Of a stretch of DNA of 64,000 bases, positions 1 through 64,000 are shown piece after piece (the first letter of the stretch is position 1; every line of letters begins with the position of its first letter). The notes beneath the pieces are model-generated. The model was not told where the DNA came from. It ran no database searches and saw nothing but the letters and a program-made list of their open reading frames with translations. The stretch lies in NCBI GenBank assembly GCA_963835005.1, contig CAWIEA010000001.1:153291-217290 (forward strand), read 5' to 3'. The translations under genes were made by a program, and so were the position numbers. The stretch is from an uncultured Acidimicrobiia bacterium (GTDB lineage Bacteria; Actinomycetota; Acidimicrobiia; IMCC26256; JAENVU01).

Positions 1-1221
1 CGACCGCGGTGATCTGATCCGCGACCTCGTGGGCCTGGGTGCGGTTGGTGACGACGTTGCGGGCACCGCCGATGAACCCGACGAGGACGACGAAGGTCAG
101 GACGCCGTAGCGGACGCGCTTGTCACCGAGCACGATCACACCGAACGCCGCCGCGAGCGCGAAGAACGGGTACATCACCGCGGCGTAGCGCGACTGGAAG
201 CCGCTGCCGGCGAGGAACGACAGCGCGAGGCCGCCGAAGAGCGTCAGCACGCCGACCAGCCACTCCCAGCGCACACCCGCGAACGTCCGCAGGTCCACGT
301 CCATCTGGAAGCCGCCCGCGCCCGGGCCACGAGGGCGATGATCGCGAGGAGGACGAGGGGCAGGACGAGCGTCCAGCCCTCGATCATCCGGCCGCCGGCG
401 AAGTCGATGATGCCGAGCGCCGCGTTCGTCGGCGGGCTCGTCGCCGTGTCCCAGGGCGTGCCCGTGTGCTTCATCTGGTACGCGAACGTCGGGAGCCAGG
501 GCACGAAGAGCAGGCCACCGACCGCGAGCGCGATCAGGATCCGCAGCGCCGTGCGCCGCTCCTCGCCGCGCCGACGCCAGACGAGCCACAGCTGGGTGAC
601 CCCGACGACCGCGACGAGGAAGAACGCCCAGTACTGCGTGTAGAGCAGCGCCCCGGTCAGCAACGCGATGGGGATGAGCCGGCCGACCGTCGGCTTCTCG
701 ACCGCGCGCCACAGCAAGAGGTACCCGGCCAGCACGAGCACCATCGCGAGCATGTACATGCGCGCTTCGTTGGAGTACCGGATCGCGTACGGCGACGACG
801 CCACGATCAGCACCGCGCTCCACGCGATCCAGCGCCGTCGCACCGGGTCGCTCCCGCCCAGGCGCGCGCCGGCGAAGTAGGCGAGCGGCAGGGACAGGAC
901 TCCGAGGACGCCCGAGAGCGCGCGGACCGCGACGTCGCTCGTGCCGAAGACCGCCATCCAGCCGTGCAGCAGGAGGTAGTAGAGCGGCGGCGCGCCGTCG
1001 CGCTTCAGCAGGTCGGTGAGCTGCGAGAGCGGCGCGTGAGCGATGTTGACGGTCAGCGCCTCGTCGAGCCACAGGTCGGACTTCGTGACGAAGCGGAACG
1101 CCACCGAGACGAGCAGGACGCCCGCGACGATCGCCCCGAGCAGGAGGCTGCGCGGTCGCGCTCCGCCCACCGAGTCGGTCGCGGGCGGCGAGGGCGCCGG
1201 CGCGTCGGGTTCCGTCCTCAT
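1..1221 (-). pseudogene. GT-C type membrane glycosyltransferase (family 39 / PMT_2 / ArnT-like); 3' end runs off the window; one apparent +1 frameshift near 325
   Basis: ORF 244..1221 starts at ATG 1221. It has an N-terminal TM helix, then LWLDEALTVNIA, PPLYYLLLHGW and many further hydrophobic segments, as in ArnT/PMT-like enzymes. After ...LLAIIALVA the sensible hydrophobic reading (GGFQMDVDLRTFAGVRWEWLVGVLTLFGG...FFALAAAFGVIVLG...) continues in another frame down to base 1. Confidence 0.6.
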
Positions 1222-1252
1222 GGCCTCACCGAGCGGGTCACTGTAGTGGTGG

Positions 1253-2227
1253 TCAGGCCGAAATCTCGGGTACCACCTCGGCGGTGAACCGCTCGAGGCT
1301 CTCGCTCGACGGGAAGTCCCGGAACCAGAGCACCAGCTCCCGGCACCCGGCGTCGACGAACCCCTGCACCTTCTCGGTCACCTGCTCGACCGTCCCGACG
1401 AGGTTGTCCCGCACGTACTCCTCGTGGGGAGTCCGGCCCCAGAGCTGTCCGCCGCCGGCCGAGTCCAGCCAGGCCTGCAGGTCCTGCTCCGTGTCGAACA
1501 GGCGACAGTCGGGACCGTGGGTGCGCACGATCGAGTCGAAGTCGCGGCCGATCCGGGCGCAGTGCTCCTCGAGCACGTTCGACTTGTGCACGAACTGGTC
1601 CAGCCCCACCTGCCAGTTGGTCGCATCGGCGTGCTCGGCCGCGATGCGCAGCGTCACCTTCTCGCCCCCACCCCCGACCCAGAGCGGCGGGCGGGGCGCA
1701 CGGAGCGGCTTCGGGTCCGAGAACGCGCCGTCGAAGTGGAGGTGCTTCCCCTCGAAGCTGACGGTCTCCTCGGCCCAGAGCCGGGGGATGACGGTGATCG
1801 TCTCCTCGAGCACCTCGAGCCGCTCCCGGTCCGAGAGGTACTCGTAGCCGTAGGCCTCGTACTCACGGCTGTACCACCCGGCGCCGAGGCCGAGGATCAG
1901 GCGGCCGCCGGAGAACACGTCGATGCAGGCCGCCTCCTTGGCGAGGAGGCCGGCGTTGCGGTAGCTCGAGCAGGTGACGAGCTGGCCGAGCTCGGCGGTC
2001 GTCGTCACCTGCGAGAGTGCCGCGAGCATCGTGAACGCCTCGAAGCAGTGGGTGGGCTCGCGGCGCGGCACCGTCTCGACGTGGTCGTAGACCCACAGGT
2101 GGTCGTAGCCGGCGCGCTCCGCGATGCCGGCGAGCTCGACCGAGCGCGCCCACGCGGCTGCGGCGTCCCAGCCGGTGTACTCGAGCTTCCAACCCTGGGG
2201 GACGAACGCGCCGTACCGCAGCCCCAC
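1253..2227 (-). CDS. LLM-class (luciferase-like) F420-dependent-type oxidoreductase
   Basis: This is the last 324 codons of ORF 1253..2638. GTG at 2227 gives VGLRYGAFVPQGWKLE..., with DHLWVYDH, GRLILGLGAGW and PPLWVGGGGEK shared with the paralog at 12081..13094. The upstream 137 codons are Arg/Gly-rich GC noise. The GTG overlaps the TAG of the upstream gene by 1 nt. Confidence 0.8.
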   Translation of the reverse strand: MGLRYGAFVPQGWKLEYTGWDAAAAWARSVELAGIAERAGYDHLWVYDHVETVPRREPTHCFEAFTMLAALSQVTTTAELGQLVTCSSYRNAGLLAKEAACIDVFSGGRLILGLGAGWYSREYEAYGYEYLSDRERLEVLEETITVIPRLWAEETVSFEGKHLHFDGAFSDPKPLRAPRPPLWVGGGGEKVTLRIAAEHADATNWQVGLDQFVHKSNVLEEHCARIGRDFDSIVRTHGPDCRLFDTEQDLQAWLDSAGGGQLWGRTPHEEYVRDNLVGTVEQVTEKVQGFVDAGCRELVLWFRDFPSSESLERFTAEVVPEISA

Positions 2228-2721
2228 TACTTGCTTCCCGCTCCACCGCTCGGGGCCGCTCCGCCCTCCGCACTTCGTGCCCGCTCCGGGCTGCGCTCGA
2301 ATTCCCACCACTGGATCTCGACCATCATCGGCAGCAGGAAGCCGATGTAGATCGACGTGATCGCGAGCATCCCGTGATCGTCGCGGGTCTTGTCGATCAC
2401 GTCGACGCGGTCGTCCTTCGCCGCGAACGCCTTCGCCTTGTCCAGCACGGCGTCGAGCTCGGCCTCGGTGCCGACCGACAGGCCGTAGTGGTCCATGCGC
2501 GGGGCGGTCATCGGGTGGTCGTCCGCGATGAGGAAGACGAACTGCTCGACCTCGTGCACGCCGAACACGAGCTTCTTGCGGTCGACGGTCTCGGTGGGCA
2601 GCTCGACCCAGCCGAACACCTCGCCGTAGAAGTCGCACAGCTCCTTGCGGCCCTGCTCGTCGAGCAGGTCCGCGGGCACGCTCATCGCCACGTGGTTGAA
2701 CCGGGGCTTCCTGACCTTCAT
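2227..2721 (-). CDS. VOC (glyoxalase/bleomycin-resistance/dioxygenase fold) family protein
   Basis: ATG at 2721 (MKVRKPRFNHVAMSVP...) lies inside ORF 2227..2754. The FNHVAMSV start and a second HYGLSV module resemble VOC-fold proteins. Assignment is by family resemblance only. Confidence 0.55.
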   Translation of the reverse strand: MKVRKPRFNHVAMSVPADLLDEQGRKELCDFYGEVFGWVELPTETVDRKKLVFGVHEVEQFVFLIADDHPMTAPRMDHYGLSVGTEAELDAVLDKAKAFAAKDDRVDVIDKTRDDHGMLAITSIYIGFLLPMMVEIQWWEFERSPERARSAEGGAAPSGGAGSK

Positions 2722-2827
2722 GTCCGCTCTCGGCCCTTCGGGCCGGGCCGACAACCTCGATCCCGGCGAACCGCTTCGCTGCTCTGGCGGCGTCGAGCTC
2801 GACGGCTCACCGCTTCGCTCTCGGTGC

Positions 2828-3883
2828 TCACTGCTCGGTCCCCCGCTTCGGAGCGATCATGACCTTCGCCGGGATCTCGCCCGCTCCGAGCCGCTCGATC
2901 GCACCGAGCAGGCCGTCGAGGTCGACGTCCTCCGGGTCGACGAGGAGATCACGCGGGAACGACGGCCGGCTGAGGAGCTCGAGCGCGCGGTCGAAGCCGT
3001 CGGCGTCGTAGCAGAACGCACCCGTGATCACGAGCTCGTTGAGGAGGATGCGGTTCGGGTCGAAGCGCGGCGGCTTGATGCCCGCGCCGACGAGGACGAG
3101 GCGACCCATCCGCCGCAGCTGGCCGAGGCACTGCTCCATCGCGGCCGCGTGCCCGGAGCACTCGAGCGCGACGTCGAACGGTTCGTCGGTGATCTCGTTG
3201 GGTGACCGCGGGGTGATCAGCTCGTCCGGCGTGACGCTGCGCGCGCCGAGCTGCTCGCCGAGCTCACGCCGCACCGGCGCCGGCTCGCTGAGGACGATGT
3301 CGTCGACACCGAGCTCGCGCAGCGCCGCGATCGACAGCGTGCCGATCGGGCCACCGCCGGTGACGAGCACGCGCTCGCCCGGCTGGACGTTCGCCTGGCT
3401 GATGCCGTGGAGCGCGACCGCGAGCGGCTCGGTCAGCGCCGCGTGCCGCAGCGAGAGACCGTCGGGCAGCCGGAGCAGCTCGTTCGCCTTCACCTTGACG
3501 AAGTCGGCGAACGCACCCTGGAAGTCTCCGCCCTCGCCCACGGATCCCCGGCCCGAGCACAGGCTCGGGCGGCCGGCGAGGCAGAACTCGCACTGGCCGC
3601 AGCGGACCGTCGGCCCGCCGACCACGGAGTCGCCCACCTTCCAGCCGGTCACCGCGGCGCCGACCGCGGCGATCGTGCCCGTGTACTCGTGGCCGCCGAC
3701 CGAGTTCGGCCGGCCCCAGCCCTCGAGCACGAAGTGGATGTCGGAGCCGCAGACCCCGCAGTGGCTGACCTCGAGGAGGACGTCCTCGGGGCCCACCTCG
3801 GGCACCGGGTACTGCTCCACGTCGACTCGCCGGTCGCCCTTGTAGACCGCAGCTCGCATCGTCGTGGGCACCGTTCCGGCCAT
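2828..3883 (-). CDS. Zinc-dependent medium-chain alcohol/polyol dehydrogenase (MDR family)
   Basis: This is the last 351 codons of ORF 2828..4921, from ATG 3883 (alternative ATG 3859). It has CGVCGSD and GHEYTG catalytic-Zn motifs, a structural-Zn CGQCEFCLAGRPSLC and a Rossmann LVTGGGPIG. The rest of the 697-aa ORF is antisense noise to 4067..5743. Confidence 0.85.
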   Translation of the reverse strand: MAGTVPTTMRAAVYKGDRRVDVEQYPVPEVGPEDVLLEVSHCGVCGSDIHFVLEGWGRPNSVGGHEYTGTIAAVGAAVTGWKVGDSVVGGPTVRCGQCEFCLAGRPSLCSGRGSVGEGGDFQGAFADFVKVKANELLRLPDGLSLRHAALTEPLAVALHGISQANVQPGERVLVTGGGPIGTLSIAALRELGVDDIVLSEPAPVRRELGEQLGARSVTPDELITPRSPNEITDEPFDVALECSGHAAAMEQCLGQLRRMGRLVLVGAGIKPPRFDPNRILLNELVITGAFCYDADGFDRALELLSRPSFPRDLLVDPEDVDLDGLLGAIERLGAGEIPAKVMIAPKRGTEQ

Positions 3884-3903
3884 GACCCGAGCGTTGCCCA
3901 AAC

Positions 3904-3919
3904 CTGACACGCACGTCAA
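3904..3919. promoter_or_regulatory. Operator-like palindrome CTGAC-N6-GTCA (site 1)
   Basis: Sequence is CTGACacgcacGTCAa. It lies about 20 nt upstream of the ADH start (3883, minus strand), in the divergent gap with 4067. The 17-mer CTGACACGCACGTCAAC is identical to site 3 at 18877. Confidence 0.6.
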
Positions 3920-4066
3920 CAAACGGGCCTCCGGCATAGTCTTCGGCAGGAGCGGAGGCCGGAGCCGGTCACGGAGGCGGCGTGACGGCGCGAGCGGGAC
4001 GGAGTGCGAGCCCGGAACGACCCGAAGTGATGAAGGCCGAAGCGACCAGAAGAGGAGGGGGACACG

Positions 4067-5743
4067 ATGCCGGCAGACCTGGTGATCCGCGGTGGGACGG
4101 TGGTCGACGGGACCGGGGCACCGGGCCGGCGCGCCGACGTCGCCGTCACCGACGGCGTGATCTCGGACATCGGCGACGGGCTCGACGGGGTACGCGAGCT
4201 CGACGCCTCCGACCAGGTGGTGTCGCCGGGCTTCGTCGACATCCACTCCCACTACGACGCGCAGGTGTTCTGGGACCCGGCGCTCACGCCGTCGAGCTTC
4301 CACGGCGTCACGAGCGTCGTCGCCGGCAACTGCGGCTTCTCGATCGCGCCGTGCCGGCCGGAGCACCGCAAGCTGCTCGCCCGCACGCTGCAGCACGTGG
4401 AGGACATGGACCTCGCCACGCTCGAGGCCGGGATCCCGTGGGACTTCGAGACGTTCCCCCAGTACCTCGACTCGGTGGCCCGGCACGGCACCGCGCTCAA
4501 CTACGGCGTCTACGTCGGGCACACCGCGGTCCGCCTCTTCGTCATGGGCGAGGAGGGCTACGAGCGCGAGCTGCCGACCGAGGCCGAGCTCGCGACGATG
4601 CAGCACGTCGTCCGCGAGGCGATGGACGCGGGCGCGATGGGATTTGCGACCAGCTCGTCGGCCACGCACAACGGCGACGGCGGCCGTCCGGTCCCGAGCC
4701 GGCTCGCGGATCGCGCCGAGCTCGAGGCCCTGCTCGACCCGCTGCGTGCGACCGGCAAGGGCGTGGCCGCGCTCCTCCCCGGCGAGAAGATCAAGCACGC
4801 CGACGTGCACGAGATCCAGGCGCGCGTCGGCCGCCCGCTCACGTGGACCGCGCTGCTCACGATCAAGGGCTTCCCGTGGCACGAGGACATCATCAAGGCG
4901 AACGACGAAGCTCGTGCGCACGGCGGCCAGGTGTGGCCCCAGATCTCGGTGCGCCCGCTCGTGTTCCAGATGAACCTGCGCGAGCCGTTCACGTTCAACA
5001 TGGCGCCGGCGTTCGCCGCGCTCATGGCCGAGCCGGACGCGGTGCGCATGGAGAAGTACGCGGACCCGTCATGGCGGCGGCTCGCCCAGGGCGACCTGGA
5101 CAACAAGGCGTTCCTGCGCCCGAACTGGGACGCGCTCGAGGTCGCCGAGAGCACTGCGCACCCCGAGCTGGTCGACCGGCGCGTCGTGGAGATCGCGGCG
5201 GAGCGCGGCTGCACCGCACTCGACGTCATGCTCGACACCTCGCTCGACGAGCAGCTGGAGACCCGGTTCCGCTCGACGCTCGCCAACAACGACCCGGACG
5301 CGATCGCATGGCTCCTGCAGCGCGAGGGCGTGCTGATCGGCCTGGCCGACTCGGGCGCGCACGTGAGCCAGCTCTGCGACGCGTGCCTCCCCACCGACCT
5401 CCTCGGCAACTGGGTGCGCGAGAAGGAAGTGATCTCGCTGGAACGGGCCGTGAACAAGCTCACCGGCGAGCCCGCGGGCGTCTTCGGGCTCGACGCCGCG
5501 GACGGCGGCCGCGGCCTCCTGCGCGAGGGTATGGCCGCGGACGTGACCGTCTTCGACCCCGACACGGTCGCTCCGGGGCCGCTGCGCCGGATCCGCGACT
5601 TCCCGGCCGACGGCGAGCGGCTCACCGCGGACGCGCCGAGCGGCATGACCCACACCCTCGTCAACGGTGTGCCGATCCGGGTCGACGGCGAGCCGGTGGC
5701 CGACACCGCCGACCTGCGCCCGGGCCAGGTGCTCCGGAGCTGA
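4067..5743 (+). CDS. Amidohydrolase, N-acyl-D-amino-acid deacylase (D-aminoacylase) family
   Basis: Intact 558-aa ORF with a GAGGAGGGGG SD-like run just upstream. Motifs: DLVIRGGTVVDGTG, PGFVDIHSHYD metal-binding motif, GVTSVVAGNCG, LADSGAH. Paralog of 21130..22852. Confidence 0.85.
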   Translation: MPADLVIRGGTVVDGTGAPGRRADVAVTDGVISDIGDGLDGVRELDASDQVVSPGFVDIHSHYDAQVFWDPALTPSSFHGVTSVVAGNCGFSIAPCRPEHRKLLARTLQHVEDMDLATLEAGIPWDFETFPQYLDSVARHGTALNYGVYVGHTAVRLFVMGEEGYERELPTEAELATMQHVVREAMDAGAMGFATSSSATHNGDGGRPVPSRLADRAELEALLDPLRATGKGVAALLPGEKIKHADVHEIQARVGRPLTWTALLTIKGFPWHEDIIKANDEARAHGGQVWPQISVRPLVFQMNLREPFTFNMAPAFAALMAEPDAVRMEKYADPSWRRLAQGDLDNKAFLRPNWDALEVAESTAHPELVDRRVVEIAAERGCTALDVMLDTSLDEQLETRFRSTLANNDPDAIAWLLQREGVLIGLADSGAHVSQLCDACLPTDLLGNWVREKEVISLERAVNKLTGEPAGVFGLDAADGGRGLLREGMAADVTVFDPDTVAPGPLRRIRDFPADGERLTADAPSGMTHTLVNGVPIRVDGEPVADTADLRPGQVLRS

Positions 5744-5766
5744 GCCCCGCCGCGTACGATCCCGGC

Positions 5767-6660
5767 GTGACCACGTCGGCTTCCCCGAACCGCGCCGCGC
5801 TGCTCGTGACCGGCGCGACCGGCTTCGTGGGCGGGCACCTCGTCCGCCGGCTGATCGACGACGGCTGGCTGGTCGATGCGCTCGTCCGCTCCGCCGACGC
5901 CGACCTGCCCGCGGCGGTCGTGGTCCATCCGATCCCCGAGCCGATCGACCAGCTGATCGCGCTCGTCGGCGAGATCGAGCCGTCGGTGTGCTTCCACCTC
6001 GCGACTGCCTTCCGGGGCGTCCACGTCCCCGCGGACATCCAGCCGATGGTCGAGGCCAACGTGGGCTTCGGCGTCGCGCTCGCCGAGGCCGTGAGCCAGG
6101 CCGGCGACTGCACGTTCGTGAACACGGGCACCGTGTGGCAGCACTACGAGGCGAGGCCGTACAGCCCGGTCTCGCTCTACGCCGCGCTGAAGCAGTCGTT
6201 CACCGACGCGCTCCGGTTCTACGAGGAAGTCGCCGCGCTCCCCGTCGTCACGCTCGAGCTCACCGACACCTACGGCCCCGGCGACCCGCGACCGAAGCTG
6301 CTGCCGATCCTCGTGCGGGCCGCGCGTGAAGGCACCGCTTTGCAGATGACCGACGGCACCCAGCTCATCGACCTTCTCCACGTCGAGGACGCGGTCAGCG
6401 CGCTGCTCGCGACCGCGGCCGGCGAAGCCGGTTCGACCTACGGCGCGTCGGGCGGCGACACGTTGACGCTGCGCGACCTGGTCCAGCGGTTCGAGACCGT
6501 GTCGGGCCTGTCGGTGACGGCCGAGTGGGGCGTCCGGCCCTCCCGGCCCCGGGAGATGCTGACACCGTGGATGGTCTCGGGTCCGCCCCCGGGGTGGGCC
6601 CCGGAGGTGTCGCTCGACGACGGCATCCGCGCCCTGCTCCGCGACTCGGGCACCTCCTGA
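5767..6660 (+). CDS. NAD-dependent epimerase/dehydratase family protein
   Basis: GTG 5767 lies in the frame of ORF 3982..6660. It has a LLVTGATGFVGGHL Rossmann motif and YAALK (YxxxK). The preceding ~595 codons of the ORF are out-of-frame noise over gene 4067..5743. The start codon choice is uncertain. Confidence 0.75.
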   Translation: MTTSASPNRAALLVTGATGFVGGHLVRRLIDDGWLVDALVRSADADLPAAVVVHPIPEPIDQLIALVGEIEPSVCFHLATAFRGVHVPADIQPMVEANVGFGVALAEAVSQAGDCTFVNTGTVWQHYEARPYSPVSLYAALKQSFTDALRFYEEVAALPVVTLELTDTYGPGDPRPKLLPILVRAAREGTALQMTDGTQLIDLLHVEDAVSALLATAAGEAGSTYGASGGDTLTLRDLVQRFETVSGLSVTAEWGVRPSRPREMLTPWMVSGPPPGWAPEVSLDDGIRALLRDSGTS

Positions 6661-6918
6661 GCGACCGGAGTCTCCTGGCGGCCAGCGGGAAGCAACCGCA
6701 CCGAGCACCGCCACCGGACCGCGATCGTGGTCGCTCAGCCACACCCTGAGCGACCGGAGTCTCCTGGCGGCCAGCGGGAAGCAACCGCACCGAGCACCGC
6801 CACCGGACCGCGATCGTGGTCGCTCAGCCACACCCTGAGCGACCGGAGTCTCCTGGCGGCCAGCGGGAAGCAACCGCACCGAGCACCGCCACCGGACCGC
6901 GATCGTGGTCGCTCAGCC
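6658..6918. repeat. Tandem array of three 89-bp units (third unit 83 bp) filling a convergent intergenic gap
   Basis: TGAGCGACCGGAGTCTCCTGGCGGCCAGCGGGAAGCAACCGCACCGAGCACCGCCACCGGACCGCGATCGTGGTCGCTCAGCCACACCC begins at 6658, 6747 and 6836, with no mismatch that I could see. Units are bounded by the inverted repeat TGAGCGACC / GGTCGCTCA. Confidence 0.95.
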
Positions 6919-7605
6919 TGAGCGGGCCGGCGGCGGCTTGCCGATGCGCACGTAGGCATCGTCGGGCACTGCGCGCGCGTCCTTGTAGACGTGGTGCACG
7001 CACGTATCGCCCTTGCCCGCCTGCGGGTACTCGACGCTCGTCGGCACCGAGCCCCACTCCACCGGCTGGATCTCGTTGTTGACCGAGCAGTGAGCGCAGT
7101 ACACGGGGAGCTCGTCCTGCATGAACGTGCGGCCGGCGCGCTCGCGCAGCGTCCGGTACGGATGCTCGCCCTCGTAGCGGCCTTCGTCGATCAGCTTCCC
7201 GCCCGAGCCGCAGCGGAACGACAGCACGATCTTCTCGTCGTCCTCCGAGACGTCGACCGCACCCCGGTTGGCGAGCATCGCCCGGGCGATCACCTTGGCG
7301 CGCTGCGCGGCGGGGACGTCCTCCCACGCGGTGCCCGTGTCGCGTCGCGGGCGGACGAATTCGTCGCCGGTCGTGCGCAGTGCCCGCTCGACCGCCTCCT
7401 CCCCCAGCTCGTCGGCGACGAACGTGAGCAGGCTCGTGATCCAGTTGATCGAGTAGTCCTGCAAACCGGCCCACTGCCCGACCATCTTGTCGATCAGCGC
7501 CTTCGCCGCGTCTCCATCACCCGCGTCGATCGCGGCCTTGGCCTGCGCCCAGACCGGCGTCTGCATCTTCTCGATCTCGGCGTCGCTCAACACCCGACCG
7601 GTCAT
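6913..7605 (-). CDS. Hypothetical protein with a Cys/His cluster (possible metal site)
   Basis: ATG 7605 has a GGAGGGA SD about 7 nt upstream and gives 230 aa. The sequence is ordinary and globular-looking, with FRCGSGG ... YCAHC ... TCVHH. No family recognised. Confidence 0.6.
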   Translation of the reverse strand: MTGRVLSDAEIEKMQTPVWAQAKAAIDAGDGDAAKALIDKMVGQWAGLQDYSINWITSLLTFVADELGEEAVERALRTTGDEFVRPRRDTGTAWEDVPAAQRAKVIARAMLANRGAVDVSEDDEKIVLSFRCGSGGKLIDEGRYEGEHPYRTLRERAGRTFMQDELPVYCAHCSVNNEIQPVEWGSVPTSVEYPQAGKGDTCVHHVYKDARAVPDDAYVRIGKPPPARSG

Positions 7606-7711
7606 CGTCCGCTCCCTCCGGCGCGCCCGGCGCGAATCCGACGGGCCGCGGCGCACGTTACCGACCCGTTCCCGCGGTCGAGTTTCGTGGGCGGTATGTC
7701 AAGATGCGGCG

Positions 7712-9656
7712 GTGGCGCGCCGGGTGTCTCTTCCCCACGTCGACGCGCTCGACGGGCTGCGCGGCTTGGCCGTCGCGGGGGTCCTGCTGTTCCACGGCGG
7801 GCACCTGACCGGGGGGTATCTGGGCGTCGACCTGTTCTTCGTCCTGTCGGGATTCCTGATCACGTCGCTGCTCCTCGTCGAGGGGCGCGACAGGGAGCAC
7901 ATCGCCCTCGGCTCGTTCTGGGCCCGACGGGCCCGCCGCCTGCTCCCGGCCCTCGGCGGCCTGATCGTGGGCGTCGCCGTGTACTGCGTCGTGTTCGCCC
8001 AGCCGTCGGAGCTGTCACGCATCCGCGGCGACGCGTTCGCGACCGTCGCGTACGTCGCCAACTGGCACTCCATCGCCACCGGGACGGACTACTGGGCGCT
8101 GTTCCGCACGCCCTCCCCGCTCGAGCACACGTGGAGCCTCGCGATCGAGGAGCAGTTCTACCTGGTCTGGCCGCTCGTCTTCGTCGGCCTGCTGGCCTGG
8201 TGGAAGCGACGCACGCCCCAGGCCGTGCTCGTCGTCGCGCTCGTCGGTGCCGTGGCATCGACGCTGCTGATGGTCGCGCTCTACTCGCCGAGCGATGCGT
8301 CACGCGTCTACTACGGCACCGACACGCGCGCGACGGGGATCCTGCTCGGTGCCGCGCTCGCGGCACTGCTGGCCATCCGCGGTCCCGCGCGCAGCCACAC
8401 CGCCCGGGTCACGATCGAGGTCGCCGGATGGGTCGGGTTCGTCGTCCTCGCGCTCGCGTGGACGCAGCTCAGCGGAGAGTCCGAGACCCTGTACCGGGGT
8501 GGCTTCCTCGTCTGCGGCCTGGCCGCGATCCTCGTGATCGCCACCGCGGTGCACCCGAACCGTTTGCTCCTCGGCAGCGCGCTCGGCTTCCGTCCGTTGT
8601 GCCTCCTCGGCATCATCAGCTACGGCCTCTACCTCTGGCACTGGCCGGTCGACCTCGTGCTCGACGCGGACCGGACCGGCATCGACGGCTGGCCGCTGTT
8701 CGCGGTGCAGACCGCGGTGGCGATCGGGATCGCCGTCGTCTCGTACCGGTGGCTCGAGCGGCCCATCCGGCGCGGCGCGCTCGACCGGCCGGCAGTGGGC
8801 GTTCGTGACGCCCGCGCTCGTCGCGGTGCTGGTGGTCGTCATCGTCGTCGGCACCCTCGGGAGCGGGAAGGACGACGCAGTCGCCATCGTCAGCGACCCG
8901 AAATCGAACGGCGCGAGCAGCTCGCTCGGCCGTGAGGTCGGCCGGGTCCTGCTCGTCGGTGACTCGGTCGCGGGCACGATGGTGAACGGCCTCCGCCACC
9001 AGGGCCTCGACGTCGTCGACGCATCGTTCCCGGGCTGCAAGGTGGTGCGCGGGACGATCCGGGTGACCGACGGCAACCTGCAGGACGCCGACTGCCCGTG
9101 GCCGACCGGGTGGGCCGGCGACCTCGCGAAGGACCAGCCCCGCGTCGTGCTGCTCGAGTCCGCGGCCTTCGAGCTCTTCGACGTGCGCCCCCACGGCTCG
9201 TCGAAGTGGCTCTCGCCCGGGACGTCCGGGTGGGCCCGCTACTGGAAGGGCGAGATGCAGCAGGCGATCGACGTCCTGTCTTCGTCCGGTGCGGTCGTCG
9301 TGGTCCCCAACGTCGCCTGCACGAAGCAGAAGACCGACGCCGGGACCGTGGACGTCGACCGCTCTGCGTTCAACCCGAAGCGGGTGCGCGCCGCGAACCA
9401 GGTGCTCGCAGAACTCGCGCGCGAGAACGCCGATCGCATGGTGCTCGTCGACCTGAAGGGTTACGTCTGCCCCGACGGCAAGTACCACGACCGCCTGCAC
9501 GGCGTGGACCCGCTCCGGGTCGACGGCGTGCACTACACGGACCCGGGCTCGAACCTCGTTGGCCGCTGGCTCGCCCCGCAGCTCGCGGCCGCGGCTCGCC
9601 TCAGTCGCGTCCCCGCGACGTCATCGACCACGACGACGACCACCGCGGCGTCCTGA
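7712..9656 (+). pseudogene. Acyltransferase family 3 (OafA/YrhL-like) membrane domain fused to SGNH hydrolase-like domain; one +1 frameshift near 8789
   Basis: The gene starts in the frame of ORF 7487..8935 from GTG 7712 (or 7724). That part carries LDGLRGLAVAGVLLFHGG, GVDLFFVLSGFLIT, WSLAIEEQFYLVWP and ISYGLYLWHWP. After ERPIRRGAL the reading continues in the ORF 8805..9656 frame (RRQWAFVTPALVAVLVVVIVV, LLVGDSVAG, DGVHYT). This is the usual TM linker plus SGNH domain. Confidence 0.75.
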
Positions 9657-9666
9657 GCCGGGACCG

Positions 9667-10862
9667 TCAGACGCGCGGGAGGCCGAGGACGCGCTCGGCG
9701 ATGATGTTGCGCTGGATCTCGCTCGTGCCACCGGGAATGGTGCCGCCGAACGAGCGCATCCACTGCAGGGCCCACGAGCCCTCGCGCCACATCTGGGGAC
9801 CGAGCCGGGTCGTGTCGAGACCTCGTACCCCGTCGGCCTCGTATCCGATCTGCAACGCGCGCTGCACCGACTCGCTCCCGAACAGCTTCAACATCGAGTG
9901 CTCGGGCGCGGCCTGGCCGGCCATGAACTTCGAGAAGCCGCGGTAACCCAGCGCCACGATCGCCTGGGCGTCGATCGCGACGCTGGCGACCTGGTCCCGG
10001 TAGACCTCGTGGTCGCCGAGGCGGCGGCCGTCGGCACCGGGCTCGTTCCCGAGCGCCACCAACGCTTCGAGCGCGCGGTTGAGCGAGTACGCGTAGTCGA
10101 TCCAGAGCATCGCCCGCTCGTGCGCGAGCGATCCCTGCGTCAGCCGCCACCCGTCGTTCAGGTCGCCGAGCAGGTTCGCCCGCGGCACCTCGACGTCGTC
10201 GAAGAAGACCTCGTTGAAGTCGGTGAAGTCCGGGTCCGAGAGCTCGGGGAACGGTCGGGGCTCGACGCCGGGCGTCTTCATGTCGATGATCAGCGCGCTC
10301 GATGCCCTTGTGCTTCGGCAGCTCCGGATCCGTGCGCACGAAGCACATGCACCAGTCGGCGTGGTGCGCGCCCGACGTCCACACCTTCTGGCCGTTGACG
10401 ACGAAGTGGTCGCCGTCGAGGACAGCCCGGGTGCGGAGGCTCGCGAGGTCGCTCCCCGCCGTCGGCTCGCTCATGCCGAGGCACCACGCGATCTCGGCCC
10501 GCAGCGTCGGCAGGAGGAACTTCTCGATCTGCTCCGGGGTCCCGTGGTCCTTGATGGACGGGGCGATGATGCCCAGGCCCTGCGGGTTGAGGCTGCGCGG
10601 GATCTCCCGCGCCGACATCTCCTCGAAGTAGATCATCTGCTGCACGGGCGTCGCGTTGCGGCCGCCGAGCTCGGGCGGCCAGCCGGGGACGAGCCAGCCG
10701 GCGTCGAACAGCTTCCGCTGCCATGCGCGCGCCCAGTCGGGCAGGTCGGCGCTCGACTGCTTCGGCTGGCTCAGCACGTCACGTGACGGCAGGTTCGCCT
10801 CGAGCCAGCCGATGAGCTCGGCCGCGGAACGCCTCCTCCGCTTCGCCGTACTGCAGTCGCAC
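9667..10862 (-). pseudogene. Acyl-CoA dehydrogenase (FadE-type); two +1 frameshifts near 10823 and 10300
   Basis: GTG 10862 gives VRLQYGEAEEAFR. The reading then moves to the ORF 9533..10777 frame (AELIGWLEANLPSRDVLSQP..., CLGMSEPTAGSDLASL, VVNGQKVWTSG). It then moves to ORF 9667..10281 (MKTPGVE..., GGTSEIQRNIIAERVLGLPR). Each junction is explained by one extra base. Confidence 0.8.
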
Positions 10863-10892
10863 GGGCCGCACGCTACCCGTTAGGTTCGCTTC

Positions 10893-10908
10893 CTGACATC
10901 CGTGTCAG
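10893..10908. promoter_or_regulatory. Operator-like palindrome CTGAC-N6-GTCAG (site 2)
   Basis: Sequence is CCTGACAtccgTGTCAGG. It lies centrally in the 58-nt gap between the divergent ACAD genes (starts 10862 and 10921). Confidence 0.65.
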
Positions 10909-10920
10909 GGAGAGGCCGGG

Positions 10921-12040
10921 ATGGACTTCGAGCGGTCGGACGAACAGGAGCTCCTCGCGGAGTCGGTCACCCGGTTCCTGAGTCGAGCGCGCGCCACTCG
11001 CGCCCTACGTCCGCGACCGGCTCGACGACGACCACGGCACCACCGCGCCGGTCTGGCAGGGCCTGGCCGATCTCGGCGTCGTCGGTCTGCTGGTGCCCGA
11101 AGCGCACGGCGGCGCGGGGATGGGCATGGTCGACGCCGCGGTCGTGCTCGAGGCGCAGGGTCGCTTCGTGCACCCCGGGCCGTACGCGGCGAGCGCAATC
11201 GGCGCAGCCAGCATCGTCGACCTCGCCGGCGAGGACCGGGATCGCGAGGCCTTCCTCCCCCAGCTTGCGTGCGGCGCGACCGTCGGGACCGTCGCGCTCT
11301 GGGAGTCCGGCCACCGGCGCGGCTGGGACGAGCCCGAGACGCTCGCGATCGAGGACGGCGACGCGTGGCGCCTCGATGGCACGAAGGTCCACGTCCCCGA
11401 CGCAATCGGCGCGGACGTCATCTTCGTCGTTGCCCGGCTCCCTCACGGAGGCGGCGGCGTGTTCCGGGTGACCCCGGAGACGCAGGGCGTCACGGTGACC
11501 GCCACGCCGACCGTCGACGGGACACGCAAAGAGGCGACCGTCGAGCTCGTCAACGCCGAGGCCTTCGCGATCGGCGCCGGCGACCGGACCGACGCGATCG
11601 CGGCGACCGTCGACCGGCTGACGACCGCGATGGTCGTCGACGGGGTCGGCGCGGCCGAGCGCGCGATGGAGCTCGCGGTGGAGTACGCCAAGGAGCGCGA
11701 GCAGTTCGGCGCGCCGATCGGGACGTTCCAGGCCGTCCAGCACCTCTGCGCCGACATGCTGCGCGCGGTCGAGCTGGCCAAAGCCGCGGCGTACTACGCG
11801 TGCTGGGCGTGTGACGCGGCCGACGCGGCCGAGCGGCACCGGGCCGCCACGATGGCGCAGGCGTTCGCGGCAGACTCGCTGTACTCCGTGGGCGCGAACG
11901 CGATCCAGGTCTTCGGCGGCGTCGGCTTCACCTGGGAGCACGACATCCACCTCTATTACAAGCGGCTCCTGACCCTGCAGCACTTCGCCGGCGGGACTGT
12001 CGACCAGCTCGAGGAGCTCGCGAGCATCACCCTCGACTGA
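10921..12040 (+). pseudogene. Acyl-CoA dehydrogenase family protein (likely partner subunit of 9667..10862); one +1 frameshift near 10985
   Basis: The gene opens MDFERSDEQELLAESVTRFLS. One extra base later ERAPLAPYVRDRLDDDHGTTAPVWQGLADLGVVGLLVPEAHGG joins ORF 11093..12040 (FGAPIGTFQAVQH, GGVGFTWEHDIHLYYKRL). Confidence 0.8.
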
Positions 12041-12080
12041 CGTCGTACGTCTCACGCCCTCACCTCGATCGGAGCGACCG

Positions 12081-13094
12081 ATGATCTTCGGAGTGTTCGT
12101 CCCCCAGGGCTGGAAGATGGAGCTCGCCTCCATCCCGGACCCGCAGGACAAGTGGTCCAAGACGCTCGAGGTTGCTCGCATGGCGGACGACCTGGGCTAC
12201 GACTCGCTCTGGGTCTACGACCACTTCCACAACGTCCCGCTCCCCGCGCACGAGACCATGTTCGAGTGCTGGACGACGATGGCCGCGCTCACGCAGGTGA
12301 CCGAGGACATCCGGCTCGGCCAGATGGTCGGCTGCGCGCTGTACCGCCACCCGTCGCTGCTGGCGAAGATCACGTCGAACATCGACGTGATGAGCGGCGG
12401 TCGCCTCGACTGGGGCATCGGCGCGGGCTGGTACGAGCACGAGTTCCGTGCCTACGGCTACGGCCGCGAGCACTGGCTCGGCCGCGAGTCCGGCTTCCCC
12501 GGTGACGGAGCGCCCGACGGTCGGCTCCCCGCGGCCAAGGACCGCATCGCGATGCTGCGCGAGACGGTCGAGATCGTGAAGCTGATGTGGAGTGAGGCCG
12601 ACGCGTCCTACGAGGGCCGCTGGTACACGGTCGACGGCGCGCAGTGCGACCCGAAGCCGCTGCAGCAGCCGCACCCGCCGATCTGGATCGGAGGCGGTGG
12701 CGAGCAGCTGACCCTCCGGGTCGTCGCGCAGCACGGCGACCGCTCGAACTTCGGCGGCAAGCCCGACGAATGGCAGCACAAGGCCGAGGTGCTGCGCGGG
12801 CACTGCAAGGCGGTGGGCCGCGACGCGGACGAGATCACGATGACGTGGTCCCCCGAGGTGTTCATCCGGGAGCGCGAGCAGGAGATCGTGGACGCCGGGT
12901 CCAAGTCGTTCTGGGGCGAGCCGTTCGACTCGTGGCGCGCCGGCAACCTCGTCGGAACCCCCGAGCAGGTGTGCGAGAAGATCCGGGCCTACGAGGAGCT
13001 GGGCCTCGGTGGCGTCGTCGCGTGGCCCGCCGACTTCCCCGACACCACGACCGTCGAGCTCTTCGGCAAGCAGGTGATCCCCGAGTTCCGCTGA
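12081..13094 (+). CDS. LLM-class F420-dependent-type oxidoreductase
   Basis: Intact 337-aa ORF with FVPQGWKMEL, DSLWVYDH, GRLDWGIGAGW and PPIWIGGGGEQ. Paralog of 1253..2227 with a ~25-aa insertion after GYG. Confidence 0.85.
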   Translation: MIFGVFVPQGWKMELASIPDPQDKWSKTLEVARMADDLGYDSLWVYDHFHNVPLPAHETMFECWTTMAALTQVTEDIRLGQMVGCALYRHPSLLAKITSNIDVMSGGRLDWGIGAGWYEHEFRAYGYGREHWLGRESGFPGDGAPDGRLPAAKDRIAMLRETVEIVKLMWSEADASYEGRWYTVDGAQCDPKPLQQPHPPIWIGGGGEQLTLRVVAQHGDRSNFGGKPDEWQHKAEVLRGHCKAVGRDADEITMTWSPEVFIREREQEIVDAGSKSFWGEPFDSWRAGNLVGTPEQVCEKIRAYEELGLGGVVAWPADFPDTTTVELFGKQVIPEFR

Positions 13095-13142
13095 CGTGGC
13101 ATCGTGTCGTAACCCCGACGGCAGGGAGGGGGTCGGAGACAG

Positions 13143-13751
13143 GTGCCACGGAGCAGCAGCGGAGCTCGCCCGGCCGCGATCGGCCTCCTCGCCGCCATCG
13201 TCGCGGCGGCGTGCGCCGGCTACGGCGTGGCGCTCTTCGCCGTCGGGGCGATGCATTTCGACTTCTTCTCGGCTTCGGACCGGCGCCACCTCGATCCGAT
13301 CCCGATCGACCGGACGAAGGCGTGCGGCAGCGTCGAGACCATCCACGCCGCGCTCGACTCGCTCAACACCAGCTACACCGCCGCCACGCTCGGGATCTCG
13401 CCCGAGCAGTGGATCCAGCTCCGAGGCGGAGTCGAATCGGGGACACTGCGCTCGGACGACTTCGCAACGCGCCAGCCTTCGTGGCCGGCGGTCGAGGCGG
13501 ACGTCGACGCGGCGGCGGCTCGGCTCGATCTCATCCTCGTCGCGGGCATCCCCCACTTCCCGCGCCCACTCCGGAAGGAGCTCTCGATCGTCCGCGCGAG
13601 CATCGCCGACGGCCGTCGGCAGCTGGCGGAGATCGACGACACCCAGGAGCTCGGCTCGTTGACATCACGCGCCTTCGACCGCGGGAAGCTCCACGCCGGC
13701 TACGCGAGCGACCTGGTCGGCCACCAGTGCTCCGTCCCCCTCGGCGCCTGA
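13143..13751 (+). CDS. Hypothetical membrane-anchored protein
   Basis: GTG 13143 gives 202 aa. There is one N-terminal hydrophobic helix (AAIGLLAAIVAAACAGYGVALFAVGA) followed by a soluble-looking domain. No family recognised. Confidence 0.5.
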   Translation: MPRSSSGARPAAIGLLAAIVAAACAGYGVALFAVGAMHFDFFSASDRRHLDPIPIDRTKACGSVETIHAALDSLNTSYTAATLGISPEQWIQLRGGVESGTLRSDDFATRQPSWPAVEADVDAAAARLDLILVAGIPHFPRPLRKELSIVRASIADGRRQLAEIDDTQELGSLTSRAFDRGKLHAGYASDLVGHQCSVPLGA

Positions 13752-13761
13752 CCACTCGCTC

Positions 13762-13817
13762 CTCGTTTCGGTGCGCGTTGATGGGGCTATAGCACCACGA
13801 ACGCGCACCGAAACGAG
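13762..13817. repeat. Intergenic palindromic element (CTCGTTTCGGTG subfamily), 18-bp perfect stem
   Basis: CTCGTTTCGGTGCGCGTT-(20 nt, containing GCTATAGC)-AACGCGCACCGAAACGAG. The left arm shares a 14-mer with the element at 28017 and a 12-mer (CTCGTTTCGGTG) with the complement of the right arm at 36899..36918. Confidence 0.85.
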
Positions 13818-13831
13818 CGTGGAGGGTCGGG

Positions 13832-14542
13832 ATGGCGGACGAGTTCGAGGGAGATCTGGCCGGCGCGGTGTTCTGGGGTGCGGACCTTCGAGGTGCGACC
13901 TTCCGGGATGTCGACCTGACGGGGACCAGGATCAGCCACGCGTTCGTCGTCGACGTCGAGATCGATGCGACGGTCGACCGGCTGGTGGTGAACGGCATCG
14001 ACGTGACCCGCTACGTGAACGAACGCGACCCCTGGTACCCGCTCCGGTCGATGCTCCGCCCGGACACGCCCGCGGCGATGCAGGCGACCTGGGCCGCTCT
14101 GGAGGCCGAGTGGGACACGACGATCACCGTCGCGCGTGGCCGGCGCGAGTCGGAGCTGCACGATTCGGTGAACGGCGAGTGGTCGTTCGTCCAGACGCTC
14201 CGCCACCTCGTGTTCGCGATGGACAAGTGGTTCACCGCCCCGGTCCTCGGCGAGGGCTTCGATCCCATCGGCCTCCCGAACTCCGGCTCCGTCGACTTCC
14301 CGTGGCCGGGTCTCGATCCCGACCTCACACCGTCCTTCGACGCAGCCCTCGCCGTGCGCACCGACCGCGTCGCCCGCTTCCGCGACTTCCTCACCACGGT
14401 CGACGTCGCCGAGCTCGACCGCCCGATCGACGTCCTCGAGAACGGCACCAACCCGCTTGTCGAGTGCCTGCACACCGTCTTCGAGGAGGAGTTCTGGCAC
14501 CTCCGCTACGCCCGCCGCGATCTCGAGCTCCTCTCGGCGTGA
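13832..14542 (+). CDS. DinB-family protein with N-terminal pentapeptide repeats
   Basis: Intact 236-aa ORF with a GGAGGG SD upstream. The N-terminus GADLRGATFRDVDLTGTRISHAFVVDVEID is pentapeptide-like. The C-terminal helical bundle has HLVFAMDKW and FWHLRYARRDLE histidines, as in DinB/YfiT-like proteins. Confidence 0.6.
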   Translation: MADEFEGDLAGAVFWGADLRGATFRDVDLTGTRISHAFVVDVEIDATVDRLVVNGIDVTRYVNERDPWYPLRSMLRPDTPAAMQATWAALEAEWDTTITVARGRRESELHDSVNGEWSFVQTLRHLVFAMDKWFTAPVLGEGFDPIGLPNSGSVDFPWPGLDPDLTPSFDAALAVRTDRVARFRDFLTTVDVAELDRPIDVLENGTNPLVECLHTVFEEEFWHLRYARRDLELLSA

Positions 14543-14567
14543 GCCGTTGTCGCTCCGGAGCAACGAC

Positions 14568-15956
14568 TCACGCCGGAACGGGTGCCGGCTCGGCTTCCTC
14601 GGGTGAGTCGGACGTGGGCGCAGGGCCCGGTTCGGGCCACCAGCGAGCGACCAACGCGGCGATGCCCACGGCGGCGAGGATGACGAGGCTGGGCTCGGCG
14701 GGCGCGCGGAAGCGGGTCTGCCCGTAGCTGAGGACGGACGCGATGGTGACGATGAGCGGCGGCATCAGCAGCGGCCACTGCCGCTTCCTCCGCAGCCGCA
14801 GCACCACCACGCCGCCGACCGCGGCCAGCAGCAAGGGGTAGTAGAAGACGAGCCCGAGCCCGGTCACCCAACGGGCACGGCCCTCGTTCTGGTTCCAGTC
14901 GAGCATGTCGCCGGGCCGGAACAGGCTCCAGTCCCGCCCGATCCGCGCCAGCACGACGACCGGCACCCGGGACTTGTGGTCCTTCATGTAGTCGATGGCG
15001 CGGTCGCGGTAGATCGCGCGACACCACCGACTGGTCGCCCTTCGGCGCGCTGCTTCGGGATGCACTTCGGGAGGTCGGTGAGACCGAGGCCGGAGCCGGA
15101 GTACACGGAGTCGCAGTTCGACGCCAACATCGCGGTGCCGTCGTTCGTCGACAGGAAGGTCGTGTCCTCGAACCGGCTCAGGTTGAACGCGACCCACGGC
15201 CCGACGAAGAGCAGCATCCCGACCGCGATCACCGCGACGACCGACAACCGCCTCGACCACGCCTCCTTGCGGAAGCTGTAGAGCAGTGGGATCCCGAGCA
15301 GCGGCGCGAGCAGGATCAGCTCCGCGCGCGCCAGCGCGGCGAGGCCGCACACCGAGACCGAGCGCGAGTGCAAGGACGAGCGACGGCCGTCGGAACAACC
15401 GGTACGCGAGCAGCAGCGCGCCCGCCACCGCGGCACCGGCGAAAGCCTCCGACATGATCAGGCCGTCGCTGACCCAGAGGTACGGATAGACCGCGGCGAT
15501 GCCGGCCGCGATCAGCCCGGCCCGGTCGCCGGCCACCTCCCGTCCGAGCAGCCCGATCAGCAGGACGACCCCGAGGCCGACGAGCGCGATCTCGAACCGC
15601 AGCAGGGTCTGGGTGTTCTCGGCGCTCAGACCGAGCCCGTCGCCGACCCAGATCCCGGGGATCAGGGCGAAGACCGTCAGCGGCGGGTGGTCGGCGGCGG
15701 GGGTCGACCGGTGGGGAGCGCCGGGGAGGAACTGGAACGGATCGTTGTAGCCGTGGCCGTCGACGATGACCCGGGCCTGGAGCTCGTAGTAGGCGGCGTC
15801 GTAGAACTGCTGGTCGCCCTTGGCCTCGCCGAGCACGTACGCGATGCGGACCCCGAGCGCGACCACGAGGATCACGCCGAGGATCGCGAAGAAGCGACGT
15901 GTTGTCCCCCGAGCCGGCACCGCCCGGAGGCTACCGGCGCGGGCACCGACGGACAA
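14568..15956 (-). pseudogene. GT-C type membrane glycosyltransferase (family 39 / ArnT-like); three +1 frameshifts (about 15350, 15039, 15015)
   Basis: The N-terminus and C-terminus lie in ORF 14568..15956 (YDAAYYELQARVIVDGHGY...; AIYRDRAIDYMKDHKSRVPVVVLARIGRDW... plus C-terminal TM helices). The middle TM block lies in ORF 14984..15436 (CGLAALARAELILLAPLLGIPLLYSF..., FLSTNDGTAMLASNC), with a short bridge in a third frame. Confidence 0.7.
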
Positions 15957-15980
15957 ACGTCTCCCGGCGGCGAAGTCCAG

Positions 15981-17161
15981 CTAGCGGCGGCGCGTGAGCA
16001 GGAGTGCCCCGGCCAGCGGGCCACCACCGGCACAGGCGACGCCGACCTCGGGGTCGCCGGCAACCTGGCGCGCCCCCGCCTCGCCCCAGAGCTGGACGCA
16101 GGCCTCGTGGAGGAACCCGTAGCCGTGGAGCCGCCCGGCGGACAGCTGGCCGCCGTGGGTGTTGAGCGGCAGCAGACCATCGCGGGCGATGCGCTCGCCC
16201 CCCTCGACGAACGGTCCCGACTCACCCTTGCCGCAGAAGCCCATCGCCTCGAGCCAGGTCATGGTGATGAACGAGAACCCGTCGTACATCTCCGCGAGCT
16301 GCACGTCGGTCGGCTCGAGGTCGGTGCGGGACCAGAGCTGCGCCCCGGCGTCGCGGTCCGCCATCGTCGTGAGGTCGTCGAACTGGTCCCACGACGGACG
16401 TCCGCGCAGCGCCGTCCCCACGGCCTCGACCTGGATTCCGGGCTTGCGGAGGTCGGCCTGGGTGTCGACGCGGGACACGATCACCGCGGTCGAGCCGTCG
16501 CAGGGCGCGTCGCAGTCGTAGAGGCTGAAGGGGGTCGTGATCATCCGGACGTTGAGGTAGTCGTCCATCGACATCGGATCCGAGTAGATCGCCTTCGGGT
16601 TCAGCGCCGCGTTCTTGCGGGCGTTGAGCGCGATCTGGCCGAGCTGCTCCTTCGTCGTGCCGTACTCGTGGAAGTGGCGCTGGGCCATCATCGCGATCCA
16701 GATCGCGGCCGATGGCGCGGAGAACGGCAGCGTCCACTCCATGAAGCCGGACGCCCGGAAGCTCCCGCTCCCACCCGCGCCCGGCTGCACCGCGGCGCGA
16801 CCCTGGTCACCCTGCGCGCTGCCCTCCCAGACGCTGCGGAAGCAGAGGACGTGCGTGGCGAGGCCCGGACGCGACCGCCATGCACGCGTTGATCACGGAG
16901 CCGAGCTGGCCCGGCGACTCGATCCCGCCCTGCCACCAACCGAGCTCGAGCCGCAGCGCGTCGTGGACGTCGACGACCCCTGCACCCGAGAAGCCCGGCC
17001 GGGGTGCCCATCGGGCCCGGGTAGGTGCGAGATCGCCGTCGATGTCCTTGGTGGTGAGCCCGGCGTCGTCGATCGCGGCCAGGCACGCTGTCGAGCGTGA
17101 GCTCGAGCGGGTCGCGGAAGAGACGACGGCCGATGTCCGACTGCCCGGCGCCGGAGATCAT
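15981..17161 (-). pseudogene. Thiolase-like lipid-transfer protein (SCP-x/Ltp type); at least five +1 frameshifts between 16860 and 17090
   Basis: ATG 17161 gives MISGAGQSDIGRRLFRDPLELTLDS. The hand-joined reading is ...VLAAIDDAGLTTKDIDGISTYPGPMGTPAGFSGAGVVDVHDALRLELGWWQGGIESPGQLGSVINACMAVASGLATHVLCFRSVWEGS.... It joins ORF 15981..16790 (YDCDAPCDGSTAVIV, LNTHGGQLSAGRLHGYG). Confidence 0.75.
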
Positions 17162-17200
17162 CGCCCGGCGCTCGATGACGAGATCTCGGATCCGTCTCCA

Positions 17201-17633
17201 TCAGGACACCCACCGGCTTGAAGAGCGGGAGCCACACCTCGTCGTCGTGCACCTCGAACGTCACCTCGACCTGCATCCCGATCTCCGCGTCCTCGGGCGC
17301 GACGCCGACCAGGTTCGTCGTCAGTCGCAGGCCCTCCTGCTCGGGGAAGTCCACGATCGCCACGATGTACGGCAGCTCGGGCCCCGGCATCCACGGCTGG
17401 TGGTTCACCGAGTAGCTGAAGAGCGTCGCCCGGCCCGAGACCGCCTCCCACTGCAGGTTCTTGGAGTGGTCGATCGGGCAGATCGGCGTCGGCGGGTGGT
17501 TGTAGTAGCCGCAGTCCTGGCAGCGCAGGAAGCGGAGCTCGCCGTCCTTGCCGCCGGTCCAGAAGGGCGTGTTCAGGTCCGTCAGCGCCGGGAGGATCCG
17601 GAACGGGACGGCCGGGGCTGTCTCACTGCTCAC
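17201..17633 (-). CDS. DUF35 family Zn-ribbon/OB-fold protein (thiolase/aldolase partner type)
   Basis: GTG 17633 lies 1 nt after the upstream stop. FWTGGKDGELRFLRCQDCGYYNHPPTPICPIDH is a Zn ribbon followed by an OB fold. As assembled the frame stays open to 16893. A TGA at 17201..17203 that overlaps an ATG (TGATG) is reached if one extra base lies just upstream. The 3' end is therefore uncertain. Confidence 0.65.
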
Positions 17634-17634
17634 G

Positions 17635-17982
17635 TCAGTCGTCCTCCTCGGGCGGGCGCGCCGCGTCGAAGCCCTCCCGCGCCTGCGGGATCGCCTCGAC
17701 CGCGGCGAGCATCCCGAACCCGGGCACGGTGAGCATGATCGAGCCGAGCACCTCGTCCCAGTCCGCACCGACCTCTCGCGCGAGCTGCGCGTGGCGACGG
17801 ATGCCCGCCGGATTGCGCAGGATCACGGTGCACACCAGCCGGATGAGCTCGTGGGTCTTGCGGTCCGGCGCCTGCAGCGAGTCGATCTGGCTGAGCCACG
17901 AGCTCTGCGCGTCGTGGAGCGCCGGGAACACCTGGTGGAGCGGCTCCTCGAAGGGGAAGCTCCAGTCGTTGCTCGGGCTCAC
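17635..17982 (-). CDS. Carboxymuconolactone decarboxylase (AhpD-like) family protein
   Basis: Intact 115-aa ORF. The helical sequence with THELIRLVCTVILRNPAGIRRHAQLAREVG is typical of the CMD/AhpD-like family. Confidence 0.6.
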   Translation of the reverse strand: MSPSNDWSFPFEEPLHQVFPALHDAQSSWLSQIDSLQAPDRKTHELIRLVCTVILRNPAGIRRHAQLAREVGADWDEVLGSIMLTVPGFGMLAAVEAIPQAREGFDAARPPEEDD

Positions 17983-17989
17983 GACCCGG

Positions 17990-18406
17990 TCACGAGCCGC
18001 TGGCCGGCCGGAACTGGACGATCGTGACGTCCTCGCTGGTGGGGTGGAACACCGGCTCGAGCGCCATGCCCATCTCGAGCGCGTCGAAGTCGCACTCGAC
18101 GACGTTCGTGATCATCCGCGGGCCCTCTTCGAGCTCGGCGATCGCGGCGACGTACGGCACCCACTCCGGGAACGGCGGCAGGTCGTTGCGATGCACGACG
18201 GACCACGTGTAAAGCGTCGCCCGGCCACTCGCCTCGACCCACTCCACGTCGTCGCTCCAGCAGTGCGGGCAGAACGGGCGCGGGTAGAAGTGGTGCTCGT
18301 TGCAGGCGTTGCACTTCTTGATGAGGAGCTTGCCTTCCTTCGCCGCGTCCCAGAAGGGCTCGGTCTCGAAGTCGGGCGTCGGCAGGTCGAACCGCATCGC
18401 GGTCAT
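17990..18406 (-). CDS. DUF35 family Zn-ribbon/OB-fold protein
   Basis: Intact 138-aa ORF. FWDAAKEGKLLIKKCNACNEHHFYPRPFCPHC (four-Cys ribbon) is followed by an OB-fold segment, GRATLYTWSVVH. Confidence 0.8.
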   Translation of the reverse strand: MTAMRFDLPTPDFETEPFWDAAKEGKLLIKKCNACNEHHFYPRPFCPHCWSDDVEWVEASGRATLYTWSVVHRNDLPPFPEWVPYVAAIAELEEGPRMITNVVECDFDALEMGMALEPVFHPTSEDVTIVQFRPASGS

Positions 18407-18421
18407 CGGCGCGGGCCCCGC

Positions 18422-18853
18422 TCAGCCGCGTCGAGGGAGGACGGCCACCGCGACACCGGTGAGCTTGGGCTCGCCGGCCTCGTTCGTCACCGAGCACTCC
18501 AGGTCGACGCGGTCCTCACTCCCCTGCTGGTACTTCTTCTCCACCTTCACGTGCGTGGTGAGGACCTCACCGGGCCACGTCTGCTTGGTGAAGCGGATCT
18601 TGTAGTTCCGCAGGTTGCCGACGCCGACGTAGTCCGTGAGGGCCTTGGCCAGGATGCCGGCGGTGAACATGCCGTGGCCGAACACGCTCGGCAGCCCGGC
18701 CTCCTTCGCCTGCACGTCGTCGTGGTGCATCGGGTTGAAGTCACCGGATGCGCCCGCGTACGTGACCAGGTCGGTGCGGGTCAGCGTGTGCGAGAACTCG
18801 GGGGCGTCGTCGCCCTCGCTGACGTCCTCGAAGAACAGCTTCTGCTCGGCCAT
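18422..18853 (-). CDS. MaoC-like (R)-specific enoyl-CoA hydratase hotdog protein
   Basis: Intact 143-aa ORF. YAGASGDFNPMHHDDVQAKEAGLPSVFGHGM is the MaoC dehydratase signature. Confidence 0.85.
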   Translation of the reverse strand: MAEQKLFFEDVSEGDDAPEFSHTLTRTDLVTYAGASGDFNPMHHDDVQAKEAGLPSVFGHGMFTAGILAKALTDYVGVGNLRNYKIRFTKQTWPGEVLTTHVKVEKKYQQGSEDRVDLECSVTNEAGEPKLTGVAVAVLPRRG

Positions 18854-18876
18854 CGACCGTCCTTCCTACCGGCGAA

Positions 18877-18892
18877 CTGACACGCACGTCAA
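18877..18892. promoter_or_regulatory. Operator-like palindrome CTGAC-N6-GTCA (site 3)
   Basis: Sequence is CTGACacgcacGTCAa. It lies 24 nt upstream of the MaoC start (18853), in the 42-nt gap after the fused ACAD stop. Confidence 0.6.
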
Positions 18893-18895
18893 CTT

Positions 18896-21064
18896 TCACG
18901 GGTCCTTGGGAAGACCCAGAACCCGCTCGCCGACGATGTTGCGCTGGATCTCGCTGGTGCCGCCCGCGATCGTCAGGCAGCGGGTGAAGAGGAACTGCTG
19001 CGACCACGATGCGGCGGCGCCGTCGGCGATCGCACCCTCCCCGGCCAGGAGCTCGAGCCCGACCTCCTGGGTGCGCTGGTCGTGCTCGACGCCGAGCAGC
19101 TTCTTCACCGACGCCTCGGAGCCCGACGGGTCCGCGCCGGTCAGCGCCGAGAGCGTGAGCCGGTACCCGAGCACCGCGAGCGCGTACCCGGTGGCGACGA
19201 GGTCGCCGACCTCGGTCAGCGTCTCGGTGTCGTCCTCGGCCCCCTTGGCCCGGACGATGTCGAGGATCCCGCGGATCCCGAAGCCGATCGTGGCGCCACT
19301 GCCCATCGACACGCGCTCGTTGGCGAGCGACGTCCGCGTCGCGCGCCAGCCGTCGTGCTCCGCGCCGACCAGGCAGTCGTCCGCGACGAACACCTCGTCG
19401 AGGAACACCTCGTTGAACATCGCGTCGCCGGTGAGCTCGCGCAGCGGGCGGATGTCGATGCCGTCGGACTTCATGTCGAGCATGAAGAACGAGATGCCCT
19501 CGTGCTTCGGCGCCTCGGGATCGGTGCGGGCGAGGAGGATGCCCCAGTCGGCCTGCTTGGCCATCGAGGTCCAGACCTTCTGCCCGCTGACGAGCCACCC
19601 ACCCTCGATGCGCTCGGCCTTCGTCGTCAGCGAGGCGAGGTCCGAGCCCGCACCGGGCTCGCTGAAGAGCTGGCACCACTGGATCTCACCGCGCAGCGTC
19701 GGCGGGATCCACCGCTGCTGCTGCTCCTCGGTCCCGTAGACCATGAGCGGCGGCAGGGCCCATCCCCCGATGGAGATGTTCGGGCGGACGATCCCGGCCT
19801 GCTTGAACTCGTCGTCGATGACGACCTGCTGCAGCGCGTCCGCGTCGCGACCCCATGGCTTCGGCCACTGCGGCTGCACGAAGCCCTCGTCGACCATGCG
19901 GCCGCGCTGCTCACTCTTGTCGAGCGCCGCGATCTCCGCAGCCTGCGCGCCGATCTCCTCGCGGTACTCGTCGGCACCGGCGGGCAGGTCCATGGTGAGG
20001 CGGCGCTTCACGCCCTGGAGCGCGAGCTTCGCAACGGCGACGCGGTAGTCCGACGCGCCGCCGAGCAACGCGCGGGTCGCCATCGCGCGCCGGAGGTAGA
20101 CGTGCGCGTCGTGCTCCCAGGTGAACCCGATGCCTCCGAGGGTCTGCACGCAGTCTTTGGCGGTCTGGAACGCGCCGTCGATCGAGAGCGCGGCCGCCGC
20201 CGCCGCCGCGAAACCCTCGGTGTCGGTGTCCCCGATCGCGCGCGCGGCGTCCCAGGTCGCGGCCCGGGCCAGCTCGGTCCGCGAGAGCATGTTGGCGCAG
20301 CGGTGCTTCACACCCTGGAACTGCCCGATGGGCCGGCCGAACTGGCGACGGTCCTTCGCGTACTCGGATGCCGTCGCCACACACCACTGCGAGAGCCCGA
20401 CCGCGTCCGCCGAGAACAACGTCGCCGCGATGCTCACGACCACCGGTGTCGTCAGCGCCACGAGCTGCCGGTCCGGCGGGACGACGACGCCGTCCTTCAC
20501 CGTGATCTCCGCGACACGGCGGGTCTTGTCGACGCTGTCGAGCTCCGTCGCCGCGAACTCGTCGGCAGTCAGCGCGACCCACGTCCCGCCCGCGTCGACG
20601 AGGAACAGGTTCGCCAGGTGGCCGGAGAGCACTGGTCGCGCCGTGCCACTGACCGCGATCCCACCGTCGACCGGCGACCCGTCGAGCGCGGCCTCGATGC
20701 CGACCGCGCCGACGACCGAGCCGTCGGCGAGCCCGGGCCCGAAGGTGCCGGCGACCTCCTTGCCCGCGGCCTGGACCACCGCACCGGCGATCGTCGTGGC
20801 CAGGAACGGGCCGGGCGCCGCGGCCGCGCCGAGCTCCTCGAGCACCACCGCGAGCTCGGGGATCCCGTAGCCCTCGCCGCCGACCGCCTCGTCGAGGTGG
20901 ATGCCGACCCAGCCCTGCGCCGCGAGGTCGGACCAGAAGGACGGCAGTGCCTCGGTCGGCTCGTCGAGCTGGGCCCGCGGCACGCTCGGTGGGCAGTGGC
21001 GCTCGGCCCATCCTCGGACCGCGTCGTGCAGCGCCAGGTGTTCGTCGGAGATCCCCATCGGCAT
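18896..21064 (-). CDS. Fused tandem acyl-CoA dehydrogenase (two ACAD modules in one 722-aa chain)
   Basis: Intact ORF. Module 1 has FGRPIGQFQGVKHRCANM and GGIGFTWEHDAHVYLRR. Module 2 has LFSEPGAGSDLASL, GQKVWTSMA and AGGTSEIQRNIVGERVLGLP. The architecture resembles fused alpha-beta ACADs such as mycobacterial FadE34. This is an architecture-level comparison only. Confidence 0.85.
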   Translation of the reverse strand: MPMGISDEHLALHDAVRGWAERHCPPSVPRAQLDEPTEALPSFWSDLAAQGWVGIHLDEAVGGEGYGIPELAVVLEELGAAAAPGPFLATTIAGAVVQAAGKEVAGTFGPGLADGSVVGAVGIEAALDGSPVDGGIAVSGTARPVLSGHLANLFLVDAGGTWVALTADEFAATELDSVDKTRRVAEITVKDGVVVPPDRQLVALTTPVVVSIAATLFSADAVGLSQWCVATASEYAKDRRQFGRPIGQFQGVKHRCANMLSRTELARAATWDAARAIGDTDTEGFAAAAAAALSIDGAFQTAKDCVQTLGGIGFTWEHDAHVYLRRAMATRALLGGASDYRVAVAKLALQGVKRRLTMDLPAGADEYREEIGAQAAEIAALDKSEQRGRMVDEGFVQPQWPKPWGRDADALQQVVIDDEFKQAGIVRPNISIGGWALPPLMVYGTEEQQQRWIPPTLRGEIQWCQLFSEPGAGSDLASLTTKAERIEGGWLVSGQKVWTSMAKQADWGILLARTDPEAPKHEGISFFMLDMKSDGIDIRPLRELTGDAMFNEVFLDEVFVADDCLVGAEHDGWRATRTSLANERVSMGSGATIGFGIRGILDIVRAKGAEDDTETLTEVGDLVATGYALAVLGYRLTLSALTGADPSGSEASVKKLLGVEHDQRTQEVGLELLAGEGAIADGAAASWSQQFLFTRCLTIAGGTSEIQRNIVGERVLGLPKDP

Positions 21065-21086
21065 GGAACCGATCCTACGGGCGCAC

Positions 21087-21102
21087 CTGACCGCCGTGTC
21101 AG
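21087..21102. promoter_or_regulatory. Operator-like palindrome CTGAC-N6-GTCAG (site 4)
   Basis: Sequence is ACCTGACcgccgtGTCAGGT. It lies in the 65-nt divergent gap between 21064 (minus) and 21130 (plus). An extra half-site CTGAC lies at 21121. Confidence 0.65.
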
Positions 21103-21129
21103 GTCCACGGCGGGCATAACCTGACGGCC

Positions 21130-22852
21130 ATGCATGACCTGGTGATCAGTGGGGGGACGCTCGTCGACGGCACCGGGGCGGCACCCCGGCGCGCCGACGT
21201 GGCCATCGACGGCGACCGCATCACGGAGGTCGGCGAGCTCGAGGACTCGGGCGCACGCCAGACCATCGATGCAGGAGGGATGGTCGTCACCCCCGGCTTC
21301 GTCGACGTCCACACGCATTTCGACGGCCAGATCACCTGGGACCCGATGCTCACGCCGTCGTGCTGGCACGGCGTCACGACCGTGGTCATGGGCAACTGCG
21401 GCGTCGGCTTCGCGCCCGTGCAGCCCGACAAGCACGAGTGGCTGATCGGCCTGATGGAGGGCGTCGAGGACATCCCCGGCGCCGCGCTGTCCGACGGCAT
21501 CCAGTGGGGCTGGGAGACGTTCCCCGAGTACCTCGACGCGGTCGACGCCGTACCGAAGATGCTCGACGTGGGCGCGCAGATCCCGCACGGCGCGGTCCGC
21601 GGCTACGTGATGGGCGAGCGCGGCGCGAAGAACGAGCCCGCGAACGAGGCCGACATCGAGGCGATGGCGAAGATCGTCTACGAAGCGATCACGGCGGGCG
21701 CGCTCGGCGTCTCGACGTCGCGGACCATCGCGCACATGGCGATCGACGGAGAGCCCGTGCCCGGCACGTTCGCGGCCGAGGACGAGCTGTTCGGCATCGG
21801 CCGGGCGCTCGGCGAGCTCGGCACCGGCATCTTCGAGCTCGCACCCGCGGGTGCGCTCGGTGAGGACCTCGCCGCCCCCGACCGCGAGATGGCGTGGATG
21901 CGCAAGCTCTCCGCGGCGATCGACCGCCCGGTCACGTTCGCGCTCACGCAGAACGACCACGACCCGGAGTCGTTCCGCCGGATGCTCGAGCTCGCGAGCG
22001 CGGCGACGGCCGAAGGCGCGCGCGATCCGCCCGCAGGTCGCGGGCCGGCCCGTCACGTTGCTGCTCGGCCTCCAGACGTTCCACCCGTTCGCCTACTGCC
22101 CGAGCTGGGGCCAGGTCGGGATCAAGGCGACGATGGCCGAGCGCATCGCGGTGATGAAGGACCCGGAGGTCCGCCGCAAGCTGGTCGCCGAGGCGCAGAC
22201 GCCGGACCCGGCGATGCTGCAGTTCCTCGATCCCGCGAAGGCGTTCCCCCTCGGCGACCCGCCGAACTACGAGCCCGACCCGTCGACGAGCATCGCCGCC
22301 CGCGCCGCCGCGCACGGCCGCGACGTCTACGACCTCTACTACGACCTCCTCATGGAGGACGGCGGGCAGGCGCTGATCATGCGTCCACTCCTCAACTACA
22401 CCGACAGCAATCTCGACGCGGTGCGCGAGATGCTGCTGCACCCCACGAGCGTGCTCGGCCTCGGTGACGGTGGCGCGCACTGCGGCACCACCTGCGACGC
22501 GTCGACGCCGACGTACATGCTCACGCACTGGGCGCGCGACCGTGAGCGTGAGCGCCTGCCGCTCGAGTGGGTCGTGCGGAAGATGACGTCCGAGACCGCG
22601 TCCCTCTACGGTCTCGGCGACCGGGGCGCGATCAAGCCGGGCCTGCGCGCCGACGTCAACGTCATCGACCACGGCCGGCTCCAGCTCCGCAGCCCGCACA
22701 TGGTCCACGACCTCCCCGGCGACGCGCGTCGCTTCGTGCAGGAGGCCGACGGCTACGTCGCCACCGTCGTCGCGGGTCAGGTCACCCTCGTCGAGGGCGA
22801 GGACACCGGCGCACGCCCGGGCCAGCTCGTCCGTGGCCAGCGCCCCGCCTGA
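21130..22852 (+). pseudogene. Amidohydrolase, D-aminoacylase family (paralog of 4067..5743); one +1 frameshift near 22024
   Basis: The ORF 21130..22467 frame carries [25 protein letters not shown] and [11 protein letters not shown] up to ...ATAEGAR. The reading then moves to the ORF 21851..22852 frame (IRPQVAGRPVTLLLGLQTFHPF..., LGLGDGGAH, GLRADVNVID). Confidence 0.8.
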
Positions 22853-22866
22853 CCCTGCGTCGTCCG

Positions 22867-23328
22867 GTGGCCGATCGCAGACGCCAGTTCCGCTTCTGGT
22901 CCGAGGCGTACGAGAACCTCTTCCGGCTCAACGGGCTGGTGAAGGAGTCCGGCCTCGAGCACCCGTTGCTCGAGCTCGTCAAGATGCGCGCCTCCCAGAT
23001 CAACGGCTGCGCGTTCTGCATCGACATGCACTCGAAGGACGCACGGCTCGCCGGCGAGACCGAGCAGCGGCTCTACGCGCTGAGCGCCTGGCGGGAGACG
23101 TCGTTCTTCAGCGACCGCGAGCGCGCCGCGCTGGCCATGACCGAGGCGGTGACCAAGCTCCCGGTCGGCCCGATCCCGGATGCCGTCGTCGACGACGCGT
23201 CCGAGGTGTTCTCCCGGGAGGAGATGACCGCGCTCGTGTACGCGATCATCGAGATCAACTCGTGGAACCGCCTCGCCCTCGCGACCGGTGCGCCCGAGCC
23301 CGGCAGCTACGAACCGCCGGGCGAGTAG
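22867..23328 (+). CDS. Carboxymuconolactone decarboxylase / alkylhydroperoxidase AhpD-family core domain protein
   Basis: GTG 22867 lies in the frame of ORF 22567..23328. LVKMRASQINGCAFCIDMHSKDA carries the CxxC motif of this family. Confidence 0.75.
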   Translation: MADRRRQFRFWSEAYENLFRLNGLVKESGLEHPLLELVKMRASQINGCAFCIDMHSKDARLAGETEQRLYALSAWRETSFFSDRERAALAMTEAVTKLPVGPIPDAVVDDASEVFSREEMTALVYAIIEINSWNRLALATGAPEPGSYEPPGE

Positions 23329-23338
23329 GGCCAGAGCG

Positions 23339-23503
23339 TTGCGCGCGCGTCGTCTGCTCACCGGCCTCGCCGGTTCGGGCGCGTTCGCGCTCGCGGGTGT
23401 GGTGACCGCGGGTGCCGGGCTCGCCGGCTGCAGCGACCGCAGCTGCCCGACCCGGATGCTCGGGGACGAGGCCGCCCAGCCCTCGTTGCTCAGCTCGGGG
23501 TGA
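23339..23503 (+). CDS. Possible very short Tat-signal lipoprotein or gene remnant
   Basis: TTG 23339 gives RARRLLTGLAGSGAFALAGVVTAGAGLAGC, a twin-Arg plus lipobox. Only 24 residues (CSDRSCPTRMLGDEAAQPSLLSSG) follow before the stop. The ORF overlaps the 3' end of the convergent thioesterase gene. Confidence 0.2.
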   Translation: MRARRLLTGLAGSGAFALAGVVTAGAGLAGCSDRSCPTRMLGDEAAQPSLLSSG

Positions 23504-24317
23504 GCTTCATCTCCTGGGCGATCGACAGGACGATGCGACCCTTCTCGTCGCGCATCACCGCGCGTAGCAGCCCGCGACCGCCGGCGTTCACGAGTGACTC
23601 GACCTCGTAGTAGAGCCAGTCGTCGGCGCGGGCCGGGCGGTGGAACCAGATCGCGTGATCGAGGCTGACCATGCCCTCGATGCCGATGTCGTCGTCGAGC
23701 AGGTGCGGACGGCCACCGACACCGGTCCAATCGCTGGCGAAGGCGAGGAGCGCGGTGTGCAGGTGGGGATCGTCCCGCAGCGGGGCCGGGATGCGGAACC
23801 ACTTCCGGTCGGTCGCCTCGTAGGTGCCGTCGGCGCGCGGCTTGGTCGGGCCGAGGTAGTGCGCAACCCACGGGCCGGGACCAGCGTCAGGCTCGACCGC
23901 GGCCTCGTCCCGGGCCGGGAGCCCGCCCGGAGCCGGGACGTCGTAGACGTAGCCGTCGGTGTCCTCGGTGAACGAGCAGAGCGCCTCGAGCACCGGCTTG
24001 CCGGCCTGCGACGCGACGAGGTGCCGGGAGCTGAACGAGCGTCCGTCGCGCACCGGCCGCAGCTCGTACTCGACCGGGGCCGACGACACGACCGGGCGCA
24101 GGAAGTACGCGTGCAGCGAGTGGAGGCGCCGCCCGGCCGGCGCGTCGACCGTCACCACGCTCGCGGCCTGCCCGAGCACGAACCCGCCGAACAGCACGTC
24201 GCCGAACCAGTCGGGGACCTCTCCGATCCACCGGCCGTCACCGTTCGGCCGGACAGTGAGGAACGCCACCATCTCCGCAACCGCCGTCTCGAGGTCGAGC
24301 GGCTCCTCCCCCGTCAT
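23490..24317 (-). CDS. Acyl-CoA thioesterase II-like (double hotdog)
   Basis: ATG 24317 gives 275 aa. GGFVLGQA, LHSLHAYFLRP, VRDGRSFSSR and DHAIWFHRP are typical of the TesB-type family. The upstream 118 codons of ORF 23490..24671 are noise. Confidence 0.8.
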   Translation of the reverse strand: MTGEEPLDLETAVAEMVAFLTVRPNGDGRWIGEVPDWFGDVLFGGFVLGQAASVVTVDAPAGRRLHSLHAYFLRPVVSSAPVEYELRPVRDGRSFSSRHLVASQAGKPVLEALCSFTEDTDGYVYDVPAPGGLPARDEAAVEPDAGPGPWVAHYLGPTKPRADGTYEATDRKWFRIPAPLRDDPHLHTALLAFASDWTGVGGRPHLLDDDIGIEGMVSLDHAIWFHRPARADDWLYYEVESLVNAGGRGLLRAVMRDEKGRIVLSIAQEMKLTPS

Positions 24318-24328
24318 GGAACCCGAGC

Positions 24329-25078
24329 CTAGGGAGCCACGGCTGACGGCTGACGCAGCTTCGCCAGACGCCGACGCCGCAAGCGAAAGGCGACCAACAC
24401 CGAGATCGGCACAAGTGTCGGGAGGAGGCGGGTGCCGAGGCGCACCGCAGCAATCCGGCGCCGAATGGACCCCGCATCGTTGAGATGCGGAAACGGTTGG
24501 CTGGGGACCGGCACCTCGAGGAACTCGCACAGCGGTGCCCAGCCCTGCGAGACCTCGAACACGAGAAGGCGGTTCCGCGGAACCGTCCGGACGACTCGCT
24601 CGACGTGCTGCTCGTAGACCACCGTCGCGGCGTCGCGGTCGACGAACCGACCACCGAAGATCCCGTCCCACACCAACCGTTCGTTCATCTCGAGGTAGCG
24701 GTCGGCGAGCGGAACGAGCCGGCGCATCCAGGTCGGGAACAGGTCACGGGCTCTGTAGATCGTGGACTCCGTGCTGCTCCACCATCGTGACGGGTCCCGC
24801 ACCGTCAGCACGACCTTGGCATCCGGGTAGTGGGCGGCGAGCTCCTCCCAAACGCAGCTCACCGGGAAGTCGACACCCGAGCCGTAGCGAGCGAACAGCT
24901 CGTCCCAATCCGCGGGAGCACCTCTGGCATGTTCGAGCCACCGTGAGATGTGCGACGGGTGCCGGAACACCTCTTCCATGTGGTACGTCGGGCCGAAGCC
25001 CAGGTCGTCCAGCGCGCGCTTCAGCGAGAGCGTTCCGGTGCGACCGAAGCCAGCACCGATGATGCGAAGGCCTGCCAA
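24329..25078 (-). CDS. Sulfotransferase family protein (Sulfotransfer_4-like)
   Basis: RIIGAGFGRTGTLSLKRAL is an N-terminal PAPS-binding-type loop, and the protein is about 250 aa. The start is uncertain. It is either TTG 25078 just after the patatin stop, or ATG 25135 overlapping it. Confidence 0.65.
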   Translation of the reverse strand: MAGLRIIGAGFGRTGTLSLKRALDDLGFGPTYHMEEVFRHPSHISRWLEHARGAPADWDELFARYGSGVDFPVSCVWEELAAHYPDAKVVLTVRDPSRWWSSTESTIYRARDLFPTWMRRLVPLADRYLEMNERLVWDGIFGGRFVDRDAATVVYEQHVERVVRTVPRNRLLVFEVSQGWAPLCEFLEVPVPSQPFPHLNDAGSIRRRIAAVRLGTRLLPTLVPISVLVAFRLRRRRLAKLRQPSAVAP

Positions 25079-25082
25079 CGCG

Positions 25083-26453
25083 TCAACCCGGCGGTTTCCG
25101 CTCGGTGCGGCAGTCGCCGGGTGGGAGGGGAGCACCGGCCTCCTTGCGCCGATCGACGAGCTCGTCGACCTCGCGGTGGGCCTCGTCGATCTCCTTCTCG
25201 ATCTGCTCGGACGTGCGGGGCGTCACCTCGGCCGCGGTCACGAACGGGCTGATGACCGGGCCTTCGAGGGCGCGCAGCTCCATCCGCAGCTCGGCGATGC
25301 GCGTGCTGATCGCCTCCTGGTCCGGCCCGAGCCCGAGCAGGACGTCGGCCGCCCGCATGTACCCGTAGTCGATCGACGCCGCGATCAGCGTGGGCTCGAC
25401 GGTCAGCGCATCGTGGACGTCGATCTGCGGCGCGATCACCGTGACCCGCCGCCCCCAGCCGCGCGGCGGGCTGATCTCCTTGCGCAGCGTCTCGTCGGGG
25501 ACGATGTCGGCCGTCACCCGCCGGGCGAGGTCGAGCAGGCCCTTGTCCTTCATGTCGGGCACGCGCTCGACACCCGGGGTCGACGCGACCACCGCGAAGA
25601 TGTGCCCCGCGCCGAGCCGGTTGAACGCGAGCTCGAGCGGGAGGATCTCGCGGACCCCACCGTCGACGTAGTGCTCGTCGCCGAGCCGGGTCGGCGGGAA
25701 CACGAGCGGGATCGACGCCGACGCGATCACAGCCTCGGTGATCGGGACCTTGTCGTGGTCGAGCGGCAAGCCCTCGCGATCCACGAGGTCGCCGTGCTCG
25801 GTGACGTATCGGAGCTCGCCGCTCTCGAGCGCGACCGCGCCGATGCGCAGCACGATCCCGGACTCGGCGATGCGCTCGGCGTCGATGTGCGTCTCGACGA
25901 GGTTGCGAACCGGCGCGTTGCTCAGGAGCGATCGGGCCTTCAGCGCTTGTCGGAGGGCCTCCAGCGTCCCGTCGGTCTCGGGCGGATGACGCACGACCTC
26001 GGAGAGCATGCGGAGGACGACACGCGCCTGGCTGCCCGCGGTGCCGTTCTCACCGGCGCGCTCGCGCAGCTCCGCCGCCCACGCGGCCTGCGACCGCAGC
26101 TTCTCCAGCCACGGCTCGGCGAGCCACATGTCGTCGTTGGACTTCAGGCCCCGCCAGATCCCCTCGATGTCGTCGATCGCGCGGCGCCCGGTCTCGGGAT
26201 CGTCACCCTCGGCGAGCTTGGCCGCGAGGATCGACCCGACCGAGCTGCCGCAGATGATCGCGGGCCTCAGCTTCAGGTCGTCGTAGAGGAAGCGGAGCGC
26301 GCCGGCCTCGAAGCTCCCCTGCGACCCACCCCCGCTCAGCGCGAACGCGATGGGGCTTCGCGCCATGCGACGGCGCAGGTTGGTGCGGGCGGTGCGGACC
26401 CACTTGGCGGGTCCGCCGTCGACGGCCTTGCGCGGCGGTTCGGGATTCGCCAC
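25083..26453 (-). CDS. Patatin-like phospholipase with C-terminal coiled-coil tail
   Basis: Intact 456-aa ORF. It has a GGGSQG oxyanion motif, a GSSVG (GxSxG) nucleophile elbow and YVDGGV (catalytic Asp). Confidence 0.85.
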   Translation of the reverse strand: MANPEPPRKAVDGGPAKWVRTARTNLRRRMARSPIAFALSGGGSQGSFEAGALRFLYDDLKLRPAIICGSSVGSILAAKLAEGDDPETGRRAIDDIEGIWRGLKSNDDMWLAEPWLEKLRSQAAWAAELRERAGENGTAGSQARVVLRMLSEVVRHPPETDGTLEALRQALKARSLLSNAPVRNLVETHIDAERIAESGIVLRIGAVALESGELRYVTEHGDLVDREGLPLDHDKVPITEAVIASASIPLVFPPTRLGDEHYVDGGVREILPLELAFNRLGAGHIFAVVASTPGVERVPDMKDKGLLDLARRVTADIVPDETLRKEISPPRGWGRRVTVIAPQIDVHDALTVEPTLIAASIDYGYMRAADVLLGLGPDQEAISTRIAELRMELRALEGPVISPFVTAAEVTPRTSEQIEKEIDEAHREVDELVDRRKEAGAPLPPGDCRTERKPPG

Positions 26454-26463
26454 GGGGCCCGGG

Positions 26464-26673
26464 TCAGACGATCTTCTGCCCGTCTTTGACGAGCGAGATC
26501 GCCTGCGTCGGACAGCCCTGGGCCGCCAGGATGATCTTGTCCTCGGGTGCGCCGTCGGGGTCGATCACGATCGCGACCCCGTCGTCGTCGAGGTCGAACA
26601 CGCCGGGCGCCCAGAAGGAGCAGTTCCCCGAACCCATGCACACCTCACGGTCGATGGCGATCTCGAGCGTCAC
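26464..26673 (-). CDS. Small ferredoxin (single-cluster 3Fe-4S/4Fe-4S type, P450-partner-like)
   Basis: GTG 26673 gives 69 aa. VCMGSGNC ... AAQGCP shows the cluster-ligand pattern of actinobacterial Fdx proteins. Confidence 0.75.
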   Translation of the reverse strand: MTLEIAIDREVCMGSGNCSFWAPGVFDLDDDGVAIVIDPDGAPEDKIILAAQGCPTQAISLVKDGQKIV

Positions 26674-26730
26674 TGCGTCCTCCTCGGGGTCCTCGGTCGC
26701 AGGGCCCAACCTAGCGCCGCTCCCCCGCAC

Positions 26731-26746
26731 CTGACGGACCCGTCAG
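26731..26746. promoter_or_regulatory. Operator-like palindrome CTGAC-N6-GTCAG (site 5)
   Basis: Sequence is CTGACggacccGTCAG. It lies in the divergent gap between the ferredoxin start (26673) and the amidohydrolase start (26768). Confidence 0.65.
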
Positions 26747-26767
26747 GCTCCTCGTAGCCTGGGGATC

Positions 26768-28016
26768 GTGACGAGGACCGACTCCGAGCGGCAATGGGAG
26801 CTCCACTGGCGCAAGAGCGACACGCACGGGCTGCTTCCCGATCCGGAGCCGCGCCCGATCCGCCACACCCTCATCTCGGTGGACGACCACCTCGTCGAGC
26901 CACCGGCGATGTTCGAAGGCCGGCTGCCGGCGCGGCTCCAGGAGCTGGCGCCCAAGGTCGTCGAGACCGTCGAGGGACACGAGGTGTGGGAGTTCGACGG
27001 GAAGATCTTCTTCCAGGTCGGGCTGAACGCGGTCGTCGGCCGGTCCCGTGAGGACTGGCACATGGAGCCGACCCGCTTCGAGGAGATGCGGCCCGGCTGC
27101 TGGGATGTCGACGCCCGCGTGCGCGACATGGACATCAACGGCGTCTGGGCATCCGTGAACTTCCCGAGCCAGATCACCGGGCTTCTGCGGCTCGGTGTTC
27201 TCGCGCTGCTCCGACCCCGAGCTCGGGCTCGCGGTGACCAAGGCCTGGAACGACTGGTTCTTCGAGGAGTGGCACTCGAAGCATCCCGACCGGATCGTCC
27301 CGATGGGCATCACGTTCCTCGCCGACGCCGAGCTCGCGGCCGAGGAGATCCGCCGGAACGCGGCCCGCGGCTTCACCGCAGTGACGCTGCCGGAGCAGCC
27401 ACACCGGATCGGGATGGAGCCCATCTTCTCCGACTGGTGGGAGCCGATCTTCGCCGCGTGCGCGGAGACGCAGACGGTCGTCTGCCTGCACGTCGGGTCG
27501 AGCGGCGTCGTCGACTTCCCCGCGGGCGCGCCGGTGAAGGAGCTGCCGGCCACGCTGTTCGGCCAGCTCGCGTTGACGTCGTGCGCGGAGTGGCTCTGGT
27601 CGAAGTGCTGCGTCCGCCACCCCGAGCTGCAGATCGCGATGAGCGAGGGCGGCATCGGTTGGGTCGCGATGCTGCACGACCGGCTCGAGAACCTCGTCGA
27701 CCGCTCGGGCTACGGACGGAGCTTCGCGCCCGGGCTCCGGCCGGCCGACGTGCTGCACCGCAACTTCTGGTTCTGCACGATCGACGACCCGTCGACGCTC
27801 TCGACGCTGCCGACCGTCGGCGTCGACCACGTGATGTTCGAGACCGACTACCCCCACGGCGACGGCACCTGGCCCGACAGCCAGCAGGTCTTCGCCGACG
27901 TCTTCGGCGACCTGCCGCCCGACTGGGTGGCCAAGATCAGCCACGAGAACGCGGCTCGCCTCTTCCGCCACCCCCTGCCCCCGCCCGGCTCCCCCCACGC
28001 CGCCGGCCTCCGCTAG
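26768..28016 (+). pseudogene. Amidohydrolase_2 (ACMSD/LigW-like metal-dependent hydrolase/decarboxylase) family; one +1 frameshift near 27180
   Basis: The ORF 26768 frame carries ISVDDHLVEPPAMFEGRLP and DMDINGVWASVNFPSQITG. One extra base later FCGSVFSRCSDPELG joins ORF 27195..28016 (MSEGGIGW, MFETDYPHGDGTWP). Paralog of 55645..56928. Confidence 0.8.
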
Positions 28017-28020
28017 CTCG

Positions 28021-28068
28021 TTTCGGTGCGAGTTATCGGTGCTGGAGCGCCGACAAGTCACGCCGAAA
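28021..28068. repeat. Intergenic palindromic element (CTCGTTTCGGTG subfamily), imperfect
   Basis: TTTCGGTGCGAGTT-(20 nt)-AAGTCACGCCGAAA. The left flank AGCTCGTTTCGGTGCG matches the elements at 13762 and 36915. It sits between convergent genes ending at 28016 and 28080. Confidence 0.7.
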
Positions 28069-28079
28069 GGGGGCTGAGG

Positions 28080-28370
28080 TCAGTCGCCGAGGAGCCAGAG
28101 GAACTGGTTGACCTCGCCCGCGACCTGGTCGGCCATCTGGACGACGAGGCTCAGGGCGTCGTCGTCGGGATCGCCCCGACGGGTGATCTCGATCGCGAGC
28201 TGACCGGCCTGGGCGGCGTTGAAGATCGTCGTTCCGAACGGGTCGACGAACCGCAGGCACGCGAACCACGGGTCCTCGGCGACCTCGGCGGTCAGCGCCG
28301 CGATCTGGCCGGTGTCGTGCACGCGGTCCAGGACGTCGCCGCGCTCGTTGCGGATCTCCACCGTGTGCAT
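28080..28370 (-). CDS. Small acidic hypothetical protein (96 aa)
   Basis: Intact ORF with protein-like composition (MHTVEIRNERGDVLDRVHDTGQIAALTAEV...). No family recognised. Confidence 0.45.
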   Translation of the reverse strand: MHTVEIRNERGDVLDRVHDTGQIAALTAEVAEDPWFACLRFVDPFGTTIFNAAQAGQLAIEITRRGDPDDDALSLVVQMADQVAGEVNQFLWLLGD

Positions 28371-28398
28371 CGGACCCAGTGTCGCCGTTGCCGGCGAG

Positions 28399-28803
28399 CT
28401 AGCCGCGGCGGGCGATCTTGAGGGCGTCGAGGATCATCGGGATCTGGAAGGGGACGCGGATCCAGGCCGCGGCCTTGGACTCCAGCGGGCTGTCGCCCTC
28501 CATGCCGCCGTCGAGCGCGACCTGGAGGTTGGCGGTCCAGACGCTGAGCAGCGTCGTGACCGTCAGCCAGCCACCGAGCCGGCGGGTCCGGGGCGAGATC
28601 ATCAGCCCCGCGCACGCGAGCTCGGCGATGCCACTCGCCTTCACCCAGAACTCCTTCGAGCCCGGCGCCCAGGTCGGCACGATCTCCTCGTAGAAGCCCG
28701 GGTTCGTGAAGTGGGTGACGCCGGCGCCGCCCATCACCATGACCATCCGCCACGGCGTGGCGCGCTTCGCCGCCGCCTGCGTCGTCTCCAGCTCGTCGCT
28801 CAC
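28399..28803 (-). CDS. DoxX-like small integral membrane protein
   Basis: GTG 28803 overlaps the P450 TGA (GTGA). GGAGVTHFTNPGFYEEIVPTWAPGS ... SGIAELACAGLMISPRTRRLGGW ... VWTANLQVAL resembles DoxX-family proteins. Confidence 0.55.
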   Translation of the reverse strand: MSDELETTQAAAKRATPWRMVMVMGGAGVTHFTNPGFYEEIVPTWAPGSKEFWVKASGIAELACAGLMISPRTRRLGGWLTVTTLLSVWTANLQVALDGGMEGDSPLESKAAAWIRVPFQIPMILDALKIARRG

Positions 28804-29999
28804 GCGGCGTCGAACAGTACGGGCAACGTCGTCGGCGAGCGGAACTTCTCGCCGTGGATGTGGACGTCGTCGGCATCCCAGCGGTCCGGGTCCGGGCGCA
28901 GGTTCGGGCACCGGTCGAAGAGCTGGTTGACCGCACTCGCCATCTCCATCCGGGCCAGGTGCATCCCGAGGCACATGTGGACGCCGACACCGAACGCGAT
29001 GTGCGGCTGCGACTCGCGGAAGATGTCGAAGTCGTCACCGTCGGCCCAGCGCGTCGGGTCATGGTTCGCGGAGCCGACGTTCGTGACCATGAACGCGCCC
29101 TCCGGGATCTGCACGCCGCCGAGCTCGGTGTCGCGCGACACCTCGCGCGACGTGATGAGGAGCGGGCTCTCCCAGCGGATCGACTCCTCGATCGCCTGCG
29201 GCATGAGCGACCGATCGTTGCGCAGCGCCTCGAACTGGTCGGGGTTGGTCATCAACCCGAACAGGAAGTTGCCGGTCGCGCGGTACGTCGTCTCGGCGCC
29301 GGCGGGCAGCAGCAGGCGGAGGAACGAGAAGATCTCCTCGTCCCCGAGCTGCTCGCCGTCGAGCTCGGCCTGCACCAGCTCACTGATCAGGTCCGTCCCG
29401 GGATTGGCGCGGCGGTCGTCGACGATCGTCGCGAAGTAGTCGCGTAGCTCGGCGCTCGCGACGATGCCCTCCTCGGGGCGGGCCGCGACGTTGATCACCG
29501 CGAGTGCGCGCGGGTGGAAGTACTCGTGGTCCTCGCGCGACAGGCCGAGGATCTCGGCGATCACCTGCGCCGGGTACTGGTACGTGAACTCGGAGACCAG
29601 CTCGGCCTCGCCGCGGTCCGCGAACCCGTCGATCATCTCGTCCACCACCGGGACGACGAGATCCGCGTCCCAGTGGGCGAGCATGCGCTGGCGGAACGCC
29701 TGCGAGACGAGCGACCGCAGCCGCTTGTGCTCGGGCTCGTCCATCCCGACGAGCGGGTACGGACCCATGACCACGCTCATCAGGTCGCGGATGCTGCCGG
29801 AGCAGTACGTGACGTTGTCGCGCATGACGACCGCGTTCAGGTCGTACGTGTAGACCTCGTACATCCCGTCGGCGTTGATCTCGACGGGCGTCTCGGTCCG
29901 CTTCTGATGGAACCCCGGGTACGGGTTGCGCACGTCGCCCGCGACTCCCGTGAACTGGTCCATCGGGTCGAAGGGACGGTCGACCGCGGCAGTGGTCAT
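28800..29999 (-). CDS. Cytochrome P450
   Basis: Intact 399-aa ORF. It has the AGAETT I-helix motif, ESIRW (ExxR) and the heme loop FGVGVHMCLG. Confidence 0.9.
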   Translation of the reverse strand: MTTAAVDRPFDPMDQFTGVAGDVRNPYPGFHQKRTETPVEINADGMYEVYTYDLNAVVMRDNVTYCSGSIRDLMSVVMGPYPLVGMDEPEHKRLRSLVSQAFRQRMLAHWDADLVVPVVDEMIDGFADRGEAELVSEFTYQYPAQVIAEILGLSREDHEYFHPRALAVINVAARPEEGIVASAELRDYFATIVDDRRANPGTDLISELVQAELDGEQLGDEEIFSFLRLLLPAGAETTYRATGNFLFGLMTNPDQFEALRNDRSLMPQAIEESIRWESPLLITSREVSRDTELGGVQIPEGAFMVTNVGSANHDPTRWADGDDFDIFRESQPHIAFGVGVHMCLGMHLARMEMASAVNQLFDRCPNLRPDPDRWDADDVHIHGEKFRSPTTLPVLFDAA

Positions 30000-30018
30000 G
30001 CTCGACTCCGTTCGAAAA

Positions 30019-30034
30019 CTGACGTCCGTGTCAT
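30019..30034. promoter_or_regulatory. Operator-like palindrome CTGAC-N6-GTCA (site 6)
   Basis: Sequence is CTGACgtccgtGTCAt. It lies 20 nt upstream of the P450 start (29999) and overlaps the stop of the upstream kinase gene. Confidence 0.6.
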
Positions 30035-31402
30035 GGTACGTCGAATCGGTGGGTGGCTAGCGCGGAGAGCTCGAGGAAGCGCTCGTAGCGCGCCGACGCG
30101 GACTCGACCCACGCGGGGTCCGGGTCGACCGTCTTCCCCGCGTGCCCACCGCGAGGCCGACGTCATGCCGCCCCCCTCGAGTCCCGCCGCGCAGCGCGCC
30201 ATGAAGGCGGAGCCGAGCGCAGCACCTTCGGGCACCTCGGTGCAGACGACCGGGAGACCGGTGCAGTCCGCCAGCGCCCGGACCCATTCGTCGACGCGCG
30301 TGCCACCACCCGTCGCGACGATCCGGCGCGGCGTCACGCCGTGCGCCGCGCTCGCAGCCGCGATCGTCCGCCGCGCGACGAACCCCGACGCCTCGAACGC
30401 GGCCCGGCGCAGTGCCGGCGCGTCGTGCGTGAGGTCGAGATCGGCGAGCACGCCGCGGCGGTCGGGGTCGTGCAGCGGGACCCGTTCGCCGCGGGGGTAC
30501 GGCGCCCACACCGGGACCCGTCCGGGATCCACCCGCTCGTCCGGTCCTACCTCCCGCAGCGGCCGGGTCGCCCAGTTCACGAAGAGCCCGCCGGCGTTGC
30601 TGGGTCCACCGGCCTGGAACATCCCCGGCGCGGTGTGCGGGATGACCCAGTAGCCGTCAACCGCCTCCGAGTGCGGCGTGATCAGGTTGACGATCAGCGT
30701 CGTGCCGAGGAGGGCGAGGACGTCACCCTCGGTGTCCGCGCCGGCGACGATCTGGTCGGCGAGCGCGTCGATGCATCCCGACGCGAGGACGGGACCGTCA
30801 GGCTCGCCGCCGAGGCGACCGGCTTCCCACGCCGTCGGCACGAGGCGCGGCAGCTGCTCGACCGAGACGCCGAGCGGGCCGGCGACGTCGGGGTCCCAGC
30901 CGGTCCAGTCGAACAGCGGGAAGGCGGTCGACGCGGTCGAGGTGTCGAGGACCGCGTCGCCGCTCAGCGCATGGTTGGCGACTGCGGTCGCGGGCCAGTA
31001 GCCGGCGGCGCCGGGGCACTCGGCGACGGTCCAGCGGAGGAACTGCAGCAGCTCGCCGCTCTCGACCGGGTTGCCGCCCGCGTTCTCGGAGCGGCCCCGG
31101 CCGTCGCCGTAGAGGAGGCCTGGCGTCTGCGGCACGCCGTCACCGTCGACTGCGGTGATCGACGGCACCATCGCGGCGACGCTGACCGCGGTGGGCGCGT
31201 CGTCGAGCGCGAGTGCGTCCAGAGCCGCGAGCGGACCGTCGCGCCAGGCAATGACCGCGTCGTGCTGGAACCGATCGGCCGCAGGGATCTCGATCGCGTG
31301 CGGGATTCGCGACGACGCGACGACGCTGCCGTCGGGATCGGCGGCGATGGCCTTGACCGAGCTGGTCCCGATGTCGATGCCGACGGCGATCTCGCGCGCC
31401 AC
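30031..31402 (-). pseudogene. FGGY-family carbohydrate kinase (xylulokinase-like); two +1 frameshifts in G runs near 30173 and 30137
   Basis: GTG 31402 has a GGAGCGGAG SD. Motifs: AVGIDIGTSSVKA, GGPSNAGG, ATGGGTRVDEW. The C-terminal tail, read across three frames, is ...AGLEGG / DVGLAVGTRG / KTVDPDPAWVESASARYERFLELSALA, ending at TGA 30031. Confidence 0.75.
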
Positions 31403-31419
31403 CTCCGCTCCGTCCTCGG

Positions 31420-32212
31420 TCAGCTCGCGCTCGGGGCGAGCGCGGCGAGCACCTCGTCGTGCAGCAGGCCATTGGTCGACACCGCGCTCCCGCCGTCGGC
31501 GGTGACGTTCCCGGCCAGGTCGGTGAAGCGGCCGCCCGCCTCCTCGACGATCACGAGGAGGGGCGCGAGGTCCCACAGCGCCACGACCGGCTCCGCCCCG
31601 ATGTCGGCCGCGCCCTCGGCCACGAGGATGTGGCTCCAGAAGTCGCCGAAGCCGCGGGTCCGCCACGCGCGCTTCGCCAGCGCTTCGAACTGGTCCTGGA
31701 GGCCGAACTCCTCCCACCACTTGAAGTCGCTGTAGCAGAGCTGGGCGTCCTCGATCGCTCGCACCTGCGACACGTGGATCGGCGAGCCGTCGGCGAACGC
31801 GCCCTCGCCCCGCACTGCCCACCAGGTGTGGCCCAGCGCCGGTGCGGAGCAGACGCCGACGCGCATCACGCCGTCCTCCTCCAGCGCGAGCAGCGTCGCC
31901 CAGACGGGCACGCCGCGGACGTAGTTCTTCGTGCCGTCGATCGGATCGATGATCCAGCGCCGCGCGCCGGAGCCCGCAGTGCCGAACTCCTCGCCCAGGA
32001 CCGCGTCGCCGGGACGCGCCGCGGCCAAGCTTTCGCGGATCAGCTGCTCGGCGGCCTGGTCGGCCTCGGAGACGGGCGTGAAGTCGGGTTTCGTCTCCAC
32101 CCGGAGGTCGTCCGCACGGAAGCGACGGAGCGTGATCTCGTCGGCGCGGGCAACGAGCTCGAGGGCGAGGGTCAGGTCGGCGTCGATGCCGGGAACCTAT
32201 CCGGTGTGTCAC
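31420..32212 (-). pseudogene. Inositol monophosphatase family protein (histidinol-phosphatase HisN-like); probable +1 frameshift near 32191 in the first codons
   Basis: Motifs: [45 protein letters not shown]. The conserved N-terminus [24 protein letters not shown] is in frame but is preceded by TAG. GTG 32212 (VTHRIGS) lies one frame off. Confidence 0.7.
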
Positions 32213-32262
32213 GACGCCGGGTGGGAGGTGCGGCATGCTGGACCCGACCCCGGAGGTTCCCC

Positions 32263-32789
32263 GTGTCCCGCTCCCCTGTTGTCGCCGCCGCGCTGGCGGT
32301 GCTCGTGACGATCGGCCTCGCGGCCTGCGACGGCGGCGGCTCGAAGTCAGCCGACAAGCCGCGGAAGACCACCACCACGTCGACGTCCTCGTCGTCGACG
32401 ACGACCACGAGCTCGACGATCCCGCCGGGTGGCGGCTCGACGATCCCGACCCAGCCGAACGTGCCGACCACGATCCCGCCGGCCACCGTCGGCAACTGCG
32501 GCAACCAGACCGACGCCCTCGTCAGCGCGATCACGGGCTCGGACGCCGGTGGGCTCAAGAGCAACGCGGGCCAGTTCACGGTGCAGAAGTGCCGCATCGC
32601 GGCGTCCTCACCGATCTGGGCGGCGGCGGACATCGTGCCGAACCCGGGTGTGCAGCTCGACCGGGCGACCGTCCTGCTGCAGCGGATCGGTGCGCTGTGG
32701 ACCGTCGAGTCGGTCGGGACGTCGAACGTCGGCTGCGCAGGCGCCCGTCACGTTGCAAGGCGAGCTGCAGCTCTCGCTGCTCGGCCTGA
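32263..32789 (+). pseudogene. Secreted lipoprotein, Ser/Thr-rich linker plus small Cys-containing domain; 3' end uncertain (probably two +1 frameshifts near 32747 and 32785)
   Basis: GTG 32263 has a GGAGG SD. VVAAALAVLVTIGLAAC is a lipobox, followed by TTTTSTSSSSTTTTSS and GNCGNQTDALVSAI...VQKCRIA...NVGC. As assembled the frame runs on to 32859 as Arg-rich noise. The proposed end at TGA 32787 is inference. Confidence 0.5.
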
Positions 32790-32792
32790 CCG

Positions 32793-33789
32793 ATGTCGCG
32801 TGCGGTGGCCGCGTCGGTCGACGAGCTGCTGGCCGGCGCGACGTCTCGCACGCCGATGACCGCGCCCGATGCGAAATCGGGCGCGACGTTCGAGCGGGTC
32901 GAGATCGACGGGCAGCGCTATGTCGTCAAGCACGTCGGCTGGGAGCTCGACTGGATCGCCCGGGCGCACGGCGACCTCGGGCCGGCATCGATCCGGGTCT
33001 GGAACGCGGGCCTGCTGGATCGGCTCCCGCACGAGATCGATCACGCGTACGCCGGTGCCGCCCGGACCGAGCGCGGCGGCGCGCTGCTCCTGCACGACGT
33101 CGGTGAGCACCTTGTCCCGGCGGACGGCAGCGCAGCTGTCCGAGGCCGACCATCTCGCGTTCGTCGATGCGCTCGCCGCGCTCCACGCGACGTTCTGGAG
33201 CTGGACCGACGACGCGGGGCTGACGCCGCTCGCGAACCGCTTCCTGATGTTCAGCCCCTGGATGCTCGAGGTCGAGGAAGCACGAGGGTTCCCCGCCGCG
33301 GTCCCGGTGATCGCGCGTGACGGCTGGTTGCGCCTTCGGCAGGTCGCGCCGCAGATGAGTGCGGTCCTCCAGCCGCTCGCGCGCGACCCGTCGCCCCTTG
33401 TCGACGCGCTCGCCACGACGCCGTCGACGCTCGTGCACGGCGACGTGAAGCTCGGAAACCTGGGCCGTCGACCCGACGGGCGAGTCGTCCTGATCGACTG
33501 GGCGCTCCCGGGCCAGGGCGTCGCCGGAATGGAGATCGCCTACTACGTCGCGATCAACCGGGCCCGTGTCCCGCCGGCCTTCACCCGCGAAGCGACCATC
33601 GCCGAGTACCGGGCGGGGCTCGAGCGGCGCGGCGTCGCGACGGCACCGTGGTGGGACCGCCAGCTCGCGCTCGGGCTCCTCGGGATGATGGTGCTGCTCG
33701 GGTGGGAGAAGGCGCTCGGGCCGCCCGACGAGCTCGCCTGGTGGGAGGCCCGGGTCCTCGAAGGCGCCGAGGTGCTCGCCGACCTCTGA
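32793..33789 (+). pseudogene. Phosphotransferase (APH/choline-kinase-like) family protein; one +1 frameshift near 33131
   Basis: The N-terminus SVDELLAGATSRTPMTAPDAKSGATFERVEIDGQRYVVKHV lies in the ORF 32793 frame. It joins the ORF 32869..33789 frame (QLSEADHLAFVDALAALHATFW, LVHGDVKLGNL, VVLIDWA). Confidence 0.7.
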
Positions 33790-33794
33790 GCACA

Positions 33795-33841
33795 CTTCGG
33801 CGTCGCTCACCCGGAACTATTCCGGGTAGGCGACGCCAAAG
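33795..33841. repeat. Intergenic palindromic element (TTYGGCGTCGC subfamily)
   Basis: CTTCGGCGTCGC-TCACCCGGAActaTTCCGGGTAG-GCGACGCCAAAG. It lies between convergent genes ending at 33789 and 33848. The arms match those at 45552 and 46560. Confidence 0.8.
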
Positions 33842-33847
33842 CCGTGG

Positions 33848-35028
33848 TCAGCCGGGCATGACCTCGATGACGGTCGCGCTGCCCATGCCGCCACCGGCGC
33901 ACATGCTCGCGACGCCGATGCCGCCGCCGCGCCGCCGCAGCTCGTGCACCAGGGTGACGACCATGCGGGCGCCGGTGCACGCGATCGGGTGACCGATGCT
34001 GCAGCCGCTGCCGTTCACGTTCGTGATCTCGTGCGGGATGCCGAGGATGCGAGTGGTGGCGACGCACATCGAGGCGAAGGCCTCGTTGATCTCGAACAGG
34101 TCGACGTCCTTGACCGTCAGACCGGCACGGTCGAGCGCCTTCGGGATCGCGAGGGTCGGGGCCAGTCCGGTGTCGGCGGGCGGGACGCCGGCGGACGCCC
34201 ACGACTTCACCACGGCCATCGGCTGCAGACCGTGCGCCTCGGCGTACTCCGAGTCGGCGAGGATCGAGCGCGGCCGCGCCGTCGTTCAGACCCGACGAGT
34301 TGCCGGCGGTGATGCTGAAGCCTTCGATCTCCGGGTGCAGCGGGTTCAGCGACGCGAGCTTCTCCATCGTCGTCGTGCGCCGCGGGTGCTCGTCGACCGA
34401 GAAGATGACCGTCTCGCCGTCACGACGCTTCACCTCGAGCGGGAAGACCTCCTCGTCGAAGCGGCCCTCGTCGATCGCCTCGACCGCACGGCGGTGCGAC
34501 TCGTAGGCCCAGAAGTCCATCTCCTCGCGGGTGACGTTCGCCTTCTTGGCTGCGTTCCACGCGACGGTGATCGACATGTCGAACGCGGGCGCGTCCGGCG
34601 TCTCGGGGTGGCTCGGCGACATCCACGGCGCCATGTCGTCGGTGCCGAGGACGCGCTTCATGGACGCGGGCGACGTCGACACGGACTCGGACCCTCCGGT
34701 GATGACGACCTTGTCCATGCCGGCCCGGATGCTCGCCGCGCCGCCCTGGACCGCGGCCATGCCGGACGCGCAGTGACGGTTGAGGGCCACGCCGGGGATG
34801 TTCGTCAGCCCGAGGTCCACCGCGGCGTAGCGGGCGATGTCGCCGCCACCCTGGAGGCTCTCGCCCATCTGGGCGTCGTCGATGTCGTCGCCCGGGATGC
34901 CCGAGCGCTTGACGACCTCGCCCATGGCCTCCTTGGCCAGGTCGAAGGCCGAGACGTCGAGCAGCGTGCCCTTCCGAGCTGTGCCGATCGCGGTCCGCGT
35001 CGGCTGAGACGATGACGGCGTCACCCAT
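33848..35028 (-). pseudogene. Acetyl-CoA C-acyltransferase (thiolase II type); two +1 frameshifts near 35003 and 34263
   Basis: ATG 35028 has an AGGGAG SD and gives MGDAVIVS. The reading then runs through TRTAIGTARKG ... LNRHCASGMAAV (active-site Cys) in ORF 33807..35024. The C-terminus lies in ORF 33848..34219 (NEAFASM, NVNGSGCSIGHPIACTGARM, CAGGGMG). Confidence 0.85.
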
Positions 35029-35076
35029 GGTGCTCACTCCCTGAAGCTGTCCGGCTGATGCGGCGCCGATCGTAGC

Positions 35077-35092
35077 CTGACGCCGACGTCAG
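35077..35092. promoter_or_regulatory. Operator-like palindrome CTGAC-N6-GTCAG (site 7)
   Basis: Sequence is CTGACgccgacGTCAG. It lies 49 nt upstream of the thiolase start (35028) and overlaps the LCP gene stop. Confidence 0.6.
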
Positions 35093-36255
35093 CCTTCCCG
35101 GCAGGCCGGGGGCGGGAGCGTCGGCACCGGAGGCGGCGGGACGGTCGTGGTCGGGTCCGACCCGTTGCCGGCCGAGCCCCGCCTCCCGGCGAGGAACGCG
35201 TCCACCGCCTGCGTGGCCGCCGGCTGGTCCAGCTCGACGTGCGCGCCGTCGGCCGACGGCTTGATCGGGATCGTCATCGCCTGCAGCGAGTTCGGGTCCA
35301 TCTCGAAGACGGTCCGAACGAGGCTCAGGATCTCGCCCTTGGTCAGCTGGCTGTCGACGGTGAGCGCCGGGACGATCGCGTCGACGAGATCCACCGCGGC
35401 CGTCGGATCGTCGCCGACCTTCGCCTTGGCCCGCAGCGCGAACGAGCGGAGGAACTCCTGCTGGCGGGCGATGCGGTCGAGGTCGGCCCGGGGGCTCGCG
35501 TCCTTCCACACGGTGCCGTCGTAGATCTCGAGGTGGCGGGAACGCACCCACTGCAGCGCCCGCTCACCGTCGAGCCGCACGCATCCGGGGCCGGCCAGGT
35601 CGAGCCCGCTGTACGGGTCCCGAGCCCGGCCGGGCGACTGGACCGTGACGCCGCCGATCGCGTCGACCGCCTGCTCGAAGCCGCGGAAGTCGATCTCCAC
35701 GTAGTGGTCGACGGTGATGCCGAGCTCGATGCGAACCGCGTCGATCAGACCCTGCGGTCCGTCGTTGAACTTCGAGTTGAACAGCTGGCCGGTCGTCCCC
35801 ACCATGAGGTCACGCGGGATCCACAGCGCCTGCACCGACTCACCGTCGACGCGGAGGACGAACATCGTGTCGGACTTGGCGGGCCCGGTCTCCGCCGGGG
35901 TCCCGAAGGCATCGGTCCCGAGGTTCTCGCGACTGTCGGACCCCACCACGAGGATGTTCACGGGATCCGTGCCGATCTCGCCGCCGCCGAGGGCGGCCTT
36001 CGGAACGCCAACGGTCTTGACCTCGCCGATCCGGTCGTCGACCACGCGCTGGACCGCGAAGACCGCGATCGCGACCAGGACGGTCGCGGCGACTGCGGCA
36101 ATCAGGACGCGGCGACCGAAGGCCCGTCCGGTCCGCCGGGGTGCGGTCGGCGCGTACTGCGCCTCGAGCCGTGCACGCGCGTCGGCGCGCAGCTCGTCGG
36201 ACGGCGACGGCGCGGGTGACCACTCGCGCAGGAGGTCGAGATCGAGGTCGCTCAT
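35089..36255 (-). CDS. LCP (LytR-CpsA-Psr) family protein with cytoplasmic N-terminal tail and one TM helix
   Basis: ATG 36255 overlaps the sigma-factor TGA (ATGA). The TM helix is VLIAAVAATVLVAIAVFAV. LCP motifs are NILVVGSDSR, KSDTMFVLRV, IPRDL and EIDFRGFEQAVDAIGGV. The C-terminal tail is Pro-rich. Confidence 0.85.
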   Translation of the reverse strand: MSDLDLDLLREWSPAPSPSDELRADARARLEAQYAPTAPRRTGRAFGRRVLIAAVAATVLVAIAVFAVQRVVDDRIGEVKTVGVPKAALGGGEIGTDPVNILVVGSDSRENLGTDAFGTPAETGPAKSDTMFVLRVDGESVQALWIPRDLMVGTTGQLFNSKFNDGPQGLIDAVRIELGITVDHYVEIDFRGFEQAVDAIGGVTVQSPGRARDPYSGLDLAGPGCVRLDGERALQWVRSRHLEIYDGTVWKDASPRADLDRIARQQEFLRSFALRAKAKVGDDPTAAVDLVDAIVPALTVDSQLTKGEILSLVRTVFEMDPNSLQAMTIPIKPSADGAHVELDQPAATQAVDAFLAGRRGSAGNGSDPTTTVPPPPVPTLPPPACREG

Positions 36256-36848
36256 TCCATGCTCCTCACCGCGTCGGTGATGTCGAGAGCCGCCCGCACA
36301 CGTTGGCGCGCCCGATGGATGCGCGAGCGGACGGTGCCGACAGGCACATCGGTCGCGCTCGCGATGTCGTCGTACGAGAGCCCCGCCCATGCGAAGAGCA
36401 GGAGCGCATCGCGGTCGCGCTCGGCGAGCGCGGCGAGTGCGCCGGCGAGGCGCGGACCCATCGCCTCGGCATCGAGCCGGGGTGCGATGTCGATCGGCTC
36501 CCCCACCGGCGGCGGCTCCGACCGCGCGTAGGCCCGGAGTCGTCGCGCCTCGGCGCGCCGGTGCCGGCGGACGAGGTTGGTCGCGATCCCGTACAGCCAC
36601 GGCCGGGCGTCGTCCCGGTCGGTGTCGAAGCGCTCCCGCACGGAGAACGCCTCGACGAAGACGGTCGCGCCCACGTCGTCCGCCGGCCCCGGCCCCAACC
36701 GGCGCGCCGCGTACGTGTGGATCGCCGCGAAGTGACGCTCGAAGATCTCGGTGAAGCGGTCGGGCTCCGCGATCGACGCTGCGATCACCCGTCCGTCGTG
36801 CTCACCCCCCGAACTGCCCATCACCCAGACATTGCCCGAACCCCCCAT
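36252..36848 (-). CDS. ECF-type RNA polymerase sigma-70 family factor
   Basis: Region 2 is FERHFAAIHTYAARRLG...DDVGATVFVEAF...PWLYGIATNLV. Region 4 is LLLFAWAGLSYDDIASATDVPVGTVRSRIHRAR. The start is ATG 36848 or ATG 36821. Confidence 0.85.
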   Translation of the reverse strand: MGGSGNVWVMGSSGGEHDGRVIAASIAEPDRFTEIFERHFAAIHTYAARRLGPGPADDVGATVFVEAFSVRERFDTDRDDARPWLYGIATNLVRRHRRAEARRLRAYARSEPPPVGEPIDIAPRLDAEAMGPRLAGALAALAERDRDALLLFAWAGLSYDDIASATDVPVGTVRSRIHRARQRVRAALDITDAVRSME

Positions 36849-36865
36849 CCCGGTTCACTGCACTG

Positions 36866-36915
36866 GTTTCGGTGTCGAATTCGGTCGCTGAGGCGACGGA
36901 ATTCGACACCGAAAC
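36866..36915. repeat. Intergenic palindromic element (CTCGTTTCGGTG subfamily), near-perfect 22-bp stem
   Basis: GTTTCGGTGTCGAATTC-GGTCGCtgagGCGACG-GAATTCGACACCGAAAC. The right flank is CACCGAAACGAGCT. It lies between the PHP gene stop (36919) and the sigma start. Confidence 0.85.
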
Positions 36916-36918
36916 GAG

Positions 36919-37551
36919 CTAGCGGGCGGGGGTGACGTGGCCGGCGCGGATGGCGGCGGCGAGGTCCGAGGCGCTGCGGATCTTCCCGTCGACCTCGGTC
37001 GCGTACCGGCCGGCGAGGCCGGGGCCGTGGGCGTCGCTCGACGCGACCGTCGGCCGGTGCGTCACGGCCAGCGCGGCCGCGGTGAGCGTGTGCTCGAGCG
37101 ACGTGGTCTGCGTGCTCGCGACCTCGACCGCGTGCACCGCGTCCCACTGCGGGAGCGCGGCGACGTCCTCGGGCTTGGGCGGCACTCGACCGCCCCGGAT
37201 GGCGCGCTCCCCCGCGTACCTGCGGACGGGATGCGGGAGGACGAGTGCGGTGTCCGAACGGTCGCACTCCTCCACCAGCTCCTCGAGCTTGTACCCGAGC
37301 CAGAGCGGCTTTTCGAGCGGACCGAAGACGAGCACGTGCCCGACGTCGGTGGTGAGCTCGACCCCGGGGATGAGTGGGAAGTCGAGGAGCCGCGACGCAT
37401 CCGAGAGCTCGTCGTCGGGCCAGCGGACGTCGTGCTCGGTGATGCAGAGCGCGTCGAGCCCGTTCGCCCGAGCGCTCTCGACCAGCTCTTCGAGCGTCGT
37501 CCGCGAGCAGTTGGACCGCGGCGACGTGTGCGCGTGCAGGTCGATGCGCAT
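36919..37551 (-). CDS. PHP-domain metal-dependent phosphoesterase
   Basis: ATG 37551 overlaps the upstream TGA (TGATG). MRIDLHAHTSPRS, CITEHD and SSDAHGPG are PHP motifs. The protein is 210 aa. Confidence 0.8.
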   Translation of the reverse strand: MRIDLHAHTSPRSNCSRTTLEELVESARANGLDALCITEHDVRWPDDELSDASRLLDFPLIPGVELTTDVGHVLVFGPLEKPLWLGYKLEELVEECDRSDTALVLPHPVRRYAGERAIRGGRVPPKPEDVAALPQWDAVHAVEVASTQTTSLEHTLTAAALAVTHRPTVASSDAHGPGLAGRYATEVDGKIRSASDLAAAIRAGHVTPAR

Positions 37552-39103
37552 CAGCGCGGGCTCGGGCCGTCGACCCGCACCGTGTGCAGCCGGTGCTCCT
37601 CGTCGTCGGAGGTCAGGCAGCGTCCACCGTCCAGCTCGAAGCGCCAGTGGTGCACCTTGCACTCGAGGATCCCGTCCTCGACCGTCCCGAACCGCTCGAG
37701 GTCGGCGCGGCAGGTGCGGGCAGCGCTTCTGCACGAGGTAGTCGCCGCAGCGGAACGTCTCGTCGCTGCGCTCCGACCGCGTCGCGTAGTGGCCCTCGCA
37801 GTACGCCATCCGCTCGAGCGTGAGGCACTTGAAGAACGTGTAGATGTACTCGTTGTAGGAGCCGTCGCGGTGGGCCCGGAAGCGGCACGACAGGAACAGC
37901 TCGTTCACCCAGTCCTCGACGTGTCGCTCGATGCACGACTGCACGAGCGCGCGGGCGGCGTCGATCCGGTAGACGGTGGCCTCACCGCTCCACTCGCGCA
38001 CGGTGCCGTTCGGGAAGTCGATGAGGACACCGAGGTCACCCAGGTGCAGCAGCACCGCGCCGCCGACCCCGGCCCGCGTGAGCGGGGCGACGTCGAGGAT
38101 CGGCTCCCACCAGTCCCGCAGCGCACCGACGACGTCGATCGGCTCCCGTGGCCACGACGCTCGTTCGCGTTCGAGCCACGGTCGCCAGTCGTCGCGGTAG
38201 CGCTCGATCGCCGCGCGCTTGTCATCGAAGATCGCGTCGGGCGCCATCGCCCCCGTCGGCTGCTCGATCGTGCACTCGCCGGCGTGGAGGGTCGCGACCG
38301 TCCCCGGCACGAGCAGCTCGCCGCCGGGCAGTCCCGCAGCGCTCGAGCTCGCGCAGGAACACCGTTTGGTCCGGGAAGATGTTCGCCGGGTCGCCGTCGA
38401 GGTCGTTGAACGCGGAGAGGTCTTCGTCGAGGAAGCACGGCGGGCCCGCGATCGGGAAGATGTGCGGGGCGTGCACGTCGCGCAGGTAGTGCAGCGCCCG
38501 CTCCATCTGGTCGGTCCGCTTCTGCACCCCGAGCCGGTGCTGCTCCTCGGGCGGGAAGTCGTAGACCATCGGGTACCAGATCGCCCCCGAGAACTGGGTG
38601 AAGTGCGCGTCGAACGGGCCCAGCGCCTCGAGCTCGTGGAGATCGCGCGGGCGGGCGTCGTTCTGGTTGAGCAGCCGGGCGGTCGAGTCGCCCAGGACGA
38701 GCGCGGAGTCCCCCGCGGGGCCGTCGGCGGGTGCCGTCATCGCGAGGATCGCGACCTCGAGCGCGCCGAGCTGCACGGGCTTGGCGTGCTCCGTGTGCAC
38801 GAACCGCCCGAACCCCAGGCCGCGCAGCGCCTGCTCGAGGTGGTCGAGCTCGTAGGCCGGGAGGAGGACGGTCGCCTGCGTATCGACGTTCGCCGTGAGC
38901 CATTCCGGGTCGTAGTGGTCGTGATGCAGGTGCGAGATGTAGAGGTAGTCGGGCGACGAGAACCGCGCCGGGTCCAGGACGTCGTTGCGGGGGAACGGGA
39001 ACCAGGAGGCGAAGTACGCGGGCGTGAACCACGGGTCGCAGAGGACGCTCCCGCCCTCCGTCTCCACGTACATCCCCGCGTGCCCGAGGAAGGTCACCCG
39101 CAT
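37551..39103 (-). pseudogene. MBL-fold metallo-hydrolase fused to a C-terminal Rieske [2Fe-2S] domain; two +1 frameshifts near 38337 and 37708
   Basis: ORF 38222..39103 carries MRVTFLGHAGM and YISHLHHDHYD (HxHxDH). The middle lies in ORF 36919..38310 (AGLPGGELLVPGTVATLHAGEC...). The hand-joined tail is RCPHLRADLERFGTVEDGILECKVHHWRFELDGGRC (CxH ... CxxH), ending VDGPSPR. Confidence 0.7.
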
Positions 39104-39126
39104 CGCACCAGCCTCCCACGTGCGCC

Positions 39127-39151
39127 CCGGACGCCCCGGAAACGCGTCCGG
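39127..39151. promoter_or_regulatory. Inverted repeat CCGGACGC-N9-GCGTCCGG in a divergent promoter gap
   Basis: It sits between the starts at 39103 (minus) and 39186 (plus). It is a different sequence from the CTGAC-N6-GTCAG sites. Function unknown. Confidence 0.3.
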
Positions 39152-39185
39152 CTAACTTCCCGAGGGGACCGAACAGGGAGAAGAG

Positions 39186-40110
39186 ATGGGAACACTCGAC
39201 GGCAAGGTCGCGATCGTGACCGGCGCCGGACGCGGCATCGGACGGGGCGAGGCGATGCTGCTGGCGTCGGAGGGCGCGTCGGTCGTCGTCAACGACCTCG
39301 GCGTCGCGCGCGAGGGAGACCCCGAGGGCAGCACGCCCGCGCGAGGAGGTCGTCGACGAGATCAGCGCCGCGGGCGGCACCGCGATCGTGAGCAGCCACG
39401 ACGTCTCCTCGTGGGACAGCGCGCAGGCGCTCATCCGGGTCGCGGTCGACGAGCTCGGCGGCCTCGACATCCTCGTGAACAACGCCGGGATCCTCCGCGA
39501 CGCGATGAGCTTCAACATGAGCGAGGACGACTGGGATGCAGTGATCCGCGTCCACCTGAAGGGGCACTTCGCGCCGAGCCGGTTCGCGTGCTCCTACTGG
39601 CGGGAGCAGTCGAAGAACGCCGACGGCGCGCCGGTCGGCGGGCGGATCATCAACACGGCCAGCGAGTCCGGGCTGTTCGGCATGGCGAGCCAGGTGAACT
39701 ACTCCGCGGCGAAGGCCGGCATCGCGTCGATGACGATCGTCCTCGCCCGCGAGATGAAGAAGTACGGCGTGACCGTCAACGCGGTCGCACCTCGGGCCCG
39801 CACCCGCATGACCGCGGCGGTCGGCGGCGAGTTCATGGACGCGCACGAAGGCGAGTTCGATGCCTGGGACCCGGACAACATCGCGCCCCTGGTCGCGTTC
39901 CTCGCCTCGGACTCGGCCGCGGACGTGAGCGGCCAGCTGTTCGTGATGTGGGGCGCGCACCTCTACCTGATGCGGGGCTGGAGCCTCGTCAACTTCCTCG
40001 ACGCGGGTGAGCAGCGCTTCACGATCGACGACCTGAAGGCGCACAAGGGCGAGCTCTTCGAGAAGGCGCCGCGCGGGAGCAAGATCCCGGAGATGGGGTT
40101 CGGCACGTGA
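39186..40110 (+). pseudogene. SDR-family oxidoreductase (MaoC-partner/3-hydroxyacyl-CoA dehydrogenase-like); one +1 frameshift near 39347
   Basis: GKVAIVTGAGRGIGRG lies in the ORF 39186 frame. One extra base later EEVVDEISAAGGTAIV joins ORF 39388..40110 (LVNNAGI, YSAAKAG). Confidence 0.8.
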
Positions 40111-41640
40111 GCCCGGCCTGGGGCGAGCTGCAGGTCGACCAGCTGCGGTTCATGGCGAACCGCTACGCGGGCGAACCGGCCTACCGCGACCTCGACGCCG
40201 GCACCGCGCTGACGTTCGCCGAGTGGGACGAACGATCGAACCGGCTCGCCCGCTTCCTGGTCGACCAGGGCGTCGAGCAGGGCGACCGCGTGTCGATCTT
40301 CCTGCCGAGCAGCGAGGCGCTGCGCTGGGTGGTCGCGTACGCGGCGACGCACAAGGCCGGCGCGGTCGCCGTCCCGACGAACACCCGACTCTCGGTACCC
40401 GAGCTGCAGACGATCCTGGGGCACGCCGAGGTCGAGCGCGTGCATCACCTGCGACGAGCTGCTGCCGAGTGCGCTCGCGGTGCGCGACCAGGTGCCGTCG
40501 CTTCGCTTCGTGGTCAGCGCGGGCAGCAGCAGCGACGGCGCGGTCGTGTCGTACGACGACGCCCTCCACACCGACGGCTCGGACATCCAGGTGCCGACGA
40601 CGCTCGAGGACCTGGCCGACATCATGTACACCTCGGGCACGACCGGCCTGCCGAAGGGTGTAGCGGTCCGGCACCGCAACGTCGCGACGGTCCCCAACCA
40701 CGAGCCGCAGTGGACCGGCTCGGGGTGGATCCACGGCGCGCCGATGTTCACGTTCGCCGGCATCGCGTTCATCTACAACCCGATGAAGCTCGGGTTGCAC
40801 GGGATGTACCTGCCGAAGTTCGACGCCGCGCGCTGGCTGGACATCGTGGCGAACGAGCGCCCGACGATGGCGTTCCTCGTCCCCGCGATGGCCGAGCTGC
40901 TCGTCGCAACGCCTGGCTTCGAGGAGCCCGACCTGCGCAGCCTCAAGATGGTGTCGATCGGGAGCGCGCCGCTCGCGCCGAAGACGCTGCTCACCATGCA
41001 GCAACGCCTCCCGGACGCGACCGTCTCGAACTCCTACGGCATGACCGAGGCCGGGCCCGCGTTCATCGTGATGCCGAAGGACGAAGTGACGAAGCGCATC
41101 GGGTCGGTCGGCAAGCCGATCGGCGGGATGGAGCTGCGCATCGTGGCGGAGGACGGCTCGGAGTGCGCGGCGCGGGACGTCGGCGAGGTGCTCACACGGA
41201 TGCCCGGGCGCCAGCGCGAGTACTACAAGGACGAAGCCGCGACCGCGAGCACCTGGACCGCCGACGGCTGGCTGCGCAGCGGCGACCTCGGGTACGTCGA
41301 CGAGGACGGGTTCCTCTACATCTCCGGTCGCAAGAAGGACATGATCATCCGCGGCGGGAACAACATCTATCCGACCGACATCGAAGCCGTGCTCCTCGAG
41401 CACCCCGACGTGCAGGAAGCCGCCGTCGTCGGCGTCCCCCACGAGGTGCTGGGTGAGGACGTCGCCGCGTTCGTCGTCGCGCGGCCGCGCCACGATCTGG
41501 ACGTCGACACGTTGCTCTCGTTCGCAGCGGAGCGCCTCGCCGACTACAAGCGCCCCCGCAAGGTCATCGTGGTCGACGAGCTCCCCCGCAACGCCACCGG
41601 CAAGGTCATGAAGCACCGCCTCGAGGCCCCGCAGGGCTGA
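40107..41640 (+). pseudogene. AMP-dependent acyl-CoA synthetase/ligase; one +1 frameshift near 40433
   Basis: GTG 40107 overlaps the SDR TGA (GTGA). The ORF 40107 frame runs to ...GHAEV. The reading then moves to SACITCDELLPSALAV in ORF 40480..41640 (YTSGTTGLPKGV, GYGMTE-like SYGMTEAG, GWLRSGDLGYVDEDGF, PRNATGKV). Confidence 0.85.
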
Positions 41641-41715
41641 GCGGCACCGAGCCGGCGCCGCGCCGGCCCGGCCTCGATCGCGCCGCCGGACCCTCGGCTA
41701 GCCTCGCTCGCCGTA

Positions 41716-41731
41716 CCTGACGGAAGCGTCA
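41716..41731. promoter_or_regulatory. Operator-like palindrome CTGAC-N6-GTCA (site 8)
   Basis: Sequence is CTGACggaagcGTCAc. It lies 16 nt upstream of GTG 41747, next to the AGGAGGG SD. Confidence 0.55.
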
Positions 41732-41746
41732 CCCAGGAGGGCGAGC

Positions 41747-42205
41747 GTGGCACTGACCGAGCTCAAGGGCACCGAGACCGGGAAGCAGAAGGTCCGCATC
41801 GAGCGGGGCCCGGTGCGCGTGTTCGCGCAGGCGCTCCTCGACGACGACCCGGTCTACGACGGCGACGACGCGCCGGTGCCGCCGACGTTCCCGTTCGTCA
41901 TGCCGTTCTGGGGCTCCCTCGGTCAGGGCGGCGCTGCGGGCCTGCCGATCGAGAAGCTCCGGGGCCCGGGCCGGGCGATCCTGCACGGCGAGCAGGGCTT
42001 CGAGTTCACGCGCTACCCGCGCGTCGGCGACGTGCTCGAGGGCACGACCACCGTCACCGACGTGTACGAGAAGGAGCGCTCGAACGGCGGCAAGCTCGAG
42101 TTCTACGTGACGGAGACGGCCTGGACCGACGCCGAGTCCGGCGACCCGGTGTGCACGTCGAAGTTCACGCTCGTGATCAACGTCCGCCCGCCGAAGACCG
42201 ACTGA
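41747..42205 (+). CDS. MaoC_N / FAS1-like hotdog dehydratase subunit
   Basis: Intact 152-aa ORF. It has PPTFPFV, LHGEQGFEF and a single hotdog-fold length. This is typical of the N-terminal-type subunit that pairs with MaoC hydratases. Confidence 0.7.
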   Translation: MALTELKGTETGKQKVRIERGPVRVFAQALLDDDPVYDGDDAPVPPTFPFVMPFWGSLGQGGAAGLPIEKLRGPGRAILHGEQGFEFTRYPRVGDVLEGTTTVTDVYEKERSNGGKLEFYVTETAWTDAESGDPVCTSKFTLVINVRPPKTD

Positions 42206-42215
42206 CCGCAGGCGG

Positions 42216-43025
42216 TTGAGCGAGGACCTGCCGCGCGCGGCACCCGACTCCGGTTCCGACTCCGACGAGGCGCCGGTCGTCCGGATCGGTGACAAGACCA
42301 TGCCGTACCGGCGGCGCATCCGACTGGTGGACACCGAGCCGGGCGTCGTGTGGGGCGGGCTCGAGGACGACTTCCACCACTTCCAGGTCACGCTGCGCCA
42401 CGACGGCAGCCACGTGACCGGGATCTCGATGCACGCCGAGCGGTGGCCCTGGGCGACGTGCCCGGACGCGGGCAGGAACCTCGACGCGCTCGTCGGGATG
42501 GAGCTGTCGGACCGCTGCACCGCGGTCGCCGCGGTGACGGACCCGAAGTGGAACTGCACGCACCAGTTCGATCTCGCCGGCCTCTGTGTGACGCACGCGG
42601 TGCGGGACGCCGAAGTGCGGCAGTACGACGTGGAGGTGCCGCCCGCGGCGGACGACGAGGTGAGGCCGCGCCTCTGGATCGACGGCGAGCCTGCGCTCGA
42701 GTTCCACCTCGCACTCGGCGGCGGCCGCGAGATCGCACTCTGCTCGCGCCGCCGCAGCTCCTGGATGCGCCGTGGCGCGGTGGGTTCATGAAGTGGGCCG
42801 AGGTCAACCTGCCGGCCGAGGAGTCGGAGGCGGCGATCGTGCTGCGCCGATCGTGCGACATCGGCATGGGCCGGGGCATGGACCTCGAGGCGATTCCCGT
42901 CGCGCTGGACCTGGCCGACATCATGACGGGCGTCTGCTACTCGATGCAGCCCCGTGTGATGCCGGTCGCGTTCCGCAACCGCGGCTCGATCCGTGACTTC
43001 GGCCTGCACCCCGACGCGCTGCTGA
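42216..43025 (+). pseudogene. DUF2889-like protein; +1 frameshift near 42735 and unresolved 3' end
   Basis: LEDDFHHFQVTLRHDG and ERWPWATCPDAG lie in ORF 42216..42791. The continuation PWRGGFMKWAEVNLPAEESEAAIVLRRSCDIGMG... lies in the ORF 42350..43600 frame. The stop at 43023..43025 is reached only if one more extra base lies in the CACCCC run. The end is inferred. Confidence 0.5.
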
Positions 43026-43040
43026 CCGGCACGCCGGGCG

Positions 43041-43913
43041 CCGCTGACCGAGGGCTGAGATCCGACCAGCTCGGCGTAGCGCGTCATGCCCTCGACGGCC
43101 TGGCGCGAGCTCGCCCACGGCGCGACCACGAGCCGCGTGACGCCGAGGTCCTCCCAGCGCCGCACGTCATCCCGGGAGGTGACCGGGCCGCCGACGCAGA
43201 TCTGGAAGTCGTGGCCGGACGCGAGCGGGCCGTTCGGGTCGTAGAGGTCGTCCCGGTAGCGCGCGCAGCTTCTCGAGCTGGGTTGCGGCGCTCTCGAAGG
43301 TGTGGCCCATGCCGATCCACCCGTCCGCGTCGCGCGCGGCGCGCCGGAGCGCCGCGTTGCTCTCCCCTCCCACCAGGATCGGAGGCCACGGCTTCTGCAC
43401 CGGCTTGGGCTCGAACGCGACCGCGCCGAAGTCGAAGAACTCGCCGTGGTGCTCGACCTCGGGGTCGCGCCAGAGCTGCTTGCAGACCGCGAGCGCCTCG
43501 TCGACGCGCCGGCCGCGGGTCGCGAAGTCGAGCCCGGCCGCGATCCACTCCTCCTCGAGCCAGCTCGCGCCGATTCCGAATTCGCAGCGGCCTCCGCTGA
43601 GGATGTCGAGCGTCTGCACGGCGCGGGCGGAGGTGAACGGGTGACGGAGACCGAGGTTGTAGACGTGCGTCCCGAGCCGGACGTTCGGGCAGCGCGCCGC
43701 GAGGAAGCTGAGGTAGGCGAAGGCGTCGAACACCGGCGAGTCCGGCGGGACCGGCGGGTGGTCTTCCCCCACCTTCGGCGACCGGCTCATCGCGAGCGGG
43801 AACACGAGGTGCTCGGGGAGCCACACGGACTCGTAGCCGAGCGACTCGGCCGCGTCCGCGGCATCGAGGTGGGACCTCACGTTGAGCGCGCCGAGCGCGA
43901 TGCCGAACTTCAC
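43041..43913 (-). pseudogene. LLM-class F420-dependent-type oxidoreductase; +1 frameshift near 43258; 3' end unresolved
   Basis: GTG 43913 has a GGGGAG SD and gives VKFGIALGALN. Motifs: YESVWLPEH, GGRCEFGIGASW, PPILVGGES. After ...QLEKLRA the reading AYRDDLYDPNGPLASGHDFQICVGG...VTRLVVAPWASSRQAVEGMTRYAELV continues in the ORF 41729..43165 frame. No nearby stop exists in that frame. Confidence 0.65.
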
Positions 43914-43929
43914 TGCTGCTCCCCGCCGG

Positions 43930-44712
43930 TCACGTCGAGTACGAACCGTCGGCTTGACGGTGCCAGCCACCCGCGGCGCGGTTGCCGCCGTCGACGTGGA
44001 TCGTGGTGCCGGTGACGAACCCGCTCAACGCCGGGTTCGCGAGGAACACGATCGCGGCGGCGATGTCGTCGACGTGGCCGGCGCGCGGGAGCGGGGTGCG
44101 GATGCCCATGTCGGTAGCAATGCCGGGCGTCGGGATCACGTCGGGCGCGACGCAATTGACGCGGACCATCCGGGGCCCGAGCTCCAGCGCGAGGCTCTTG
44201 GTGAGGTTGGCCTGCGCCGCCTTCATCGCGCTGTAGACCGCGAAGCCCGGTCCCGCCCGATGCGCCTCGATCGAGGTGACGTTGACGACCGATCCTCCGG
44301 TGTCCGGCATGAGCGGCACCGTGCCGCGGATGAAGGTCGTCACGCTGGTGAAGTTCTCGCGGACGAGCGCGTCCTGACCCTTGTCGTTGACGTCGAGGAA
44401 CGCGGCCTGGAAGCCACCGCCGGCGTTGTTCACGAGGACGTCGACGTGACCGAAGCTGTCGGCGACCTCGCTGAGCCACGCGCTGACCTGACCCTGGTCG
44501 CGGACGTCGAGCACACCCGGGAGCGCGCGCCTTCCGGTCGTCTGCACTTCGGCGGCCGCGGCGGCGAGCTGGTCGGCGTCCCGGTCGCAGATCGCGACGT
44601 CGGCGCCGAACCGGGCGAGCGCGACGGCCGTCGCCCGGCCGATGCCGGCCGCAGCTCCGGTGACGATCGCGACGCGATCGTCGAGGCGGACATCGTCGGG
44701 CCCGAGCGGCAT
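43930..44712 (-). CDS. SDR-family oxidoreductase
   Basis: ATG 44712 gives 260 aa with VAIVTGAAAGIGRA, LVNNAGG and YSAMKAA. The upstream 124 codons of ORF 43930..45084 are noise. Confidence 0.85.
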   Translation of the reverse strand: MPLGPDDVRLDDRVAIVTGAAAGIGRATAVALARFGADVAICDRDADQLAAAAAEVQTTGRRALPGVLDVRDQGQVSAWLSEVADSFGHVDVLVNNAGGGFQAAFLDVNDKGQDALVRENFTSVTTFIRGTVPLMPDTGGSVVNVTSIEAHRAGPGFAVYSAMKAAQANLTKSLALELGPRMVRVNCVAPDVIPTPGIATDMGIRTPLPRAGHVDDIAAAIVFLANPALSGFVTGTTIHVDGGNRAAGGWHRQADGSYST

Positions 44713-44739
44713 GGGCGGCACCCTAGCTACTGTCGACCC

Positions 44740-45538
44740 ATGAGCTATTCGGTCGAGGGCAAGCACGTGTTGGTGACGGGCGCGTCGTCGGGCATCGGCG
44801 CCGCGCTCGCCGAAGGGTTCGCCGCCGCCGGCGCGACCGTCGGGATCTGCGCCGCGGCGGGAGGACCGGCTGCAGTCGGTGTTGGAGAAGGTGCAGGCGC
44901 ACTCACCGGCGTCACGAATGTGGACCGTCGACCTCGCCGACCTCGACGGTGTGGCCGCGTTCGCGGCCCGGGCGTCGGAGGAGCTCGGCGGGATCGACGT
45001 GCTCGTGAACAACGCCGGCATCCCGAAGCGACGCCAGGTCACCGAGCTCGACCCGGCGACGGTCGAGGCCGTGATGTCGATCAACTACTTCTCGCCGGTG
45101 CGGCTGACGCTCGCACTGCTCCCCCAGCTGATCGCGCGCTCGGGCCGCATCGTGAACATCTCGTCGGTCGCGGCGCGGCTCGGCCCGCCGGCCGAGGCCG
45201 CGTACACCGCGTCCAAGGCCGCGCTGACCGGGTGGTCGGAGTCGATGCAGGTCGATCTCGCGGTGGCGGGGACGGATGTGCTCGTCCACGTCGTGAACCC
45301 CGGCGTGATCGACACCGACCTCTTCCACCTGCCGGACAACGACGAGTCGATGGCGGACATCGAAGCACTCCCGGTCGAGGCCATGGTCCAGCCGGTCCTC
45401 GACCAGCTCGCCTCAGGGACGTTCGAGATCTACGTCCCCGGCTGGTTCGCCGACGTCGTCGGCGGCCGCTTCCCCGACACCGGCGCCTTCCTCGCCGGCT
45501 CCATCGCCTGGGTCAAGCAGAAGCAAGGCACGTCCTAG
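44740..45538 (+). pseudogene. SDR-family oxidoreductase; one +1 frameshift near 44854
   Basis: ATG 44740 gives MSYSVEGKHVLVTGASSGIGAAL...VGICA. One extra base later RREDRLQSVLEKV joins ORF 44879..45538 (LVNNAGI, YTASKAA). Confidence 0.8.
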
Positions 45539-45551
45539 ACCCCACCTCAGG

Positions 45552-45598
45552 TTTTGGCGTCGCCAGTTCAGCTCCCACCTGAAGTAGCGACGCCAAAA
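45552..45598. repeat. Intergenic palindromic element (TTTTGGCGTCGC subfamily), left bracket of the DUF559 gene
   Basis: TTTTGGCGTCGC-cagttcAGCTCCCACCTgaagta-GCGACGCCAAAA. The 12-bp arms are identical to those at 46560..46606. Confidence 0.9.
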
Positions 45599-46522
45599 TC
45601 GGGGAGGCGCTCCACGAGGGCGCGACGGATCGCGGAGCACGCTCCGGTCGCGCCACGACGCAGGTCGAGCGCGCCGACCTCGATGGTCAACCAGCCCGCA
45701 GCGAGCAGCAGGTGGCGGCGCGAGCGGTCGCGATCCGCAGCGATCCGTCCCGAATGGAACTGCTCGGAGTCATACTCGACGGCAACGCGAGCACCGGGGT
45801 AGGCGAAGTCGACACGGGCAACGAAGCGATCGCCGTCCCACACCTCGTGCTGCGGGACAGGTTCAGGCAGACCGCGCAAACCGATCGCACGCAGGAGACG
45901 CGTCTCCATGTCGCTCTCTGTCGGTTGACGGTGCGGCTCGCGGGCGTCGAGCAGACCTCGGAGCACCGGACCACCCGGTCGTCCGGACCGACTCAGCCTC
46001 CGGACCGTCGCGTCGAGCTCGTCGACGGTCACGAGATCCTTGCGGAGCGCACTCTCGAGCGCGAGCTCGACGATGCCCGCGCCGCCGGACTCCGCCGAGA
46101 TCGAACAGCGTGCGGGCCGACGGTCGTCACCGGGATCCCCTGCACCACCGTCATGTCGATGGGCGCAAGCACTTTGCTCTCGTGAACAACGAGACCTGCG
46201 TGTCGCGCTCGACGCCACCGCGGGCAGATGATCTCGACGATCCTTCGATCACCGCCCGGCCACTCGAAGAGGGCGGCCGCGCGAACGATGTCGACGCGAC
46301 GGCACGGAACCCGCCCGCCCAGCAGGCCGCGAGCACGTCCCCGTGCCAGGTCGGCGGGACGCCGGTGAGACGGAACACGTCTTTGTGGATCTGCTCCCAC
46401 CGGCCGGACTCGATTCGGTGTTCGATCTGGCTGCGGGTCAGTCCGGCCATGACTGCGTGGCGGACTCGAAAGATCCCGTGATGCTGCTTCGCGTGCCGAG
46501 CGAGTGCGACGTCCTTGTCCAT
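45568..46522 (-). pseudogene. AbiEi-N/DUF559-type protein (common actinobacterial orphan family), split over three frames
   Basis: ATG 46522 gives MDKDVALARHAKQHHGIFRVRHAVMAGLTRSQIEHRIESGRWEQIHKDVFRL (ORF 46151..46546). The middle, AAALFEWPGGDRRIVEIICPRWRRARHAGLVVHESK, lies in ORF 46029..46604. The C-terminus, ETRLLRAIGLRGLPEPVPQHEV...ARVDFAYPGARVAVEYDSEQFH, lies in ORF 45568..46218. The last codons run into hairpin 45552..45598. Confidence 0.75.
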
Positions 46523-46556
46523 GGATGGGCATTGCAGCCGCGGCATGGGACACCAA

Positions 46557-46609
46557 CGATTTTGGCGTCGCTACTTCGGCTCCCATCCGAACTGGCGACG
46601 CCAAAATCG
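46557..46609. repeat. Intergenic palindromic element (TTTTGGCGTCGC subfamily), right bracket of the DUF559 gene
   Basis: CGATTTTGGCGTCGC-tacttcGGCTCCCATCCgaactg-GCGACGCCAAAATCG, with a 15-bp outer stem. Confidence 0.9.
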
Positions 46610-46610
46610 T

Positions 46611-46621
46611 GGGGGGGGGGG
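46611..46621. repeat. G11 homopolymer tract
   Basis: A run of eleven G lies directly after hairpin 46557..46609 and 15 nt from the gpmA stop. It is the longest homopolymer I saw in the window. Confidence 0.9.
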
Positions 46622-46635
46622 TCGGTAGCGCTCGT

Positions 46636-47361
46636 TCAGCCTGCTTGCTTGGCCACCGCTTCGGCAGCCGCGGCGGCGGCCTCCGGGTCGAGGTAGCCGT
46701 GGGACTTCACCGCGAGGTGGTCGTCGAGCTCGTAGACGAGCGGCTGACCGGTGCCGATGTTGACCTCGAGGATCTCCTCGGGCGTCAGCCCCTCGAGGTG
46801 CATCTTCAGCCCCCGCAACGAGTTGCCGTGCGCGGCCACCAGAACCACCTGCCCGGCGACGAGGTCCGGCACGATCCCGTCGTACCAGTACGGGAGCATC
46901 CGCGCGACGACGTCCTGCAGGCACTCCGCCCGCGGCATCAGCTCGGCCGGCAAGGACGAGTACCGGGGATCGGCCGACGGGTCCCAGTCCAGGTCCGGCG
47001 GTCGCACGTCGTACGAGCGCCGCCACTCCATGAGCTTCTCGTCGCCGAACTCCTCGCGGACGTCCTTCTTGTTCTTCCCCTGCAGGTCGCCGTAGTGGCG
47101 CTCGTTCAGCCTCCACGACCGCCGCACCGGGATCCAGGACCGGTCCGCCGCATTCAGCGCGAGCTCGGCCGTCCGGATCGCCCGCAGCTGCAACGAGGTG
47201 TGCACGATGTCGGGGAGGACCTCACGATCCTTCAGCAGCCGGCCACCCGCGACCGCCTCGTCGACACCCCGATCGGTGAGGTCGACGTCCACCCAGCCGG
47301 TGAACAGGTTCTCGAGGTTCCAGGTGCTCTGGCCGTGGCGGAGCAGGATCAGCGTCGGCAT
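46636..47361 (-). CDS. gpmA: 2,3-bisphosphoglycerate-dependent phosphoglycerate mutase
   Basis: Intact 241-aa ORF with [33 protein letters not shown] and AAHGNSLR. Confidence 0.9.
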
Positions 47362-47397
47362 GGGGCCAAACTACGTGCTCGGAGACGGAGGTCGCCC

Positions 47398-48159
47398 ATG
47401 AACGACGGCTCGATGCACGACGGGTTCTACGGTCGCCAGCAGGCGGCGATCCACCACGACCGCTTCGGCGACCTCTCCCATGACGCAGCCCGGCTCCTCG
47501 CCGGCGTCCTCGTCGGTCGCGGCCTCACCGAGGGGACGGTCACCGATCTCGGCTGCGGCTCCGGCATCCTCGCCCGGGTGATGTCGGACCTCGGCTACTC
47601 CGTGCTCGGCGTCGACCTCTCCCCCGACATGCTCGCCCTCGCCGAGCGCAACACGCCCAGGGCCACGTTCCGCAACGAGAGCCTCGTCGACGCCGCGATC
47701 CCGCCGTCGGTCGCGGTCACCGCGATCGGCGAGGCCCTGAACTACGCGACCGATCCGCGCGCCGGACGCGACGCGACGACCGACGTCGCGCAGCGGGTCT
47801 TCGACGCGCTCGCGCCCGGCGGCGTATTTCTCTTCGACGTCGCGACTCCCGGACGCAACCTCGGGCTCGACGTCCGCGAGCGGATCCACGACCACGACGA
47901 CTGGACGCTCGTCATGCGCGCGACCGAGTCCGGCAACCGGCTCGACCGTCGCATCACGATCTTCAGCCTCGAACCCGACGGCCACTGGTCCCGAATCGAC
48001 GAGCATCACGTCGCGCACCTCTACGACCCCGACGAGCTGACCGCCGACCTCGAACGCATCGGCTTCACCGTCGAGACGCGCCCGACCTACGGCGAGCACC
48101 GGGGCGACTCGACCCCACCGTCCGGCTGGACGGTGGTGGTGGCGACGAAGCCGAGCTGA
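47398..48159 (+). CDS. Class I SAM-dependent methyltransferase
   Basis: ATG 47398 lies in the frame of ORF 46504..48159. VTDLGCGSGILA is motif I and GGVFLFD is motif-II-like. The protein is 253 aa. Confidence 0.8.
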   Translation: MNDGSMHDGFYGRQQAAIHHDRFGDLSHDAARLLAGVLVGRGLTEGTVTDLGCGSGILARVMSDLGYSVLGVDLSPDMLALAERNTPRATFRNESLVDAAIPPSVAVTAIGEALNYATDPRAGRDATTDVAQRVFDALAPGGVFLFDVATPGRNLGLDVRERIHDHDDWTLVMRATESGNRLDRRITIFSLEPDGHWSRIDEHHVAHLYDPDELTADLERIGFTVETRPTYGEHRGDSTPPSGWTVVVATKPS

Positions 48160-48179
48160 CACGATCCGGCCGGGTACAG

Positions 48180-49658
48180 CTAGCCCTTGGGCGGCAGCCC
48201 GATCGTCTTGGTCTCGAGGTACTCCTCGAACCCGGGGATGCCGTGCTCGCGGCCGAGGCCGGACTCCTTGTACCCGCCGAACGGCGAGTCGGGACCGAAC
48301 CACAGACCGCCGTTGACCGACACGGTCCCGGTCCGCAGCCGCTTCGCGATCCCGTACGCACGATCCAGGTCCACGCTGACCACTCCACCGGAGAGCCCGT
48401 AGCGCGAGTTGTTCGCGATGCGCACTGCGTCGTCGTCATCGTCGAACGGGATCACCGCGAGCACCGGCCCGAAGATCTCCTCCTGCGCGATCGTCGAGTC
48501 GGGGTCGACGTCGACGAACAGCGTCGGCTCGACGTAGTAGCCCTTCTCGAACTGCTCGGCCCGACCTCCGCCGAACGCCAGCGTGGCGTTGCCCTCGGAC
48601 TTGCCCTGCTCGATGTACCCGAGCACGCGCTCGCGCTGGCGGGCGTTGATCAACGGCCCCTGCATGTTCTCGGGGTTGGTCGGGTCGCCGTAGCTCCAGC
48701 TCTCGAAGGCGACCTTCAGCAGGTCGACGGCCTCGTCGTGGCGCGATCGTGGCACCAGCATGCGCGTCGTGATCGCGCAGCCTTGACCACCGTGCATGCA
48801 CACCATCGGACCCGTCGACATCACCGACGGGAAGTCGGCGTCGTCGAGGATGATGTTCGCCGACTTGCCACCGAGCTCGAGGAACACGCGCTTCAGGTTC
48901 TCCGCGCCCTGCACCATGATCCGCTTGCCGACGCCGCTCGAGCCGGTGAACGAGATCATGTCGACGTCCCGGCTGCCCGTCAGCACCTCGCCGACGGCCG
49001 CGGGGTCGGACGACGTCACCACGTTGAGGACTCCCGGCGGCAGGTCCGTGTACTCCGCCGCGACCCGACCGATGTGCGTCGCGCTCCAGGGCGTGTCCGG
49101 CGCGGGCTTCAGGACGACGGTGTTCCCCGCCGCGAGCGCGGGCACGACCTTCGACAGGTTGAGCATGAACGGGAAGTTCCACGGCGTGATCGCGCCCACG
49201 ACGCCGATCGGCTCACGCAGGACGCGACGGCCGCTCGTCATCCCGAAGAACTCGTGCTCGGGGAGGTCGTACTCCCACGAGATGCGGTCGATGCACTCGA
49301 TGTCCCACTCCATGTCGTCGATGCAGGAGTCCTGCTGCACCGCGTACGTGAGCATGATCGGGGCACCGACCTCGGCGACGATCTGCGGGCGGAGCACTTC
49401 GCGCTCCTTCGCCAACGCCTCCTGCAGCTGGCGCAGGCACCGCTTGCGCAGGTCGCGGTCCTCGGCCCAGCTCGTCTCCTCGAAGGCCCGCTTGGCCGCG
49501 CCGATGGCGCGCTCCATGTCGGCGGGGGCCGCGTCGGCGACCTGCCCGATGGCCTCTTCGGTGGCCGGGTTGATGTTGTCGTAGGTGGCCCCCGACGCTG
49601 CGTCGACGAGCTCCCCGTCGATCAGCATCCGGTGCTCGCCGCTCACCGACTCCCCCAT
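48180..49658 (-). CDS. NAD(P)-dependent aldehyde dehydrogenase
   Basis: Intact 492-aa ORF with FPFMLNLSKVVPALAAGNTVVLKP, FLELGGKS and GGQGCAITTR (catalytic Cys). Confidence 0.9.
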   Translation of the reverse strand: MGESVSGEHRMLIDGELVDAASGATYDNINPATEEAIGQVADAAPADMERAIGAAKRAFEETSWAEDRDLRKRCLRQLQEALAKEREVLRPQIVAEVGAPIMLTYAVQQDSCIDDMEWDIECIDRISWEYDLPEHEFFGMTSGRRVLREPIGVVGAITPWNFPFMLNLSKVVPALAAGNTVVLKPAPDTPWSATHIGRVAAEYTDLPPGVLNVVTSSDPAAVGEVLTGSRDVDMISFTGSSGVGKRIMVQGAENLKRVFLELGGKSANIILDDADFPSVMSTGPMVCMHGGQGCAITTRMLVPRSRHDEAVDLLKVAFESWSYGDPTNPENMQGPLINARQRERVLGYIEQGKSEGNATLAFGGGRAEQFEKGYYVEPTLFVDVDPDSTIAQEEIFGPVLAVIPFDDDDDAVRIANNSRYGLSGGVVSVDLDRAYGIAKRLRTGTVSVNGGLWFGPDSPFGGYKESGLGREHGIPGFEEYLETKTIGLPPKG

Positions 49659-49701
49659 GGCGCGTCTCCCTCTCGACCGCGGACGGTGCCGCGGAGGTTA
49701 C

Positions 49702-49717
49702 CTGACACGCGAGTCAG
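49702..49717. promoter_or_regulatory. Operator-like palindrome CTGAC-N6-GTCAG (site 9)
   Basis: Sequence is ACCTGACacgcgaGTCAGGG. It lies 44 nt upstream of the aldehyde dehydrogenase start (49658). Confidence 0.65.
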
Positions 49718-49742
49718 GGAAATTCGGGCCGGGCCCGGCGCC

Positions 49743-50684
49743 TCAGCGGTCCCGGGGCGGGATGCCGAACGACGCGCGGACGTCCTCGAGCGGCTGGTCG
49801 GCGAGGGCGAGGTGGTCGACGGTGGTGAAGTCGGTCGTCGTCTGCGACCCGCGCCAGAACGCGTGGGCCACGGTCTCGGCCGCACCCGGCCGGCCGAGGG
49901 TCCCCTCCTTCGGGACGAGCTTCCCGCCCCCGTCGAGGTACCCGGCCTCGTGCACGCCGAGGTTGCCCATGAACTGCATCCAGTGCGCGTCGCTGTCGGT
50001 GACAGCGAGCTGCATCGCTCCGAGGGCGATCTCCTCGACGCCGATCGGCTCGTAGCCGCTGATGACGTGGCACATGTCGTGCGACACGAAGACGGCCGGT
50101 GTGCTGAGGTCGACCCCGGGGATGTCGAAGCCGTAGCGCCCGTAGAACGCGAGGTAGGCCCGGCCGAGCGTCCCGTCGGGAAGCCCCGCGAACGACCGCA
50201 GCCGGTCGACGAGCTCCGGGTCCGGCTGCTCCAGCGGCACCCCGTAGCGATCGGCCAGCGTGGGCTCGAGGAGGGGGCCGGTGACGTCGCCGAGGAAGCG
50301 CATGAAGTCGGCGGACGCGGTCGCGACTCCGCCCCGTACCAGGTCGCGGGCGATCGCCAGTCCGGGACCGGATTCCCCCAGCGCCGCCGCGTACTCGTCC
50401 ACCCGCTCGACCTGCGCCACGCTCGTCGGGTGCCGGCACAGCTCGACGAGCACGAGGAGCTCGCGGACCCGCCGACGCCGCGTGGGGTCCGTGAACGCCG
50501 CCGTGACGCCGTCCGGGTCGAGTGGCTCGATCGTCGCGGGATCCAGGTCGACGCCGAAGTAGGTGCGAGCGAGCGCGCCGATCACCGCGAGCTGCTCCGT
50601 CGTCGGCCCGTCCTCGACGGTCGCCGCACCGACCATCGCCCGGATCACCGGCTCGACGTTCTCGACATCGATGATGCGCGTCAT
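49743..50684 (-). CDS. Hypothetical protein with C-terminal Coq4-like HDxxH-x11-E motif
   Basis: ATG 50684 has a GGGAGGG SD and gives 313 aa. VSHDMCHVISGYEPIGVEEIALG matches the zinc motif HDxxH(x)11E of the Coq4 family. The N-terminal half is unassigned. The upstream 245 codons of ORF 49743..51419 are noise. Confidence 0.5.
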   Translation of the reverse strand: MTRIIDVENVEPVIRAMVGAATVEDGPTTEQLAVIGALARTYFGVDLDPATIEPLDPDGVTAAFTDPTRRRRVRELLVLVELCRHPTSVAQVERVDEYAAALGESGPGLAIARDLVRGGVATASADFMRFLGDVTGPLLEPTLADRYGVPLEQPDPELVDRLRSFAGLPDGTLGRAYLAFYGRYGFDIPGVDLSTPAVFVSHDMCHVISGYEPIGVEEIALGAMQLAVTDSDAHWMQFMGNLGVHEAGYLDGGGKLVPKEGTLGRPGAAETVAHAFWRGSQTTTDFTTVDHLALADQPLEDVRASFGIPPRDR

Positions 50685-50723
50685 GTCCTGAAGCCCTCCC
50701 TGCGCCGCGTACGCTAGTTCCAC

Positions 50724-52266
50724 GTGCGCATCGCTGCGGTCGACCTCGGCTCGAACTCCTTTCACCTCGTCGTCGCCGAGGTGCGCGCCGACGGGACGTT
50801 CGAGCCCCTCGTTCGCGAGAAGGAGATGCTCCGGCTCGGCGACGTCGTGAGCCGCGAGGGGCTCGTCACCCCCGATGCCGCGGACGCGGCCGTCGCGACG
50901 ATGCGTCGCTTCCGGATGCTCGCCGAGGCCGCGGACGCAACCGAGATCCTCGCCTGCGCGACGAGCGCGCTGCGCAGCGCCTCGAACGGCGACGCGGTGC
51001 TCGACCGCATCGAGACCGAGGCCGGGATCACCGCCGACGTCATCGACGGTCGCGAGGAGGCGCGCCTCATCTTCACGGCGATCCGCACCGCCGTCCTCAT
51101 CGACCCGGGACCGGCGCTGTGCTTCGACCTCGGCGGCGGGAGCGTCGAGATCATGGTCGGGGACGCGACCGGGATGCAGTGGGCGGCGAGCGAGCGGCTC
51201 GGCGTCGCCCGCCTGAGCGCGCAGTACGTCGAGTCGGACCCGATCTCCAAGCGCGACCGACGCCGGCTGCGCGAGCACCTGGTCGACGTCCTGGCGCCGC
51301 TCGCGGTCGAGGTGCAGCACTTCGAGCCGAAGATGGCGATCGGGAGCAGCGGCACCCTCGAAGACCTCGCGCACATGGTCGCGGCGCGCGCGCGACGAGT
51401 CGGTGCCGCGCTCGCTCAACCAGCTGTCGTTCTCCCGCGAGGAGTTCGCACCCCTCTACCGCGAGCTCGTCCAGTCGACGTCGAGCCAGCGCCAGCGAAT
51501 GAAGGGCCTCGACTCCAAGCGCGTCGAGCTCATCGTCGCCGGCGCCGAGTTCCTCAACACCGCGATGGAGCTCTTCGAGGTCGACGAGCTGACGATCAGC
51601 GAATGGGCGCTGCGCGAGGGGATGGTGCTCGAGGCGGTCGGTCGTCACGATCCCGTCGACCTCACCGACGACCCGCGCGCGATCCGGCGCGCATCTATCC
51701 AGGCCCTCGCCCGGCGGTTCTCGTGGCCGGAACCGCACTCGCGCCAGGTCGCGAAGCTCAGCCTCGAGCTGTTCGACCAGTTGCGAGAGCTGCACGGCCT
51801 CGGCGACGAGGACCGCGAGCTGCTCGAGTACGCCGCGTTCCTCCACGACATCGGCGAGCACGTCGCGCACGACGGGCACGACCGCCACGCCGCCTACTTG
51901 GTCGCGCACGGCCAGCTTCGGGGGTTCGACCCCGAGGAGATCCTGATCCTCACCGCGCTCGTGCGGTGGCACCGGCGCGGCGACCCCAAGCCGGCCGACG
52001 ACCTCGTCGGCGAGCTCGACGACGCGCAGCGCGATCGGGTCCGCCGGCTCGCCGCGTTGCTGCGCATCTCGGACGGCCTCGACCGCAGCCGCAACCAGGT
52101 GATCACCGGCCTCGCGGCGCGCGTCGGACCGTCGCTCGTGCTGCTGCGGCTCCAGACGAACGGCCAGGACCCCGAGCTCGAGCTCTGGGGTGCCCGTCGC
52201 AAGCGGGAGCTGTTCGAGAAGACCTACGACCGCGAGCTCGAGCTCACCGCCCACCCCGCCGGCTGA
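50724..52266 (+). pseudogene. Ppx/GppA family exopolyphosphatase/pppGpp phosphohydrolase with C-terminal HD domain; one +1 frameshift near 51393
   Basis: GTG 50724 gives RIAAVDLGSNSFHLVVAE. Motifs DLGGGSVE and GSSGT lie in the first frame. One extra base later DESVPRSLNQLSF joins ORF 51403..52266 (LLEYAAFLHDIGEHV). Confidence 0.8.
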
Positions 52267-52330
52267 CCCACGTCTGTGCGCGTAAGGATCGCTGAGCGAA
52301 CCGATCCGCACGGACGCGGAGGGTGGTGGC

Positions 52331-52969
52331 TCAGGGCTTGGCCGCGCGGCCGGTGACGGTCTGGAAGATGATCCGGGCCGTGGTCTCGACCACGTCGTCA
52401 CGACTCGCGCCGTACGACTCCAGGTCGGTGTGGAACGCGGCCATCCGCTCCATCATCGCGACGAGCGCGGCCGCGGCGGCGTACGGCGCGAGCCCTTCGA
52501 CGTCGTTGGTCGCGACCTTCCGGGACAGACCCTCGGTCAACGGCCGCAGCGACGCGTTGCGCACGTCGCGGAACCGCTGGTCGCCTTCCTGCGCGGCGAG
52601 GTTGCGGGTGCGCAGGATGGCGCGGTGGCCGTCCCAGAACCGGAGGAACCCGTCGACGAGGTCACGCGCCATCGCGAGCCCGGCGTCGCCGCGCCAACGC
52701 GGCTCGAGCAGCTCGCTCAGCGGCGCGGTCTGCTCCCCCACCGACTCCGCGAGGGCGAGCACCGCCTCCTCGACGTCGCGGAAGTACTGGTAGAAGGTCG
52801 CCGGCGACGTCCCGACCGCGCGGGCGATGTCGACGACGCGCAGGTCGCGCAGCCCCTTGCTCTCGAGCAGCTCACCCGTCGCCTGCAGCAACCGGGCCCG
52901 AGTCGCGGCCCCGCGCTTGCCGAGCGATCGCCCGTCGAGCGCGTTGGCACCGGAGTCGAGAGCCCCCAC
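52331..52969 (-). CDS. TetR-family transcriptional regulator
   Basis: Intact 212-aa ORF. The N-terminal HTH is ATRARLLQATGELLESKGLRDLRVVDIARAVGTSPATFYQYF. Confidence 0.85.
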   Translation of the reverse strand: MGALDSGANALDGRSLGKRGAATRARLLQATGELLESKGLRDLRVVDIARAVGTSPATFYQYFRDVEEAVLALAESVGEQTAPLSELLEPRWRGDAGLAMARDLVDGFLRFWDGHRAILRTRNLAAQEGDQRFRDVRNASLRPLTEGLSRKVATNDVEGLAPYAAAAALVAMMERMAAFHTDLESYGASRDDVVETTARIIFQTVTGRAAKP

Positions 52970-52984
52970 GGCCGCGGAGGGTAT

Positions 52985-52999
52985 CTGACGCCCCGTCAG
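52985..52999. promoter_or_regulatory. Operator-like palindrome CTGAC-N5-GTCAG (site 10, one base shorter spacer)
   Basis: Sequence is ATCTGACgccccGTCAGAT. It lies 16 nt upstream of the TetR start (52969). Confidence 0.55.
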
Positions 53000-53107
53000 A
53001 TCGCCCAGGACGGGTCAGCCGCTCCACGCCCCACGCGGACCACGAGCGCGGCGGCGATCGGGAGCCGAGCCGGTCGCGGACGTCGACGGGCCGACAGAGG
53101 TCCTTGC

Positions 53108-53123
53108 CTGACATGCACGTCAG
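53108..53123. promoter_or_regulatory. Operator-like palindrome CTGAC-N6-GTCAG (site 11)
   Basis: Sequence is CTGACatgcacGTCAG. It lies 61 nt upstream of ATG 53184, in the same divergent gap as site 10. Confidence 0.6.
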
Positions 53124-53183
53124 TTCTAGTGTCCCCCCATTCGGGCAATGGCCTCGACTCCGGGGCGAGACAAGGGGGGAACG

Positions 53184-53702
53184 ATGGACACCAAGAACTC
53201 GATGCGGCGCCGCGCGCTCGCGGGAGCGGGCGCGCTCGCACTCGCGGTTTCCGGCGTGGCGCTGGCCGGCGGGACGGCCGGTGCGGCGAAGGCCCCGCCG
53301 AAGCCGAAGGGCAAGACGACCTGTCCCACGGTCATCGGCACCGTCGCCGGCACGATCCAGCTCACCAACTGCGTCGACGTCGGTGGTGCCAACACCGGCG
53401 GCTCCACCGTGGCGTTCCCCACGCTGAACCTGGCGACCGGCGGCGTGTTCCTGTGGACGAGCGGGAAGACCACCACCACCGGTGCGCCCGTCACCACTCC
53501 GGCCAATGCGAAGAAGTGCCCCGGCTACGTGAAGCTCAAGAAGACCGATCCCCCGGTTCCCGAGCCTGCGGCGCTCAGCGTCACGAGCGCGGTGATCTCG
53601 GACACGGCCGGCATGAAGGTCCCGGGCAAGGTCAAGGGCGCCGTCTGCATCTCGAAGGACGGGACCACGGTCACGGCGCTGAAGCCGTTCAAGATCAACT
53701 GA
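53184..53702 (+). CDS. Small secreted hypothetical protein (Thr/Gly/Lys-rich, four Cys)
   Basis: ATG 53184 has an AAGGGGGGA SD. The signal peptide is MDTKNSMRRRALAGAGALALAVSGVALAGGTAGA. The mature part is about 140 aa with C at TTCPT, TNCVD, KKCPG and AVCIS. No family recognised. Confidence 0.6.
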   Translation: MDTKNSMRRRALAGAGALALAVSGVALAGGTAGAAKAPPKPKGKTTCPTVIGTVAGTIQLTNCVDVGGANTGGSTVAFPTLNLATGGVFLWTSGKTTTTGAPVTTPANAKKCPGYVKLKKTDPPVPEPAALSVTSAVISDTAGMKVPGKVKGAVCISKDGTTVTALKPFKIN

Positions 53703-53730
53703 CCCTGAACGCACGACCCTGAACGCGACA

Positions 53731-53768
53731 GAGCCCGGGGCCGAGGCCCCGGGCTCTCGTCGTTGTTG
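53731..53768 (+). terminator. Intrinsic-terminator-like hairpin after the secreted-protein gene
   Basis: AGAGCCCGGGGC-cgag-GCCCCGGGCTCT (12-bp stem, 4-nt loop) is followed by CGTCGTTGTT. Confidence 0.6.
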
Positions 53769-53903
53769 GAGAGGCGTCCCGGCATTCGGGGAAGCAACCC
53801 GAACAGGGAACCGAGACGCGCGCTCCATCGGCACGTCGCGACCCCACCTTGCGCGGTTTCTCGGGCCGGGCCTCGAGACTCCTCCGGCGGACGCCGTGCG
53901 AGG

Positions 53904-54842
53904 ATGCAGCCGATGGAGACGGTCGGCGACCTGCTGGGTGACGCGTCGGCCGAACTCGCCGCCGCGTTCGAGGTGCCGATTCCCGGGGCGCTGCGGTTCG
54001 CGCTCGACCTGCCGGCCCCTCCGAGGGTCGGAGCCGCGCTCTCGGTGCTCGACGCGCCCCGCGGGCGCACGGCAATGCTCGCCGGTCCCGGAGTGCTCCG
54101 CGACCGGGCCGTCGACGGCCTCCGGGAGTTCGCCACCGCGGCGAACGTCGGCGTTGCGAACACCTGGGGCGCGAAGGGCGTCTTCAACTGGGACAGTCCC
54201 CACCACCTCGGCACCTGCGGCCTCCAGGCCGCGGACTTCGAGCTCCTCGGGTTCGCGGAGCTCGACCTCCTCTGGGTGACCGGACTCGACCCGCTCGAGT
54301 CCCCCGCTCCGCGCTACGAGCTCGGCGCGCGGGTCGTCCCGATCGAGCCGCGCGACCTCGGCGTCTTCGCCCCGGAGATCGCGCGGTCGTCGTATCGGAT
54401 CGAAGTGCCTCCGCTCTACGAGCGGCTCGCGGCGGTCGCCCAGCCGGGTTATGTCGACGACCGGTTTCCGCGCCATCCGGCGCGCGCGGTGATGGACCTC
54501 AAGCAGCGCATGACGCCCGGTGCGATCGTCACCGCCCAACCCGGCCCGGCCGGCCTGTGGGTCGCGCGCACCTTTCCCACCGACGGGCCCGGGACGGTCG
54601 TCGTCCCTGCCGAGGCGGCTCCCGGAATCGGAATCGCGGTCGCGCTCGCCGCGGCGCGTGCAGGACGCCCGGCGACCGCGGTGACCGTCGAGCCCCTCGA
54701 CGCGATCGGTGCCGCGCTGGTCGCGCTCGGTGTGCGCCTCGACGTCCCGATGACCGTCGAGACCTGGGGTGACGACGTCGACCTCTCCCTCACCGCGTTG
54801 CTCGTCGAGGCGGCCGGTCCCGTCGTAGCGTGGGCGGGATGA
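53904..54842 (+). CDS. Thiamine-pyrophosphate-enzyme-like protein lacking the N-terminal PYR domain (tentative)
   Basis: ATG 53904 gives 312 aa. AMLAGPGVLRDRAVDGLREFATAANVGVANTWGAKGVF resembles the central domain of acetolactate-synthase-type enzymes. The stop overlaps the next start (ATGA at 54839). The assignment is weak. Confidence 0.4.
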   Translation: MQPMETVGDLLGDASAELAAAFEVPIPGALRFALDLPAPPRVGAALSVLDAPRGRTAMLAGPGVLRDRAVDGLREFATAANVGVANTWGAKGVFNWDSPHHLGTCGLQAADFELLGFAELDLLWVTGLDPLESPAPRYELGARVVPIEPRDLGVFAPEIARSSYRIEVPPLYERLAAVAQPGYVDDRFPRHPARAVMDLKQRMTPGAIVTAQPGPAGLWVARTFPTDGPGTVVVPAEAAPGIGIAVALAAARAGRPATAVTVEPLDAIGAALVALGVRLDVPMTVETWGDDVDLSLTALLVEAAGPVVAWAG

Positions 54843-55609
54843 GCGATCGGGCGCGGGTAGCGGTCGTCACCGGCGCGTCGACTGGCATCGGCCGCGCGAT
54901 CGCGGTCGGGCTCGGCGAGCTGGGCTGGCACGTCGCGCTCGGCGCCCGCCGCACGGACAAGCTGGACGAGACCGCAGGACTCGTCATCGAGGCCGGCGGC
55001 GAAGCGTTCCCCCGCCATCTCGACGTCACCGACGCGGAGTCCGTCGACTCCTTCTTGACCTCGGTGGAGTCCGTGCTCGGACCCATCGACGTGCTCGTGA
55101 ACAACGCCGGGATCGCGGTGCCGGGGCCGTTCTGGGAGCTCACCCCCGAGCAGCTCGACGTCGAGGTGCGCACGAACCTCCTCGGGCCGTTGCTGTGCAC
55201 ACGGCGCGTGCTCCCGCCGATGATCGAACGCCGTGAAGGCGACGTCGTGTTCGTCTCGTCCGACACCGTGCACTCGCCGCGACCGCGGCTCCTCGGCTAC
55301 GGCGCGACGAAGGCGGCCGTCGAGGTCGCGGCCCGCGGGCTGACGATGGAGCTCGAAGGGACCGGCGTGCGCACGACGACCGTGCGGGTCGGCCCGACGC
55401 TGAGCGACTTCGGTGCCGGTTGGAGCGCGGAGCAGATCACCGGGCTCATGGACTACTGGCCGCGCTTCGGCATCCAGCGGCACATGAACACGCTGCATCC
55501 CGAGGATGTCGCCCGAGCCGTCGTGTACGCGGTGACGTCCCCACCGGGCGTCAACCTCGACCTCATCGAGGTGCAGCCGGAGCCTCCGGTCTCCGAGGAC
55601 CTGCGTTAG
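54839..55609 (+). CDS. SDR-family oxidoreductase
   Basis: ATG 54839 gives VAVVTGASTGIGRA, with LVNNAGI and YGATKAA. Confidence 0.85.
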   Translation: MSDRARVAVVTGASTGIGRAIAVGLGELGWHVALGARRTDKLDETAGLVIEAGGEAFPRHLDVTDAESVDSFLTSVESVLGPIDVLVNNAGIAVPGPFWELTPEQLDVEVRTNLLGPLLCTRRVLPPMIERREGDVVFVSSDTVHSPRPRLLGYGATKAAVEVAARGLTMELEGTGVRTTTVRVGPTLSDFGAGWSAEQITGLMDYWPRFGIQRHMNTLHPEDVARAVVYAVTSPPGVNLDLIEVQPEPPVSEDLR

Positions 55610-55644
55610 AAACGCACGGTTTCGGGGCGCGGTACGCTCCGCGC

Positions 55645-56928
55645 ATGCAGCTCGACGACATGATCATCGTCAGTGTCGACGACCACGTCGTGGAACCGCC
55701 CGACCTGTTCGAGCGGCACCTCCCCGCGAAGTACGCCGACATCGCCCCGCACATCGTCCACAAGGACAACGGCACCGACGTGTGGCAGTTCCAGGGGATG
55801 GAGGTGCCGAACATCGGGCTGAACGCGGTGGCCGGGCGTCCGAAGGAGGAGTACGGGATCGACCCGACCTCCTTCGAGGAGATCCGCCCCGGCTGCTTCG
55901 ACGTCGAGAAGCGCATCCTCGACATGAACGCGAACGGCGTGCTCGGGTCGCTCAACTTCCCGAGCCTCCCCGGCTTCGCCGGCCGGCTGTTCGGCGCGCT
56001 CGAGGACAAGGACACGTCCGTCGTCCTCACGCAGGCCTACAACGACTGGCACATCGACGAGTGGTGCGGGTACGCGCCCGAGCGCTTCATCCCGCTCGCG
56101 ATCCCGATGATCTGGGACCCGGTCGCGACCGCGGCCGAGGTCCGGCGGGTGGCGAAGAAGGGCTGCCACTCGATCACGTTCCCGGAGAACCCCGAGCCGC
56201 TCGGCCTGCCGAGCCTGCACTCGGACCACTGGGACCCGGTCTGGCAGGCGTGCTCCGACACGGGGACCATCGTCTGCATGCACATCGGGTCGTCCGGCAA
56301 GCTCGTGATGACCGCGCCCGACGCGCCGATCGACGTGATGATCGTGCTGCAGCCGATGAACATCGTGCAGTGCGCGGCGGACCTCATCCACTCCCCCGTG
56401 TTCCGGAAGTTCCCGGACATGCAGGTCGCGCTCTCCGAGGGTGGCATCGGCTGGATCCCGTACTTCCTCGAGCGCCTCGACCACTCGTACCGCGTGCACA
56501 AGACGTGGACGGGATCGGACTTCGGCAAGAAGATGCCGAGCGAGGTGTTCCTGGAGCACGTCGTGCTCTGCTACATCTCGGACGGCGTCGGGGTGAAGCT
56601 CGCGCGCGACATCGGCGTCGACCGGATCACCGTCGAGATCGACTACCCGCACTCCGACACGATCTGGCCCGAGGCGCCGGAGCGGATGAAGGCGGAGTTC
56701 GACGCAGACCGACCTCACCGACGCGGAGATCAACCAGATCACGCACGAGAACTCGATGGGCTTCTTCAAGTACGACCCGTTCGCGATCCGGCCTCGCGAG
56801 AAGTGCACCGTCGGTGCGCTGCGCTCCGAGGCGGTCGGGTGGGACGTCTCGCCGCAGCCCGCCAAGGGTCGTGCCCCGGTCGAGCGCTCGGGCCCGGTGA
56901 CGGTGAACGACCTCACGGTCACCGCCTG
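55645..56928 (+). pseudogene. Amidohydrolase_2 (ACMSD/LigW-like) family, paralog of 26768..28016; one +1 frameshift near 56708
   Basis: ATG 55645 gives IVSVDDHVVEPPDLFERHLP. Motifs: DMNANGVLGSLNFPS, LSEGGIGW, EIDYPHSDTIWP. After ...MKAEFDA the tail TDLTDAEINQITHENSMGFFKYDPF... reads in the next frame to TGA 56926. Confidence 0.8.
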
Positions 56929-56941
56929 ACCCACCCCCGCA

Positions 56942-56988
56942 CTCTGGTGTCACTCGCATGCCGCTGAGGTGGTGCGAGCGAGACCAAG
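56942..56988. terminator. Imperfect hairpin between convergent genes (weak relative of the TTTCGGTG elements)
   Basis: CTCTGGTGTCACTCGCA-(14 nt)-TGCGAGCGAGACCAAG. About 14 of 16 positions pair, with one bulge. Confidence 0.45.
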
Positions 56989-57000
56989 ACCTGTCGGCGA

Positions 57001-58226
57001 TCAGCCCGGTGGGATGGCCGCCGCGACCGAGGGGTCCGGCGCCGGCAGGCCCTGCTGCTCGTACGCGTGCGCCCGGGCGAGCTTCGCCTTCACGAGCGCG
57101 CTCGTCACGACGTAGGGCTTCAGCGCGGCGGCGAGCTGCGCGTCGGTGTGCAGCCCGGCCGCGCCCGCGTCACTGCAGAGCTTGCGGGCGGCACCGAGGG
57201 TGGCGTCGTAGAGGTTCTGCGGGTCGAGCTTGCCGTCGCCGTTGCCGTCCGAGGCCCAGCGCTGCCACGTGCCCGGGGTGAACTGCATCGCGCCGACGGC
57301 CCGGTCCCAGACCGGGTCGGTGTCGAGCAGCCCGTGGTCGCTGTCGACCACCGGCTGCGTGTCGTGGGTGCCGTCGAGCGGGATCCCGATGATCGGCGGG
57401 AAGACGTCACCGTGGACGTCGGCCCGCGCGCCGCCGTGGGTGCCGTGGCCGGACTCGCCGTCCGCGATCCCGGCGAGCAGCCACCACTCGATCCCGCACG
57501 TCGGCTGCAGCACGGCGAGGGTCCGCTCGGCTCGGAGGTACGCGTCGAGCGCGGCAACCGGGATGCCGAGACCCGCGACCTTGCGCGCGGGGAGATCGCT
57601 CGCCGCCTGGGCGAGACGCGCGTCGACCTCGCGCTCAGCGATCGGCAGCTCCGGCGCGAGCTCGGCGAGCCGCTGCTCGACCTGGCTCGTCTCGATCGCG
57701 GTCTTCTCGCCCGCCTTCGTCGCGCGCCGGCGGGCGTCCTTCGCCTCCTGGGAGATCGCGCGCAGCGACGTCCCCGCCTGCCCGGCCAGCTTCATGCGCC
57801 GGCTGAGGTCGAGCATGTCGTTCGACGGGAGCACCGCGAGCAGCTCGTCGCTCGCGCCCTTGTAGGCCGCCGCGGCGACGCGGTCGACCATCGCCTGGGT
57901 GCGCTCGAGCGTCGGCCTGCGCCTGCGCGTTGCGCCGCGGTCAGCTCGAGCGATCGCGCCGCGAGCTGCGTCGTGCCGGGCGTCGAGGTCGCGCTGCTCG
58001 GTCTGGAGCGCGGCGAGCGGGTCTGGGCCGCGGCAAGCTCGGCCGACGCGTCGGCGCCGCCCTTGGCCGGCAGCAGCGGCACGCCCGAGCAGGCGCGCGT
58101 CGATGCCGGGCATGACCGCGCCGGCGTCGGGCGGGACCACCGCCGGTGCCGGGGCCGAGCGTCGGTGTCGGAGCAGGCGCGGCCGGCCACCGGGAGCGCG
58201 GCAGACGGCGAGCGACGCACGAGCAC
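57001..58226 (-). pseudogene. Secreted lytic murein transglycosylase (MltB/SLT_2-like) with N-terminal coiled-coil region; several +1 frameshifts between about 57900 and 58060; 5' end uncertain
   Basis: The C-terminal domain is CGIEWWLLAGIADGESGHG ... AVGAMQFTPGTWQRWASDGNGDGKLDPQNLYDATLGAARKLC. The upstream Ala/Gln/Arg-rich heptad-like sequence (LAALQTEQRDLDARHDAA..., ELTAAQ..., TLERTQAMVDRVAAAAY) is spread over three frames. Confidence 0.65.
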
Positions 58227-58309
58227 GACGGAGGCTCGCCAGGAGCCGGGAGCCCGCCGCGAGCGACGCGAGGGGTGCGAAATCCGCGAACCGGGCGGGT
58301 CGTGCCGTT

Positions 58310-59493
58310 ATGGTCGGAACCGTGGTTCGGTTCGATCCCTTCAGCTACGAGCACCACGAAGACCCCTATCCGACCTACCGGCGGCTGCGGGACGAGGCGC
58401 CGGCGTACCTCGACCCCGACCGGGGGTTCTGGGCGCTGTCGCGCCACGACGACGTCCGGGCCGCCATCGACGACTGGCCTACGTTCTCGTCCCGTGGGGG
58501 CATCACCCTTGAGCGCCGGACCGAGAACGTCGAGCCCATGCTCATCGAGATGGACCCGCCCCGTCACACCGAGCTGCGGGCCCTGGTCAGCCGGGCATTC
58601 ACCCCCAGACGGGTGGCCGACCTCGAGGGGCCGATCCGGGACCTCGCCGAGCGAGCTCTCGGCCGGATTCGTCCCCGGCGCGCGCGTCGACGTCATCGAG
58701 GACTTCGCCGCCAAGCTGCCCATGGCCGTCATCTCGGTGATGCTCGGGGTGCCCCGGGAGGATCAGGACGAGCTCCGTTCGTGGTCGGACGCCATGCTCC
58801 ACCGCGAGGAGGGCAGCGCGGAGCTGACCCCGGCGGGCATCGAGGGGGCGACCCGACTGTACGGCTACTTCACTGACGTGATCGCAGACGCGCCGTCGAA
58901 CTCCGAGTGAAGATCTGGTGGGCGCGCTCGTCGCCGCGCAGGAGGGCGATCGCTCGCTCTCCCCCGCCGAGGTGCTCGGCTTCTGCTTCCTCCTCCTGAT
59001 CGCCGGCAACGAGACCACGACCAAGCTCCTCGGCAACGCGATCTACTGGCTCGCGGCGTTCCCGGACCAGCGGGACCGCGCTGCTGAAGGACCGGACGCT
59101 CGTCCCCGCCGCCGTCGAGGAGACGCTGCGCTTCGACACGTCGACCCAGGCGCTCGCCCGCGAGCTGACCCGCGACGTCGAGCTGCACGGGGTCACGCTG
59201 CCCGCCGGTCGCAAGGGGCTCCTGCTGTTCGGGTCCGCGAACCGCGACGAGCGCCGCTGGGACGATCCCGACCGCTTCGACGTCGACCGCAACCCGGCCG
59301 GGCCACCTCGCGTTCGGGCACGGCATCCACCACTGCCTCGGCGCGCCCCTCGCCCGGCTCGAGACGCGCGTCGCGCTCGAGGTGCTGCTGCCGAAGCTCG
59401 GCGAGTACCACGTCGACCTCGCCAAGCGCGGAGCGCGTGCACTCGGGCAACGTGCGCGGCTTCGCCAATCTCCCGATCGAGATCCCGACATGA
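58310..59493 (+). pseudogene. Cytochrome P450, at least five +1 frameshifts
   Basis: ATG 58310 gives VRFDPFSYEHHEDPYPTYRRLRDEAPAY. Fragments follow in rotating frames: [77 protein letters not shown] (heme loop), and the end ...[11 protein letters not shown]. Confidence 0.75.
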
Positions 59494-60277
59494 GCAAGCC
59501 GGCACGCGCCCGGAAGCAGCGCGACCCGGAGCAGCTGAACCGCGAGTTCTGGGACGACGACGCGGACGACTACCAGGCCGAGCACACGACCCAGCTCGAC
59601 ACCGACGTCATCGGCTGGGGCACCTGGCAGACCTCCCCGAGTCCGACCTGCAGGTGCTCGGCGACGTCCGCGGCCTCGACGTGCTCGAGTACGGCTGCGG
59701 CGCGCGCGCAGCTCGGCGATCAAGCTCGCGCACGCCGGCGCGCGCGTCACCGGGCTCGACCAGTCCCGGAGCCAGCTCCGCCACGCGGCCAGCAGCGTGT
59801 CCGCGCCGCGGGCGTCCCGGTGCAGCTGTGCTGTGCGAGCGCGACCGCGGTCCCGTTCCCGACGCGATCGTTCGACGTCGTCTTCTGCGACCACGGCGCG
59901 ATGAGCTTCTGCGATCCGTACCGCACCGTCCCCGAGGTCGCGCGGCTGCTCCGGCCGGGCGGGCTGTTCGCGTTCAACATCTCGACGCTGCTGCGGAACC
60001 TCTGCTTCCCGCCGGGCGACCCGGACGCGCCGTCACCCGGAAGCTCCACGGCAAGTGGTTCGGCGCGCGCGCCTTCGACTGGGGCGACGGCACCATCGAC
60101 TTCCAGATCCCGCACGGCGAGTGGATCGCCCTGTTCCGCGACCACGGTCTCGTCGTCGAGGACCTGCTCGACCTGCGCCCGGCGAAGGACGCGACCAGCA
60201 CCTACGGCGACTACGTCGACCAGAAGTGGGCCCGGCGCTGGCCGGCCGAGGAGATCTGGCGGGTGCGGAAGCCGTGA
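59490..60277 (+). pseudogene. Class I SAM-dependent methyltransferase, at least four +1 frameshifts
   Basis: ATG 59490 overlaps the P450 TGA (ATGA). Fragments: [14 protein letters not shown] (motif I), [32 protein letters not shown], and the end ...[12 protein letters not shown]. Confidence 0.7.
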
Positions 60278-60803
60278 TCGGGGTCGCCGAGACCGCGCTG
60301 CTCGTGCCCGTCGCGCGAGGCCGAGCCGCTCGTGCGCCACCACCGGCTCGCGCTCGATCCCGTCGCGCCGCTCGGCGTGCCCGCGCACATGACCGTCCTC
60401 TACCCGTTCGTGCCGCCCGACGAGCGTCGACAAGACGGTGTGCGACGCGATCGCCGAAGTGGTCGACCGGCTTCCGGCGTTCGACTTCGCGCTGCGCGGA
60501 GGTGCGCCAGCTTCCCCGACGGCGTCATCTACCTCGCGCCCGAGCCGACCGAGCCCTTCGTCGCGATCACCGCGGCGCTCGTCGAGCGCTGGCCCGACCA
60601 CCCGCCGTACGGCGGCGCGTACGAGGCCGTCGTCCCCCACCTGACTGTGGCCCAGACGAACGGCTCCGCGGACGTCGCCGCGCTCGAGGCCGAGCTCAAC
60701 GGCGGCCTGCCGATCCCGGCGCTCGCGGACGCGGTGTGGCTGATGGAGGGCCAGCCCGAAGGACCGCTGGGCGATCCGGGCCGTCTTCCCGCTGCCGAAG
60801 TAG
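60274..60803 (+). pseudogene. 2H phosphoesterase / 2'-5' RNA ligase (LigT-like) family protein, about three +1 frameshifts
   Basis: GTG 60274 overlaps the upstream TGA (GTGA). Two HxT/S motifs are present ([10 protein letters not shown] and VVPHLTVAQ). The tail RWAIRAVFPLPK ends at TAG 60801. Confidence 0.65.
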
Positions 60804-60806
60804 GAC

Positions 60807-62452
60807 TCAGCGCTTCGCCGACGTCAGCGCTGCTCGAACGTGAAGCCGCTGCGCCTCGCGGTCCCAGGTCGCGCTCGGTCACGCCGTCATCGCGCAGCTC
60901 GTACTTGAGGACCCGGCCGACCGGGTTGCGGGGCAGGTCGTCGCGGAACTCGATGTAGCGCGGCACCGCGAAGTACGGGACCTGGTCGACCGACCACCGG
61001 CACAGCTCCTCCTCGGTGACCGTCACTCCCTCCTGCAGGACGGCGGTGACCTTCACGTCGTCCTCGCCCTGCGCGCTCGCGACCGCGTGGACGGCGACGT
61101 CCTTGATCGCGGGGTGGGCGACGAACGTCCGCTCCATCTCGAAGCTGGAGATGTTCTCGCCCCGCCGGCGCAGGTAGTCCTTCTTGCGGTCGACGAAGTA
61201 GAGGAACCGGTCGTCGTCGACCTTGCCGAGGTCGCCGGTGTGGAACCAGAGGTTGCGGAGCACGTCGACGGTCGCCTCGGGCCGGCGCCAGTAGCCCGCG
61301 AACATCAGGTTCGGGCCCGGTCGGCCGGCAGACGATCTCGCCGATCTCGCCGACCGCGACGTCGCGGTCCTCGTCGTCGACGACGCGCACCTCGAACTCG
61401 TCGTCGTTCAGCCGACCCGCCGCGCCGGGCCGGTTCGGCTCGCCCGCCGGGAGCAGCGAGATCAGCGACGCCTCGGTGAGGCCGTAGCCCGCGCTGAACG
61501 TCGCGCAGCCGAACCGCTCGCGCCAGATGCGGTCGGTGTCCGGCGGCATCGGCGCCGCGGCGCACAGCCGGAGCCGGTGACCCTGCTGCTCGGGGACGTC
61601 GTCCGCGTTCGCGACGAGGATCGCGAGCGAGCCGAGCATCGAGAGCATCGTCGCGTCGGTGCGCTTCACCTCGGTCCAGAAGCGGCTCACCGAGAACTTG
61701 CGGACGATCGCCGCGCTGCCGCCGGTGATCAGCGTCCCGACCACGCACACCGAGATCGCGTTGAAGTGGAAGAGCGGGAGCGGCGTGAGCACGACGTCGT
61801 CGGCGCGTGCGCTGCCAGGCCCGGGCGATCTGCTCGGCCGAGCGCGACCACGTAGTGGTGCGGGAGCATGCAGCCCTTCGACGGGCCGGTCGTGCCGGCG
61901 GTGTAGATGAAGCAGGACAGGTCGGACGGCCGCAGGCCCGGGTCGCGGCGGGGCCTCGTCGCTCCCGGCTGCGAGCAGCGTCGGCCCAGTCGTCGACCGG
62001 GAGGCCGGTGATCGCGGCGTCGCGTCGGCGCCGGCCACGACGACGGCCCGCAGCTCGGGCAGGTCGGTCGGCCGGCGGTCGGCACGAGCTCCGCCATCCG
62101 GCCGGCCAAGCTCGCCCTGGACGACCATGACCCCGGCGCCGGAGTCGGCGAGGACGTGGCGCAGGAACTCGCCCTTGTAGGCGGTGTTGATCGGCACCTG
62201 GATCGCGCCGAGCTTCGCCGCCGCGAAGAAGCTGATCACCTGCTCGGGGGAGTTCTCGAGCAGCGTGGCGACCCGGTCGCCCCGCCCGACGCCGAGGCCG
62301 GCGAGCTGGTGGGCGATGCGGTTCGCGCCTGGTCCATCTCCCGGGCGGTGAGCGCGACCCCGTCGAAGTCGAGGTACGGACCGTCCGGATCCGCGCTGCA
62401 GCCGGGTCGCGAGGGCGTCGAGAACGGTCGTGTCGGCGGGGGAACCGGGCAT
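60807..62452 (-). pseudogene. AMP-dependent acyl-CoA synthetase/ligase, at least six +1 frameshifts
   Basis: ATG 62452 gives MPGSPADTTVLDALATRLQRDPDGPYLDFDG. Fragments: IYTAGTTGPSKGCMLPHHY (frame of ORF 61729..62109), GYGLTEAS, WFHTGDLG, YLRRRGENIS, PRNPVGRVLK. The tail TERDWDREAQRLHV... ends at TGA 60807, 3 nt from the convergent gene. Confidence 0.75.
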
Positions 62453-62456
62453 GCGC

Positions 62457-62472
62457 CTGACACTACCGTCAC
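62457..62472. promoter_or_regulatory. Operator-like palindrome CTGAC-N6-GTCA (site 12)
   Basis: Sequence is CTGACactaccGTCAc. It lies only 5 nt upstream of ATG 62452 (minus strand). This suggests a leaderless or very short-leader transcript. Confidence 0.5.
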
Positions 62473-62630
62473 CTTCGCGCGGCCGATCCGGGAGCGCGAG
62501 CGCCGTCGAGCGGCGATCCGCCGGTCCCCGCCTGGTGACACGGACGGCGCGCGAGCGGGCATCATGGCGGGGCCACGCGGTGTCTGGGCGCGACCACGGT
62601 TGGTGCGGCGGAGTTCGGCTGAGGAGGGGC

Positions 62631-64000
62631 ATGGCCCAGGCAGCGAGCCGACGCCGGCAACGACGGCGTGGCCTCGTCGCGCCCGGTCGAGGTCGACGCC
62701 TACCGCCTCGCGTTCGAGCACGCCCCGATCGGCATCGCGATCCACGACCCGGTCGGCGAGATCGTCGCCGTCAACCGCGCGATGCGGGAGCTGCTCGGCC
62801 GGGAGCACGTCGACCTGGCCGGCGCTGGTCGAGGCGGTCCATCCCGAGGAGCGCATCGGCGCTGCACCGCCAGCTGCAGCGCGCTGATCGCCGGCGAGAC
62901 GCGCGGGACTCGTCGCCGAGCACCGGCTGCGTCCGCCCGGACGGGACGGGCGTGCGCGTGCGGCTGCACGTGACCGCGACCCGCGAGCCACGCGGCACGC
63001 ATCGTGTCGCTCGTGACCCACGCCGTCGACGTCACCGAGCAGCGCGCGCACGCGCAGGAGCTGCTGCACCAGACGCTGCACGACCCGCTGACCGGCCTGC
63101 CGAACCGGACGCTGCTGCGCGACCGGCTCGGCCACGCGCTCGAGCCGGTCCGAGCGGGTCGAGGACTCGAGCGTCGCGCTGCTGTTCCTCGACCTCGACT
63201 ACTTCAAGCTCGTGAACGACTCGCTCGGCCACGCGACCGGCGACGCGATCCTCGTCGAGGCCGCGGCGCGGCTGCGGGCCGCGGTGCGACCGTCGGACAC
63301 CGTCGCCCGGTTCGGCGGCGACGAGTTCGTCGTGTGCTGCGAGGACGTGCGCAGCGGCACCGAGACGATCGCGATGGCCGAGCGCATCCTCGCGACGATG
63401 CGCGAGCCGTTCGTCGCCGGCGGGCAGGAGCTGCGCCTGTCGACGAGCATCGGCATCGCGCTCGCGACCCGGCCGGACGAGACGCCCGAGGAGCTGCTGC
63501 GCGACGCCGACACCGCGCTGTACGTCGCCAAGGGTGACGGGCGCGACCGCTACGAGATCTACGACGACGGGATCCGCAGCCAGCTGCTCGCCCGGGTCGA
63601 GACCGCGGCCGAGCTGCGGCGGGCGGTCGACGCCGAGCGAGCTGCGGCTGCACTTCCAGCCGACGTTCGACGCTCGAGGACCGCACGATCGTCGCGGTCG
63701 AGGCGCTGCTGCGGTGGGAGCACCCCGAGCGCGGGCCTGCTCGCGCCGGACGCGTTCCTCGCGATCGCCGGGCCAGGTGAACCTCGACGTGCGCATCGGC
63801 GACTGGGTGCTGCGCGCCGCCGCCGCGCAGGCCCGCGCGCTGGCGCGACCTGCGTGCCCGTACCAGCGCGCCGCCGGTCTGGGTGAACCTCTCGGCCCGC
63901 CAGCTCACGCAGTCCGGCTTCCCGGACCGGGTCGCGCAGACGTGCTCGACGAGCTCGGGCTGCCCGCGGACGCGCTCGGGTTCGAGGTGCGCGAGTCGGT
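62631..64000 (+). pseudogene. PAS-GGDEF-EAL signalling protein (diguanylate cyclase/phosphodiesterase), many +1 frameshifts; 3' end runs off the window
   Basis: ATG 62631 has a GAGGAGGGG SD. PAS fragments: AYRLAFEHAPIGIAIHDPVGEIVAVNRAM, HPEERIALHRQLQ, DGTGVRVRLHVTA. GGDEF fragments: HDPLTGLPNR, LFLDLDYFKLVNDSLGHATGD, RFGGDEFVV. The EAL domain starts ELRLHFQP, EALLRWEHPERGLLAPDAFL. Confidence 0.75.

Follow-up and report, generated by a model that had tools for sequence, protein, structure and literature searches.

A short palindrome recurs in the promoter regions of catabolic genes in a 64-kb stretch of DNA (the window) from an uncultured Acidimicrobiia bacterium, an organism represented by metagenome assemblies only. 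Is this palindrome an operator, and if so, which protein reads it? The analysis covered these 64 kb of the genome and 20-kb pieces of its relatives centered on regulon genes.

The palindrome and its distribution

The palindrome has the consensus aCCTGAC-N6-GTCAGGt (16-20 bp), or in a fuller form aCC-TGAC-R-N4-Y-GTCA-GGt, and is located at the core promoters of about 12 catabolic operons of a lipid/sterol-side-chain type, in this genome and in its relatives. All twelve sites listed in a preliminary description of the window are present, except that the one placed at 41716 starts at 41717. The same description assigned CTGAC-N6-GTCAG to every site; only six of the twelve match it perfectly (10893, 21087, 26731, 35077, 49702 and 53108; 0.18 expected in the window), whereas eleven share TGAC-N6-GTCA, and the site at 52985 has the N5 spacer, as described. 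The core TGAC-N6-GTCA was observed 11 times in the window versus 0.9-1.06 expected, with a maximum of 5 in 100 shuffles, and spacers other than N6 occur at chance level except for the single N5 site.

The gene map of the window, based on a GC3 frame-plot heuristic and on Pfam in a sequence with many frame breaks, assigns 85.6% of the window as coding. On this map, the sites indeed lie in non-coding gaps: all 11 exact N6 cores are intergenic (probability by chance 0.144^11, ~5e-10), although the site at 30019 overlaps the true stop codon of an upstream FGGY kinase gene. Thus, the proposed comparison of motif density yielded no N6 core in coding sequence and about one expected in shuffles. One-mismatch N6 variants are distributed as expected by chance (1 intergenic, 20 coding). 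A symmetrised 24-nt positional weight matrix (PWM) gave 18.8-27.9 bits for the 11 N6 sites, and the next-highest match in the window, at 14.3 bits, is in coding sequence.

In related high-GC Acidimicrobiia (76 loci), 113 cores were found versus 19 +/- 4 expected; 90 of them are intergenic (binomial P ~1e-52), and 80 of these 90 precede a homologue of a window gene. Conservation upstream of orthologues, another check proposed earlier, is strong for the ALDH, SDR pair, P450, fused ACAD, MaoC-DUF35-Ltp, ACAD pair, ACS and TetR genes. The best conserved target is ALDH, with a site upstream of its orthologue in 31 loci, followed by the SDR pair (19/16), TetR (9, N6 only), acyl-CoA synthetase (ACS; 7) and MaoC_N (6). 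Islands whose proteins are 67-82% identical retain sites at the P450, ferredoxin/Amidohydro_2, ACAD/Amidohydro_3, MaoC and ACAD-pair promoters. Flanking positions, which were not used for site selection, are also conserved (-1 C 82%, -2 C 61%, -3 A 52%, +4 R 94%). The enrichment is spacer-specific, with 136 N6 cores versus 18 expected and 41 N5 cores versus 20, and N3, N4, N7 and N8 at or below chance. An oddity of this set is that N6 sites, flanked by ACC, and N5 sites, flanked by ATC, replace each other at orthologous promoters.

The palindrome is distinct from the KstR and KstR2 operators, as suggested previously, and neither pattern was found in the window. No description of a TGAC-N6-GTCA operator was found in the literature; the nearest published half-site, that of mycobacterial HpoR/LtmA (GACA-N2-TGTC), differs in spacing.

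Putative operator sites and their promoters

Four putative operators occupy divergent gaps. Site 1 (3904..3919, CTGACACGCACGTCAA, N6, 27.1 bits) separates a minus-strand Zn-ADH operon (ADH, an unnamed gene and LLM, with the ADH ATG about 20 nt away) from a plus-strand Amidohydro_3/epimerase gene; a TTGACG -35-like hexamer lies inside it on the minus strand, and a TAGTCT -10 box is 17 nt downstream on the plus strand. Site 2 (10893..10908, CTGACATCCGTGTCAG, N6, 23.7 bits) separates the acyl-CoA dehydrogenase (ACAD) gene ACAD1 (minus) from ACAD2-LLM-DinB (plus), with a GGAGAGG ribosome-binding site and then the ACAD2 ATG 12 nt downstream of the site, and a TAGCGT -10 box at 17 nt on the minus side; it is kept at the orthologous pair in related loci L089 (17488) and L090 (19724). 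Site 4 (21087..21102, CTGACCGCCGTGTCAG, N6) is located in a 65-nt gap between a fused double ACAD gene (18896-21064, minus) and Amidohydro_3-CMD (21130 onward, plus), and both promoters look leaderless, with TAACCT and TAGGAT boxes each 7 nt before an ATG; the orthologous gap has an N6 site in L088 (7965) and N5 sites in L089 (9956) and L090 (9966). The extended arms reported for sites 2 and 4 are present. Site 5 (26731..26746, CTGACGGACCCGTCAG, N6) separates ferredoxin-patatin-sulfotransferase-thioesterase (minus) from Amidohydro_2 (plus), with a leaderless TAGCCT-7 nt-GTG arrangement on the plus side and TAGGTT on the minus side, and is kept in L088 (3886) and L090 (6265).

Site 3 (18877..18892, CTGACACGCACGTCAA, N6, 24.3 bits), which has a 17-mer in common with site 1, as noted before, lies 24 nt upstream of a minus-strand operon encoding MaoC, DUF35, a possible CMD, DUF35 and Ltp (18853 down to ~15981), and is kept at orthologous MaoC promoters (L089, 12212; L090, 14208). 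Site 6 (30019..30034, CTGACGTCCGTGTCAT, N6) is followed 19 nt downstream by the P450 ATG (29999, minus); one half-site is overlapped by a TACCAT -10-like box, and the site is kept directly upstream of P450 in L088 (397), L089 (2078) and L090 (3339). Site 7 (35077..35092, CTGACGCCGACGTCAG, N6) is upstream of a thiolase gene (33807-35024, minus), with a TACGAT -10 box 2 nt past it and then a leader of ~45 nt with a GGGAG ribosome-binding site. Site 8 (41717..41732, CTGACGGAAGCGTCAC, N6, right arm GTCAC) precedes by 14 nt a MaoC_N/FAS1_DH hydratase gene (41747-42205, plus); a TAGCCT -10 box lies 12 nt before it, which places the site at about +6 to +21, a roadblock position.

Site 9 (49702..49717, CTGACACGCGAGTCAG, N6) is upstream of an Rv0768-family aldehyde dehydrogenase gene (48180-49658, minus), with a TAACCT -10 box 1 nt past it. 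Site 10, of the N5 class (52985..52999, ATCTGAC-GCCCC-GTCAGAT), lies 16 nt upstream of a TetR gene (52331-52969); a TACCCT -10 box lies 1 nt past the site and is followed after 8 nt by a GTG start, a leaderless arrangement. The site is identical in L082, an independent assembly of the nearest relative, and is probably autoregulatory. Site 11 (53108..53123, CTGACATGCACGTCAG, N6) has the highest score, 27.9 bits, with a TAGTGT -10 box 3 nt past it; downstream on the plus strand are a gene of no assigned family (53184-53702) and genes for a TPP enzyme, an SDR and an Amidohydro_2 protein. Site 12 (62457..62472, CTGACACTACCGTCAC, N6) precedes the start codon (ATG, 62452) of an acyl-CoA synthetase gene (60529-62452, minus) by 4 nt; this gene contains a frame break and is leaderless, with a TAGTGT -10 box inside the site and 7 nt ahead of the ATG.

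Most of the gene names proposed originally were confirmed by Pfam, but VOC, DoxX and DUF2889 were not at E <= 1e-5. The proposed distance of 5 to ~60 nt to the start codon is close for most served genes (4 to ~75 nt); the exception is Amidohydro_3 at 4067, ~147 nt away. TANNNT -10 boxes, often those of leaderless genes, adjoin or are overlapped by the sites. The spacing varies, with sites placed within the -10 box, over the -35 region or at +6. This variable placement is a repressor geometry. Since the sites are on or next to -10/-35 elements or the transcription start at 12 or more promoters, a bound repressor would block RNA polymerase.

Candidate regulators

We consider it probable (about 0.7), judging from sequence, that the palindrome serves as the operator for a TetR-family repressor acting as a homodimer, the likeliest candidate being the 212-aa product of the minus-strand gene at 52331..52969, with TetR_N and TetR_C_38 domains. 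Its AlphaFold2 model (pLDDT 91.5) has the TetR fold, with EthR as the best Foldseek match (TM 0.76), followed by FasR, DesT and FadR; no evidence of orthology to HpoR/LtmA was found. The assignment is indirect, based on (i) the palindrome in its own promoter, (ii) an invariant recognition helix, and (iii) a Streptomyces homologue beside a promoter with the same core. Orthologues across Acidimicrobiia MAGs are 57-92% identical, and residues 53-65 are invariant in 29 of them. Besides the window gene itself, 48 of 80 orthologue loci carry the palindrome in the TetR promoter (26 N5, 11 N6 and 11 TGAC-N5-GTGA), 37 with an exact N5 or N6 core within 220 nt upstream, against a background of at most 0.03 cores per 250 nt. 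A regulator gene that is a target may, as a caution, carry the site of another factor. The Streptomyces TetR_C_38 homologue is 42% identical, has the identical recognition helix GTSPATFYQYF, and adjoins a divergent ACAD/Ltp promoter with TGAC-N5-GTCA, the only such core in 12.6 kb; this was observed in three species.

Alternatively, though we regard this as rather unlikely, the N6 palindrome could be the operator of another dimeric regulator encoded outside the window, either a TetR paralogue or a protein from a different helix-turn-helix family such as CRP/FNR, whose sites have the same 5-N6-5 geometry. The local TetR would then be a mere regulon member or bind only the N5/ATC class at its own promoter. 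The TetR gene's site does differ from the regulon sites, having an N5 spacer and ATC flank here and in 26 relatives, while the window sites are N6 in 11 of 12 cases, mostly with ACC; this means that either one dimer accepts two spacings or two regulators exist. Furthermore, the 220 nt upstream are free of a site in 27 of the 80 orthologues, many of which are operon-internal with the operon's N6 site ~1.7 kb upstream. Sites also persist in islands of relatives that were retrieved without a TetR gene, so the regulon, described as local, is dense in the window but not only local. However, orthologous promoters can carry either spacing (N6 at TetR in L001-L005, L007 and L008; N5 at the fused ACAD in L089 and L090), which makes a single protein reading both the simplest explanation. 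Clades with an N5 autoregulatory site and clades with an N6 one share an unchanged recognition helix, and the Streptomyces neighborhood likewise points to the TetR protein. The only other regulator gene among the scanned window ORFs encodes an ECF sigma factor, and the sites differ from those of class I or class II activators in their variable position relative to the -10 box.

It is improbable that the bound protein, TetR or other, is an activator of the catabolic promoters. Some TetR-family proteins activate transcription (discussed in PMC12980445), and three sites cover a -35 region, that of the minus-strand promoter at 10893 and 26731 and that of the plus-strand promoter at 3904. The other placements argue against activation: sites overlap the -10 box or start (30019, 62457, 52985, 49702, 35077) or lie downstream of the start (41717), and activators need a fixed phase, so that the variable distance to the -10 box is unfavorable. 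In addition, the single site at 21087 is shared by two divergent leaderless promoters with just 65 nt between them.

A non-regulatory origin by chance, as a dispersed repeat or hairpin, or as a restriction-modification target kept out of genes is very improbable. The core does coincide with type II recognition sequences (GAC-N6-GTC for DrdI, GAC-N5-GTC for AhdI) and its arms could pair in principle. However, GAC-N6-GTC is above expectation (104 versus 63, 86 in coding sequence) and thus not depleted as a restriction target would be; enrichment is confined to the T...A-flanked version and to the gaps between genes; the arms do not co-vary but are invariant, around a free spacer; arms of 4-5 nt with a 6-nt loop would not form a stable hairpin; the sequence around the sites is not repeated; and the enrichment in relatives and the site positions at orthologous promoters across 57-90% protein identity contradict it.

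The predicted regulon

The intergenic enrichment and conservation support the original proposal of a dense regulon of catabolic genes, and the best reading of the sequence is a KstR-like regulon run by a TetR_C_38 repressor. One helix-turn-helix of the dimer would bind each (C)TGAC half-site, the half-site centers being 10-11 bp apart, about one helical turn. The repressor is predicted to act at 12 promoters or more, several of them divergent or leaderless, to serve ~35-40 genes, and to turn off its own leaderless gene via the N5 version of the site.

The served genes would include those for terminal oxidation (P450, ferredoxin, Zn-ADH and the Rv0768-type ALDH), CoA activation (two acyl-CoA synthetases), and beta-oxidation or retro-aldol side-chain shortening (ACADs, among them a FadE34/ChsE3-like fused ACAD, MaoC hydratases, DUF35, an Ltp-type thiolase, a thiolase and SDRs), as well as accessory hydrolases and luciferase-like monooxygenases. 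The pathway could be directed to a fatty acid, a sterol or another lipid. The repressor may be released when its C-terminal domain binds a metabolite of the pathway, which by analogy would be an acyl-CoA thioester or else the lipid substrate. The regulon would thus be of an ordinary type, yet itself new.

The proposed operator palindrome and the genes that it precedes

The preliminary description reported twelve CTGAC-N6-GTCAG palindromes in the window. Twelve sites are present, but only six of them are full palindromes with the 6-nt spacer (0.18 expected), 11 contain the shorter core TGAC-N6-GTCA, and the twelfth, at 52985, has a 5-nt spacer, as claimed. All sites were located correctly, except that the one assigned to 41716 begins at 41717. 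The G+C content is 70-73% throughout the window, and the 11 occurrences of the TGAC-N6-GTCA core compare with 1.06 expected and with a maximum of 5 in 100 dinucleotide shuffles; a first-order Markov simulation gives an expectation of 0.9 +/- 1.0. Because ORF lists are useless at this G+C content, genes were mapped by third-position G+C, using the maximal-segment version of the map checked against Pfam. The resulting coding segments cover 85.6% of the window, and 12 of the 12 sites fall between them. The scan of coding sequence agrees with the promoter location first proposed, with 11 exact N6 cores in intergenic regions and 0 in coding regions of the window. The signal is lost when one mismatch is allowed (1 intergenic and 20 coding matches), spacers other than N6 occur at the chance level, and the window lacks the swapped palindromes GTCA-N6-TGAC and TCAG-N6-CTGA. 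The symmetrised PWM scores 11 sites at 18.8-27.9 bits, and the next best match in the window, a coding one, at 14.3 bits. The extended consensus is aCC-TGAC-R-N4-Y-GTCA-GGt, and its flank positions, which were outside the selection, are also conserved in relatives. The palindrome length of about 14-20 bp, the enrichment above chance and the confinement to promoter regions are those of a TetR regulon.

Avoidance of a restriction site with the DrdI/AhdI core would require depletion of this core. The DrdI-like bare core GAC-N6-GTC is not depleted (104 observed versus 63 expected), and therefore restriction avoidance does not explain the pattern. This bare core is over-represented in coding sequence in the window and in related loci, and TGAC-N3-GTCA, TGAC-N7-GTCA and TGAC-N8-GTCA are under-represented across the 1.26 Mb examined. 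Codon phase in a genome of high third-position G+C presumably underlies both deviations, which warn against naive background models.

Most gene names in the preliminary description were confirmed by Pfam and NCBIfam. Site 3904 belongs to a Zn-ADH gene facing an Amidohydro_3 gene, site 10893 to two divergent acyl-CoA dehydrogenases (ACAD1 and ACAD2), site 18877 to a series of MaoC, DUF35, unnamed, DUF35 and Ltp-type thiolase genes, and site 21087 to a 722-aa fused double ACAD facing Amidohydro_3 and CMD genes. The genes for ferredoxin, patatin, sulfotransferase_4 and acyl-CoA thioesterase, facing an Amidohydro_2 gene, are found at site 26731, a P450 at 30019, a thiolase at 35077, a MaoC_N hydratase at 41717, and an aldehyde dehydrogenase (ALDH) of the Rv0768 family (676 bits) at 49702. 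The TetR gene is at site 52985, an uncharacterised gene followed by a TPP enzyme, an SDR and an Amidohydro_2 gene at 53108, and an acyl-CoA synthetase at 62457. The non-catabolic genes of the window have no site in front of them; they encode the FGGY kinase, inositol monophosphatase, LytR, ECF sigma factor, PHP protein, methyltransferase, histidine phosphatase and Ppx.

Some of these non-catabolic genes lie inside the catabolic island. The FGGY-family sugar kinase and inositol monophosphatase genes (29996-32100), which lack the operator, stand between the thiolase and P450 genes, and this position in the lipid island is kept in all relatives examined, namely three orthologous islands; the true stop codon of the FGGY gene is a TGA within the left half-site of site 30019. 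At 35089-38310, the LytR_cpsA_psr, ECF sigma factor and SCP2_Rv3818-PHP genes interrupt the island; they have no operator and are outside the regulon.

Taken together, the genes suggest a pathway that shortens an alkyl, isoprenoid or sterol side chain step by step. In such a pathway, (i) the P450, ferredoxin, ADH and ALDH would perform terminal oxidation, (ii) the synthetases would activate the product with CoA, and (iii) the ACADs, MaoC, DUF35, Ltp thiolase, thiolase and SDR proteins would shorten the chain. Homologs of the fused ACAD carry the JGI name 3-oxochol-4-en-24-oyl-CoA dehydrogenase, and the steroid ring-degradation genes Ksh, KstD and Hsa were not seen in the window. Comparison of the P450 with PDB gave only generic matches with similar scores (YjiB, CYP125 ancestors, CYP124 and CYP142) that do not identify its substrate.

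Promoters predicted from sequence place a TANNNT box beside nearly every site, and the start codon often follows 7-8 nt on, which indicates putatively leaderless genes. Genes of leaderless appearance, with no Shine-Dalgarno sequence, are seen at 21065-21129, 26747-26767, 52970-52984, 62453-62456 and elsewhere; the thiolase gene, the ALDH gene and the one at 53184 have leaders of 35-60 nt that include ribosome-binding sites of the GGAG type. The sites at 30019 and 62457 overlap the predicted -10 box or start, those at 35077, 49702, 52985 and 53108 abut the predicted -10 box, those at 10893, 21087, 26731 and 3904 lie over the predicted spacer or -35 region, and the one at 41717 is located just 3' of the predicted start. 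Site 21087 alone serves both predicted promoters of a 65-nt divergent gap. Since the placement on the predicted core promoter is variable, the pattern is that of a putative repressor rather than an activator. An activator of the CRP/FNR type needs a fixed position near -41.5 or -61.5, whereas the observed sites span from the -10 overlap to about +6, and no cNMP-binding regulator was found among the ORFs scanned in the window. Judging from KstR, KstR2 and FadR, the putative repressor may respond to an acyl-CoA of the pathway, or to the substrate itself, as inducer.

The candidate regulator and its own promoter

The candidate regulator is a 212-aa protein encoded at 52331-52969 on the minus strand. 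Pfam detects a TetR_N domain at residues 27-68 (33.5 bits versus a cut-off of 24) and a TetR_C_38 domain (91.7 bits), and NCBIfam has no equivalog for this protein. The AlphaFold2 model (pLDDT 91.5) has 10 helices, compared with about 9-10 in TetR proteins; its best Foldseek neighbor is EthR (TM 0.76, probability 1.00), and further neighbors are FasR, DesT with palmitoyl-CoA, and FadR with lauroyl-CoA. [quoted passage not shown]

This is a small family (106 representatives among 1.8 billion at E <= 1e-30), and the recognition helix GTSPATFYQYFRD is invariant in 29 orthologs. The same helix is found in a Streptomyces cluster of 673 members that is 42% identical to the window protein. In three Streptomyces species, the homologous gene adjoins a divergent ACAD/Ltp-thiolase promoter, and this promoter contains the sole TGAC-N5-GTCA of the 12.6 kb. 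Several of the representatives nearest to the window protein (P0121, P0123, P0124, P0126 and others, one annotated from Phenylobacterium) are tandem double-TetR proteins of about 440-480 aa, composed of two whole TetR units with ~40% identity each. Two contigs labelled Mycobacterium sp. (L086 and L087) encode a TetR_C_38 homolog, 41% identical, that adjoins a MarR gene and is flanked by an enoyl-CoA hydratase/ALDH/extradiol-dioxygenase cluster and an mce operon (yrbE/MlaE, Mce/MlaD); these two loci have no convincing palindrome, and their sole TGAC-N6-GTCA is inside yrbE.

The site in front of the TetR gene is ATCTGAC-GCCCC-GTCAGAT, 16 nt upstream of the start; it is followed by 1 nt, the box TACCCT, 8 nt and the GTG start codon. 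Frame breaks are numerous in the window, which made an assembly error in the 5-nt spacer of this site plausible. In at least 11 genes the reading frame shifts with no intervening stop codon, and Pfam domains are divided between adjacent ORFs: AT3-SGNH, ACAD1, ACAD2, Ltp thiolase, Amidohydro_3, Amidohydro_2, FGGY kinase, thiolase, both acyl-CoA synthetases and Ppx, with breaks at approximately 8790, 10290, 10921-10982, 16870, 22000, 27190, 30140, 34265, 40450, 51400 and 61310. The breaks are located away from homopolymers, and several have GCGC-rich surroundings. Long-read 'MFD' MAGs of relatives show similar fragmentation, whereas Ppx is intact, at 449 aa, on a short-read contig from the nearest relative. 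The breaks are probably assembly indels and not pseudogenes. Exact-sequence look-ups of proteins from this window, rich in frame breaks, gave no match. The operator sites are unaffected by the breaks. An independently assembled JGI contig of the nearest relative carries an identical N5 site at the TetR gene, and therefore the odd spacer is real; N5 sites also occur in many short-read MAGs.

Related loci and the exchange of spacers

The relatives of the TetR protein are 57-92% identical to it, and those with names are Acidimicrobiia MAGs. We fetched 80 orthologous TetR loci with 10-kb flanks each, and scanned 220 nt upstream of the TetR gene in each. This region contains an exact N5 site in 26 loci, an exact N6 site in 11, TGAC-N5-GTGA in 11 and another one-mismatch site in 5; 27 of the 80 loci have no site, and in many of these the TetR gene is internal to an operon, and an N6 site is located ~1.7 kb upstream. 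The own-promoter operator expected under autoregulation is thus kept in orthologs as 37 exact and 11 near-exact sites among the 80 loci.

In the 76 high-G+C loci used for counts, the N6 core occurs 113 times versus 19 +/- 4 expected, and 90 of the 113 cores are intergenic in sequence that is 85% coding (P about 1e-52). As expected for a conserved regulon, the sites recur upstream of orthologous genes: 80 of the 90 intergenic ones directly precede a homolog of a window gene, most often the ALDH (31 loci) and the divergent SDR pair (19 and 16), and otherwise the TetR gene (9, counting N6 sites alone), the synthetase (7), MaoC_N (6) and further genes. Since these loci span only the part of the window adjoining the TetR gene, three orthologous islands were additionally fetched through the fused ACAD (82, 69 and 67% identity). 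Gene order is kept in them, and sites are present at the promoters of the P450, Amidohydro_2/ferredoxin, Amidohydro_3/fused-ACAD, the MaoC operon and the ACAD pair. Two islands contain DUF222-HNH endonuclease genes of the 13E12-repeat type at differing insertion places (L088:10195-11421 and L089:3400-4566) that are absent from the window.

The SDR pair of the window (43930-44713 on the minus strand and 44740-45538 on the plus strand) is separated by a 26-nt gap (44714-44739) that has no site, yet retains the -10 box TAGGGT. In relatives, this gap contains TGAC-N6-GTCA in 16-19 loci; judging from this comparison, the site was apparently deleted in the lineage of the window, a loss that would make its SDR pair constitutive.

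In the window and relatives together, there are 136 N6 cores versus 18 expected, mostly with ACC flanks, and 41 N5 cores versus 20 expected, mostly with ATC flanks. The two classes substitute for one another at orthologous promoters. The TetR promoter has N5 in the window and N6 in seven relatives (L001-L005, L007 and L008), and the fused-ACAD promoter has N6 in the window and in L088 and N5 in the islands L089 and L090. The simplest account of this exchange would be a single protein reading both spacers, preferred over a pair of paralogous regulators.

The regulon interpretation of the preliminary description holds, with the local TetR protein as the candidate regulator. A more far-reaching reading, to which we tentatively give a probability of roughly 0.4, is that a large catabolic island for sterol or isoprenoid-lipid side chains, across uncultured soil and freshwater Acidimicrobiia, has one highly conserved TetR_C_38 repressor as its master switch. 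This repressor would read ACC-TGAC-N6-GTCA-GGT and ATC-TGAC-N5-GTCA-GAT interchangeably, with the flank base co-varying with spacer length and the two forms swapped in evolution.

Comparison with known regulators

The putative system of the window resembles that of KstR and KstR2, the regulators of cholesterol catabolism in Mycobacterium and Rhodococcus, in several features: (i) a TetR repressor of one domain, paired with a short palindromic operator, (ii) the operator at many promoters of a lipid/steroid island, including divergent ones and that of the regulator itself, and (iii) P450, FadE-type ACADs including a FadE34-like fused one, MaoC/DUF35/Ltp, thiolase and FadD genes. KstR and KstR2 have acyl-CoA ligands. 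HIP-CoA is mentioned for KstR2 (PMC11667970). The operators differ, as noted previously, and the patterns TnnAACnnGTTnnA (KstR) and AnCAAGnnCTTGnT (KstR2) have 0 matches in the window. Further differences are the C-terminal family TetR_C_38, with no close PDB relative, the ring-degradation genes not being seen in the window, and the host, an uncultured Acidimicrobiia lineage.

The closest published half-site is that of the 12-bp operators of HpoR and LtmA. HpoR (Rv0767c/MSMEG_5860) has the footprinted site (G/A)GACA-NN-TGTCC (PMC5909442), and LtmA the site TGACA-nn-TGTCC (PMC13139416). In Mycobacterium sp. VKM Ac-1817D, the related motif X regulon was predicted to include 14 phytosterol-induced operons containing P450s, ADH, ALDH, SDRs and TetR genes (PMC6593523). 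Like the putative system of the window, these systems have TetR repressors, autoregulation and a GAC(A)/(T)GTC half-site core. The motif X regulator gene adjoins an aldehyde dehydrogenase gene (G155_05115/G155_05120), and the window ALDH belongs to the Rv0768 family, a lead to Rv0767c, that is, HpoR. However, the gap between GAC and GTC is 4 nt for HpoR and LtmA, 5 nt in Streptomyces and 6 (or 5) nt in the window, GACA-NN-TGTC has 0 matches in the window, and HpoR responds to c-di-GMP. An HpoR-type operator was rejected on the spacing and the absent pattern, and orthology with HpoR has no support from the family searches: NCBIfam gave no equivalog, and a search from the sole 'Mycobacterium sp.' member of TetR_C_38 (P0170) gave 19 proteins, none of them from cultured mycobacteria.

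EthR, FasR, DesT and the FadR proteins of Thermus and Bacillus are the best structural neighbors of the predicted model; they control beta-oxidation or lipid genes via palindromic operators and have lipid or acyl-CoA ligands. Their operators differ from that of the window and their identity to the window protein is only 15-23%, so there is no membership at the subfamily level. The tandem double-TetR relatives raised Mce3R (Rv1963c) as a further candidate, a TetR-type repressor whose lipid/redox regulon contains ACAD pairs, SDRs and a luciferase-like monooxygenase. It combines two TetR units and binds a 25-bp non-palindromic sequence (PMC11667970), whereas the window protein is a single TetR unit of 212 aa with palindromic sites, and this identity was rejected; among PDB sequences, the double-TetR relatives had no match to Mce3R. 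In the library searched, no relevant paper was found for the palindrome, written in various ways with either spacer, for TetR_C_38/PF19352 or for the recognition-helix peptide.

In kind, the system would be an ordinary TetR-operator catabolic regulon; the novelty is in the operator sequence, the regulator subfamily and the host lineage. Acidimicrobiia are abundant in soils and waters and almost wholly uncultured, and to our knowledge essentially nothing has been described of their gene regulation. With a well-defined and conserved operator, the genes of a single catabolic unit can be recognised by computation; in the window they include the igr-like MaoC/DUF35/Ltp set, the FadE34-like fused ACAD, the P450 and the Rv0768-type ALDH, and the PWM is usable to delimit the regulon across hundreds of MAGs. 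A homolog exists in cultivable Streptomyces strains, so the regulator, ligand and substrate are open to experiment. The swap of N5 and N6 poses a modest puzzle of how TetR dimers tolerate a change in spacing. If one repressor does read both architectures, the HpoR/LtmA half-site with its narrower gap would point to a wider rule, by which actinobacterial lipid regulators retain the half-site and tune the spacing.
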